Shown in pieces: positions 1 to 64,000 of a DNA stretch of 64,000 bases; the first letter of the stretch is position 1; the number at the start of each line of letters is the position of its first letter. The translations under genes and the position numbers were made by a program. The DNA is from Octopus bimaculoides (lineage: Eukaryota): the NCBI RefSeq assembly GCF_001194135.2, contig NC_068989.1:70507185-70571184 (forward strand), written 5' to 3'. The notes under the pieces are model-generated. The model worked only from the letters and a program-made list of their open reading frames with translations, had not been told where the DNA came from and did not search any database.

Positions 1-729
1 CTCCTCCCCCGTCCTCCTTCTGCGTGGGTTTATCTCCACGCCTCTCTGACCTGAGAGCAGCGTAGTTAGAACTGTAAGTATCTATAACACTAGACCTTCG
101 TACAGATGTATGTGGGGAGCCTTCTGCTGTGGGGGTGGCTGACCCCGAGCTTGAAGCTGCTGATTTGGTTGCTGTGATAGGTGCTTTCAGGGGCTTGGAG
201 ACTTCTGGAACAGCATACTCAACAACTACTTTATTATTACTTGTCCGTGCCGAGGATAGATGTATGCCAAGACCTCCTGTGATGATCCCACTGTCACCAT
301 CTCTCAATATCATAGGATTGGGAGGGCTGTCAGTGCCACTCAAGTGTCTTCTGTGCTTTGTTCCAGGAGAATGTTGCATAGAATGGTCTGGCTGAGACAA
401 TTTCACAGATTTAGGTGATGCTGGAGATAACGGGGGAGGCTGTTGTTGAGTAGGAATTGGTGGCTTGGGATGTCTCAGTAACGTCTGATGAGAAATAGGG
501 GATTGTTGAGGCGGCGCCATTTGCTGGGGCGCAGGCTGCTGTTGCTGTGCTTGTGGACCTGATGCTGGCAGACCTTGCTTCGATGGAGATGAACGCAGCT
601 TGTGAAGGACAGGAGGTAGTCCTACAGAACCAGTAGACACAGATGATGATCTTCTCACTGGAGGCGGGGGCTTAGAACCGCTTGTACGTCGTGAGGAACC
701 AGAAGCTGGTGGTTTTGATACAGGTAAAC
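1..729 (-). CDS. MTSS1: MTSS1/MIM-like exon A, Pro/Ser/Gln-rich region (GLPVSKPPASGSSRRTSGSKPPPPVRRSSS...); continues past the window edge
   Basis: Acceptor cttgttgtag|GT at 730/729. I translated it by hand and found no stop over 242 codons. Its phase 1 matches the upstream exon ending ACG GCA G, giving KRPASTAG-LP as in vertebrate MTSS1. GC content is higher than the flanks. Confidence 0.9.
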
Positions 730-832
730 CTACAACAAGAAAGTGAAATGTATTAGAAATCAGATTAAGAATATTAGGCAATATTTTCATTATGGGGGAG
801 AACAAAAAAAAGACAAAATAAAATCTAACAAC

Positions 833-856
833 CTAACAAAGAAATGAATTCTTCAG
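833..856 (-). CDS. MTSS1: Candidate 24-nt microexon (AEEFISLL), phase 1-1
   Basis: CTAAC branch point and pyrimidine tract ttgttctctctctgaccttttacag|; in frame with no stop; weak donor TAG|GTTGTT. Confidence 0.45.
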   Translation of the reverse strand: MKNSFLC

Positions 857-1572
857 CTGTAAAAGGTCAGAGAGAGAACAAATTGTTAGGAAACAGAGAT
901 CAAATTATGGAGAGGAGATATACAATAAGATTGAAATAAATATATTGAGAAATATTGAAAGCTTACAACAGAACCATGAACATAATATTAGTAAGTTAAA
1001 TTTTTCAAAAAAAAAAAAAAAAATTCTACACAATAAGCATTAATAAACACAGTTATGTTAATTATTAACCAACTAATTAAATGCCAATGCAAAATAGTTT
1101 GAAGTTAAATGCTTAATTAATGATAATTTTAAAATATTAGGGTTAATAAAAATATTCGATCAGGATTGAAGAATCCAAGATAATGGTCAATTCTAATACT
1201 TATTAATTTGTTGAAATTAGGTTCTCCAGACTTCTTAGTATTCCCGAGATTCATTTCCATTTGCAGAGAATAGTCTTGGTGTCCTGAAGGAATGCTTTAG
1301 GATGGTGATTTGTTCTATTGTCAGGGTCACCTGAGCTTTTTAAAGCACCAATAACTTGTTAGGGACTGAAATGTGAAATATCTTCTTGCCTTCAAGAGAA
1401 TAGCCAATCACTAGGATATTTGTAATACCCTGTTTCTTCAATCTTCTTGTACAGTAATAATGATGAGGGCTTTAATTGTCCGCTTTAATTGTCCGCTTTA
1501 ATTGCCACTTCATGACTGAAGCTTGTAAGTTTAACAATAATACTTCTAATTACTAATTCTTTCTAATTTTAG

Positions 1573-1741
1573 CATCATCATCAGCATCATCATCATCATC
1601 GTTTAACGTCCGCTTTCCATGCTAGCATGGGTTGGACGATTTGACTGAGGACTGGTGAAACCGGATGGCAACACCAGGCTCCAGTCTAATTTGGCAGAGT
1701 TTCTACAGCTGGATGCCCTTCCTAACGCCAACCACTCGCAT
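1573..1741 (-). mobile_element. Retroposon family D (RTE-tail-like, (ATG)n tail), 3' part
   Basis: catcatc-gtttaacgtccgctttccatgctagcatgggttgg...ggatgcccttcctaacgccaaccact recurs at several sites in the window. Confidence 0.7.
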
Positions 1742-1952
1742 AAGCCCAGCAATTTTGAGAGGAGGGGGGGGGGACAAGTTGATTAAAATGACTTCAATAT
1801 TTGACTGGTACTTCATTTTATTAACCTCAGAAGGATGAACGGTAAAGTTGACTTTGGCAGAGTTTGAACTTAGAACATAAAGAGCCAGACAGAGGAAATG
1901 GTGCTAAGCAATTTTTTCAATGCACTAATGATTGCACCAGCTCACTACCTTT
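1742..1952 (-). mobile_element. tRNA-derived SINE family A copy
   Basis: Shared core ggtac..ttttat.gacc..gaaggatgaa.ggcaaagttgac..ggcagaatttgaact, seen about 20 times in the window. Confidence 0.8.
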
Positions 1953-2774
1953 TTAATAAGTAACGAATACAAAGATTATAAATTATATTCTTAACATGTC
2001 CTTTAAGATGGTTTTCTTTTACATATTGGGGTATAAAGTTAGCTTACATCACTTTAGCATTCAGAATTCTTTGTCAAGCATAATGCTTGTTTATTCCCAC
2101 TGTTTTGAATTAATCATGCATTATTTTGTACCTTGAAGATTTCAATGATGAGTTTGTATATTTTTAGAATGACATTGCAGCACAGGCATAAGAGGTTGGA
2201 TCTGGTCAGTTTTAACATAAAACAGATAGAATATTATGGCTGGATTAAATGCTAAAGGGTTGAGAAGAAACTGGTTGTATTTTGTTGAATGATTATATAT
2301 TTGTATCTATCATAGTTCAGAGATTATCAAGTTGATAAATAAGCCAGACATTGTTATTTCAACAAGTACTGAATCTGTTAGTCATATTACTTGAAGAACA
2401 ACTGTTTTTTTTCTTTTTTGTAATTAGTAATTATTGATTATTAATCTTATTTTTGTCTTCGTACATTAAGAAAGGAACCTATGTACGTCAAAACTGTAGC
2501 AGAAATCAAAGATGAAGAGATTATTTGAGTAATAAATATTAAGGCATAACTGAAACAGGGAACTGGAATGGTGTTCTAGATATTGATAATTGTCTTCACA
2601 TTAGGAAAATGATTTAACTGATGAAGCTGTCTAATTAATAAGAAATTGATATCTTTGCAGTCACAAAACTGGTAAGAATGGCCCAAAGTATTGACTGAAA
2701 TATCAGTGAATAAGCAACTTTTGTTTCATTTGTTTATCACACTCAATATAAATGAATTACAATAAAAGATTTGA

Positions 2775-2806
<32 letters not shown>

Positions 2807-3319
2807 AGGTTAATGTTAGTAATTAGTCATACAACATTTATTGAATTTAATCTAAATTCAAAATCAATACAAAAAAAAAATGTGCAAATAGACATTTATA
2901 GAAAAACAAACAAAAAACACATTTAAATATCTAAATCGTTTTTTGTAAAAGTGAGGGGTGATTATCAACAGGTGGCAACATTGGGAGTGTACATAGACAT
3001 CACATGATCTCTAGAAACTATAAGGAGATAAAAAAATTAGCTGCAAAATCAAGCAAATAAAGTGGTTTCACCTCATTAGTATTGTTTTGTATATTGCTTG
3101 TATGTTAAGGATTGAACATACAAAATCATTATTTAGTTGTTAATTAGGATATTTCTAAAAATAACAAATGTTGATCAGCACAACATTTTTGGGTTAATTA
3201 TTGAAGAAACAATCAAATTTAGAGTAAACTACTTTAAGCTTTACAGATATTTAAGAACATCACAAAGTTCAATTGAAACTGCTGTGTGAAATGGAGCAAA
3301 ATTCCTTCTGCACTCATGC

Positions 3320-3520
3320 CTGTGCTACATGAACTGCACTTGTGCCAGTAACACATGGGAGGCACCTGTGCTGGTAGCATGTAGAAAGCACCCAGCACAC
3401 TCTGTAGAGTGGTTGGTATTAAGAAAGGCATCGAACCATAGAAACCATGCCGAAACTGACAATTGGAGCCTGGACAGCTCTCAGGTTGGCTAGCTTCTGT
3501 CAAATCCATGCCAAAACTTT
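3320..3520 (+). mobile_element. Retroposon family D copy
   Basis: gagtggttggtattaagaaaggcatc...gtagaaaccatgcc...ttctgtcaaatccatgcca; reverse complement of the copy at 1573-1741. Confidence 0.6.
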
Positions 3521-4439
3521 TGTTTTTCAATTTTTGATTGTTAAATAGTGCTGAAACCTAACAGAATGCTAACTTGGTTAACCACTTTACTTCCCTGGTG
3601 GTTTATCAAATAAAAAACCTGTGAGTAAAGTTAATAAAACAATTGGTGGTGGTAGTGATGGGATAAATAAAAAAAAGCTGTGAAAAAGCATGAAAGTCTA
3701 AATGGTAATAGAAAAATGTTGGAGGGTTAAAAGTTAATGTGGAAACATGGAAGAAAAAACCAACAAAATGGAACAAAATGAAAGGACAAAAGCATTGAAT
3801 CATGCTTATTGCTTGGGTAAAAGCATATAAAAAACGTGTTTAAATTGAAACAGTAAACACACACAAAAGGAAAAAAAAAGCCAGCACAATAAACCATGAT
3901 TAGGATACAGGAGAGAGAAAAAAAAGCAAAAACAATGGGAGTTACAAGTTTTTATAAAACATGACAGCCTTATGCAAAAAGGTAAATATTTGCATTAAAA
4001 ATTGTTCATTTACATTAGAACTTAGTTAAAACAAAATGATTTCAGAGAAAAAAGAGAGAACATTCATTTTTTAAAAACATTTTTAAGTAAAAAAAAAAAA
4101 AAAGTTTCCTTGTTTAGCGTTATTATCATGATATGGACTAAATACTATTATATGATAAATTTATTTGATATATGAAAGTGAAAATACGTGCTATATATAG
4201 AGGTCTAACCCCACCATAGCTGTTCTCAAGCATGGTTGAAAAAGGAGGAGGGTGGTAAGCATAGGGTTAACAGTGCATCACTATCAAATTTCTATCTACA
4301 TGGCTGTTGAAACTAGTCTTGGTAAGGGGAAGTAATCCTCAGAGACTGCATATGAAGCAATGTAGTGTAAGCAGAAAGGAAGCTACAATGCGGAGCAACT
4401 GTCTTGCATCAAGGACAACCAGATGATCGAGAACAAGGA

Positions 4440-4615
4440 ACAACAGGACCTGCTCAGAACCAGACCCCAAGGCAGACCAAAATCAACAAGGAGAATGTCT
4501 ACAGAAGTTGTAGTAGTGAAAGACCACTACAACTGCAATCCATTACCAGAGATCGAGACAGATGGAGATATCTTGTCCAAGTCCTATGCTTCACATGGAG
4601 TCAAAAAGAATTAAA
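4440..4615 (+). mobile_element. RTE-clade LINE 3' end fragment
   Basis: Broken translation RPQGRPK...ITRDRDRWRYLVQVLC matches the RTE C-terminal pattern GRP..W..A.DR..WR.LV.ALC. Confidence 0.55.
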
Positions 4616-4847
4616 GGAGAGAGAGAGAGAGAGAGGTCTATCATTGGTGATGTATGGCTGTATACATGGGTTAACTGGTGGTGTCTGGGTGTTTAGAAGT
4701 GTACCATTGGTGTTGTATGGGTGTATGGAGGTGTATTACTAGTTACCCCAGGTATCTATGCTTCATGATGTAATGTGCTTTGGAGATGTTGATAGTAAGC
4801 ACTGGGGAGATGAAAGGGAAGGTTAGGAACTAGTGCTGGAACAATGA

Positions 4848-5090
4848 AAATGAAGATCAGTGACAAATGCTAGAGAAATGAAAGTGAAAGTTAGTGACAA
4901 ATGGAGGTTAAGGTCAGTGACAAATGCTAGAGAAAAGAAGGTGAAGGTCAGTCATATGCTCTTAGATGATGGTGAAAGCAAAAGACAGTAACAACCACTG
5001 GAGAGATGCTGAAAGTAAAAGTAACAAGCACGAAAGAGACACTGAAGGGAGAAGTAAGTTAGAAAGCTGTGAAGGTGAAGGTCACCAACA
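4848..5090. repeat. Degenerate purine-rich minisatellite (gtcagtgacaaatgctagagaaa.gaa.gtgaa units)
   Basis: agtgacaaatg occurs three times and gaaggtgaaggtca twice. Confidence 0.6.
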
Positions 5091-5269
5091 AGCTTTATTC
5101 TGTGAGGTATCACGATGGAGGCCAAAATGTAATTATGCTGTGATTTGTGAAATGCCAGAGCAATGAAGTGGGTTTTCTGGAAGATGGAAACTAGTTGATA
5201 AATTGTTGCTAATAACAAAGATTTAAGCTTCTTTTAAAAGGATTTAAATTTAAAAAAAACAAAAAAACT

Positions 5270-5424
5270 GCAGGAGTGGGTGTGTAGTAAGAAGTTTGCT
5301 TCCCAAGCACATGGTTCCAGGTTCAGTCCCACTGCGTAACACCTTGGGAAAGTGCCTTCTATTATAGCTTTGGGCCAACCAAAGCCTTATGAGTGGATTT
5401 CGTAGATTGGAAACTAAAAGAAGA

Positions 5425-5460
<36 letters not shown>

Positions 5461-5688
5461 AGTATGTATGTATATGTGTGCATTTGTGTCTGTGTTTGTC
5501 TCCCCACCATCACTTGACAACCGATGTTGGTGTTTTTATGCCCCTGTAACTTAGCAGTTCTCCAAAAGAAACCGATAGAATAAGTACAAGGCTTACAAAG
5601 AATAAGTCCTGGGGTTGATTTGTTTGACTAAAGGTGGTGCTCCAGCATGGCTGTAGTCAAAAGACTGAAACAAATAAAAGAGTAAAGA
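5270..5688 (+). mobile_element. tRNA-derived SINE family B (CORE-like), full length with internal (TA)n
   Basis: A-box-like gtgggtgtgtagt, B-box-like ggttcagtccc, core accttgggaaagtgccttct, 3' end gactgaaacaaataaaag. Confidence 0.8.
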
Positions 5689-5719
5689 GTATTGGAATTC
5701 TAAGACTGAGAACATAAAT

Positions 5720-6090
5720 GCAGGCATGGCCAAGTAGTTAAGATTTCAGGATCAGTTCCACAGCATGGCACCATGGGTAACTGTCTTACTATAGCCCTCA
5801 GTTAGCCAAATTCTTGTGAGTGTATTAAACAGAAACTGTAAGAAACCCATTGTATAATATATATACATATATATTTTGTGTGTCTCCTTGCCTTGACATC
5901 ACACAATGGTTGTAAACAAGTGTTACCATAGCACAAGTGGTGTTAATTGTTTCCATTCCTCTGTGAAAATATGTCTGACCACCTTGCTTGAAATTGGATG
6001 AGGGCTGGTAACAAGGACAACTGACCATAGTAAAACTGCTATCTGCTTCAACCAATATTCCATCTGATCCATGCAGGTGTGGAAAAATGG
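5720..6090 (+). mobile_element. SINE family B variant with a different tail
   Basis: Degenerate B head followed by ttgacatcac...ggaaaaatgga, a tail also seen at 62630-62850. Confidence 0.55.
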
Positions 6091-6120
6091 ATAGTAAATT
6101 AATAATAGTGCACAATAAAT

Positions 6121-6333
6121 TAATTTCAAATTCTGGCACAAAGTCAGCAATTTCAGAAGGAGTTAAGTCAATTATGTTGACTGCCCAGTGTTCAACTGGT
6201 ATTTATTTTACTGACCCCAAAAGGATGAAAGGCAAAGTTAACCTTGGCAGAATTTGAATACAGAACATAGACAGATGAAATGCTGCTAAGCATTATGCCC
6301 AGCATGCTAACAATTCCCCCAGCTCACTGCCTT
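6121..6333 (-). mobile_element. SINE family A copy
   Basis: Family A core present. Confidence 0.8.
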
Positions 6334-6384
6334 AATGGTGTATGATATTTTATTAGCTGAAAAATATATGGAGGACTTCCATAT

Positions 6385-6597
6385 TCTTTTCTACTCTAGG
6401 CACAAGGCCTGAAATTTTGGGGGAGGGGGCCAGTCGATTAGATTAACCCCAGTGTGCAACTGGTACTTAATTTATCAGCCCTGAAAGGATGAAAGGCAAA
6501 GTCGACCTCGGTGGAATTTGAACTCAGAACAAAGACAGATGAAATACTGCTAAGCATTTTGCCTGGCATGCTAACGTTTCTGCTAGCTTGCTGTCTT
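6385..6597 (-). mobile_element. SINE family A copy with a perfect 15-bp TSD (ggaggacttccatat at 6370-6384 and 6598-6612)
   Basis: The TSD and a near-complete element are both read directly. Confidence 0.9.
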
Positions 6598-7056
6598 GGA
6601 GGACTTCCATATGGTGAAAGCTTTGTGCCTGGTACTTGACTTATTTCAACTGTCTTGATAGGATTCATTAGAAAGTCAAGTTAGATTAGATGGCAGGTAG
6701 CTAATTTACAGCATATCATATCTTTAGTTTCCTTGCATTATTTCAATGAAGCTCTACTGTTAATGAATTTGAAATGATTACATGTGCGCTGCATGCATGG
6801 AGATTGCAAGATGAAATGATGTTTAAGAGCTGCAGTAGCTAATATGCAAATTATATCAGAGCAAAATGTGTTCATGAAGTGTACAGAAAAGAAATGTTAT
6901 TTTTAACTTGTTTGGTGGGAGAAATGTTTGTGGTGGTTTTTAACTTAACCAGAAACAGCCATAAGCTAATAAAAGTGATTACTAAACTCCTGTTAGTTTA
7001 TTCTTCATTAATGTAAGTATATCTATTTGTAGTGTCTGTCTGTTGCTACCCTGGAG

Positions 7057-7126
7057 TTTTGTCTGTTCACAGGGTCATGAGGTAAGCTATGACTTGCCTG
7101 ATGACCCCACAGGTGTACAGGCAAAA
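7057..7126. ncRNA. Isolated pre-miRNA-like hairpin (about 30 bp stem, 6-nt loop, 4-nt bulge)
   Basis: ttttgtctgttcac/gtgtacaggcaaaa and agggtcatgaggtaag/cttgcctgatgacccc are complementary. Confidence 0.35.
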
Positions 7127-7725
7127 AGTGATTAACTTAATCGGAAAAAAAAACAAAAAAAAAACAAGACGTTAATCTCTACCATAGTATTGAGGTCTGT
7201 CTTCTGACTGACAATCAGCAACACTAAACATATAAATTGTGAAGTAACAATATAGAAAGTAATGTTATGAATAATTATTGTACTGATAGTAAATACAAAA
7301 AAAAAAAAAAAAATGAAATGACAGATATGCAAAAAAAAATTGGTCTGCTAAAACAATGGTCTTAAAGTTTTCTGACACGACTAAATAACAAAAATTTTAA
7401 GCCCATTGTCTTCCATATATGCATATGGATTTCCCCCTATTTTGACTATTTTGAACAAAAACATGCAACTATATATATATATATATATATCTACAAAGAC
7501 ATATATATACATACTTATATGCTAATAGTTGTATGTTTTTGTTCAAAGGAAGAGGAAAATTACAATTTGAGTAAAATATTCACACCATTAACGAATTAAT
7601 GCAGAGCAGATATATTTTCAAGAAAAAGAAAAAAAAGAACAAAAGTCACAATGAATTTTACAAATCTAGTCTCAATCCCTTTCATAGGATGCAGTTTTGT
7701 GAAAGTCATTGTCTTTGCATAAATA

Positions 7726-7737
7726 TATGTGTGTGTA

Positions 7738-7775
<38 letters not shown>

Positions 7776-7987
7776 CACATACACACAGAGTCTTATAATA
7801 AGGAGACACACACTTGTAATTATCATATATGTGTATTAGAAACTATATATGTTCCATTAGTAGAAGACACTGTGTATATATATATATACATACATATATA
7901 TATATACACACACACACAAATATATAAACATATATACATACATATACACATATATATATAAACATACATATATATACATACATTATA

Positions 7988-8025
<38 letters not shown>

Positions 8026-8100
8026 CATATAAACATATGTAGATATATATAAACATATATAGATATACACACATATCCATACATATATATATACCTACAC
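7726..8100. repeat. Compound (TG)/(TA)/(CA) microsatellite region
   Basis: Dinucleotide runs read directly. Confidence 0.9.
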
Positions 8101-8324
8101 ACAAATAATGGTTATTACATAAGGCTGCAAGTAACAAACAACTAAAACAAACGAAAGTAGGGAATCAAAAGGTTACAGAGGTGCCAACATCAGGTACGGT
8201 GAATCATTCTTTCTATTATTTTCGTTTTTTGTCTTTTTTTTTTTTTTGGAGAAATATCAATTGACAAATTGACATTGCTGAGTGACGAATGATACAGAAA
8301 CTTTCCTGAAATAGTAAAACACAC

Positions 8325-8453
8325 CTGCCGTGGATGCAGGCCGCTTATTTACCACCTCGGCCTTGTAGGCACTGACCATATCGCTGTTGTTACGAGGAAT
8401 GGTGAAGTATTTGTCGCAGTCACAGCTGCCCTCCGTGGGCGTTAGATCAAGGT
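8325..8453 (-). CDS. MTSS1: MTSS1-like exon B (DLDLTPTEGSCDCDKYFTIPRNNSDMVSAYKAEVVNKRPASTA)
   Basis: Acceptor tgtttacag|, donor GCAG|GTGTGT; 129 nt, phase 1-1; matches the MTSS1 motif KSSTIPRNSDISQSYRRMFQAKRPASTAG. Confidence 0.93.
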
Positions 8454-9654
8454 CTGTAAACAAACAGGAATTGAACAAAAATCAGGCTAAACTATAAGAG
8501 CATGCAGCCACAGTGAAAAAAAGAACAGTAGTAGAAGTAGTAGTAGCAAGGAATTTAGTAATCACAATGCAAATTGTTCAGACTGCAATCATGAATATTA
8601 CTAGTACTTAAAGAATAACAGAAATAAACATTTCCCGACCGAAAAGAAAAAAACCCCAAAAAACCCCAAAACAGATGGAATTATAGTAGTAGTAATAAAG
8701 ATAAAAAAAACATCAAGCAATTAAATTACATTATGCAAGAACCATTATATAGCTATCTAAAGACATACACATGAAGACAGCAAAATTTCCATTTTCCATT
8801 CATGGACTGAAGCATCAAAATTTTCATAGTACAACTGCAAACCTTGTCATTCACACAGTTTCACTGCATTAGTGACCCATTTTCCAGTTGTGCGATGGAA
8901 ATATACTGTGTCTTTAGACTGTTATAATGGTTTTCCTGTGATGTTATTTTTATTGCTTCAGTTTCAACATACAGTTTTAGATCATGGTACAACTTATTTA
9001 GTAATCATTTTAATGGAATCATGGGGAGATAATAGTAGCATTCAATGGATTTAGTAACCTTAAGCTATGTTCCAGAATCAATTTAGTAATATACTAATGA
9101 TGGAAATAACAGAAAACACTAAAATCCCAATTAGTAAAAGTGGTTTATCAAAAATAACAAAAGGAAGAGAATAGCGGGCATATATATGTCAAGACGTTTA
9201 AAAATAACTAAATCTGCTCACAATTATCTCCCTTAGACTCTGTATGCTCACACACACACTCGCACATAGAAAGACACACACACACACACACACCACAGAC
9301 AGACAGAGTTGACAGTATTTGGAAAATGTATGTTGATGAGGCAGATGTGGTTGTAATAGTAATGAGGAGAAACAACCCTAAGAATTTTAGGATTTAAACC
9401 AATAAAAAAACCCATGAAAACAAAGAACCTAAAACAATATGTAGATGTGAAGATTTAGAGAACTTTGGAATTCTTCAATGTTTTTTACATGCAAGACGTA
9501 TATCCGGTGCAAGTTATGTATAGTGGGAGATCTAGAGAGATAATGTGACCGCAACACATAAACTACTGGCCTGCTATAAGCAAGTTTTCCTGAATTTGAA
9601 CTATCAGACTGTGATATTTTGACTTGCTTTCAATGTTTTATCATTTAGAAAGGT

Positions 9655-9775
9655 GGTGAGCCGGCAGAATTGTTTGCACACCAGGCTGATAAAATAGGTA
9701 CCAGTTGAGCAGTGGGGTATATCTAATTGATCTACTCCTCTCCTGAAATTGCTGGCTTTGTGCCAAAATTTGAAA
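9655..9775 (+). mobile_element. SINE family A copy, internally deleted; the only plus-strand copy I found
   Basis: aaggtggtgagccggcagaattg head joined directly to gataaaataggtaccagttgagc...ctggctttgtgccaaaatttgaaa. Confidence 0.65.
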
Positions 9776-9845
9776 GCAATATTTTATTATTAGTGACAAT
9801 CATTGTGCTGTGTGGACTTAAGTTCATCCAGCTGAAGTCTTTCAT

Positions 9846-10773
9846 CCAGATGGTATCAAAAACTTCCCAGACTAGTTCTGTAGTGTGCCAACAGATGGCA
9901 GCATACAGTAGTGTGCCAACAGATGGCAGCATACAGTTGTATGCACAGTGAGAACTAGCAGTGACCTTCATGAGGCAGTGTGCTGAGTGACATCACTGTG
10001 TTTATTTCACAAGTTGTGAAATTTGTGATACCATGTATGCTGCCGTCTGTGATTTTGTCATGGACAGCTAATTGGAAGAAAGAGCCAACATGAAATTTTG
10101 CATTAAACTTGGGAAGTCTGCTACAGAAACATTGAGCATGCTTCAACAAGCTTACGGCGATGAGGCATTGGGCGATGATGCAATGGCATAAGTGCTTCAA
10201 AAGCAGAAGAATGTCCCTGGAAGATGATGAGCGACCTGGAAGACCTGCCACAAGCATCACCTCTGGAAATGTGGTATTGTGCATTGAGAATTCGTCTCCT
10301 AGGGTCCATCAATTGAGAGGTCTGCTGTGATGTTTTGAAGCATTTGGGGGAGGATATTCAGCAAAAGTGGCTGAATTTGTGGAGTGTGGAGAATTGGATT
10401 CTTCATGACGGCAATGCACCCTGTCACTGAGCTCTCCTCACTTATGAGTTTCTTGCCAAAAACAATATGGTATTGCTTCCGCACTCACCCTATTCAGCAC
10501 CTGTGAACTTCCATCTCTTCTCCAAGATGAAAATACAGCTCAAAAGTTGCCATTTTGACACCATTGTTAAGATCTAGAGCAAATCGCAGAAAGTCCTTGA
10601 CTTTCTTATGGAAAACTACTTCCAGGTGATTCCCAAAGTGGCAGGAATGCTGGCACCATGTATTGCTGTGCAAGGAGACTATTTCACAGGAGATGATGTT
10701 AAAACTTAGGTAAATAAGTTATTTTTTTTATCAAGCCATAAATAGTCGTGGAACTTTTTGATACCACTTTGTA
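9846..10773 (+). mobile_element. Mariner DNA transposon, internally deleted, with a decayed transposase
   Basis: TIRs tggtatcaaaaacttcccagacta (9851-9874) and tagtcgtggaactttttgatacca (10743-10766). Broken frames give KFCIKLGKSATETLSML, EDDERPGRP, ILHDGNAP, LPHSPYS and GDYF, all typical of mariner transposases. Confidence 0.85.
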
Positions 10774-11892
10774 TTGTTGGGTCATTTTTAAAAAATACAT
10801 TTAACTATTTAAAAAAAAAATGTGTCTTATATTGGTAAATACCATATAAAGTGTCAGAATATGCAAACCCATCTCTTTCATGCATAGTGGAGGGGGAGAG
10901 CTATTGACTTGCTAATCTTTGTAAGCTTCTACTATCAGATATCATGTGATCAACCAGACTATTAGCGGTTGTTAAACAACACAGGTCACAATGTGCCTTG
11001 CACTGTTTTTAGCCTTCAAATGATCTCACCCCACTGGCTAGGTAAGCAGGCTAACATTTCCCCTGTTCAAAGTTTATTGAAACAAATGCAGCACATTTCA
11101 ACAGTAATGTAACAAAAAGAGTTTAAAATGGTTCATAAAAATTAATTTGGATTCACCATAATGACTAAATCCATTATTTTCTCAAAGATCCTAACTTATT
11201 ATATCCCCTAAAAATTTTTTACTCGGAGATTCCAAAACCAAAGCTCCTAAGATGAATATAAACACTTGAAAATATAGTGCCACAGATCCGTTTAAAAATG
11301 TTTTTTTTTTTTTAGAAATTTGTGAAATTCTTATCAAAAATAGCTCCAGTGATATATATATATATCTATATATATAAGATAAAATGGAATCCAAGGAAAG
11401 TGGACTCTTTCTCTCAATTTATATAATATATGCAAAGATAACATCTTGAACAGGAGAAATAATTAATTATGTAAACAGTAAGATTGATAATTAAAATCTG
11501 CAACATACACACTCACACATTCAGATGTTTGTCTTGTGCACCATCTGAAAGTCAAGTTCTTACATCATACAACTGAGTATGCAAGCAAATAAAGTACACA
11601 TTTAATAATAGCAATACGGTACTATACCAAGCACAGGTATCATAACACAGCTAGACCATTTTCTGTTGGACAGCACAAGTATAGTGAAAAAAGAAAATGA
11701 ACTGAAGTGTCATCCAGCAGTGCTTTTCATTTCATACTGAGAAATTAATAGAGACTAAGATGACATCAAGGGACTACAATTTGGGACAGACAAAAACTAC
11801 ACATAACGATGCACAGACAGACTTATAAAATGACTAAAAATAATTCTGCAAGTCAAGCTCTTATACCATTCTAGTAAGTAGAAATATATATG

Positions 11893-12062
11893 TATGCATG
11901 AGGGGGTGCTGAAAAGTTCCTCACTTTGGATAAAAGAAAGTAAAGGAGGATCAGTTAATTATGACTTTATTCAACATATTCCCCTCTCAGATTTGCACAC
12001 TTATTACAGTAGTCTTTCAGTTTGTCTAAGCACTGTAAAAGAACTTGAAAGTTTGGGCCTCC
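11893..12062 (+). mobile_element. Mariner-type 5' end fragment
   Basis: ta-tgcatgagggggtgctgaaaagttcc resembles a mariner TIR. Confidence 0.45.
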
Positions 12063-12446
12063 TCGTATATATGTGTGTGTGTATGGAAGTATTACAATTG
12101 AAATGGATGTGCTAGGTGCATGATAAATCACTGTATTGGTTGTGAATCCTGGTTGTATCCATGTTAAATTCCCTCTGCTACAGGACCTGGTAGAGGAACA
12201 TGCTACCAGAATAGGGGCCTATTGTGTAATATAAAGAGCAAATCTAATATGAAAGAATAACAGGATGTATGATTTTGGTTATTTCTTTTACTTCATATTT
12301 ACTTAATGTTGTCATGGATCACACTGTTGAGATGAGGGAATTTCTAATGGTTATATTTAATTAATCCATCTATATTTCATAACAAAAAAATTAAGAATTA
12401 AACCAAAGTTAGAATTTCTCTTTCTTTCAATACATTTGCTCTTAGC

Positions 12447-12610
12447 CATGATGAAAGTGGTTGGGGTGTTGGACTCACAATTGTAAAATTGCAGTTTCGA
12501 TTCCTGGATTAGCCAATGCATTGTGTTCTTGAGCACTTCACATTGCTCCAATCCACTCAGCTGACAAAAATGAGTTTAGCCTGGAGAGGGATGGGCTCTG
12601 CCAGGCTTTC
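12447..12610 (+). mobile_element. tRNA-derived SINE family C copy
   Basis: gtggttggggtgttggactcac...gtttcgattcctgga head and ttgtgttcttgagcac core. Confidence 0.6.
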
Positions 12611-12910
12611 TCACCCTAGATACGCTGCATGACTGCAGTGCCCTGACGACCCCCAAGGAGTTAAAGGACTCGTCAATTGTCTTGTCAATGATCAAAGAAG
12701 AGAAACCTGCCTAAAAGTCTAACCAAGTCACATAATACAACTTTAATTTTCATGTCAGCATTCTGTTAAGTAAAATTTTTGTTGAGTAAGAAAACACCAA
12801 ACAAATATTTCACTTCATATTATAATTTATGTAAAATATGTTCATCTTCAGGATTTTATGCTTGAGTTTACTTAAACTGCTATTCATTAAAATGAAATTA
12901 AAATTTCTTC

Positions 12911-13270
12911 CTTGACTTGTTTCAGTCACTGGACAGCATCCAAGTTGGGACACCACTGTGGAGGGTTTTACTCAAACAAATCGACCCCAGTATTAACTTT
13001 TAAGTCTGGTTCTCAGTCTCCCGTGCCTAACCACTAAGTTGTGAGATGTAAACAAACCAACACTGGTTGTCAAGTGGTGGCAGCGGTCATATACAAAGAC
13101 ACACATACATAAAACAGGCTTCCACAGAATTTCTGTCTGCCATATTCACTCACAAGGCTCGATCGCCCAGGACTATAGTGAAAGACACTTGCTGTCGATG
13201 CTGCAGTGTTGGAGAGAACCAGAAATTAGGTGGTGGCAAAGCAAGCTTGTTAACCACACGGCTGTGCCTG
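12911..13270 (-). mobile_element. SINE family B copy
   Basis: Reverse complement of the 5270-5688 family. Confidence 0.7.
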
Positions 13271-13682
13271 TGACTCTAAGCCATGCTTAAACTTATTCGT
13301 CTTATTTAATTGTTTAAATTTTCTACAATATCTTAAGAAACTTTATCACCAAAACGAGAATCATAACTGAGGGATGACATGCGTGATTGTGTACATATAT
13401 CAACATATATTTAGTAAAAAGGTAAAAAAAAAAATGGTTCGAATGTAGGTACAGTCTTGATGGGAATAACCATCAGAGCATGCCTTTACTTTAATGCTTG
13501 TGCTAATAAATAAAGGTAAAATCTAATAAAAGATGCAATGGAACCAGAATTCTATGACATAACAAAGGAAGGCATTATAATACCAATAATCCAAGACCAT
13601 ATTTTCAAACAAGCTAAAGTCAAACGAAACTGAAGTTATTCAAACAGACAAGTTGAAAATTTAATTGTAGTGTGGGAGAAAC

Positions 13683-14230
13683 CATCATCATTATCATCAT
13701 CGTTATTATTTTAATGTTCACTTTTCCATGCTAGCATGACTGGTGCCTGGCATGCTGGAGCCCCCCCCCCCCTTGCAGCTTTTATTAAAGCATGTCTCCA
13801 GAAGAAGGTCACTCTGATATAAAATCAGATATGCAGTGAATGGCATTGAACATTTCTGTAATCTTTTGCTTGTACTTGATATCATGGTGCTCCTACATTC
13901 CTGAACCTGCAACCCCTGTAGGCACTGGATAACTTGCTCTGGCTTGTCCCTGGATCATGTCGGTAGAGTGGAAAGAGCTTGTGAAGTGCTGTGCAAGCCT
14001 TATTGGACCTAAAATTTTAGGTTGTGCAGTCGCTGATGAGGTAACTATACCATGCTCAGTGAAATAGAGGGCGCTGTGGTGAGCATGGAAGTTGCAGATG
14101 CAAACCCAGGTGAAGCTGACTGCAGGTGCAGTAACATCATGCATGGGCACTACTGGCATTTTGCATGGTCAGTGGTCAGTGATAGCTTTCTTTGGTCACA
14201 ATTGGACAGTCATCAGCATCATGTGAGTGT
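13683..14230 (-). mobile_element. Retroposon family D, long decayed copy
   Basis: (CAT)n then ttttccatgctagcatg, and a catgggcactactggcatt end shared with other D copies. Confidence 0.45.
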
Positions 14231-14693
14231 GTGTATGTGTGTGTGGAAAATGCACCCAATAAGAAATATGTTGCACATACATACACAGACACACACACAT
14301 ACAACTATATTTAAATACATTTCTCATTAAGAAATCACACCAGGGAGTTTATATTGTGTAAGCTTTCATCTGCTTCTTGACTCATACCATACCATCAAAA
14401 ATACATGTACACAAATACACAATTCTCACAATCACCAAGGCACAAATTTGCATCTATACACTATTGCTCAGTGTTAGAGGAAGCCTTATCAGAGTCGTAA
14501 TGAAAAAGTATCATTCAGCCCCTTCCTAGTGTTGCTAATCATTAGCCATAAAACTGTATTTGTTAGGGTACAATGCAATCTTGAATATAATGCAACATAT
14601 CCAGCAACATTTTAACTACTTATTTAATGTAACCTATAAGATAGCTACAGTTACATATATTTTAAGAGACATTGCTGCAGATTTTGAAACACA

Positions 14694-15208
14694 TTAACCC
14701 TTTTGATACCTATCTCTGTCTGCTTTAAAGCTATCTAAGCCAAACCTTCTATCAAAATTTCATGTAAACAGTTTAATAATCACAAGTTGTTTTACTAAAT
14801 TCTTGATTTTTTAAAAATTAATTGAAATAAAGGTTCTTTCGGTCATGAATGACCATGGGATTGCACCTAGAAAGTTACCCCCTGAGGTACAAGTCTGGGC
14901 AAGGTTGTTTATGGAAGACTAGCAGTCACCCATGTATATCAGTCTCCCCTATCCACACCACTGATGTTATCCAAAGGAAAGACAAAGACCAATGCAGCTT
15001 GGCACCAGTGAAGTCGTAACTCATTTCTACAACTGAGCGAACTGGAGCTAAATGAAATAAAGTGTCTTGCTCAAGAACACAATGTATAGCCTGGTCTGGG
15101 AATCAAACTCACTACCTCATGACTGAGAGCCCGATGTTTTAACCACTGAACCATGGGGAAAATGAAGGCAGAGTATTTCAACAGGAATTTGGTAAGAAAA
15201 GGGGTTAA
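14694..15208. mobile_element. piggyBac-type MITE (TTAA-CCCTT...AGGGG-TTAA) interrupted by a family C SINE at about 14834-15159
   Basis: TTAA termini; internal sequence shared with 23003, 34795, 46985 and 63763; TSD-like aaataaagg/aaatgaagg around the insert. Confidence 0.7.
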
Positions 15209-16163
15209 ACATGGGAAAAAGAAACTATGCTAAAACAGATACCAAGACTGGCATTTAGAACATCAGCTGACATGAAATTTTGATAGAAGGGTTTGATTTA
15301 GGTTACTTTAAAAACAGGAAATTTGTATCACAGAACCAGGAGCAGACTCAAGTAGGATGGTATTAAATGGGTCAAATCAAATTAATTTTAAACAATAGTG
15401 TGTACAACCACATACCACCAGCAGTGCAAACAAAATTAACAACTGCTATTTGATGGCTTTGCTGTACATACAGTGTCTCATAACTGCAGGTATTGAAGTG
15501 TATGCATCAGTTGCTAGATATTTTGCCTCTTGGTATCTTCATTTTCACAGATTTGTCTGTCTGTCTGTCTATCTCACTATTTCACCCGAATATAATGTGA
15601 CTCCCAAGATGGACCCCACCTTTTTTTATATTAACTCTTTAACTTCCTATTCAGAACAGTACTGCAAGAAACTGCATTGGTCAGCCAGTTCTGAAACGTG
15701 TATCAAAATAAATGTACTAACTTTGTTTACATTCATTTTGAAAGAAGCAAGGAACATTCTAATAAAAGGGAACAATCTAATCTCTTCCTCTATCATTTAT
15801 TTCTGTTCTGTACTGGAATCATTACAGAACAGGGGCATTTTTTGACTTAAAAATTTCTAAACAGGATTTTACAAGTTAAATTCTTCATAGTAAATAAATT
15901 TGAACATGATTAAGATACTTAGTGTCAAAGATAAAGTAAGAAAAATAAACGAACATATAAATTGATTAATTCATTCATTAGGATTAGGGTCAGTATGTGT
16001 TTACATTGAATAACATAATAAATCAAAGTTTGTTGGATGTTGAAAATTTAGTATTTAATTAGTGTAGACAATGAATGCCATCAAATAATCTGAGATAGTG
16101 AGAAATGGAATTAGGTTTATTTTATACACAATCCAACAAAGACTTGTAAGTCATCAGTCTCAC

Positions 16164-16184
16164 CTGAATTTTTCATATTTCCCT
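16164..16184 (-). CDS. MTSS1: Candidate 21-nt microexon (EGNMKNS), phase 1-1
   Basis: Long U tract ttttctttcttgaaag| followed by a strong donor CAG|GTGAGA; in frame between exons C and B. Confidence 0.65.
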
Positions 16185-17176
16185 CTTTCAAGAAAGAAAA
16201 AAAAAAAAAAGCATGGTTCAAATTCTCTTGGATTAGAACCAATTCTCTCAGTTGAAGAAAGAAATCAATTGCTGCAGTTAATGTAAAGCTTGTAAAGCCA
16301 GAGGTTAGAGTGTTGTGAAAACAGATGGTAGAGAAGAAGATTCTATTGAATGAGTCTTTGAAATGAAGGACTGTATGTAACTATTAGTGGAAGAAACAGA
16401 GTAAAGACAGAAAGAAAGATAGAAGCAGGTGATAGTGCAACAGGTGAGTTCATTCTGAGTTGAACAGTGGAATGAAGCCAAGTTCTGAAGAGGTGTTGTA
16501 TGATGATGAATCAGGGAACCAATTTTTTCCCCTCCAGTAATCAAGCAGATGGCTTTCTGTTGTATGTGACTTCAGATGCCAGCATTTAGAGACAATAGAC
16601 TATTATAAAACATAAGAGCATTACTGTAAAATGAAATACATTCAGGCTAACAGCTGATATACTTCCTAGATCTAAACTGAGAGAAAAAAAAAAAAGAAAC
16701 AAGATTCTTTGATATGATTTTGGTAATACTGAATATTCCTGGAATGTTTCATTGGATGCCATTTTAATGATTGATCTCTAAATGAGTAAAAAAAAACAAA
16801 AAAACTGGATGATTAATGTTGGAAGAAAGAAATATATATATATGAAATTGTACGGATGTGAGGAAGAGGGATAAAATGAATTTGGTATACACTGTGTAGG
16901 AATTGATATTTTCAGACAAAATGCAGATGGGAGAATTAAGTTCTAGCAAAACTAGCTCTGCTAGTACAGACATGTGATGAGAATGGACAGTGAAAACCTA
17001 GAACAAAAATATGACCACAAGAATAAAGATTAATGCAAACTAAATAGGAAAAGGTTTGGATTGGTCTTGGATATTTATGATTAACAACAGGCATAACCAT
17101 GGAAAGAAATAGCTAAAGAGTAGTTGAAAAATTTTGTCCATGAAAATATAGTATAAACTGTTTGGGATGATAAGAT

Positions 17177-17177
<1 letters not shown>

Positions 17178-17262
<85 letters not shown>

Positions 17263-17335
17263 TATGCATATATACACACATACATATATATATATATATA
17301 CATACATACACACACACATACATATATACACATAT
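17178..17335. repeat. (TG)18(TA)12(CA)12 self-complementary microsatellite plus flanking compound repeat
   Basis: Read directly. Confidence 0.9.
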
Positions 17336-17339
17336 TACT

Positions 17340-17490
17340 CTTTTACTCTTTTACTTGTTTCAGTCATTTGACTGCGGCCATGCTGGAGCACCGCCTTTAG
17401 TCGAATCAAATCAACCCCAGGACTTATTCTTTGTAAGCCTAGTACTTATTCTATCGGGTCACTTTTTGCCGAACCGCTAAGTTACGGGGA
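17340..17490 (-). mobile_element. SINE family B copy, young-looking, cut by an assembly gap
   Basis: ttttacttgtttcagtcatttgactgcggccatgctggagcaccgcc...gccgaaccgctaagttacgggga. Confidence 0.85.
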
Positions 17491-17941
17491 NNNNNNNNNN
17501 NNNNNNNNNNNNNNNNNNNNNNNNNNNNNNNNNNNNNNNNNNNNNNNNNNNNNNNNNNNNNNNNNNNNNNNNNNNNNNNNNNNNNNNNNNNNNNNNNNNN
17601 NNNNNNNNNNNNNNNNNNNNNNNNNNNNNNNNNNNNNNNNNNNNNNNNNNNNNNNNNNNNNNNNNNNNNNNNNNNNNNNNNNNNNNNNNNNNNNNNNNNN
17701 NNNNNNNNNNNNNNNNNNNNNNNNNNNNNNNNNNNNNNNNNNNNNNNNNNNNNNNNNNNNNNNNNNNNNNNNNNNNNNNNNNNNNNNNNNNNNNNNNNNN
17801 NNNNNNNNNNNNNNNNNNNNNNNNNNNNNNNNNNNNNNNNNNNNNNNNNNNNNNNNNNNNNNNNNNNNNNNNNNNNNNNNNNNNNNNNNNNNNNNNNNNN
17901 NNNNNNNNNNNNNNNNNNNNNNNNNNNNNNNNNNNNNNNNN
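17491..17941. other. Assembly gap (N run)
   Basis: N run. Confidence 1.
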
Positions 17942-18025
17942 ATACATATACATACACACAAACATATATACATACACACACACACACATATATACATAGT
18001 GTGTTTGTGTCTATGTGTGTGTGTG

Positions 18026-18069
<44 letters not shown>

Positions 18070-18328
18070 TTAGAAAAGTGTTGTTGAGAAAAAACTATGT
18101 TAATATAGTATTGATATCAAAACATCTTGCATGTTAAATATTGTTGCCAAGATTTCATTTTTAAGAAATTTACAAACTAGAAAAGCTCACTAAAAATAAT
18201 CTATTTCATTGATAGTTTGTGATGTGTGTTGATGAGCCTCAAACCCAATGTTTTATCGTAAAACTATTTATTATAAATGCATTGAGGAAGAATTCATTAG
18301 TAATTGACTTTCAAGTAGACAAGCAAGT

Positions 18329-18556
18329 TTAACCCTTTCACTACCAACCCGGCTGAAACCGGCTCTGCCTCTGAGTACAAATGTCTTGTTTTCATAAACT
18401 TTGAATTAAAATCTTCCACCAAACCTTAGTCACAATTTATGTTCCTAACACTAGCTGAGTAATAACTAAATTATTTTACGAAATTCTTTGTTATATTTAA
18501 AGTAATTGAAAGAAACACAGAGCATCTCAAAATAAATACGGTAACGAAAGGGTTAA
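18329..18556. mobile_element. piggyBac-type MITE
   Basis: ttaaccctttc...gaaagggttaa inverted termini including TTAA. Confidence 0.8.
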
Positions 18557-19521
18557 ATCAATGTCTAGCTTGTAAAGATGATATGCTATGTTAAAGGATA
18601 TTGTATAAAATGCCCAAAAGATGTTTTTTTAGAAACCATATTTGAAATAACATGTTTTAGTGTGTGTGATAGACAGATAGATAGATAGATAGATAGATAG
18701 CATGAGCAATGACAGTATGATAACTTGAAAGAACTTAAGTTTATAGAGATTGCACAGGAGTAAAACTGGCGTGGAGAATACCCCAGAGGAGAAAAATCAA
18801 GAGGTACATCTCACAGAGAATAACATTAGGCACAATAGTTTCAAGCACATCAGTAGATCTGACACATCAATACTAACTTCTGAAACTTATATTTTCGTTT
18901 CTACTTCTGATGATGGTGGTGATAATGATGATAACAGGAATAAAGTATAAGCAACTTCCATGGTTTGATAAAGAGAAAAGGACAAAGGTAATAATATGTC
19001 CGCTCCTCCGTACAATTTGACGACTAGAACTGAGATCAATCATTAGTTAGCTTTGATTTAATGCAGTTAATGAATGTAAATTTTTCAATGAAGGGCAATG
19101 AGAAAGAAATCACAGAACCCAAGCAATATTGCAGCAACTGAATAGTCTGAGACAACATAGCCATGCAACAGAGCAGCAGCAGCATCAAAAGTTAAACCAA
19201 GCAAGGTTAAAATAGACGTGCAAGCTAAAAAAAAAAAAGGTAACAATTATAATAATTATTATTATTATTCAAAAAATTATTTTAAAAAAACAAAGCATGC
19301 ATTTTCTGCGATGTAAAAAAAAAAAAAAAAGAAAGAAAAATAGGTTAATATTATAAGCTGTTCAATGCCAGAAAGTACGAGAAGAAAAAAGAGGTAGAAA
19401 AAAATCTAAAGTTTGGATATTATATTAAAAAAAAAACAGATAAAGGATTTTATGGTATGAAAATGAGCTAAGGAAATAATGAAAAGTTAGATGATGTTTT
19501 GGAAGCAAGTGAAAATCTTAC

Positions 19522-19554
19522 CGTTAGCAACCTGAGCTGTCAGTGATACTGAAT
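19522..19554 (-). CDS. MTSS1: Candidate 33-nt small exon (DSVSLTAQVAN), phase 1-1
   Basis: Acceptor tattatctatacag|, strong donor ACG|GTAAGA; in frame with no stop between exons C and B. Confidence 0.65.
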
Positions 19555-20649
19555 CTGTATAGATAATATACACAAAATATTGTGACAGAGACAACGGATG
19601 TAAGCTAAGAGATGAAAGTTAAAATGACAGCAATAATGCAATGAAGTAAATGAAAGACTAAATAAAAGTACTACTACACCCCATGATAATAAGTACAGGG
19701 GACATTTTATTTGTTCTCTCTTCTTGAAATGGGGATAGAGGGGAAAAAAATCATTTTGTCCCTATTTAGTTTTTTTAAAATAAATTTTAAATTATTTACT
19801 TAAAAGTCCAATTTGTGCTTTGATATTCAACAATGAAGATGTTATTACTGTCAGTTGGATTAAAGTCAGAAGTATAATTAAATATGTCTTAGCAGCAAGT
19901 ATGTGTACGCACACACACACATATAAATATACATACATACATACATACGCCATACTGACTTTCCAGACACTGGTGGTCTGGACCCACTCATAAGTTGCAC
20001 TAATTTATGAGCAGAAACTTCGTATTCATAATTTAATTTAGAGTGTGTTGGCCAAATTGACCCCTAATTCAGAAAAATTAGTAATCTAGAAAGACTTAGG
20101 AATCAAAGATTCTGGAAAATTAGTGTTGTACCTGTGAGTGTGTACACACATACATGTGTGTGTATGTGTGTATGAACACACATGCTTTGTCAAGTAGAGA
20201 GAATTCAATTTCAATACTGATGGTAGAATTAACTATATTTTTATATGGTACTTATGAAAAGCAGGATGTTACTCGAATTTCAGGTTAACCCCTTAGTTGA
20301 AACTATAACTATCAGTCAGTTCAAACACATGAGTGTTCATTTAACAGAGAAAATATCTAATGACTGAACATCCATGCATGTTTGAAGTGCCTGAGAGTTT
20401 ATTCTGTAGTCTTACATGAAACTTAAATAACAGTCTGTATTTCTAAAGTACTGTATAAAGACATAATATATACTCTTGTTCAAAGCTGCTGATCTGCTCC
20501 ACACAACTCAGAGTTTCATGTGAGCAACTTAAGTATTGAGGGAATGATGAATGATCAGCTTCGAATGAATAAATTCTACATGTATTGAGTACTTTTTCTC
20601 TTATTTTATCATCCAAGTGTTTATGTGCTTATCTACATACATCTGTTAT

Positions 20650-21030
20650 CTTTTACTTGTTTAAGTCATTGGACTGTAGCAATGCAAGGTCACCGTCTTG
20701 AAGTGTTTAGTTGAACAAATTGATACCAGTACTTATTTTTAAGTCTAGTACTTATTCTATCAGTCTCTTATGCTGAACTGCTAGTTCATAGGGATGTAAA
20801 CAAATCAACATCAGTTTCCAAGCAGTGTGTGTGTGTATGGGGGACAAACACAAAGATACACACACACACACATATATACATGATAAGCTTCCACACAGTT
20901 TCCATCTACCAAATTCACACACAAGGCATTGGTCGGCTTGGGGATATAGTAGAAGACACTTGCTCAAGGTGCCGTGCAGTAGGACTGAACCTAAAACCAT
21001 ATGGTTGCAAAGCAAGCTTCTTAAATACAC
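20650..21030 (-). mobile_element. SINE family B copy
   Basis: Family B sequence in reverse. Confidence 0.8.
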
Positions 21031-22104
21031 AACCAAAGAAGAGAATTTAAAATATTAATTTTCAATAATTTGGCCTGCATACTTGCTTGCATGGGTGACA
21101 CACTCAAACGCTAATTAACATATCTAAAGGATTAAATTTGATATGAAATTTGTTATGAGAAAGAGGTGATTCTGATTGCCATGTTTAAAAAAACAAAAAA
21201 AGGCTCAAACACTAATTAGTGTACCTAAAAGGTTATGGTATGAAATTTAATGAGGGAGGGACTTAAGAAACTATATGGAACTGCTGAAGCAAATATGTAG
21301 CAGTTGTTCAAGTGTTTTTTTTTTAGTTAGTAGTTTGGTTTGGTGTTTGAAAAATGGAGTTAGTTTCAACAAATCAACTATGATTTTTGTCTCCACATAA
21401 AAAACCTAAAAAGGTTAGATAACAAGTAAAATTGATTTTTAAAAAAATTCATCTCCAAATCTGTTAGCACTTTGATCTCACAGCTGTTTAAACCAAATGA
21501 CAAACTGAAGTTGTAACATTCTCTAGGAAAATAATATTTGACTGGTGAGTTGGTGAGGCTGAAGTCTTGCTAAAATATTACAGTATTTGTGTCATCATCA
21601 TCGTTTAACATCTGTGCTAACAATTCTGCCATTATTTTTTTAGTAAAGTTTTGTTTTTCTTTTTTTTTTCATTTTTATCAGTGTTACATTCTGACCATAG
21701 AAGGCAGGAAATACAAAACAAAATGTACACATGACAACCTGGTAGTGCCTCCCCCAGTTTTTATACTTTCTCCTACATCTGGTTTTAAAAATAACTTACA
21801 CACACACACACACACACCACTGTAATAAATGCTCCCTTTGGATGTTTTCAGATATTCACAGTTGATAATTTGAAGTAAAAGCCAATCATGAAGATTGAAA
21901 CTATTGTTTGGCTGAGATTTAAAGCATTAGTTATAACAGAACAGAACAGAAAAAGAACAGAACACACTCACACATTGAAAGTGAGTAACGTGTGTATATA
22001 AAATATGGAAGCATTAAATAAATGCCAACTTTTTCAAACGATGCAAAAAGTAAATTAGAAAGACAAAACGACACATTTTAGGCACCAGGTGGTTAGGCCC
22101 TTAC

Positions 22105-22294
22105 CTCCAGATGCTATAGTATCCTCAGAACCTGCTGGGGTAGAATTCATTGTTCCATATCCACTAGAACATTGCAGAGATGTACGGCTTGTTGTTGTGA
22201 CAGCATTAGTTGTCGGTTCTTCATAATGGGACGTTAGAGCAGCAGTGGTAGCTTCTAGTTCTTTAATGGCTAATTCAAGACTGTTTTGCTGGGC
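22105..22294 (-). CDS. MTSS1: MTSS1-like exon C (AQQNSLELAIKELEATTAALTSHYEE...RTSLQCSSGYGTMNSTPAGSEDTIASG)
   Basis: Acceptor tttggtcag|, donor GAG|GTAAGG; 190 nt, phase 0-1; matches the MTSS1 motif RDSLQCSSGYSTQTTTPCCSEDTI. Confidence 0.93.
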
Positions 22295-23002
22295 CTGACC
22301 AAACAGATATTTAGATATTACAAGATCAGAACATAGTGACATCAATGTGTTATTTATATATAGATGTGTGTGCATTTGTGTAATGTACACACACATATAC
22401 TATAAATATTATATATATGTATATATATATATACACACATACACAAACAAACAAACAAACACATATATAAAATAGAATTTCTGAAAACAATGATATATTT
22501 ATATATATATGTGTGTAATGTAACAAGCTACATACCAGTCACTGCCATTTTATTGTATGTTAATAAAAACCTCAATACATGCTACATAAAACAAACAACA
22601 CCCCAATCTCATTAGTGCAATAATAATCAGTTAAAACATAATTAGAGAGTATTATTTGAACGATATTTAAAGATCTTGTTCTGCAAAATTCAAAAATTAT
22701 TGAAACTACATTGAGTAATTTTTATTTAAGCAAAATGTTTTAATAATTAATTCAAATTGTGAAAATAAACCTCATAGTGTACAGAGATAGGGTAACATAT
22801 ACATATTTATTTATACATTTATTTGAGACTACAGACTACAAGGACAAAAGCTGAAATTTCATTGCTACATCCACAGAATTTTATCTCCTACACAAACCAT
22901 ATAATTTTGCTTGCCACACCATCTGGTTGACAAACAAGCTTCACAGTTTTACAATTAAGTTGTGTAGCAGTTAGCAAAGTGACTAATAATAAAGTTCTTG
23001 AT

Positions 23003-23239
23003 TTAACCCTCTTGATGTCAACCTGCTTGAGACTACGCTTGGTTCTAGGCTACAATTTCACTGTCATAAAGTGATCTAAATAAAAACTTTCTCCCATTAA
23101 AATTTTGTTAATTTATGTTTCAAACACCAGTATAATAATTACAAAGTTATTCTACATATACTTGGTTATTTTAAAAATTAGCTGAAGGAGAAGAAAAAGT
23201 ATATTTATTTCAACAGAAATATGCTAATGAAAGGGTTAA
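23003..23239. mobile_element. piggyBac-type MITE
   Basis: ttaaccct...aaagggttaa termini; internal similarity to other copies. Confidence 0.75.
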
Positions 23240-25724
23240 ATTCATATTAGAAGGGTTTTATTCTTCATAAGGGTCAGTAAATAAAATAGTGTTTACCAGA
23301 CAATCTCAACATCTTGCTACTCTTTTCAATTGCTAAATCTTATATTGGTGTCATATTTTGTGATGCCATTTTGCATGGCAGCAATAAAGTCTCAGTATTT
23401 TCAGAGCAATGAAATATAGATTACAAGGCTTGTAGCAACTGAAGTAATGTGTAAGTTCTTCACTATTCTCATATTTAATTGGCAATCTATCTTAATAGTA
23501 ATTAATGTACAATATTCCAGAAATACCAAATAGAATGGTATCAAGACTTTTGATCAATTATCAAAGAGCAAACTGTTCGCGATTTGATATAATCCAATTG
23601 ACATTCTCTTGTAAAATCCCCAACATTAACAGGATTATCGAGTATCGTCTTCAATCTTTCTGAACCCTTTGCCTGTCCTGTGTATCATATTTGGTACATA
23701 GGAGATATTTCCCTGTCATCCATGCATCATGTATGATACAGATTCCCAATTTTTTTTTTCAACCACCAGAGTAACTTGGGTCTTATGAAAGGAAAAATTT
23801 ATATTACTCAGACTGAATGAAATGAGGATTGATTAAAAGTCTTAAAAGAAGCATGGATGTTTAGGAACAAAGTTATGAAAACTCTTTGGATAGGCAAAGG
23901 GTTAAGAATCACAGGTAGAATATTGACCAAGTGTAAAACTTTAACAACCATTCCTCAACACAAAATGTACATGCAATTTTTAAAATTCAGTTTTTTAAAG
24001 ACATACAAACACCATTTTAAACTTCCCCATTAATGTCATTGAAACTATTTTGATTAAATGAAAATAGCATTTAATATATAAAAGAAAACAACAATAACTT
24101 TTATCAGAAACTGCAAATATAATGATTAACAAGCTTTAAGTAGAGATCATGCAAATATACTACATTAATTTTGTATTTTTCATTTTTTAATTTATAAAAT
24201 AAAATGAAAATTCTTGAAAGCCCACAAAAGCTTCTTAAAAAAAAAATTTTTTTAATTCACCAAGGTTATCTACCTAAATTACCTGCTACTTAACTAAATT
24301 AACTAACGACATACAGAGATAAATTGATCCATGCTTTCTGTGATATAATGGGTTTGCATTTCCATTTTACTAAACATCAAATTTGCTCTATGTAATAACT
24401 TTTCACCTCCAAAAACATTAGTTTTATTTTATTCAAATACATACACACAATGCAGAAAAAAGAAGCACAAATAAACATTCCTTACAACATATAAAGCAAT
24501 CATTATGAAAGTTAATAGAAACAAACAACAAAAACATTCAAATGTAAGAGAAGAACAAAGAAATCCTCAAATTGCACAAACTCTTTCCTGTAGGCCCTGA
24601 AGTTCATACAATGTAGAAGTGACTGCATGCATTATAAATAAGAATAACCCAAGCACCCAAATCAATAATTAACTCTCAGTATTTCTTTTACTTTATATAG
24701 AATTTTAAGAAATATATATGTTAAAAAAAATTGCTAAAGTTATATTCGTTTTTTTTTTTGTAGATAACAGGTAATTAAATAATTTTGGTATATTAACAAT
24801 AAATGATGGACTGAGAATTTATCATTGAATTTAGAATATAATATATACATACACACACGTGTATATATGTGTATATAAAATTTGTTGGTGCAAGAAGTAT
24901 ATAGATATTTAATAGTCCAAAATAAATATGATTTTTTCAGAGTTATGGATCTTGATGAAATTAAATATTAAATTTAAACACGTATTTTGTTCAAGGAGTT
25001 ACCTCCCTCTACTACTTTTCATTTATACCAAATGAAATGGGTGACTTTATCTTTATTTAAATGGAGATCACATATTTTATTTCCTGCCCGGTGAGTATGG
25101 AAGATGTAGAGAATTTAAAGGATTCTGGATATTACTAAAGTGAGAGTTGATAAATTTACCTACATTCATGAATAATTATTATTGATGATGAATTATAATT
25201 AATGGTTACTTTTACAGTGAAATTCTTTAAGTCTAAATTAAACAGATAGAAGTTTAAAATACTAAGCAAAAACTCCACCTTCACCCTGACCCACACATGA
25301 AAAAAAAAAAAAATGCTTGATATGGATTCCCAAATCAATTTCACACTTTTTGAAAGGAAATGTTCTTAGGTTTTGTGACTTAACACTTGTAAAATTTACT
25401 GTGTCCTAGAACAACAGAAAAATTAAAAAAGGGTGATTTCTTTGCCATCACCATTTCATAATCTCTTTCCTTGTTTGCATGTGTTGGATGGGTCCTTACT
25501 TGAAGGATCTCAGTCCTTACTTGAAGTTACTGCTCTTCTAGATGGATCAGAGAACCATGTCTTTATAGATGTTTCACTCGGACATGGTTTGTAATGCTTC
25601 ACATAATTCTTAACACTTTACAAGAGTTTACTGAGTGCTTTCATCATGGGACCAGCACTAGCCATTTCTTTGAGAATATAAACATATATATCATCTCATA
25701 TATATCATATAAACATATATATCA

Positions 25725-26010
25725 TCAGCGTTTAACATCCATTGCACATGCTGACATGAGTTGGGCAGTTTGCCAGGACCCAACAAGTCTAAGGACTACA
25801 TCAAGCACCAACGTCTACTTTGCATGGTTTCTATGGCTGGATGCCTCTCCTAATGGATTTATTACTTTAGACTGTACTGGGTGCTTTCTCATAACATGAG
25901 CAATTAGTAACGTTAACATGCAACTTGCAAGCCTAAGACCCCCTTCCACTCAGCAGGTGGATTTATACTAGGAGATGAGAGGTTAGAGTATAAGAGAAAG
26001 GGCCATACAA
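25725..26010 (-). mobile_element. Retroposon family D copy
   Basis: catcagcgtttaacatcc...ggtttctatggctggatgcc. Confidence 0.6.
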
Positions 26011-26169
26011 CTTGGCCCTCAACTGCATTCAAGGATGACTTTGTATTATGTATCGGACTTTCATTAATTTAGTTGACCATGCAGTTGTGAACAGATGCAG
26101 ACACCCCTTTGTCTGCCCATCCTTGACCTAGTTGAATATCTAGAATGTTACAACTGGAGAGAGAAAGCT

Positions 26170-26315
26170 GCAATGATATTGTGGATGGTAGTTTATTTAT
26201 TGACCCCAGAAGGATGAAGCAAAGTTGGCCTTGCTGAAATTTGAACTCAGACCATATAGAAAGCCAGAACAAATACTGCAAAGCATTCTATCCAATGCTC
26301 TAATAACTCTGCCTT
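26170..26315 (-). mobile_element. SINE family A partial copy
   Basis: ttattgaccccagaaggatgaagcaaagttggcc...tttgaactcag. Confidence 0.65.
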
Positions 26316-26354
26316 ACATACATATTTTTCTCTGTCTTTATTTTCACAGAATAT

Positions 26355-26540
26355 TCGTAAAAAGAACCCAGTATGCTCTGTAAAGTGGTTGGCATTAAAG
26401 AGGGCATCCAGCAGTAGAAACCATACCAAAACAGACCATTGGAGCCCAGTGCAGCTCTCCAGCTTGCCAGTTCCTCTCAAACTGTCCAATCCAAGCCAGC
26501 ATGGAAAACAGGTGTTAAATGATGATGATTATGATGATTC
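26355..26540 (+). mobile_element. Retroposon family D copy with (ATG)n tail
   Basis: gtggttggcattaaagagggcatccagc...ccagcatggaaaacaggtgttaaatgatgatg. Confidence 0.7.
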
Positions 26541-28224
26541 TCATTGCAGCTCATAAAAATAGTTTTGTCTTTATTGCAGAAACATCAGTAGGCTCTATAA
26601 CAAAGGGTGTATAATATAATATAATATAATATGGTATAATATAAACTATTTGCATTGGTAAAAGAGATTATATATGTATTAAGGGCAAGGTTTAAAAAAA
26701 AATGGTTTTAACTGTTACCCCCATCGTCTTTGTGCTGATTTTTGTTACAACTAGAATTTTATGGCTGAGAATATTGAATGCAGAATATCAACATTTTTCA
26801 AGTCAACCAAACATACAATTTGATTGGAATGTTTTACAAATGAAATTAAATATACGAAAAAAAAAATTTAAAAAAAAAAAAAAGGAAAGAAAATTTTAAA
26901 TCACAAGATCCATTTGCGGAAATAGCAGATAATGGATTGATTTCTGAAATGTTAATACAATCAAAAGCAGATTTGATATAAAAATAAATCAGTGTAGTTG
27001 TAGTAGTACATGCATATCTACTGAAAGTAAAGTTTCCTTTGCAAGTGATAGACATATCAACGTGAAAAGAAGAAATGGTAAAAACCTCCATGCAATTACT
27101 ATGAGTATCGTGCTTTTGATGAAGATCCACATGAGATACTCTTAGCAGAAAAAAGAAAAAAAATAAATTGCTGAAATAAATTTAGAAAATGATTGATGGA
27201 ACAAAAGAAATGATTGCTAGAGGAAGAAAAAAAATTCTTTGTCTGGTTTGCAGTGATATATATGGATATGTTAAATGGTAGAGTGTTGTTTATTATGGTG
27301 GTGCTGAGGTTAATCTTTTAATGAGTTATGAAGTCTTGATGAGGCCAAAACTTGGCACCAAATTGCACGATGCAGGTATTAAGTTAATGATAAAAAAAAA
27401 ATTGTCATAAGGCGCACTATATGTATATGTGCGTATGTGTGTATAGCATATTTGATGAACAATGATATTATTATTGATAGTTCAGCTTTCTCTGTCATGG
27501 TCAATGAGACGATCTCACACTACACACCTTCCTTCTAAGCTCTGCTGTAAACAGCAGAAGTGAGCTAGAATGTTAAAACTTAGTGCACATGCACAGTAGA
27601 GTTCAAGATCAACCTGTGCCAGGCAGCTTCACTCTGTGTGCTTGAGCTTCATTACTATGGCAACAGTCCGGATACTTATTGATCGAACCACATATATGTC
27701 TAAATGTCCTGTCACTTGGAGATAAGTTGCGAAAAATCACTGTGCTGATGACACTATTTGAGGCAGAAACAGGTCCCAAGTTGTCCTCTTGTTGTCAGAC
27801 AATCGCATTGTCTTTTTTTTAATGGTATGTCAATTTTTGCTTCTTGAAATTATACCCCTTCCTTACTTCTCAATTAGGGATTGGTCCCACTGGCCTCTAA
27901 GTTATTTTTCTAACTTCTCTGAAAGTGGAGATAATTTCAATAAATCAAGAAGTTATGTTATATGGTATTTAATATATGTTTGTAGTTCAACTACATGCCA
28001 TGGACCATTCAGAGTTAGTTATCCTTGGCTCATTTTTGAAGGAGCAGACCTTGAGAATAGAGACAGCATGTCATTGACGAGGTTGTGAATGATCATAAAA
28101 GAACTTTGGTAAATCAAGCTGAGTGAATGATTGACAGAACAATTAATCAAACAATCTAGTTAATTGGTTAACCAACTGATTCTCCAGGAGTGCAATAAAG
28201 TATGTATATGCATTTATATATATG

Positions 28225-28510
28225 ACGGACTCTCCCATCGAAGATGACATGTGAGTGTTCAGCTTTCGCTGAATGATCTGCACAAATGATTTGTTTACAG
28301 TGATCAAATGTATGTGCTGGACATTAACTCGCTCTTTCCATCAAACTGATGTCTGAACAGGTGCACGGTGTACCACATGTTAGGTGTTGAAGTGATCACA
28401 AAGCAACATGAGATGAAGCGTTTTACTCAAGAACACAATGCACCACTTGGTCTAGGAACTGAAACCACGATTTCGTGATCATGAATGCAACACCCTAACC
28501 ACTAGGCCAT
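28225..28510 (-). mobile_element. SINE family C copy
   Basis: gaagcgttttactcaagaacacaatgc...gatcatgaatgcaacaccctaaccactaggcc. Confidence 0.65.
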
Positions 28511-28515
28511 GTGTC

Positions 28516-28555
<40 letters not shown>

Positions 28556-28556
<1 letters not shown>

Positions 28557-28907
28557 TTTTTTACTTGTTTCAGTCATTTGACTGCGGCCATGCTGGAGCA
28601 CCCCAGGACTTATTCTTTGTAAGCCTAGTACTTATTCTATTGGTCTCTTTTGCTGAACCGCTAAGTTACGGAGACGTAAACACATCAGCATCGAGTGTCA
28701 AGCGATGGTGGGGAGACAAACACAGACACAGAAACACATACATACATACGACGGGCTTCTTTCAGTTTCCGTCTACCAAATCTACTCACAAGGCTTTGGT
28801 CGGCCCGAGGCTATAGTAGAAGACACTTGCCCAAGGTGCCAAGCAGTGGGACTGAACCCGGAACCATGTGGTTAGTAAGCAAGCTACTTACCACACAACC
28901 ACTCCTA
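28556..28907 (-). mobile_element. SINE family B, near full length and young-looking
   Basis: Complete head with A/B boxes through to the tail; very similar to 17340-17490. Confidence 0.9.
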
Positions 28908-29289
28908 CACCATATATATATATATATAATACTTATATTACATAGCTAGTAGAGTGTCAGTAAGTGTACACAAATATACACTCTTAACAATCTACTGGAG
29001 TTTTATATCTATTTCTTAACCAAGATCTGTCAAAGTCTGTTATTCAAATCCAATGAATTCTAATAAGAAGTTTATCATAAAATCATTTTAGCCATTGGAT
29101 ATAAATCCATTCACAGAAGGATTATTGAATATAAATCCAATCACAGAAGTATTAGAACTAAATTCAATCACAGAAATATTATTAAAACTAAATCCATTTG
29201 CTGAAGAATTATCCCCATATATTCTATCAATATACGATATAATGTCTTGTAAAAACTAAATAGAGCAAGCATCATTTGGTACTCATTAT

Positions 29290-29884
29290 CAGATGAGTGG
29301 ACTGGAACAATGTGAAATGAAGTGTTTTACTGAAGAACACAATGTGTTGCCTGGTCTGGGAATTGAAATCATGGTCTTGTAATAGCAAAATCAATACCCT
29401 GACCACTAGGCAGGTAGCTTCACTAAACACAACACTACAACTCTTGTGTCAGCAACGCCATTTTAAGCCTATTCTGCAAATCTTTCGAGAAATAATACCT
29501 GCTTTTGTCTAATCAACATCCAAATATTTTACTGTTTACTTGTTTCAGGCATTGCACTGTGGCCATGCTGGAGCACTACCTTGATGGATTTAGTCAATTA
29601 AATTTGCCCCCGTACTTCTTTTAAAGTTCGGTACTTATTTTAATGGTCTGTTTTGCTGAACTGCTAAGTTACATGAACATTAACATACCAACAGGAGTTG
29701 TTAAGCATTGGAGGAAAAACACCCAGACGTATACACACACAACGAGATTCCATACAGTTTCCATCTACCAAATTTACTCGAAAGGTATTGGTCAGCCTGA
29801 GTCTATAGGAGAAGACATTTGCTTGAGGTGTCATGCAATGGGATTGAACTTGAAACCATGTGGTTGCAAAGCAAGCCTCTTAAA
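29290..29884 (-). mobile_element. Family C fragment (29290-29410) and family B copy (29535-29884)
   Basis: Family motifs in reverse. Confidence 0.65.
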
Positions 29885-30218
29885 CTTTTTTTTTTTACCA
29901 CATAATTATAAAACACTCCAAATCGTGATATATTTATTCAGGTTTTGCTATATATGTTGTACCTAATATGGCTATTAGTTCTTTTTATAATCATAAACTT
30001 TTTCTATAAAATGTTTCCATAATTTTTTTTTTTTTTAATTAATTTGAAAACATTCCAACCTTGAATTTTAATTTGATGTTTTTTTTTTTGTTTTGTTGTT
30101 GACTGCAAGTTGGAGTATGATTGATAATGTGTTTATAAATTATATCTGTGTATAGCAATCATGGAGTTGTTTACTATATAAATACTGCTGATGAAGGCTA
30201 TATATATATACATACATA

Positions 30219-30698
30219 NNNNNNNNNNNNNNNNNNNNNNNNNNNNNNNNNNNNNNNNNNNNNNNNNNNNNNNNNNNNNNNNNNNNNNNNNNNNNNNNNN
30301 NNNNNNNNNNNNNNNNNNNNNNNNNNNNNNNNNNNNNNNNNNNNNNNNNNNNNNNNNNNNNNNNNNNNNNNNNNNNNNNNNNNNNNNNNNNNNNNNNNNN
30401 NNNNNNNNNNNNNNNNNNNNNNNNNNNNNNNNNNNNNNNNNNNNNNNNNNNNNNNNNNNNNNNNNNNNNNNNNNNNNNNNNNNNNNNNNNNNNNNNNNNN
30501 NNNNNNNNNNNNNNNNNNNNNNNNNNNNNNNNNNNNNNNNNNNNNNNNNNNNNNNNNNNNNNNNNNNNNNNNNNNNNNNNNNNNNNNNNNNNNNNNNNNN
30601 NNNNNNNNNNNNNNNNNNNNNNNNNNNNNNNNNNNNNNNNNNNNNNNNNNNNNNNNNNNNNNNNNNNNNNNNNNNNNNNNNNNNNNNNNNNNNNNNNN
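30219..30698. other. Assembly gap
   Basis: N run. Confidence 1.
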
Positions 30699-31009
30699 TT
30701 TCATATGGCCAGACAGCTTTTCATGGAAGGCTAGAAACAAACTACATTACATGTATGATAGTGTTGCCATTTACAGCCATCACATGTCAGGACAAGAGTA
30801 CCCCTAAACACGCAATTATATATATCATACAGACAAAAAAATAATATTTTGAACACTGACAACTTTTTCCATCACATAAGGGTAAAACACCCAATTTTTC
30901 TGTTGCTTTCATGGTTATACTATGTTTGAAATATTACTTTCTTGTCTGTATGATACGATACACATTCAATGTTTCCAAAAACAAAAATAAGTCTGTTTAC
31001 ATATGTTGT

Positions 31010-31043
<34 letters not shown>

Positions 31044-31048
31044 TTATT

Positions 31049-31675
31049 GATGGACTTCTCTCAGTTTCCACGCACAAGGATTTGGTCAACCTGGAGCTAT
31101 AGTAGAAGACACTTGCACAAGGTACAGTGCAGTGGGACCAAACCTGAGACCACATAATTGGGAAACAAGCTTCTTAGCCACACAGCCAAAACCATTTGAA
31201 TATATCCAAATGGATATCCTCAAATGTGAAGCTATCTAGTATTTTGTTACTGAACTGATAAAACGAAAAGGTTATTCCATGAACAACAGTTGTTTGTGAA
31301 TCCACAAAAACGAAGGGGATATTTCCTAATGACATTTGTTCAAGATAATCTTTTATCCTTTTACTTGTTTGTCATTTGACTGTAGCCATGCTGGAGCACT
31401 GCCTTAAAGGATTTTAGTCAAAAAAATTGACTTCAGGACTTATTCTTTTTAAGCCTAATACTTATTTTATCGGTCCCTTTTGCCAAACCACTAAGTTACA
31501 GGGACATAAACACATCAGCATCGGTTGTCAAGCAATGGTGGTGGGGACAAGCACACACACACACACACATAAATATAAACATATTTATATATATATATAT
31601 GATGGGCTTCTTTCAGCTTCTGTCTACCAAATCCACTCACAGGGCTTTGGTCAGCCCGAGGCTATAGTAGAAAAT
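31049..31675 (-). mobile_element. Two SINE family B copies (31049-31187 head only; 31358-31675)
   Basis: Family B motifs in reverse. Confidence 0.75.
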
Positions 31676-31766
31676 ACATTTCTGTACATCCGCCTTAATT
31701 ACGTAGGCCTATGTAATTGCACTGACCAGATACTATAATTTTGTTTTCCTTTTTAAATAGTACCAT

Positions 31767-31996
31767 TTAACACTTTCACATTTAAAACTGGCCATATCTG
31801 GTCAAAATATTCTACTGGTTTTATATTTAAACCAGCCATATGTAACCTTTGACATTTAACCCACAATGTCATTCTAAAAACTAAACAACTGCATTACTGA
31901 AATCTTGAAGCTATGAGATAATACATCATTAATTTAAGACATTGTGAATGAGTAAACTTTACATATGATCGAATAATCTGAACACAAAAGGGTTAG
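31767..31996. mobile_element. Decayed piggyBac-type MITE of a second subfamily
   Basis: ttaacacttt...aaagggtta termini. Confidence 0.45.
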
Positions 31997-32375
31997 GTAT
32001 CATGAAAATATGCCTAACATAAGTTAATGCTGTTGGATCAAACACCTGCTATACTTAAAATCTGCAGTTAGAGAATGAACAAGATTACACACTATTTAAG
32101 GAACATTTCCTCAAGAAAGAGTGGCTTCAATTTTTTTGTCAATAGCAAAGACATTAGCATGCAAGAAGGAAAAAAAAAAAAGGCAAGATATTTGTGGTGA
32201 CCCTGGTGAAATGCGCTCAAAGCAGACGTTGGTGCAGCTGCTGCAATGTGTTGTTAGCCCAGCAATATATATAAGTAATAGTAGTAGTAACATGACTAAA
32301 TGATTAAACAACACTGAAGAGGAAAAGAAGGAGGAGGAGGAGGAGATTGTTAAGTATGGAGGTGATCAGTCTTGC

Positions 32376-32504
32376 CTGGTTAGAACCCTTTTGACTTGTA
32401 ACCGAATCTGAGTCGGTGTCATCATCGTAGTCGCTGTGTAGAGCAGCAGTACAGTTTTCTAAGTCCCTGATTGCCTCCTGAATGTCGAGCAAATCCAACA
32501 AAGA
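32376..32504 (-). CDS. MTSS1: MTSS1-like exon D (SLLDLLDIQEAIRDLENCTAALHSDYDDDTDSDSVTSQKGSNQ), probably with a GC-AG donor
   Basis: Acceptor ctctcccacatgcag|, donor CAG|GCAAGA; 129 nt, phase 0-0; the peptide resembles the start of exon C. Confidence 0.75.
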
Positions 32505-33254
32505 CTGCATGTGGGAGAGATATATATCAGCAGAGAAGATGAAAAATGGATGCACAGAACAAAAAAAAAAAAAGTGTAAGAAAAAAAATTGTAAGAGAGA
32601 GAGAGTGATCGAGAGGAAGAAAGAAAGGTGATAGATTTGTTAACATAAGCAAACTCAGAAGATTTATGATGCTGGCAAAAGATTTGAACATAGTAAGAAG
32701 TTCTTTGATTTTTTTTGTTTAGTTTGTTTTAATTTTTTAAATTTTTAATGGTTAAAGAAAAGACTAGTAGAAAGAATACTTATTACTTTATATCCGATTT
32801 AACAAAATAATTGTTAAATGCTTAAAAAACAAAAAAATGGGGAAAAGTGAAAAAAAAGGGATAACTTTTAGCACATGGAAAGCAGAATAGCTATACAGAA
32901 TATGTACCATAGTTTTGAATAATATGAAAATTTTTTGGAAATATATCCCTGCAAACTTGATGGAAGCTAATTCTATTCTAACATCAGTACACACTCAGGC
33001 ATACACATATATTCTCTCAGTTCAAGATGTCTGCTGTAGTTTGCTTGAAGCATTGTGATAGAGAAATAAAACACCAAAAATAGTAACGATGGAGTGCATG
33101 TCACAATGTGGCAAAGGAATAAATTAAGAACACTGGTTATTCAATTTGTACCTTTACTGCATTCTAAGGACCTATTTGTCTTTACTATTTTTACTATTCT
33201 CTCAGTATGCTTTTAGCATTTCTTTTCTTACAGAAGATAAAGTTGAGATATTGG

Positions 33255-33450
33255 TAATAATTCTGACACAAGGCCAGCAAATTTGAGGGGAGGGTACAAG
33301 TTGATTACATCAATTAGTACTTGTTTTATCGACTCCAAAAGGATGGCAGGTACAGTTAACTTTGGTAGCGTATGCGCTCAGAACAAGTGGCAAAAAAATG
33401 CTGTTAGGCACTTTGTGCAGTGTTGTAATAATTCTGCTAGCTCACCAATA
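33255..33450 (-). mobile_element. SINE family A copy
   Basis: Family A core present. Confidence 0.7.
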
Positions 33451-34286
33451 ATAATAATAATAATAATAATGATAATAATCTGCATTTACTGTATTTTTTT
33501 TGTTATTACTTTTCAAATATATCCTCAAATCATTTAAAATTGAGTTCTCATTATTCTAATGACTCAACTTATTAATCCACTTTATCAAATTGATAATAAA
33601 CCTGATCCTAATTTATCGGAACCAATTGCTAAAAGCCAAGATACCAAAATACTGTAAATTAATTTACTTAGCAATTTGCTTTTTTTTTTGTCTCCAATAA
33701 CCATGATTTGATTCCATGATTTAAGATTGAGATCAAGAAAAGAAGACAAAAAAAACCCAAAAAACAACAAAGAACAAAACAATTGTTTCAAAACATTAGT
33801 GAACTACATCCAATGACTGAGATTTCAAAATAAAATGATATTGATTGACAGAAAATTTTTCTGAAAATATAAAATTCAGAATGCCTTTTGGCAAAAGAAA
33901 ACAGGAGAAATGAAGGTAAAAGCAACTACTATAGTTTTTACTGCTGCTGGAAAATAGCTGAAGTTAAATCAAGCAGAGAAACGTTGAGTAAATTCTTTTA
34001 TTCACACACACACTATGCGCTATATGAATTACTAAGCTGTATCTTTATGATGTTAACTGAATGGTATGTAGATAGAAATAATAAGAGTTAATATTCCTAA
34101 TCTAAACTTCGGTGGCAGTAGTAGTGGTGGTGGTGGTGGTGGATCTCTGTTTGACAACGAGTACACAGTTGTTTGATCTACTGAATTACCTGCTCCTGAA
34201 TTAATGTATATGTAACTGAGTTTTCTACAGACACATACCTCCTTAAATGCAATTCTCAGGTGGAATCAGCATAAGTGTGTGACGAC

Positions 34287-34625
34287 GTTGTACCTTTCCA
34301 ATTACAAGTACAATCCACCTGACAGGCTTCTGTACAGTCTCCGTCTTCCCTATTTCCCTCACAAGGTATGGGTCGATGCAAGGCTATAGAAAAATCACAA
34401 TGTCCAAAATATCACGCAGTGGAATTGAATCTACAATGACAAGGTTGTACCTTTCTCATTACAGGTACAATCCACCTGACAGGCTTCTGTACAGTTTCTG
34501 TCTTTCCTATTTCCCTCACAAAATAAGCGTCAATGCAAGGTTATACAAAATTATATATGTTCAAGATATCACACAGTGGGATTAGACGTGCAACCTTATT
34601 CTTCTTAACCACTCAGCCTACTGCA
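34287..34625. repeat. 157-bp tandem duplication inside a reverse family-B-like SINE
   Basis: gttgtacctttc...gtacaatccacctgacaggcttctgtacagt starts at both 34287 and 34444. Confidence 0.85.
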
Positions 34626-35899
34626 TCCACAGTCTCAACTGTAGAGGACAAAAAGACTGAAGATTTCGAAAATATTTACTACTACACATCTAAAGATTTA
34701 GAAAAATTAAGGAAAGAAAATAAATCTCAATAATAAAAATGCATCTCTTGATACTTTTTCAACTGGCCGAATCAAGTGCCATTAGAATAACGAACCCTTT
34801 CTTGCTTACTTCAGCTCTGGCTTTTGATATTAACCTGCTTGAGATTGCACTTGGTTCTTTATCAAACTCCTGTTTTAAAGTGATCTAAATTAAAACCTTC
34901 CTTTAAAATTCTATGTTGATTTATGTTCCAATATCAGCTTAATAACGACAAAATTATTTTACTAAATTCTTCATTATTTTTTAAATTAATTGAAACAAAG
35001 GCAGTGTATTTCAATGCTGTGATCAATTTAACGCTTTTGGTAACAAGTTTAAATTAATCACATTGACTCAAATATCTTGGGCAGCCATGATGGATTTGAG
35101 CCATTCTAATGTATTATGAATCTGACAGTTTATGGAACAGTTTAGCCAAAGATAAGTATTAAAAAAAAAACAAAAAAAAAAAACCTTGCAGAAACTTATT
35201 TTTATGATAGAAGCTTTGTGATAAATTCATTCTTCATTTATTTCTTTTCTTAATGACTGCATTTTTTTTTCTTTTTCTCCAATCCCCTTCTAATTTTCTC
35301 TAATTTTCAAAGAGTCAAAGAATTTAGTCACATTTCATTCCAGAAAACAATGTAAGAAAAGAAGTCAGTTTAAAATTAAACGAAAAACTGCATGCCAGAA
35401 CAAAAATATGAAAATCCAGCATAAAAGAGAATTAAAAATTAAACATTTTCAAAAATAACAAAAACGAGAAAGGAAGATTAAAAAAAAAATAAATTATTAA
35501 GCATGCCAGAAAAGTGAGCAAAGAAGTGTATTTGCATTGATTGGTTAGAAGCTTGACAAACTGAGACAAAACAAGGGAGAGAACTGGCAGAAGGCAGTAG
35601 CAAGAGACTTAATGATAAAAAAATCAATGAAAATCAGTGGGAAAAAAAACAACAAAAAAACTGATATGTAATGATGTTTGTACAAAGCTATGAAAGCTCA
35701 GATGGTTTGTATATAAAGAAAAAAAAAAAAAAGGAAATGATATTGGTGCCTTCCCAGAGGGAATTTTACCAATGTAGAAAATAAAATGGCTTCAGCCAGG
35801 AGAGACTAAAGCAGAATCAAAGATTTTTGGATCACCAGGGGCTTGCCTAAAACTCAAAGGAATTCACTGTAATAATATTAGTAGAAGTCTTAACAATAA

Positions 35900-36500
35900 T
35901 GGTTTCTAATTTTGGAACAAGGCCAGCAATTCTAGCAGGAGGTAGTTACTTGTTTATATTGTTCCCAGAGCCCAACTAGTAATTATCTTATCGATCCCAA
36001 AATGACAGAAGGCAAAACAGATATTTGAATCCAGAACATAAAGAGTGAGAACTGCTTAGCATTTTGTCCAATGCTCTAACAATAATCCGTTCTACTGTAG
36101 GCACAAGGCATGAAATTTGGAGGTGGGGGCAGGGTAAACCAATTACGTTAACCCCAGTGTTTCACTGGTACTTAATTTATTAAGCCGAAAGGATGAAAGG
36201 CAAAGTCGACTTCAGTGGAATTTGAACTCAGAACATAGCAGCAGACGAAACACCACTAAGCATTTCATCTGGTGTGCTAACCATTCTGTCTTAAATACTG
36301 ACAATAATAACATTTATTTGTAATTTAGTTAAAGGGTCAGAAGTTTTAAAGAGAGGCGATACATCAATACCAGCCATACTAGTCCTTTATTTTATTCCCT
36401 TTGGAGTGATGAAAAGCAAAATTCTCCTCAGTGGAATTTGAACTCAGAATGAACAAATACATTTTTTTCTTTCTTGACACTTCAGCAATTCAGCCAATTT
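35900..36500 (-). mobile_element. Stack of three family A SINEs
   Basis: Cores at about 35900-36080, 36085-36290 and 36330-36500 (the last degraded). Confidence 0.7.
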
Positions 36501-37116
36501 GGAGCCCTTAAAACAACCATCTTTATTTTAAGCATAAGGCCATCAATTTTGAAGGGATGGTAGGTAAGTTGATATCACTGATCCTAGTACCAAACTGGTC
36601 TTTGATGATCCAACAACTCGGACAACTCACCACTATATATGCATATGTATATTTTGTCTGTATAATTAGAGGTACAACTGTTATTGTACAAGTTAGAGCT
36701 CCACATAAGTTATCATTATCCAATCAGCTTTCAGTATGGTGGTTAGTCAACAGCTGTACTTAATAGTTATGATATACAGAGCTTATGTAGCGGAAAATTA
36801 AGATGAACACAAGTATAAATTACAAGTCCTGACATATGTATCACCATTGCAGTTAGCTTAAACTCAGCATCGGATGATCCAAGAGCATTTGGATGTTTAA
36901 CTGCAATGGATCATCAAGGGAACATTTTATTGCATTCAGTTACTGTGATCTAATGCTGAGTTCCAAATCACTTGAGATGTTAAAGCAGTGGTTCTCAAAC
37001 ATTTTTTATCTATGAATTCTCTTTGGGTGGTATTTTACTCTGGTGAACCCTCATAACTACTCAATGTTTAAAAAATCCTATTCTAGTTTTATTATTAGAT
37101 ATTATTAGGAATTGGG

Positions 37117-37201
37117 GGAATCTCAACCATGTTTCGTGCTCTGCTACCATAACAGCTCCTTTATAGGATCTAGTTAGCTCAAGACATCATCAGGAGGAAC
37201 C
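37117..37201 (-). ncRNA. Degenerate type I hammerhead-ribozyme-like motif in a putative Penelope-like repeat
   Basis: CTGATGA-N-stem II-GAAA-C(ATG)G-TT cleavage-like triplet; short stem I (CTC/GAG and GG/CC). Confidence 0.4.
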
Positions 37202-37346
37202 ACGTCCGGTTTCGGCTCCTACTCTTCTACCATTTTGACGTGCCCCTCCCCCCTTCGGAGGTGTCTTCAGCTATGGTGTTGAGTGCATGTCTTCTTTCTT
37301 CTGTTCCCTGGCCTCTTTGATGTAGCGTCAACGAGTGTCAGCGGCT

Positions 37347-37379
37347 GACTGACTGTCTTGTCAAATTTCCCTTTAAATA
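37347..37379 (-). promoter_or_regulatory. TATA-like TATTTAAA with a TCAGTC initiator-like motif 29 nt downstream, inside the nested insert
   Basis: Motifs and spacing read directly. Confidence 0.3.
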
Positions 37380-39289
37380 CCTGCTGCTAGGCTCCAGCAG
37401 GCAGCTCCAGCAAGTTGTCACATGATACTGTCTAAACTTTAACTGACAATGGAGGGCACGTAATCTTAGCCCACACAATCTCTAACAGAGACCGTCACCT
37501 GTCCAGTTTATTGCTCATAAATTTTAGCAAAGAATCTTATATTGGACCCCTAAGGGCCATATGGAATCCTGGTTGAGAACCACTGGATTAAAGAATGATA
37601 AAGGGATAGGAATAGGTGTCTTGCTGAAGAGGAGATACATGGCTTCTCCAACTGGAGAGCAAGAGAAAAGAGATAGTGAGGGTGAACTTATACAACAACA
37701 ATTATTAATACCAGCCAAATAGTTCACATTAAAAAATAGGTTTTTTAAAAAAAAATTACTTATAAAGTTTCAAAATCTACAGGGCAATATTATTTTGATC
37801 ATATGGCAGGGTGGTGAGGTGGGGTGGCTTCAAATATAGAAAATAAGGAATTGGAAACCTTTGATTAATAGATTATCAAAGCAATTAATAGACAAGGAGC
37901 CTACAGTATATCTATTTACTTTGCAGAATGCTTCCTAGCACTGTTTTTACCTTTGGATATGGACATAATCAATGGCAATCACATGACAAATAATTGGAAT
38001 CAATCATATTCTATCAATACCTAGATTAATGAGAAATTAACAACTGTTAAAAAAAACAAACAACAAAACAAAAAACAAATATCTGGCCACCTGGTAAACC
38101 AGTTTTAACCCAAAATAATGATTCCTAGATATATGTAACAAAAATGTTACAAGAGGCTAATTAGATAATTACTGAAAAACACTATATATAAAGACTAAGA
38201 TCATGAAATCAATGGTAGCTCACACACAATATGTTGACTTACATTGCTTTAGCCATAAAAATTCACTACTCATCTCTGCATTGAGTTCTACTATATATAT
38301 ATAATTTTTTCTATATTTTTCATATTATTTGTTAAGCACAATACTATATAATATAGCTCAGAGAAAAAAAAATCAAACAAAACAAAGCCAAACTTAAAAA
38401 GCCATCATGAAATGAGAAACAGAGGAAAATTGCAGATTCAAAGAAATGATAGAAAAGGATGCAGCTGCAACTTAAAACAATCAAAGAGTATTGTCCAGTA
38501 AAGGAGATGTGTAGAAATAGTGACTACCTAGAACCTTCTTAATAAAGCTAGCAGAGATCTCATCTAAGAAGTGAATACAGTGAAGAATTCAAAAGGTTTC
38601 TTTCATTTTTTCTTTTTGAGTATTATTATTTTTAAACAGTCACTTTGAAAACAAATATTAGCAAAAAGAGAACATTAATATATCTATCTATATATATATA
38701 TATATATACGTTGGGATGTATCGAAGAGTAGAGATAAGTGGAGTGTAAATAGTTTTCAATAGCCTTTTAGGCTTTAAATGTGAATATATATTTTTATATT
38801 TGGTCATTCAGAACTAGAACTAACTGGACAGCTTTACGTTTCATCAGAGACAAAATATTGTGGTCAACATTTGTCAGTCTCTAATTCTAATGACTAAGTT
38901 CTGGAATCAGAACTATAAGTCTAAAAGGACAAGACCATGAAATTTCATATCTGGTGAAACTGGAAGTACCCAGCTGGTTCAGGTTCCCTTGCCTTACATT
39001 GAAGAGAGTTGAAATAGGGGCCAGCAACCACTTCTCCTCAAATATGTTATGAAAACCACCCAAAAGAACCAGAGATGCCAGGTGCAGATGAACCAACATG
39101 TTGTTTGGCATGGAATGGTTTGAGTAGTAGTAGCAGTAGTTAGGCTGATGCTCAACTTCTTCAGATTTCTTCACTGTTCTTAGTAGTGATAACAGAAGCA
39201 GTAGTGGTAATCATGGACTTTCCCATTGTTAGATGACATATGAAGGTTCAACAATTTCTTGCTGACCAACCATACAGATGTCCTTTTTT

Positions 39290-40206
39290 TTATGGTGACC
39301 AAATGTTTGTGTTCACATAAGCTCAGTCCCTCCATCAGAGAGACATTACGTGCACAGGTGCACGGCATGCCATGTATCAGATGATGAAATGATTGCAGAG
39401 AAATGTGAAACAAAGTGCTTTGCTCAAGAACGCAACACCCAGCATGGGAATCAAAACCATGATCTCACAATCATGAGTGCAACACCCTAACCACTTAGCC
39501 ATATGTTAATAATAATCCTTTCTACTATAGTCACAAGGCCTGAAATTTTGGGGGAGGGGGATAGTCGATTACATCAACCCCAGTTTTCAACTGGTACTCA
39601 TTTCATTGATCCCAAAAGAATGAAAGATAAAGTTGACCTTGGTAGAATTTGAACTCAGGACAAAAAGACAGACAAAATGCCACTGAATATTTTGCTTGGC
39701 ATACTAATGGTTCTGCCAGCTTGCTGCCTTAATTGTAATAATAACAACAATAAGAATAATAATTCCTTCTACAATAGGCATAAGGCCTGAAATTTTGGAG
39801 GGAGGAGCTAGTCAATGCTAGTGCTCAATTGGTACTTTATTTCATCAACCTGGAAAGGATGAAAAGCAAAGTCGACCTTGGTAACGTTTGAACCTGGAAC
39901 ATAAAACCAGAAGAAATGCCACAAAGCAATTTATCTGGAATGGTTATGGTTCCACCTGTTCACTGATAATGATGATGATGATAATAATAATAATAATAAT
40001 AATAATGGTTTCAAATTTTGGCACAAGGCCAGCAAGTTTGAAGGAAGAGCGGGTAAGTTGATTATATCAACCTCAGTGTTCAACTGGTACTTATTTTATC
40101 GGCCCTGAAAGGATGAATGGCAAAGTCAACCTCGGAGGAATTTGAACTCAGAACATATAGACAAAATGCTGACAAGCATTTCGCCTGGCGTGCTAACGAT
40201 TCTACC
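39290..40206 (-). mobile_element. One family C SINE followed by three stacked family A SINEs separated by (AAT)n
   Basis: A copies at 39511-39731, 39761-39965 and 40007-40206. Confidence 0.85.
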
Positions 40207-40457
40207 AAAACGGCAAGAGCAATTACTAAAGTATTATTGGCAAAGCAATAGATCTTTGGATGTAATCAATAAAAACTGAGAGGAGGAAAAAAAGAAAAAA
40301 AAAGTGTCAGAGTCTATATTTGACTAAGACAGAAGATCAAAAGAAAAAGATTAAAAAAAAAAAAAAAGTGTATCCTGGAAGAGAAAAAACACTAATGTTA
40401 CAATCATAAGATAACGTTTGAAATTGTGACAATGGCTGAAAATAGAAGAAACTGCAC

Positions 40458-40624
40458 CTGTGACTTCTGCTCTTTACTATCTTTCTGCTCACAAGGAGAT
40501 TGGGTTTGGGATTTACTCATCAGTTTGGATTCTCGCTGTTCTTTGCGCTGTTCTTGCTTGCGTTGCTTTTCAGCAGCCATATGAGCTAGGTCTGTCATGT
40601 TCACATAGGTCGGTTGTTGACCAC
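40458..40624 (-). CDS. MTSS1: MTSS1-like exon E (GGQQPTYVNMTDLAHMAAEKQRKQEQRKEQRESK...KSQ)
   Basis: Poly-T tract and tcaaag| acceptor, donor CAG|GTGCAG; 167 nt, phase 1-0, open frame compatible with exons D and C. Confidence 0.8.
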
Positions 40625-40650
40625 CTTTGAAGACACAAAAAAAAAAAAAA

Positions 40651-41021
40651 NNNNNNNNNNNNNNNNNNNNNNNNNNNNNNNNNNNNNNNNNNNNNNNNNN
40701 NNNNNNNNNNNNNNNNNNNNNNNNNNNNNNNNNNNNNNNNNNNNNNNNNNNNNNNNNNNNNNNNNNNNNNNNNNNNNNNNNNNNNNNNNNNNNNNNNNNN
40801 NNNNNNNNNNNNNNNNNNNNNNNNNNNNNNNNNNNNNNNNNNNNNNNNNNNNNNNNNNNNNNNNNNNNNNNNNNNNNNNNNNNNNNNNNNNNNNNNNNNN
40901 NNNNNNNNNNNNNNNNNNNNNNNNNNNNNNNNNNNNNNNNNNNNNNNNNNNNNNNNNNNNNNNNNNNNNNNNNNNNNNNNNNNNNNNNNNNNNNNNNNNN
41001 NNNNNNNNNNNNNNNNNNNNN
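40651..41021. other. Assembly gap 26 nt upstream of the exon E acceptor
   Basis: N run. Confidence 1.
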
Positions 41022-41070
<49 letters not shown>

Positions 41071-41231
41071 CCATAGAAACTAGGAAACCAGACCAAAGCT
41101 CCTTATAAAATAATGAGGACTAACCATTGCAGAGAAGGTATGTACAGGGATTGTTGTTTATTAAGCAAATGTTTGACCGATGTAAAGTGTTGAGTAACTG
41201 TCACTGCTCTAATGAAGGCCGGTCACAAACA

Positions 41232-41720
41232 TCATCATCATCATCATGATAATTTAACATCCAGTTTCCATGTTGGGTTGGATGGTTTGACAGGATCTGA
41301 TAAACCATAGGGCTGTGTCATGCTCCAATATCTACTTTAGCAATGGCTTCTTGAGATGGATGCACATTCCTAACACCAACCACTTTACAGAGTGTACTAA
41401 GAGCTTTTCTTTTGAGGCATTGGGACTAGTGAGCTCATTAACTAACTTGCAAGACAAGACCCCACTCAACTGAGTGGGAGTGTAGCATTGAGGGAGGTGA
41501 TTTTGTGTCAGGTGTTGAGGGGTGAAAGTATTATAGAGAGGCAGTAACAGGTGTCTTGCTGAACAAGGGATACATGGTTACCCCATGAGTGGATGCACAT
41601 TACAAATGCCAACCACTTTACAGAGTGTACCGAGTACCACCTTTGTCGTGGTACTAACACTCATGAGGATCACCTTGTAAAACTTGCAAGGCTAAGGGCC
41701 TAATGTGGGTCCCAACTAAG
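41232..41720 (-). mobile_element. Retroposon family D, decayed, with an internal partial repeat
   Basis: (CAT)n tail; ggatgcacatt...ccaaccactttacagagtgtac occurs twice (about 41360 and 41590). Confidence 0.6.
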
Positions 41721-42375
41721 AAGACAGAGTGGGTGATGATTCTAGTTGTGGTGGGTTGGTGAAGTGGGGGAAGTAAGATGAGAGGGACCGATTTGTAGTT
41801 GGGAAAGATGATAGCAATGAGAGTAACAGAGTAATAGTCATTAACTAAGGGAATAGTATGTTAGGGAACAGGGAGAAAGGGAAAGGATAGTGTTAGGGGT
41901 TATTGAGAAAAGTACGATGGGGTTAGAATGGAAAGGTGATAGAGAGGGTTGCGTAGAAGAGGTTTTGGGCTATCCAACATTATAAAGGGAGAAAAATAAA
42001 CTTTTTGGCAAACAATTGATTGCTTGGAATATGAAAATTTCAATAAACTGGAGAAACAAAATGTAGATACAATAAGTCAGAATAAATCTTACAATAGATA
42101 TATTACAAATAAGTTATATGTCAATCTAGATAGAGGTCATTGTCAATTAATTAAATGTCGTTATGATGGGTACCATCATTTGCATTAGTTCAATGACTTT
42201 ATGCTTCTTTAATAACTTAAACTAAATAAATTAATAAAAATCAGACATTAAAGATATATATTTTTCAAGAATGATAACAAAATATATATGTACATATTTA
42301 TACATACACACAGGATGGACTAAAAGTCAAAAAGAAATTTTGTAATACTATAATATATATATATATATATATATA

Positions 42376-42553
42376 NNNNNNNNNNNNNNNNNNNNNNNNN
42401 NNNNNNNNNNNNNNNNNNNNNNNNNNNNNNNNNNNNNNNNNNNNNNNNNNNNNNNNNNNNNNNNNNNNNNNNNNNNNNNNNNNNNNNNNNNNNNNNNNNN
42501 NNNNNNNNNNNNNNNNNNNNNNNNNNNNNNNNNNNNNNNNNNNNNNNNNNNNN
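42376..42553. other. Assembly gap
   Basis: N run. Confidence 1.
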
Positions 42554-42587
42554 ACACACACACACGTAAACACATATATATACATAT

Positions 42588-43395
42588 GTGGAAAATTCTG
42601 TCTGTGGAGGGGTTAGCTAACTCCTCCTACATCGTTTTATTGATTTTGATGAAACCTGGCACGTGAGTAGAACTTATGTCTGGAAACCTCATGGCATACT
42701 CAGATTGTTGAAAAAAAATTGATAATAGGGCCCCTGGAAGGGATACTTATATATAATTAATATATTTTAACAGGCAAAGGAAATAACCTATTCATATTCC
42801 TAAATTATTTGGTATAAATCAAAGTGATTATGTTTATTTCTTAGCATTTAATTAGAGTTATTTTTGCAATTTATCCAGTACAACCATTAAACAAGTAAAT
42901 AGTATTTTCCTAAACAATAGATCCACTTATTTTGGTTAGTGACTTATTCATGAATATACCAACACCAGCGCCCCAGAGGGTAATATTCTCTGGGAACGCA
43001 CAAAGGCCCTTTTCAGAGTTATTTACTTTGAATTGTTATTATCTCGTATCTGATTAGCCTGTTATTACATAACATGCTTCATGAGTTTAGCATAATACCT
43101 TATTAGTATTTCCTCCTATGTTCTATATACTCTGGGAATGCATTAAAGCCCTTTCCAGGGCTACTTTATTTGAACTCTTAATATCTGGTAACTAATTTCA
43201 TGTTATTACATAACTGACTTTACAATTTGGGTATTCATAACTTATTGGGAATTCCTAAAAACATTCTCTGTAAATGCACAAAAACTGTTTTAAGGGCTAC
43301 GTTGTAGTGCTGTTATTGGATTAGCGAAACAATTATGAGAATGGAATCAAGGGATAAGCCCTATTTCCCCAGGAATTACTGGATACGTCAGCTAG

Positions 43396-43396
<1 letters not shown>
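42588..43396 (+). mobile_element. Non-autonomous Helitron/Helentron-like element with internal tandem repeats of about 140 bp
   Basis: 3' ccag-gaatta-ctgg hairpin followed by CTAG|T; 5' gattttgatgaaacctggcac motif; repeat units start at 42988, 43130 and 43266. Confidence 0.5.
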
Positions 43397-43465
<69 letters not shown>

Positions 43466-45140
43466 CATACACACACATATATATATATATATATATTATA
43501 AAGTGTATATAGATGTGAAACATCACATGACTTACAAAAAAATTTCCTTTCATGACATTTGGCCCACCCTGTGTGTATGTATACATATAACCTCATAAAA
43601 TTTATAAGACTAAATACAGAAACAGCAAAACAATTTCTTTCAAGGAAAGCTTTTTTTTTTAATATTTATTTTCAGAAACAACTACTTTATATTATGCTAC
43701 TACTGTAAGAAATGCTACAAATCTAAATTCTACAGTATTGCCAAATATTTTTTTTTTTTCATGCAGCACCTCAGGATAGAGAGAGAACCAATAAACTTGT
43801 CTTGTGATTCCAAGTAAAAAGATTCAAAATAAGAAGAGCAAAACTGTAGACTCATAGAACAAAGAAAAAAAAAAATTTAAACGTATGAGAATATTGTTTC
43901 TTTGAGTTTGGCAGGAAAATATTTGAAAGAAGTTCCGCTGTTATGGCATTTTTTTTCCTGTTAAAGTAAGCATATCATTATAAAAAATTAAAAAAGCCAT
44001 CATAATCATAAAAGATAAATGTTCTCACCAGACAACCCATCATATTTTACCTCAATTATTATTATTATTTCTTTTTGTTTGTTTCAATGTGTGGATGGAT
44101 CTACTCAAAGTTGAACTTTGAAAAGATCATTATCTTTTAGCAATTGAATTCTTTACAGTTCATTTTCTGCCATTATGATTGGTCAGAAAGGCTGGAAATA
44201 AGCATATAATATGCTGACCAAGAGAATAGTACAAGATATCTATCTAAGCTATAAATCACATAACCATATTATGAAAATAAAATAAAATAAAATAAAAACT
44301 AAAAAATTCCAGTGGCTGCGCACTCATTGGTAGCTAATTTACAAATAAGTATTAATTAGCTGTAATTAATTAACTGAAAAAAAAAAAGGACTTATAAAAA
44401 AATAACATAATAGAAATGTTTGATTAATAGACAAAAATGTATCCCTTAAGTAAAAGTATATTCATAGTCAGGGTTACATTACAAGAAATATCAAATAAAT
44501 TCATAAATTCTTATGTACTTTTAGGAAAAAGAAAATTAGTGGCTAAATAATTTCAAGACTAGAATTTTCGAAATAGTTTCAGCTTTTGATCTGTGAGAAG
44601 TGATAGATGTTCTTTCTGTTACTCTGAAGGGGCTGAACGAAAAAAACAAAACAAAAATAAAAATAAAAACAAAAACAAACTAAACTTTATCATGCTAACT
44701 GCTGATAACAGAACAAACTACAGACATTGCAACTACTTTTTCAACACGATTACAAACACTAAAAGACGAAAAAAATTTATAAGAGAGAGAGAGAGGAGAG
44801 ATATTTTATAATCTTTAAACACGATGGAATCGTTAGTTTTGATCAAGAAAGGAATCGGTAAATACGACTATGTATTAGTATTAGTATGTGAGATCCAAAA
44901 CTATCTTTCTGAAATCACAGTTTCTTTCCTGTGAGAACATCATTATTGATACAATTCCTGATAAACTTAGTATTAACTAGTGCCTGTAAGTTTACAAATA
45001 GACTAGTTTTTAGAAAATAAAATAGGGGAAAAAAAGGAAATATAATCGTGGACCTCCCTTCAATGATTTTAGAAACAGTAAGCATCCTAAGTTTTCTAAC
45101 CAGCCTTTAGCAACCATATATATATATATATATATATACA

Positions 45141-45307
45141 CACTAGCATAGCTGGAGTGTATGCTTCCCAGGGAAGCCCTTCATTTACTGCCCCCAGGCC
45201 TCCAATAAAAGTACATATTGCCTATTGCAGACCCAAAAGTGGTGCCGCCCTATAAAAGTGCTGCCTGGGTCAGACTGCTCCCACAGCCTCTGCCTCTAGC
45301 TATGCTA

Positions 45308-45310
<3 letters not shown>
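45141..45310. mobile_element. 170-bp MITE with 17-bp TIRs, inserted in (TA)n
   Basis: cactagcatagctggag versus the reverse complement of ctctagctatgctagta, 15/17 identical. Confidence 0.65.
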
Positions 45311-45346
<36 letters not shown>

Positions 45347-45646
45347 ATGTGTGTATGTTTAGTGTCAGAAGAAAGAGTACTCAATACTATGGTAGATATT
45401 AAATAAGATTTTTAGTTTGGTTGAGTCAATTTCTTGTGAGGAGTTTTTCTTCTGCATTCACAGGGTCTACAGGCAAGTTATGAGTCATGAGTTAAAACTC
45501 CAGAGAAGCAAAAGACTGGTTCAGTCAAAATAAATATACATAGTAACAAAAAAGTCTGTTACTTCTGCTAAATATTAATAAAAATATGCATATACTTATA
45601 TTTTGAGTTCTATTTTCCGTGTTTGCACCAACATACCTATATATAC

Positions 45647-45852
45647 NNNNNNNNNNNNNNNNNNNNNNNNNNNNNNNNNNNNNNNNNNNNNNNNNNNNNN
45701 NNNNNNNNNNNNNNNNNNNNNNNNNNNNNNNNNNNNNNNNNNNNNNNNNNNNNNNNNNNNNNNNNNNNNNNNNNNNNNNNNNNNNNNNNNNNNNNNNNNN
45801 NNNNNNNNNNNNNNNNNNNNNNNNNNNNNNNNNNNNNNNNNNNNNNNNNNNN
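45647..45852. other. Assembly gap
   Basis: N run. Confidence 1.
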
Positions 45853-45908
45853 TGGTATTTGAGTACTCTTTTTTTTCTACCTTGTTTCACATTTATGTGC
45901 TTACTCTG

Positions 45909-45987
<79 letters not shown>

Positions 45988-46275
45988 TTTTGAGCGTGAC
46001 CGTTGCCAGTACTGCGTGACTGGCCTTTGTATTCTTTTCAACTGTCTACAAGCACAGCCAGGCTGAAATAATTAATGCATTTTTCCAGGTGTGAATAAAA
46101 AATTCTCTAACTTGAGGGGATGGGCCCTTTAGATACTAACATGGCCCCATATATAAATTCTAGTGGCGCAGGGGCCCACTTGCCATCAGGCAAGCTGGCC
46201 AGTCCACCACTGAATATAAATCAAGATAAATAAAAGTCATAATTTATATTAGTAATCTTTAATATAAACTATGTA

Positions 46276-46372
46276 TACAGCATTTACAAGTGCACCTAAG
46301 ACAGGAAAAGGTAATCCTGTGAGAAGAGCTGTTTACCTTATTCTACCTTAGGTGTGCTTGTAAATATCTGTA
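46276..46372. repeat. Imperfect inverted repeat, arms of about 39 bp and an 18-nt spacer
   Basis: tacagcatttacaagtgcacctaagacaggaaaaggtaa versus ttaccttattctaccttaggtgtgcttgtaaatatctgta. Confidence 0.7.
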
Positions 46373-47642
46373 AACACACACAACTATAAATGTATATATA
46401 AGCTGCTTTTCTCATGCATAAAATTTAACACCAAAATTAAAAGAAAACCAAAAAAGTTAAAAAAATTTCAACTTACAAAAAATGAAGAAAAAGTCAAAAT
46501 CTAGAGTAAACTTTTTTAACTGACATGATGTTTAAAAACTCAAAACTATATATTCCTAAGCAATATTTCATTAACATTACAATTCTTTTGAATCTTTAAA
46601 AATTTTATGCAAAAAGACCATGAAATATCTTGAAATATATTTTCTGAAGAATAAAATTAGCAGGGATGGGATTTGGTTAATGAATATGATCAGCTACATA
46701 TTTTCTAAGAATGGCTATTTGCAGATAGACTGGATCATTTAGTAAGAAGCTTCCAATGACCACAAGTTTGGATCACATTTTGTGACACATGGGTGATCAT
46801 ACCTGATTAGAAAACAGAATGTCTTTGATCATAAATCTACTCAATCAGGGGTGACCTGGGACAGGTGTTAAATGATAACCAAATGAAATTCATACCAGAA
46901 ATAAAATCCTTCCAGGTCAAAGAATTCCTATGGAGAGGTGTTTTATTTCCTGATGAACTGGAGTGAGACAACAAAACAAAATTTCTTCCAGTTTTAAAAT
47001 TATCTTAAATTAAAACCCTCCAACAAAATTGAATGTAAATTTGCTCTAAACACCAGCTTCATATTGACATTAGTCATTTTACTAAATTCTTCATTATTTC
47101 CAAAATTAATTGAAATAAAGGCAGAAATCTTCAACAGAAATATACTAACAAAGTAGTCAAAATTTTTCTCTCAATTTCTTGACAAAATAAAATTTTATCC
47201 TATATTCCTTGATTGGCATTAGAAGTTAGATACAGAGACACCAATATGAATATGAAAAAGAACCAAAACAATAAAACTTAATAAAATGTTAAATTGTAGA
47301 AGAGAGAGACAAATGTAGCTTTACATATAACACACATAGTATTGTCATGATTCTGCTCAAGAATTACATTAAGAGCACACATGCCTGTGGAATGCCCAGC
47401 CACTTAGACCACCTGAATCCCTATTATTGAGCAACAGAGGTCTATCGGCACTGCCAACATATGGTATAATTAACAAAATCAGTTAGCTAACACTGAAATA
47501 TTCTTTTGTTACACCTTCAAATAAAACACAAATTACTACATAAGTGTACCCCTGATGGTTGGTTGTCAAAGGGGAGACAATCCCTTTGAGATTAAATTGA
47601 GACAGGCTTGGAAGGTTGAAATTTTAATCAATGATTTAAGAC

Positions 47643-47818
47643 ATCATCATCATCATCCAGTGTTTTAAATCCGGGTTTTGTCCCTGTTAACAGGGGTGGC
47701 CGTTTCTACCTCAATGCCATAGTAACCGCCCTCACACCACTCACCCGGTTTTGGGCGTCCTCCTTTCTCATACCAACCCTCCTAATCTCCTCTTCTACCT
47801 GTCCCCTCCACCATTCCA
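47643..47818 (-). mobile_element. RTE-clade LINE 3' end with (ATG)n tail, inserted in a local duplication
   Basis: Translation WRGQVEEEIRRVGMRKEDAQNR matches the RTE C-terminal W...V..D..GL..EDA.DR pattern. Confidence 0.65.
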
Positions 47819-47921
47819 CAGTGTATGGAATATACACATTTAATATATCTTTTTCCTATACAGTATAAAGATTTTGAAAATTTCAAAGTATATCCATATC
47901 TACGTACATATAAACATGTGT

Positions 47922-47960
<39 letters not shown>

Positions 47961-48639
47961 CACACACACCTGGTGTCCCCTTGTGGTCAGCTGTCATAGG
48001 GGAGACAATCCTTCTAGATTAAGTTAAGTTGAAGGTTTTGAAGTTTGAAATTTTAATCAATGATTAAAGACAATGGTGTACAGAATACACACATTTAATA
48101 TTTCTTTTTCCTACACAGTATAAAAATATTAAAGTTCCTAGTCATTGATAGCTGTGAAATTTTTAGTAGTTTCTTAGTGCCTGAGAGAGACCAAATAAGG
48201 TAAAAACTAATGAGGTAAGAAAGCAGAAAGCATTAATTTGTCTTAAGAAAAAAAATACCTAAAAAGCAAATGGAAAAATATAGAACCCAAAACATCAACA
48301 GCCTAACAACAGGAAACTAATATAAATTAAGTAATAAATTAGGAAATAGTCAGATGGAGGAAGTTTATTCAATTAGCTTTGATGTTACCACTGTGTTATG
48401 ATAAGAAGAAGGAGAGGGGAAAAATATAGTGGCAATTGGCAAACAACTTGAAATCTTATCCAGTTATAAGAAATATACAGAAATATACATTGACAAAGGA
48501 CTGTAACTACTTCAAAATGGATTCTATTTCAAATTGACAGAATAAATAAAGAAATAAAGAAAAACCATAATTAAAAATAAAAACTACTCTTTCAACATAA
48601 ACATGTCTGTTTGAGTGTGTGTATGTGTATGAGTATATA

Positions 48640-48701
<62 letters not shown>

Positions 48702-48878
48702 TACGTATATACTCATGTACACACACATGCATCTGTGTCTGTATTAACATATGTACACATATATGTAAAATATGCAGATGGATATTTTTTTTTCATTTAA
48801 TGTCCATGTTTGATGCTGGCTTGGGTTGTACATATACGTACAATATATATATGCATACTATATTTTTGAATATATATC

Positions 48879-48918
<40 letters not shown>

Positions 48919-49164
48919 CATACATAGACATGCATGTATATATATATATATACACACACACACATAATACATATGTATGCTATAGTCTTGTATTGGTTTA
49001 CTTTATCTCATATTACCAAGTAGAATAGTTATCCATAATTTCACTGCAGCCCTATTTAGTGAGATCTACATGGAATGTCTTAGATAACTAATGGGATTGG
49101 TGCATGTGGGAAATACAAGGTGAGATGGGGGGGGGGATTCAAAATGAATTCCAGCCACCTGCAC

Positions 49165-49205
<41 letters not shown>

Positions 49206-49222
49206 TTGAACAACCAGGTAAT

Positions 49223-49261
<39 letters not shown>

Positions 49262-49600
49262 GAAATAAATGAAACAAATTATGAGTTATTATTATCATCA
49301 TACAAGAGAAATAATAAATATTTCNNNNNNNNNNAGAGTGACGTTTTTGCTGTTATGCTAAGCAAAATAAATGCATAAATTTTTTTTAAATGGTGAAAAA
49401 AAAACAAAACAAAACAAAATCTGTAGAATATTTACAAACTACTAAATAAACAACAAATGCTGTTTCTACGGAAACACAAAAGTTGAAACAGGAAAGACAA
49501 CTTTTCAACTATCTTCATCACAAAGAAAAAAAAAAAAAAATGCCAATCACTCAAGAAATTGAGAATTTAATATTAATTTGATGAAGATGATAATAATAAT

Positions 49601-50040
49601 AATCCTTTCTATTATAGACACAAGGCCTGAAATTTGGAGGAATGGGACAGTCAATTACATCAACCCTAGTGTTTCACTGGTACTTAATTTATTGACGCTG
49701 AAAGGATAAAAGGCAAAGTTGACCTTGGTGGAATTTGAACTCAGAATGTGAGGAAAGACAAAATGCCATTAAGCATTTCACCCTGCATGCTAACGATTCT
49801 GCCAGCTTGCCACCTTAATAAAAATAATAACGATTTCAAATTTTGGCACAAGGCCAGGAACTTTAGGGGAAGGGTAAACCAATTACACTGACCCCCAGTA
49901 CTCAACTGGTACTTATTTTACTGATGCCAGAAGGATGAAAGGCAAAGTTGACTTTGGAATTTGGAATCAGAATGTAAAGACAGATGAAATGCTGCTAAGC
50001 ATTTTTCCCAAAGTGCTAACAATTTTGTCAGCTCATCACC

Positions 50041-50090
<50 letters not shown>

Positions 50091-50530
50091 CCTTTCTGCT
50101 ATAGGCACAAAGCCTGAAATTTGGAGGAGGGGGATAGTTGATTACATCGACCCCAGTATTTGACTGGTACTTGTTTTATTGATCCCGAAAGGATGAAAGG
50201 CAAAGTTGACCTTGTTTGAATTTGAACTCAGAATGTGAAGATGGATAAAATGCCACTAAGCATTTTCCCCAGCATGCTGATGATTCTGAAAGTTTGCTGT
50301 TGTAATAATAATAATAATAATAATAATCCATTATACGATAGGCACAAAGCCTGAGATTTTGGGGGAGGGGAACAGTTGATTACCCCCAACAAGTTGACTG
50401 GCACTTTTTTCATCGACCCTGAAAAGATGAAAGGCAAAGTTGACGTCGACGGAATTTGAACTCAGAATATGAAGACAGACGAAATGCTGCTTAGGCTTTT
50501 TCCTGGAATGTTGATGATTCTGCTAGCTCA
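49601..50530 (-). mobile_element. Head-to-tail stack of four family A SINEs separated by (AAT)n
   Basis: Copies at 49601-49816, 49830-50042, 50090-50300 and 50327-50530. Confidence 0.9.
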
Positions 50531-51029
50531 GGATGCTTAAACGAAGCATCTTTTCAAAAACAAAAGGAAGAAGAGAACCAAAGTCCTAAAGGCAATGGCA
50601 AAAGGAACTGAAAAGACATTCCAGCAATCTCTGGAGGCAAAAAGTGAACTTTATTAGGCTTAAATTTCCCTACTCAGAGTGTCTAACTGCAAAATGATTG
50701 AAACATCTCACACGAAGGTGACTTGCCTTTGAGAAGTTTGACCATGTTAACAGGTACAGATTTGAACTCAGCCAATGACATGAAAGTTGATAATATACAG
50801 ACATCTAGGAGCCATGATCTGGATGTGATTCAGCCTGCTTAGAGTGTCAAGAGCTTAAGGCCCAAAACCCTGACATGAAAGAGAGGGTTTCTTCTCTGTA
50901 AACTTCTACTGCCAAACACAAGACAAAACTGCCGAATTCTGGGAATAGTCCAATGAATGCTGGGGAAAAAAACTGAATCACATTGGGAAAGCCAGAGACA
51001 CTACTGTACCTACATCTACATGGTGTTAT

Positions 51030-51300
51030 GGCTCATGGTCCAGAGGTTAGGGTACTGGGTTCATGATTGTAAAAGTTATAGGTTTGACCCCTGGACTGGG
51101 TAGTATGGTGTGTTCTTGAGCAAGGCACATCATTTTACATTGCTTCAGTCCACTCAGCTGAAAATGAATACCAGTGGGTTAACTCTGAATAGACTGGCTT
51201 CCTGTACAGGGGGGTAGTCTTCTACTTTCACTTGTCAAAACAACTTGGAAACTGGGGTAAGTTCTGGCCAGATAAGCCAGTAGGTTTGGCGCAGACTTAA
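51030..51300 (+). mobile_element. SINE family C copy
   Basis: ggtccagaggttagggtactggg head, gtgttcttgagcaaggcac core. Confidence 0.65.
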
Positions 51301-51614
51301 CCATCATACCACTATCATCTAGCTGGAATCACTAAAAATAGGGTTAGCAGGTGTACTGTAATAACTAGAATACCAGTATAATGTAGGTAACTAATAAAGA
51401 GTTAAAGGGTTTCATATTCATAATGAAATTAGGACATATGGTTAAACAGGTGAGCTTGTTGAACTGTAAGTAAAGGGACATTATTTGAACTGTAAGGAAA
51501 GAGATTTGTTAAACACTGTTTGTTTATAAAAACCAATGACAGAATTTGAAAAGTTGTCTTTCACAACAATATTTTTCTCAGTGTAACAAGAGCAGAGCAA
51601 ATGCATCCATTTAC

Positions 51615-51623
51615 CGTAAAGTG
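51615..51623 (-). CDS. MTSS1: Candidate 9-nt microexon CACTTTACG (xLY), phase 1-1
   Basis: About 45 nt of pyrimidine tract ending ttgttcttag|, donor ACG|GTAAAT; preserves the frame into exon E. Confidence 0.55.
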
Positions 51624-51895
51624 CTAAGAACAAGGAATCCAAACAAATGAGGAAAAACAAAAAAATATTGCAAGTATATAAACATTTCTAAACTGCAAAA
51701 CAAGATGATGTCAAATGTGAAAAGAGTGAGAGATTAAAAAAAAGAGAAGAAAGAAAAGTAACATAAATGGAGGCTGGCAGCCAGAAGTGATATCAGAGAC
51801 TACGACAATCACCAGCAGTATACAAGCAAACAGGGGACAAAAGTTGCAAGTGTAAAAAAGACTAAAAGGAAAGTAATCATTACAGCTGCACTTAC

Positions 51896-51897
51896 AC
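51896..51897 (-). other. 3' splice site followed 2 nt later by a perfect 5' splice site (tgtctttgtgtAG|GT|GTAAGT): 2-nt exon or recursive-splice-like site
   Basis: Read directly from the sequence; UGC at -21 and -17 relative to the AG. Confidence 0.35.
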
Positions 51898-52135
51898 CTA
51901 CACAAAGACAGGCAGGCAAATAAATAATTTTGTGGTTTGCACAGTTTAGATAGTGGTTACAAAAAGGTCAGTGAATATTATTTGTACAAGTGGTTACAAG
52001 GATCAGCGAAGGTCTCATGAATTTCCGGATTGTCAAAAGAATTTGGTTACAATATCATAAGACAATGGAAAATAAATGTTTATTTGGAATAATGAAGGAA
52101 CAATTAGAAAGAAGGATTAAATATATATACATATA

Positions 52136-52179
<44 letters not shown>

Positions 52180-52765
52180 TATATAGCAACGAATTTACTT
52201 TGAAGCTGATATGTTTATATAAATATATAATTGTGTATATTGTTTTACATCAGCACACTCGGGAGAAACAAAACGTTAATGATACACAAAAGTATTTGTC
52301 TTTTGCAACATTTTGGAAAAGAGAAAAAAAAAAAGTTACTGTAAGCAGTTGGATATTAACAGTGAATAAAAAAAAATTTCTAGTTAAACTGATAATATAC
52401 ACTTTGTTAATCCATTTTTGAGATTATTGAAGAAAAAAAAACAATCACATCTATTTACTATGGGGAAAAAAAAAAAAAAAAAAAATTATACTTCTTTTTT
52501 GTAATGGGAAGAAAGAATTCGTTACATTCTTTTGCACCTACTGGGAATATAATAAGCATTTGCCAACTTAAAAAAAGAACCCAAGAAAATATCTAATAGC
52601 TTATAAACAGAAATACATCTAAGAATTTTCCAGCAAACTGTTTACTTAAATTCAAGGTGTTTTATTTATATATTATTCATTTTACTCTTACAATAGATAT
52701 AAAAAATATAACTATAACCTGTTAAAGTGTAAGGATTAAAGTATATATATCCACCAGTAACAGTT

Positions 52766-53180
52766 CCAATTGGGAAGGGCATCAAACAGGGAGACACCAT
52801 ACCTTTAAACCTCTTCTTTGCATATCTAGAAATGGTCATCAGAGGTATTGACTGGACATGTGGAGTTAACATGAATGGTTAATACCACACCTCTGATTTT
52901 CAGATGGCATTGTACTCATCACTGAAACTACAGGTCAGCTGCAGATCATGCTGACAGAGCTGGACATCCATTGCTCAACATATGTCTTAAAATGAACTGC
53001 ATGAAAACAAAATACATGCAATCCAAAGATGTAGCACAAGGCTGAATAGAGGTGGGAAGCAATGAAATTGAGGAGGTAAAGGGGTATGTGTACTTAGGGC
53101 ACACAGTGAATATGCACCAAGATATGGAAGCTAAAATCAGAAATCCCAGAGAGAATAAGAGCAAGATGGAAGACATTTAA
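52766..53180 (+). pseudogene. RTE-clade LINE reverse-transcriptase fragment
   Basis: Broken translation GKGIKQGDTI..LF, DGIVL, LQIMLTEL, KMN..KTKYM, YVYLG. Confidence 0.8.
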
Positions 53181-53274
53181 CCTAAATAAAGGATGTGCTC
53201 CAAACGAAGCTGGGCAAGACAATATGTACCAAACTCTTCAGGACACAGCTTTGGGCAAAAAGTCCAAGAAGTAA

Positions 53275-54060
53275 TCATTAAAAAGTCAATCAGAGCCATT
53301 TCAAAGGACCTCAAGGTTTCAGAATGCACGATCAGAAGAGTTGTTCATGAGGACATCTGGTACAAGATGTATGTGATGCAGGGGGGATAGTTTATGTTGG
53401 ATGTCACAAGAGAGAAAAGTTCGATCTGTACAAAGTGCTTGCTAAACAAATTTAAAAATCAAGGTTAGAATGCTTTGGTTGTTTTCCAATGAGAAAAACT
53501 ACAATCAGGACCAAAAGGCAAACCAAGGACAAGACACATAGCTATGCAGACTTGAATGAAGTTCCAACAGTCAGTCATTCCCAGCAGTTCTGGGAGTCAT
53601 TAGCAACAAGGGAGATGTCATGCCTCCTCATTTTTTTTTACAGGGATTAAGAGTCAATACCACTATCTATATAGGTATTGGAGAAAGTTGTGAGGCTCTT
53701 GATAGACAGAGTACACAACAGAAGATTATGTCTTCCAACAAGACTGCAAGGTGAGAACAATCCAAGCATGGATGCATGCCAGTCTCCATGATCGTATTCT
53801 CCCAGACACATGGCCTCCTAGCTCACCAGACCTCAATCTACAAGAGTATTTATTATGTATGGGATGTAGTCAAGAGAGGGGTCAGTTAACATCCCCATAA
53901 CACCATGCAGTCTCTTATGTCCACCATAACCAGCACTATGTCCAAAATTGATAAAGATTATCTGATTCAGACACATCATTGCTTCCAACTCTCTAATAAA
54001 GCAGCCACTGAGGCTAACAGCGGATTCATTAGAAAGGTGTAATAAAAGGGTTCTCAAGAT
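53275..54060 (+). pseudogene. Tc1/mariner-superfamily transposase remnant (maT/DD37D-like)
   Basis: KSIRAISKDLKVSECTIRRVVHED, LGVISNKGDVMPPHF, YVFQQD and WPPSSPDLN..Y.VW..V...HPHNT across frameshifts. Confidence 0.75.
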
Positions 54061-54916
54061 TGTTTGTACCAATTAGTTTTCAAATACAGCTTTTCTTTGA
54101 TGAGCTATGTGTCTTTTTCTAAATTGATACAAATGACCTCAAAAACACTGATGCACTGTGTGTATGTATGTATATACAGATACACACACACACACATATA
54201 TACATATATATCTATTATATGTCTTGTAATTTAAAAGAAAGACCTCCAGTTAAAAGTGATTTTAAATTCATATTCTTACAGACAGCTGTATAGCCAAAAT
54301 ATATCAAGAAATAAATGAGCAATATCTGAAGACTAAAAATGACACAAAGAGTAAAATTACGCGCTTTAAACCTAATAGAGCATATGATACAGGTAACTGC
54401 CTTCTTAAAAAAAACACAAAGGAAAAAACCCAACTAAGTACCTTAGTTTAAGAGGGATACATTTTTCTTATCTAACAGTTATTCCCATAAATCAAGCCAG
54501 GTACTACATCAAAAAGGGATCTTCAATATACAAGTTATTGTAGCTATGTACTGTTGATAAAAAACTTAAAGACATTTGATAAAGACACAAAAATCACTTC
54601 TAAAGCAAGAATGCTTACAGCTGATTTCAATAAAAATTTCAGATTATGAATCTACTTTAGAAATTATTACAGGATTGTAGCTGTTGGTGGTGGTAGTGAG
54701 GAAATTTAGTGTTGGAAAAGGGAGTTTTTAATAGGAGGTGCTTGTTAGCAAGTTGCTAAGTTAAACGAAACATGGCAACAAATCAAGCATGTAATCCGGA
54801 AAAACACTTGATAACCACTACAACAGGGTGGTAGTAACAAAACAAGTAGTGAGGTGGTCTGGTTGCTGTTGTCACAGCAACAGGTTGCTGTAGAGGAAAG
54901 TGGACTGAGAACTCAC

Positions 54917-54955
54917 CTTGGAAGAGAAAGCTCATGAGGCGATCCCGGGATATAG
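54917..54955 (-). CDS. MTSS1: Candidate 39-nt exon F; frame ambiguous (AISRDRLMSFLFQ in phase 1, CYIPGSPHELSLP in phase 2)
   Basis: CT-rich tract ending ccgaag|, strong donor CAAG|GTGAGT; GC-rich island; two of the three frames are open. Confidence 0.65.
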
Positions 54956-56461
54956 CTTCGGGGAGAGATAGAGATAGAGATAGAAAGATAGGTAGGTAGG
55001 TAAGTGGAGATGCAGATGGAAGATAACGCAAATAACAAAATATTGACAGAAAGTTAATCTTAAAACCAAACAAGAAGACCATGTGGCAAACATTTTTAGA
55101 GCAAGAGAGAAAGAGAGAGAGAGGAGAAGGAGGGGAAAAGGAAACAGTGGTTCAAAAGACGGTGAAGAATCTACTAGTTAAAACCTACAAGAGATGGTGA
55201 AAAGGAGAGACAAAGGAGTGTAGATAGAGACAGATAGAAATAAGGAAAAAAGGGTGCAAGAAAGTGAGTGTTACAAGGGTATGGGGTAGGAGGAGGAATC
55301 AGAAAGATAAACAAATATTCAAAAGAGCATGTTTCTACAAATATCTTCATTCAGTTTCACTAAGAATACTGAATGATAAAAAAAAGATGAAAGAAACACG
55401 TATATACAGATAAGAAAAAAACAAAAACAAAAAAAAAACAAATCTCCATATTTACTTTCAAATAATAATGGAATTATTTTAATTTCAACGATTTCTCTTA
55501 TATTCTTTTTTTAATATCAGTTTTACTGGAATGTTTACAAGAATTTCCATGCAAAACTATGAAACAGAAAGGAAACTGTTGACATGGGAACACTACAGGG
55601 GAAGGTGTTGGTGATAATTGACATTCATAACAGATCCAGTAGACTCAATCAAAATCACTGTCTGTCAGTCTATCTCTCGAATTGAATCCAGACAAGGCAT
55701 CAGTCAGTCATACAAAAGGATCAACTAACAAGGATCAGGTGCTAATAATGGTGCAACAATGGAACGTAACCCAAAGACATGCTGAAGAGGAGGTTCTTTC
55801 TTTTGGAAAATGCATGCATCTGGAGACAAATTCCAATGTATCAGTCTTTGTTAGCGAAATCATTGATTTGGAGAATAAGTACTTAAGAAATAACTGAGAA
55901 GAATCAGGCGGGAAAAGAATATATATAGAGAGAGAGAGAGAAAGAGAGAAACTAGAAACAGAAATTTAAAAATACATGCTTGAAATGTAATTATACATGC
56001 ATACATACACATATGCATGTATGTATGCACACAAACTCTAAGACAAACATGTTTACAGGAATGATTTTAATATATAATCACAAATTAGTCAAGCCTCTTT
56101 CATTACAAAGAAGAGCTATTTGAAAGAATTGAAAATTATATTAATAACAATAATAATATTAGTAGGAATAAAGCAGCTACTGCCTGTCCCTGGTCCCACC
56201 CCCACCCACAGAAAAATAAAGAATAAAAAACTTAATAATAATAATAATAGAAGGTATAGACGCTTTACTGTGCCAAAGTGTTTTATTACATGGCAGACGG
56301 AAAAAAGTAGTGTTGTTATGAGCAGGAGTGTGCTGATGATAATGATAGTAGTGGTAGTAGTAATAGTGATGTGCTGTTTTTACTGCAAGAAAGAAAGGTA
56401 GCAATATTATTTCCAATGGCTCAAAAATGGTTACATCTCATCTGTAAATAACTTGTGACAT

Positions 56462-56464
<3 letters not shown>

Positions 56465-56535
<71 letters not shown>
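56465..56535. repeat. (AG)n microsatellite
   Basis: Read directly. Confidence 0.95.
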
Positions 56536-56630
56536 AAAAAAAATCCAAATTAATGCAAGGCCCAGTCCCTTCCATGCAGTTATAGAACTACATTCATCTA
56601 TAGAAAATTTAACAGTTCTTGATTCCCCAT

Positions 56631-56661
<31 letters not shown>

Positions 56662-56720
56662 AAAGAGAAGGACAGATAAATCTATTTAACATACTGCTCT
56701 CTAACATTGAAGTATGCACT

Positions 56721-57225
56721 CAACCTTGGCAGAATTTGAACTAAGAACGTAGCAGCTGACAAAATACCACTAAGCATTTTGTCTAGCATGCTAACAATTC
56801 TGCCAGCTCACTGCTTTTTTAATAATGATAATAATAATAATAACAACAATAATAATGATATTGTCATGTACTGTTTATCTTGATATGAGATCACCATGTT
56901 GCACACATATGGTTGTGATGCATGTACCTTATCAGACAGGTAGTCATGATGGGTATACTGGGCTTTGTATATTTTACCCCAGTGTCACTTTGAGGGCATG
57001 CACTACTCTCTCACGCAATAATGATAATTGGCACAAGGTCAGTAGTTTTGGGAGAGGAACTGAGTCAGTTATATCGACCCCAGTGCTCAACTGGTATTCA
57101 TATTATAAACCTCAGTAGGATGAAAGGCAAAGTTGACTGGTGGAATTTGAACTCAGAACATAGCTAGACAAAATACTGCTAACAATTTTGGCAAGCATGC
57201 TCACAATTATGCCAGATTACTGCCC

Positions 57226-57268
<43 letters not shown>

Positions 57269-57470
57269 TCTAATTTTGGCAAAAACCTAGCAATTTCAAG
57301 GGGAGGGGTGGCAAGATAATTACATTGACCTCAATTCTTTACATTATTTTATTCACCTGAAAGGTGGATGGGCACGGTTGACCTCAGCAGGAATGGAACT
57401 CAGATCATAAAGAACCAATAAAAATACTGCCAAGCATTTTATCCAATTATTCTGCCAGTTAGCCACTTAA
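56721..57470 (-). mobile_element. Cluster of three family A SINEs with (AAT)n spacers
   Basis: Copies at 56721-56815, 57018-57226 and 57270-57470. Confidence 0.8.
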
Positions 57471-57752
57471 ATAATAACAACAGAAAAGCCAGATAATGGT
57501 TTTTAATCTGAGTCGACAGATTACATCTAATACCCCAAGAATACTTTCCTGCTTATCAAATTTCCCCTCACAGGGTTTTGGCTGATTCTAGACTATGGTT
57601 GTAGACATTTGCCCAAGTTATTTTAACCTAATGTCTCTATGAGATGAGATGACCAAGAGAAATGAAACTGCCATTGAAGAATAAGTGAACAGCAAATGAG
57701 AAAAAAAACAACAAAAAAAATAGAATAAAAGAACCGCAATGGTGAAGTGTAC

Positions 57753-57792
57753 CAGTGAGAAAAGCCATGCTTATTAGCCCATATGTCGTCAG
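57753..57792 (-). CDS. MTSS1: Candidate 40-nt exon (ADDIWANKHGFSH or LTTYGLISMAFLT depending on phase)
   Basis: Strong acceptor tatttgttgcag|, weaker donor CTG|GTACAC; GFSH recalls NGFSHY in vertebrate MTSS1. Confidence 0.45.
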
Positions 57793-58082
57793 CTGCAACA
57801 AATATAATATAAAAACAGAGAGAGAGAGAGAGAAATGTCTGTATAAAAGGCATGCAAATATCAAATATTAACTAGATTATTATATCTGGGCTCGAATATG
57901 AGCAAATCCCTACAATCCTTGGTAAATGAAATGTTGAACAGAAATATACCACTTTGTGACAATGGTGTTTGTAGTTTTACACAACCATTTTTTTTCATTG
58001 TTCTTTTTTTATCAATGAATAATTAATAAGTTTGATCTCTGTTTAATAGTCCACTCTTTGCTTCTATATATATATATATATA

Positions 58083-58246
58083 CTTTATTTAAAAGCAGCA
58101 GAAATATAACAAAAGACTGTTACTCTGAGTTTCACGTTCCCGTTCATCGGACAGTTTTGTTAGAAATGGAAAAACTGTCCGATGAACGGGAACGTGAAAC
58201 TCAGAGTAACAGTCTTTTGTTATATTTCTGCTGCTTTTAAATAAAG
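58083..58246. repeat. Perfect 76-bp inverted repeat with a 12-nt loop (foldback/MITE-like)
   Basis: 58083-58158 is the exact reverse complement of 58171-58246, checked base by base. Confidence 0.95.
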
Positions 58247-58316
58247 CATATTACTCTACCTCTGGTATTTGAGTACTCTTTTTTCCACCTTGTTGCACAT
58301 TTTATGTGCTTACTCT

Positions 58317-58389
<73 letters not shown>

Positions 58390-58811
58390 ACACACACCAT
58401 AGGACAGGTTGTAAGTTTTCTATAGCATTGATTGTTGTGACTAAAAGCTTCAAAGAAGAAAGCAACTATTTACACTAGGCATAAAACAGAGGGTTATAGT
58501 AGCCACCCTCCCCAGCTCTCCAACTATGTTATTACTGTATAACTTAAATCAATTTAAGTGATACTGAATCGAACATCTGCTGTACAGCAGAAAATTTGTA
58601 ACAGCATGAAGTGAAAGAAAAAAAAATCAACTCTGTTTTCCTATGCTACAGTATATATTGAACCTACAAACTACAGATCCAGTAGTGAACACTAAGTTGC
58701 TATAACCATTCCCAAATATGAAGAATCCAAGCTTAAGGAGATGGTCATAATCAAACTAATCTCCCTTTGCTGTTGGTGAAAACACAATTCTAGGTATATA
58801 TAGTATACAGG

Positions 58812-59172
58812 GGTGGAGGCGCAATGGTCCAGTGGTTAGGGCAGCGGACTCACAGTCATAGGATCGCAGTTTCGATTCCCAGACTGGGTGTTGTGAGTGT
58901 TTATTGAGCAAATACACCTAAAGTTCCACGAGGCTCCAGCAGTGAGTAGTGGTGAACTCTGCTGTATTCTTTGACAACTTTCTCTCACTCTTCCTTCCTG
59001 CTTCTGCTGTACCTGTATTTCAAAGAGCCAGCCTTGTCACGCTGAATCTCCCTGAGAACTACGTTAAGGATACACGTGTCTGTGCTCAGCCACTTGCACG
59101 TTAATTTCACAAGCAGGCTGTTCCATTGATCGGATCAACTGTAACCTTCGTCATCGTAACCGATGGAGTGCC
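58812..59172 (+). mobile_element. tRNA-headed SINE (family C-like), well preserved
   Basis: tggtccagtggttagggcagcggactc A-box region and gtttcgattccc B box. Confidence 0.7.
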
Positions 59173-59724
59173 ACAAGTATAGAGGGTAAGACAGAAGAAT
59201 GTTCTCTATTTTACACAGCTATTGCTGTTGAATTATTTAAGAATGGTAAATCTGAGGTATTTTTTGATGCACCTTGTATATAACTTACAATTATAAAATA
59301 CCTTTGAATTTGCCAAAACCTACTATAAAATGTGTTTGTACAATTACATTTTCAGGTTATAAGCTGTGTCAGTTGGTAAGACATTTCAAATTCACTGCAT
59401 GTGTTTCCTTGTTATCTGTGAGTAGGGTACTTAGTTTGATGCACCCCAGTTCACAAAGTTGCCAAGAATAGTTCTGGAAATGTCACTAGTGATAGAGTAG
59501 TGTGCTACCTCACGGTGTGTGTGTTAGTGTGTGGGATTTATCTCATCTGCTCTGATGCTATAACACCAGAGATAAGAACCAATTTTTATGAATGTTTCAG
59601 AGAATTTTTTAAAAGTATTCTGAAACTAAAACAGAGGTGGAGAGGGGGGGGGGGGACAGAAATCTAGTTGCCAAGTCATGAATAAATAGGTTTTTCAGTA
59701 AAAATTAAAGCACTATCAAGCAAT

Positions 59725-60228
59725 NNNNNNNNNNNNNNNNNNNNNNNNNNNNNNNNNNNNNNNNNNNNNNNNNNNNNNNNNNNNNNNNNNNNNNNNNNNN
59801 NNNNNNNNNNNNNNNNNNNNNNNNNNNNNNNNNNNNNNNNNNNNNNNNNNNNNNNNNNNNNNNNNNNNNNNNNNNNNNNNNNNNNNNNNNNNNNNNNNNN
59901 NNNNNNNNNNNNNNNNNNNNNNNNNNNNNNNNNNNNNNNNNNNNNNNNNNNNNNNNNNNNNNNNNNNNNNNNNNNNNNNNNNNNNNNNNNNNNNNNNNNN
60001 NNNNNNNNNNNNNNNNNNNNNNNNNNNNNNNNNNNNNNNNNNNNNNNNNNNNNNNNNNNNNNNNNNNNNNNNNNNNNNNNNNNNNNNNNNNNNNNNNNNN
60101 NNNNNNNNNNNNNNNNNNNNNNNNNNNNNNNNNNNNNNNNNNNNNNNNNNNNNNNNNNNNNNNNNNNNNNNNNNNNNNNNNNNNNNNNNNNNNNNNNNNN
60201 NNNNNNNNNNNNNNNNNNNNNNNNNNNN
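59725..60228. other. Assembly gap
   Basis: N run. Confidence 1.
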
Positions 60229-60229
60229 G

Positions 60230-60604
60230 GCACAAAGCCGGAAATTTTGGGGAAGGAAGAGTGAGTTGATAAAAACAACCCTAGTATTTGTCTGGTACTC
60301 TATTTTATTGGCTGTCAGAAAGATGAAAGGCAAAAATGAACTTGGTGGGATTTGAACTCAGAAGGTAAAAGTGCTGGAACAAATACAAGGAACTTTTGCC
60401 TGATGCTCTGATGACTCTACCAATTCACTGCCCTTGTTTAACAGAGCTCTAATAATCCTTTCTACTGAAGGCACAAGGCCTTGAAATTTTTGGGGAGGAG
60501 ACTAGTTGATTACATTGACCCCAGTGTTTCACTGGTACTGAATTTATTGACCCTGAAAGGATGAAAGGCAAAGTTGACCTTGGTGATAACAGAGCTCTAA
60601 TAAT
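60230..60604 (-). mobile_element. Two family A SINEs; the second (60457-60587) is 5'-truncated with a 17-bp TSD aacagagctctaataat
   Basis: TSD at 60440-60456 and 60588-60604. Confidence 0.85.
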
Positions 60605-61964
60605 GACATCATAACTAATAAACTTTTTGGATAAGGTGCAGTGTAGCATATTGAACTGATATTCATCAATATTATACTAGAAGGGTGTGTGTGGGGGGGT
60701 ATGCTATATTTGTAGTCAATAGATCAAAAGACACCCTACCAATTTCTGCTGTCCACCACTCTAAAGAGCCCAAATAATTCCTCTATCAGTACATCTGAAA
60801 AAAGTCTGTGTGTAAAGCCCATTCGAATAAGAAAGAAGTATAGCAACAAATTTGCAAAACATTGCAAAAGAGATAAGTTGAGTCAATGAGTCAACTACAT
60901 GGGGGTAACTTGCAGCCCATGGAACCTTCTAAATGGCATCCCTAATGAAAAGTAACTTAATTTTTTTTAGTAGTGTGGCCTGCCTGATGATGGACATTGT
61001 ATCAGGCAGCCTGCTTCATGAAGAGGTTGCTGATTCCTGGGCTATACAGTTGAGTGGCCTGCTAGAATTAGCAACCAAATTTCCCTGAAATCACACCACT
61101 ACTGTATTTAAAATGGAAAAGACACAAAATATTACAATATGGTTGAAAATAGACAGAATGTTTATGGCTGGGACACCTGCGAACATAGGTCTGCTTGACT
61201 GAAGAAGGCTTGAGGGCTGAAATAACTAAAAAAAAAAAGGGCAGTTGGTAACTTTTGGATATTAGATTTACTACTAAGTATCACCTGAATGGTTTTTCTA
61301 GTTTAAACCCTCTACAGTTAATCTTAGCATTTGCAATGCTAAAAAAGGTAACTCTGGTTTGTACAACAGAAGAACATGGTAGTCAAAATAGACCTAAAAT
61401 AGCTTGAATCAACAAGCTGCAACCTGAGTTTGTTCCAATGAGGTTTTCAGCAGATACCACTGCTGAGTATTGCTTAAAAAATATGGTTAGTGAGAGAATT
61501 AAGAAAGCAGGAATTTGATATCTGGCAGTGTGGTTATGACATCCATGGAACCAGTTCCATAAAGATTGGTGTAGTTTTGGCGTGCATTTGATTACAATGA
61601 TTTCTGTACACCAAAAAATGGTAAAATGTGAATGGAATGGTGTAAATGCTGAAAGGTGAGAGGCTGAAATCAAGCAAGAAATCCAGAGAACAATTCCAAG
61701 AACATCGGTAGAAATTATTCTTTACAATGTAGAGTACATCTTTTTCTTTTTTCTTTTAATCACCTGATAATTTAATTAGTCAATTATTATTTCAGTAACT
61801 CATAACATTCACACATACACATTGACAACTCTACATTGCACTTGCAATTAACACTATATTTCCTGTTACCATAATTAGAAACAGTAGCTAAGTTTGGCTG
61901 GGCTACTGCTGTGTAGGAAAACAAAAATGCACTGTTAAATCTGCTAGAACAGTATATGTACACT

Positions 61965-62537
61965 GAGTGGCTTGTGTGGTTAAGAAGTTTGTTTCCCAAC
62001 CACATGCTTTCAGGTTCAGTCCCACCAAATGACACCTTGGGCAAGTGTCTTCTACTATAGGGCCAGGCCAACCAAAGCCTTGTGAATGGATTAGGTAATC
62101 ATCATCATGTCTGCTTTCCATGCTGGCATGGGTTGGATGGTTTGACTGAAAACTGGCAAGGTTTCTATGGCTGAATGTCCTTCCTAATACCAACCACTCT
62201 GAGAGTGTAGTGGGTGCTTTTTATGTGCCACTGGCACAGGTGCCATTGACTTGGCATTGGCCATGACTATGGTCTTACTTGGATTGACGGATCAACACAA
62301 GCATGATGTATCACCAAGGGTCTTGGTCACCTGTCACTGCCTCCATGAAGCCCAAAGCTTAAATGGTGCTTTTTATGTTCCATTGGCATGGGTGCCAGTC
62401 AGACAGCACTGGCATCAGCCACAACTACAATTTCACTCGGTTCAAGAGGTCTTCACAAGCACAGCATATTGCTTGACGACTGAAGGGTGCTTTTAATGGG
62501 TCAGTTATGTGACTTCAGCATTGACCACAAACTCCTA

Positions 62538-62593
<56 letters not shown>

Positions 62594-62850
62594 CGTATGT
62601 GTGTGTGTGTGCATGTGTGTTTACATCTTCTTGTCTTGACATCACATGATAGATAATTGCAAATAAGTATCACTGTCATACAAGCAATATTATTCCTTTC
62701 CAATATTGTACCAAAACTTATCCTCCAGTCATGGAAATACTACCTTGCTTGAAAACAGGTGAGAGTTGGCAACATGATGAGTATCTACCTCAATGAATTT
62801 TGCCTGACCTATGCAAATATGGAGAAGTGAACATTAAAATGATAACAATG
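61965..62850. mobile_element. Family B-variant SINE (+) interrupted by a family D element (-, about 62098-62510)
   Basis: B head at 61965-62097; (CAT)n-tailed D copy; B-variant tail ttgacatcacatgatag at about 62635. Confidence 0.6.
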
Positions 62851-63762
62851 ATCTACAATGATTAGACATTGCAACAATGGGTTTAAATTGTGATTGTAGT
62901 ATCCAGCCAGAAGAAAAAGAAACTCAAGGCATGATTACACGAATATGAAAGCACATATGTGTGCGTACACACATACACCTAACTATATATGTATTTTCAG
63001 TTTCTTTCACCTAACACATTCGATGTTTAAAAACAACAACAAAAAAAAAAAAGATAAAAATTGTTCAACAAAGATGCCAAAGTTGATGTCCTTGAAATTA
63101 GTTCTTTGTTCCGAGACAAAAAAAAAATTCCTGTTAATATCAGAGAGCTGTGATCAAACTGAACTTGCAAATGAAGAAGGGGAACCATCCAATGTGACAA
63201 AGCGTGCCTTGCACAGTTGACAGAATAAAATATTTGCTGATTGAGGTTTTGGAAAACAATAACAAAAAACAAAAAGTTTGTTGTCAATGCCAAAGTTATT
63301 TTTCTGAAAATTTTAAAACAAATATTGAGAATATTGCAATCATAATACTAAAAAATGTCTAAGAATAGAAGGTTTTCAAAGAAACAAGTAATTGGATGAC
63401 TAATTAAATGAATTAATTAATCAATAAACAAGACATACAAACCTGAAAATGTATGAAATAATCACAAAAAAGATAAAGATTATGATACAGAAAATGAAAG
63501 TATAGATTTATGATATAGTTACAAATTCTTTGATATATGAAGAATATATATGTTTTTTTTTTTTTGCTTTGTTCTTTTATCAAACACTCATAAGACTAAC
63601 TAATATATTGTCATTTGTTAAATGTCCCAAACTTGTTCACATGGCTTATTGAAAGGTCTCTCTCTATTTAGCAACTCCTTTTTCTAGGCATCTATTTTTC
63701 CTCAATATACTAAAATTTGACAAGTAAAAATATAATTTCTATCACCTAGAAAACATGCATTA

Positions 63763-64000
63763 TTAACCCTTTTGATACCAGCCCTGGTTATATGATACAA
63801 ACTTCCTCTTTTAAAGTCATTTAAATTCAAAACCTTTATTCACATATTAACTTTGGGTTACCAACCTGCCCAAGACTGACCCTGGTTCTAAGAATCAAAA
63901 TTAAAAATTCTGTCAAAGTTATATATTAATTTATGATTTATGTTCCAAATATATTACTAAATCCTTTGTTATTTTCAAAATTACTTGAAACAAAGGCAGT
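63763..64000. mobile_element. piggyBac-type MITE, left part
   Basis: ttaacccttttgatacc start; tgaaacaaaggcagt shared with other copies. Confidence 0.65.

What the first reader, a model, noticed from the sequence alone, without database searches (positions are those of the whole stretch)
833..57792. A battery of candidate microexons spread through an octopus MTSS1/MIM gene
Four exons of 9, 21, 24 and 33 nt, plus one of 39 nt, each have a pyrimidine tract and AG and a GT donor. Their lengths are divisible by 3, and each is stop-free in phase 1, the phase of the flanking constitutive exons; only the 39-nt exon has a second possible frame. They cluster around the conserved SSGY-SEDT and TIPR-KRPAST motifs. 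Microexon programmes are an established neural feature of bilaterians (Srrm3/4 eMIC-type regulators), and vertebrate MTSS1 has a neural microexon in its IMD. A combinatorial set in the disordered tail of a cephalopod I-BAR protein would, as far as I know, be undescribed. These exons are too short for the ORF track and are often missed by annotation.
Basis: partly seen in the sequence, partly recalled or inferred. Interest (0 to 1): 0.75.

Follow-up and report, generated by a model that had tools for sequence, protein, structure and literature searches.

The report
Two annotated short exons, rest chance
The window holds the rear two-thirds of an octopus MTSS1 (I-BAR) gene; two of the five proposed tiny exons (33 and 39 nt) are real exons already in a public gene model, and the proposed 9-, 21- and 24-nt ones look no better than the dozens of chance look-alikes in these introns.

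Summary
The gene call is right. An MTSS1/MIM-type gene runs on the minus strand. Seven coding exons in the window splice into a 472-aa open frame that is 469/472 identical to residues 462-933 of a public 990-aa protein (P0006, full IMD domain).

Two reader-type candidates are exons in that model: 39 nt (54955-54917, AISRDRLMSFLFQ) and 33 nt (19554-19522, DSVSLTAQVAN). Both are octopus-side insertions compared with other lophotrochozoan orthologues. They are already annotated, are longer than the 3-27-nt microexon definition, and have no recorded skipping isoform.

Several sit in a SINE family that carries its own pseudo-acceptor. About 19 kb of orthologous intron from a divergent cephalopod shows no conserved island. 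The best unsupported candidate is 21 nt at 16184-16164.

All assembly gaps are intronic and interrupt no coding sequence of the model. RNA-level inclusion could not be tested. Low interest.

The parts
54917..54955 (-). 39-nt coding exon, phase 1-1, encodes AISRDRLMSFLFQ. It is a lineage-specific 13-aa insertion just before the conserved PTYVNM motif.
   Evidence: Matches P0006 residues 462-474 (12/13; Q465 in P0006, R here). Acceptor ctctccccgaag|C preceded by a long CU-rich tract; donor G|gtgagt. Absent from 6 of 7 other orthologues in alignment A1. Not in a dispersed repeat.
40458..40624 (-). 167-nt exon (phase 1 to 0): GQQPTYVNMTDLAHMAAEKQRK...
   Evidence: tblastn of P0003 and P0006; splice sites. 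The acceptor lies 27 nt from assembly gap 40651-41021.
32376..32504 (-). 129-nt exon (phase 0 to 0) with a GC donor: SLLDLLDIQEAIRDLENCTAALHSDY...
   Evidence: The junction GSNQ|AQQNS in P0006 requires CAG|gcaaga.
22105..22294 (-). 190-nt exon (phase 0 to 1) carrying the SSGYGTMNSTPAGSEDTIASG motif
   Evidence: Most conserved block in alignment A1.
19522..19554 (-). 33-nt coding exon, phase 1-1, encodes DSVSLTAQVAN. It is inserted between the SEDT and TIPR motif exons.
   Evidence: Identical to P0006 residues 637-647. Open only in phase 1. Weak acceptor ttatctatacag|A, donor G|gtaaga. The octopus protein is longer than its orthologues at this point. Not in a repeat.
8325..8453 (-). 129-nt exon, phase 1-1, carrying TIPR...KRPASTAG. 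It is a cassette in other lophotrochozoans.
   Evidence: 85% nt identity to L001 10115-10304, with conserved splice sites. Skipped in P0001 and P0003.
1..729 (-). Terminal coding exon (phase 1 start), cut by the window edge: LPVSKPP...KPPPPVRRSSS...
   Evidence: The true acceptor is ttgttgtag|GT at 729, not the start of the long ORF at 832.
16164..16184 (-). Best unsupported candidate: a 21-nt AG...GT segment that would add EGNMKNS between the 33-nt exon and E8
   Evidence: PWM acceptor 2.1 + donor 7.7 = 9.8, equal to the 39-nt exon. Open in phases 1 and 2. Not in P0006. The +21 isoform is absent from the collection. No counterpart in L001.
57753..57792 (-). Segment that starts at the finding's upper bound; rejected as an exon
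   Evidence: ttgttgcag|CTGAC...CACTG|gtacac is 40 nt, so it is not 3n and would shift the frame. Absent from P0006.

Best explanation
The window contains the 3' two-thirds of an ordinary octopus MTSS1/MIM (I-BAR) gene on the minus strand.

Seven coding exons are present. Two are short symmetric exons (39 nt and 33 nt, phase 1-1) that are already part of a public gene model. They add 13 and 11 residues to poorly conserved stretches of the disordered linker. The first sits just upstream of the PTYVNM motif. The second sits between the SSGY-SEDT block and the TIPR-KRPAST block. Both are insertions relative to other lophotrochozoan orthologues.

Inferred, not shown: they act as spacer or linker peptides between conserved short linear motifs, and they may or may not be alternatively included.

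The further 9-, 21- and 24-nt 'microexons' are most likely chance AG...GT pairs. AT-rich, T-biased, SINE-laden introns produce such pairs in large numbers.
For: Gene and exons:
- Splicing the seven exons gives 472 aa with no stop, 469/472 identical to P0006 residues 462-933.
- P0006 has a full IMD domain, E = 3e-77.
- The 33- and 39-nt peptides are in P0006.
- Alignment A1 shows both as octopus-side insertions in variable segments.

Chance level of the pattern:
- PWM candidates number 59 on the gene strand and 56 on the antisense strand; the 3n fraction is 0.34 vs 0.32; phase-open counts are 10/9/10.
- Under the loose rule there are 44 phase-1-open 3n candidates against 37 +/- 7 in block shuffles.
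- Pseudo-candidates at 60552, 57356 and 49697 lie in a SINE family with a built-in CCTTTCATCCTTTCAG|G acceptor.

Conservation:
- In about 19 kb of orthologous cephalopod intron (L001), only E8 and the terminal exon align.
- The best intronic HSPs reach about 30 bits, the same as the reversed-sequence control.
- No candidate has a nucleotide or peptide counterpart.

Isoforms: none that skips the short exons or includes the 21-nt segment is on record.
Against: - No RNA-seq or cDNA data could be reached, so inclusion of any very short exon is untested.
- A lineage-specific microexon would be invisible to the L001 comparison, which involves a divergent species.
- L001 reaches only 10.1 kb upstream of E8, so it does not cover the 33-nt exon's expected position, the rest of that intron, or any intron upstream of E22.
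- At one stricter threshold (summed score >= 5), 12 of 20 gene-strand candidates are 3n (binomial p = 0.013; 10/18 and p = 0.043 without the two real exons). This hint depends on the threshold and is not corrected for multiple testing.
- The 21-nt segment at 16184-16164 has splice sites as strong as a real exon.
- My splice PWMs are rough consensus matrices, not octopus-trained models.
Confidence: 0.8

Rival explanations
1. One reading: a combinatorial battery of five neural, Srrm3/4 (eMIC)-type microexons in the disordered tail of a cephalopod I-BAR protein, largely missed by annotation.
For: - Two of the five are genuine short phase 1-1 exons.
- The vertebrate family hosts tiny alternative exons: a 12-nt exon 7 in the MIM IMD (PMC2064081) and a 9-nt SRRM4-responsive microexon in MTSS1L (PMC7935315).
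- There is a strong 21-nt candidate at 16184-16164 with a UGC at -29.
- There is a weak excess of 3n lengths at one threshold.
Against: - The pattern occurs at chance density.
- The two supported exons are 33 and 39 nt, above the 27-nt limit, and are already annotated.
- No skipping or inclusion isoform is on record.
- Neither model exon has a UGC within 58 nt of its 3' splice site.
- The comparable cephalopod introns show no conservation.
- The candidate at the finding's upper bound is 40 nt and breaks the frame.
Confidence: 0.05
2. The 33- and 39-nt exons are regulated cassette exons, possibly tissue-specific. They would resemble the CNS-specific, lineage-specific exon 12a of mammalian Mtss1, even though only the inclusion form is annotated.
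For: - Both are symmetric (3n, phase 1-1), so skipping keeps the frame. The skipped forms align without gaps to other orthologues.
- Both are lineage-specific insertions in the variable linker, as is mouse exon 12a (PMC2194783).
- The 33-nt exon has a weak acceptor (score 0.3).
- The 39-nt exon follows a roughly 60-nt CU-rich tract, a typical context for PTB-type repression; this is inference from general knowledge.
- The neighbouring 129-nt exon E8 is skipped in transcripts of other lophotrochozoans.
Against: The exact look-up found none of the d33, d39 or d33+d39 forms. There was no transcript evidence either way, and conservation of the two exons in other cephalopods could not be tested.
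Confidence: 0.3
3. One or both short exons are artefacts of automated gene prediction and are not used in vivo.
For: - They are absent from all other orthologues examined.
- LMSFLF is oddly hydrophobic for a disordered linker.
- The 39-nt exon has an unusual aag acceptor.
- Only one model carries them.
Against: - A predictor does not need a 3n exon to keep a reading frame, so inclusion usually reflects transcript alignments (inference).
- Both have good GT donors (scores 8.1 and 4.9).
- Both are intact in two slightly different genome sequences, the window and P0006's source.
Confidence: 0.1

Closest known systems
Mouse/human Mtss1 exon 12a (CNS-specific cassette; Glassmann et al. 2007, PMC2194783)
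   Same: A lineage-restricted, in-frame exon inserted into the evolutionarily variable Ser-rich/disordered linker between the IMD and the C-terminal motifs of MTSS1.
   Different: Exon 12a has RT-PCR evidence for neuron-specific use and alternates with exon 12. The octopus 33- and 39-nt exons have no expression data, lie at other positions in the linker and are not homologous to it.
Mouse MIM/MTSS1 exon 7 (12 nt, 4 aa) in the IMD (Mattila et al. 2007, PMC2064081)
   Same: A very short symmetric alternative exon in the same gene family.
   Different: It lies in the folded IMD, at the distal ends of the dimer, and changes Rac binding. The IMD-coding part of the octopus gene is outside this window, and none of the candidates here is in the IMD.
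Human MTSS1L/MTSS2 9-nt microexon (VastDB HsaEX0040737), SRRM4-responsive (PMC7935315, S17 Fig)
   Same: A true microexon (27 nt or less) in a paralogue of the same family. It shows that the family can host such exons.
   Different: Its inclusion responds to SRRM4 in experiments. No 9-nt segment in this window has any support beyond an AG and a GT.
Bilaterian eMIC (Srrm2/3/4) neural microexon programme (PMC8797185; bioRxiv 10.64898/2026.09.05.749416, which includes Octopus bimaculoides)
   Same: Short, frame-preserving exons in cytoskeleton and signalling genes.
   Different: Defining features were not shown here: length 3-27 nt, neural-specific inclusion, and a UGC-type element close to the 3' splice site. 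The two real exons are 33 and 39 nt and their nearest UGC is at -59 and -78.

Membership tests
MTSS1/MIM subfamily of I-BAR (IMD) proteins | N-terminal IRSp53/MIM homology domain (Pfam PF08397) | tested here: met
   P0006, whose residues 462-933 are 469/472 identical to the window's spliced exons, has an IMD at residues 16-237 (E = 3.1e-77; 259 bits against a cut-off of 26.2). The IMD-coding exons themselves lie outside the window.
MTSS1/MIM subfamily of I-BAR (IMD) proteins | Conserved central linear motifs (PxYVNM, LQCSSGYGTMNSTP-SEDTI, TIPR...KRPASTAG, KPPPPVRRSSS) collinear with orthologues | tested here: met
   Alignment A1 with seven lophotrochozoan orthologues has invariant columns across these blocks. 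tblastn maps them to exons in the window.
MTSS1/MIM subfamily of I-BAR (IMD) proteins | C-terminal WH2 actin-monomer-binding motif | tested here: inconclusive
   Pfam reports no WH2 hit in P0006 at E <= 0.01. The C-terminus (residues 934-990) lies outside the window. Orthologue P0009 ends in a typical LKKT-type WH2.
Microexon (3-27 nt, definition quoted in PMC7935315) | Exon length of 27 nt or less | tested here: not met
   The two segments with exon evidence are 33 and 39 nt. The 9/21/24-nt segments meet the length rule but have no evidence of being exons.
Microexon (3-27 nt, definition quoted in PMC7935315) | Demonstrated inclusion in mature mRNA (junction reads or cDNA) | not testable with these tools
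   No octopus transcript or RNA-seq resource was reachable. The search for homologous proteins returned no cephalopod transcripts. An exact look-up of a +21-nt isoform was negative.
Microexon (3-27 nt, definition quoted in PMC7935315) | High evolutionary conservation of the exon and its flanking intron | tested here: not met
   The L001 introns (10.1 kb upstream and 9.4 kb downstream of E8) show no island above the reversed-sequence control (about 30 bits) and no matching candidate. Coverage is partial and the species is divergent.
eMIC/SRRM4-dependent neural microexon | UGC-containing element close upstream of the 3' splice site, with a strong pyrimidine tract | tested here: not met
   The nearest UGC is at -59 for the 39-nt exon and -78 for the 33-nt exon. 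The unsupported 21-nt candidate has one at -29, upstream of a U-run.
eMIC/SRRM4-dependent neural microexon | Neural-specific inclusion that depends on Srrm3/4 | not testable with these tools
   Requires tissue RNA-seq or perturbation data.

The most novel reading that the evidence does not exclude
The 21-nt segment at 16184-16164 (EGNMKNS) is a genuine, unannotated, octopus-specific microexon. Together with the 33- and 39-nt exons and the 129-nt TIPR-KRPAST cassette, it would form a small set of alternatively included, frame-preserving inserts. These would retune the spacing between linear motifs in the MTSS1 linker, possibly in neurons.
Probability: 0.08. Interest if true: 0.45.

Novelty: already known. 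Interest (0 to 1): 0.12.

Why it matters
If a real combinatorial microexon set existed in a cephalopod I-BAR protein, it would be a modest but useful example of lineage-specific neural splicing in a cytoskeletal regulator, outside vertebrates and insects.

As it stands, the result is mainly cautionary:
- In AT-rich, repeat-laden cephalopod introns, 'pyrimidine tract + AG + 3n + GT + open frame' has no discriminating power. There are about 40 such segments per 57 kb, which equals the shuffled expectation.
- A resident SINE family even supplies ready-made strong acceptors.
- The two short exons that are real were already captured by routine annotation.

Tried and rejected
1. The search for homologous proteins was run twice, with spliced exon queries with and without the short exons. 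It returned only distant mollusc or vertebrate hits and no octopus protein or transcript, although P0006 and P0014 are in the collection. The third search was not spent because the yield would probably be the same.
2. The look-up of encoding contigs for P0006 found no record. The Logan contigs with the E22 orthologue (L002-L007) end about 280 nt past the exon.
3. blastn-short and PAM30 tblastn of all candidates against L001 gave only low-complexity or chance matches. The two that looked interesting were dismissed on inspection: L001 826-844 is a T-run, and L001 5025-5045 'SLSNQVA' is a 25-nt AG-GT segment with an in-frame stop.
4. The 40-nt segment at 57792 was rejected because it shifts the frame and is not in P0006.
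5. The long ORF starting at 832 was rejected as the start of the last exon. P0006 and the phase require the acceptor at 729.
6. I tested whether the two model exons or the 21-nt candidate are exonised copies of a dispersed repeat. No other copies occur in the window, and the SINE consensus does not hit them.
7. ARAGORN found no tRNA in the window.
8. Literature searches found no paper on cephalopod MTSS1 splicing. The supplements of the 2026 preprint that includes O. bimaculoides are not held.


Full report
**What is in the window.** tblastn of distant mollusc MTSS1-like proteins placed conserved exons at about 40.6, 32.5, 22.2 and 8.4 kb, and found a terminal exon that runs off the window start. 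Reading the splice sites gave these exons:

| Exon | Coordinates | Length | Phase | Note |
|---|---|---|---|---|
| E40 | 40624-40458 | 167 nt | 1 to 0 | |
| E32 | 32504-32376 | 129 nt | 0 to 0 | GC donor |
| E22 | 22294-22105 | 190 nt | 0 to 1 | SSGY..SEDT |
| E8 | 8453-8325 | 129 nt | 1 to 1 | TIPR..KRPAST |
| Terminal | from 729 | cut by window | starts in phase 1 | |

**An existing gene model contains two of the five candidates.** An exhaustive HMMER search of 1.84 billion representative proteins returned P0006. It is 990 aa, from NCBI/UniRef, and sits on a 105.9-Mb chromosome-scale record; its name is masked. It carries a complete IMD domain (E = 3e-77).
- P0006 contains AISQDRLMSFLFQ between ...KAVPPPTIP and GGQQPTYVNM.
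- It contains DSVSLTAQVAN between SEDTIASG and DLDLTPTEG.
- These map exactly to a 39-nt segment (54955-54917) and a 33-nt segment (19554-19522). My blind enumeration had already listed both as AG...GT candidates.

Splicing the seven exons at my coordinates gives 472 codons with no stop, 469/472 identical to P0006 residues 462-933. The three differences (Q465R, V886G, A898T) suggest a different assembly or a very close relative. The exon preceding the 39-nt exon is not in the window.

The 39-nt segment is open in phases 1 and 2, and the 33-nt segment only in phase 1.

**Assembly gaps.** All seven N runs lie wholly inside introns, and most are flanked by microsatellite or homopolymer sequence. 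The closest (40651-41021) ends 27 nt upstream of E40. That exon is complete, because P0006 is continuous across the junction. Exon order and strand are collinear with P0006 across six gaps, so the scaffold is consistent at this scale. A tiny unannotated exon hidden inside a gap cannot be excluded.

**Is the pattern more than chance?** No.
- With rough splice PWMs, AG-N-GT pairs of 6-51 nt number 59 on the gene strand and 56 on the antisense strand. The 3n fraction is 0.34 vs 0.32. The 3n candidates are stop-free in phases 0/1/2 in 10/9/10 cases.
Shuffles that preserve local composition give 37 +/- 7. Fourteen candidates have exactly the lengths 9, 21, 24, 33 or 39.
- At one stricter cut (summed score >= 5), 12 of 20 gene-strand candidates are 3n (p = 0.013; 10/18 and p = 0.043 after removing the two real exons). 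This depends on the threshold and is uncorrected. Two of the seven phase-1-open hits lie in phase-0 introns, where phase-1 openness is irrelevant.
- Several attractive candidates (60552, 57356, 49697) are copies of a roughly 200-bp SINE-like family. Its consensus contains CCTTTCATCCTTTCAG|G. There are 19 hits in the window, all on the gene strand.
- The finding's upper bound, 57792, starts a 40-nt AG...GT segment, not a 39-nt one. It would shift the frame and is not in P0006.

**Cross-species test.** P0013 led to L001, 20.5 kb of a cephalopod genome contig (ENA ERZ21867824) centred on the E8 orthologue.
- Only E8 (85% nt identity, splice sites conserved) and the terminal exon (74%) align. The introns are otherwise unalignable.
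- A sensitive intron-to-intron search gave top scores of about 30 bits, the same as a reversed-sequence control.
- No window candidate has a nucleotide or peptide counterpart of the same length. Two marginal hits were dismissed on inspection.

This covers 10.1 kb upstream of E8 and the whole E8-to-terminal intron. It does not reach the expected position of the 33-nt exon, which lies 11.1 kb upstream of E8 in the window. I could not extend the locus, so conservation of the two real short exons in other cephalopods remains untested.

**Nature of the two real short exons.** In an alignment with seven lophotrochozoan orthologues, both fall in variable linker segments where the octopus protein is longer. 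The exon-skipped sequences align collinearly with the others. Neither exon lies in a dispersed repeat. The nearest UGC is at -59 (39-nt exon) and -78 (33-nt exon), so neither shows the eMIC-type signature. The 39-nt exon follows a long CU-rich tract. Exact-sequence look-ups of six hypothetical P0006 isoforms all failed; these skipped the 33-nt exon, the 39-nt exon, both, E8, or the 33-nt exon plus E8, or added the 21-nt candidate. So the collection holds no annotated evidence for alternative use. This is weak negative evidence, since an isoform that differs elsewhere would escape an exact look-up.

Mechanistically, I infer that these are spacer inserts between conserved short linear motifs of the disordered linker. 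Whether they are regulated is unknown.

**Best remaining candidate.** The 21-nt segment at 16184-16164 (EGNMKNS) has a summed splice score of 9.8, as good as the 39-nt exon. It is not repeat-derived and has a UGC at -29. One such high-scoring pair per strand is about what the antisense strand shows. It is absent from P0006 and has no counterpart in L001. I give it under 10% probability.

**Comparison with the literature.**
- Mouse MIM exon 7 is a 12-nt, 4-aa alternative exon in the IMD that alters Rac binding (PMC2064081).
- Mouse Mtss1 exon 12a is a CNS-only, mammal-specific cassette in the variable linker (PMC2194783).
- Human MTSS1L has a 9-nt SRRM4-responsive microexon (PMC7935315).
- Tissue-specific splicing in O. 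bimaculoides has already been surveyed systematically (bioRxiv 10.64898/2026.09.05.749416), but MTSS1 is not mentioned in its text.

Short lineage-specific linker exons in MTSS1 are therefore a known theme, and the two octopus exons are already annotated.

**Verdict.** The 'battery of microexons' interpretation is not supported. Interest is low.

Noticed in passing
window 32368-32376 (minus strand; donor of exon 32504-32376): This exon uses a non-canonical GC donor (CAG|gcaaga). The P0006 junction GSNQ|AQQNS requires it, so this is a GC-AG intron.
   Followed up: partly
window 1764-1883, 6171-6565, 26186-26287, 33267-33415, 36077-36449, 39507-40187, 49590-50505, 56723-57440, 60229-60585: A SINE-like family of about 200 bp, with a B-box-like GAGTTCAAATTCC and an (ATT)n tail. 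It gives 19 hits, all on the gene's (minus) strand and often in tandem clusters. Each copy carries a strong pseudo-acceptor CCTTTCATCCTTTCAG|G. The complete orientation bias is unexplained. ARAGORN calls no tRNA.
   Followed up: partly
window 8325-8453 (exon E8): The whole 129-nt TIPR-KRPAST exon is symmetric (phase 1-1) and is skipped in transcripts of other lophotrochozoans (P0001, P0003: SEDTIASGG|VP/IP...KPPPPVRR). It is a better candidate for regulated splicing in octopus than any of the tiny segments.
   Followed up: partly
window 54944-54946 (codon 465 of P0006, inside the 39-nt exon): The only amino-acid difference within the short exons is here: the window reads CGG (Arg) where P0006 has Gln. 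Two further differences (V886G, A898T) lie in the terminal exon. So P0006 comes from a slightly different genome sequence than the window.
   Followed up: no
window 34280-34426 and 34437-34583: A local tandem duplication of about 147 nt (84% identity) in the E40-E32 intron. It creates paired pseudo-candidates at 34514 and 34357.
   Followed up: no
window 17491-17941, 30219-30698, 40651-41021, 42376-42553, 45647-45852, 59725-60228: Most assembly gaps abut (TA)n/(CA)n microsatellites or a homopolymer run. This pattern is typical of short-read scaffolding breaks and does not suggest missing unique sequence.
   Followed up: yes
L001 15865-16308 (minus strand): In the related cephalopod, the E8-to-terminal intron holds an ORF with a Pfam HTH_48 (mariner-type transposase) hit. 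The window has a weak helix-turn-helix ORF at 53193-53390 (sub-threshold Pfam hits only).
   Followed up: no
tools (versus 27 and 30): the search for homologous proteins did not return P0006 or P0014, although both are cluster representatives in the same collection and share long exact stretches with the queries. Negative results from that tool for close relatives should not be trusted.
   Followed up: partly
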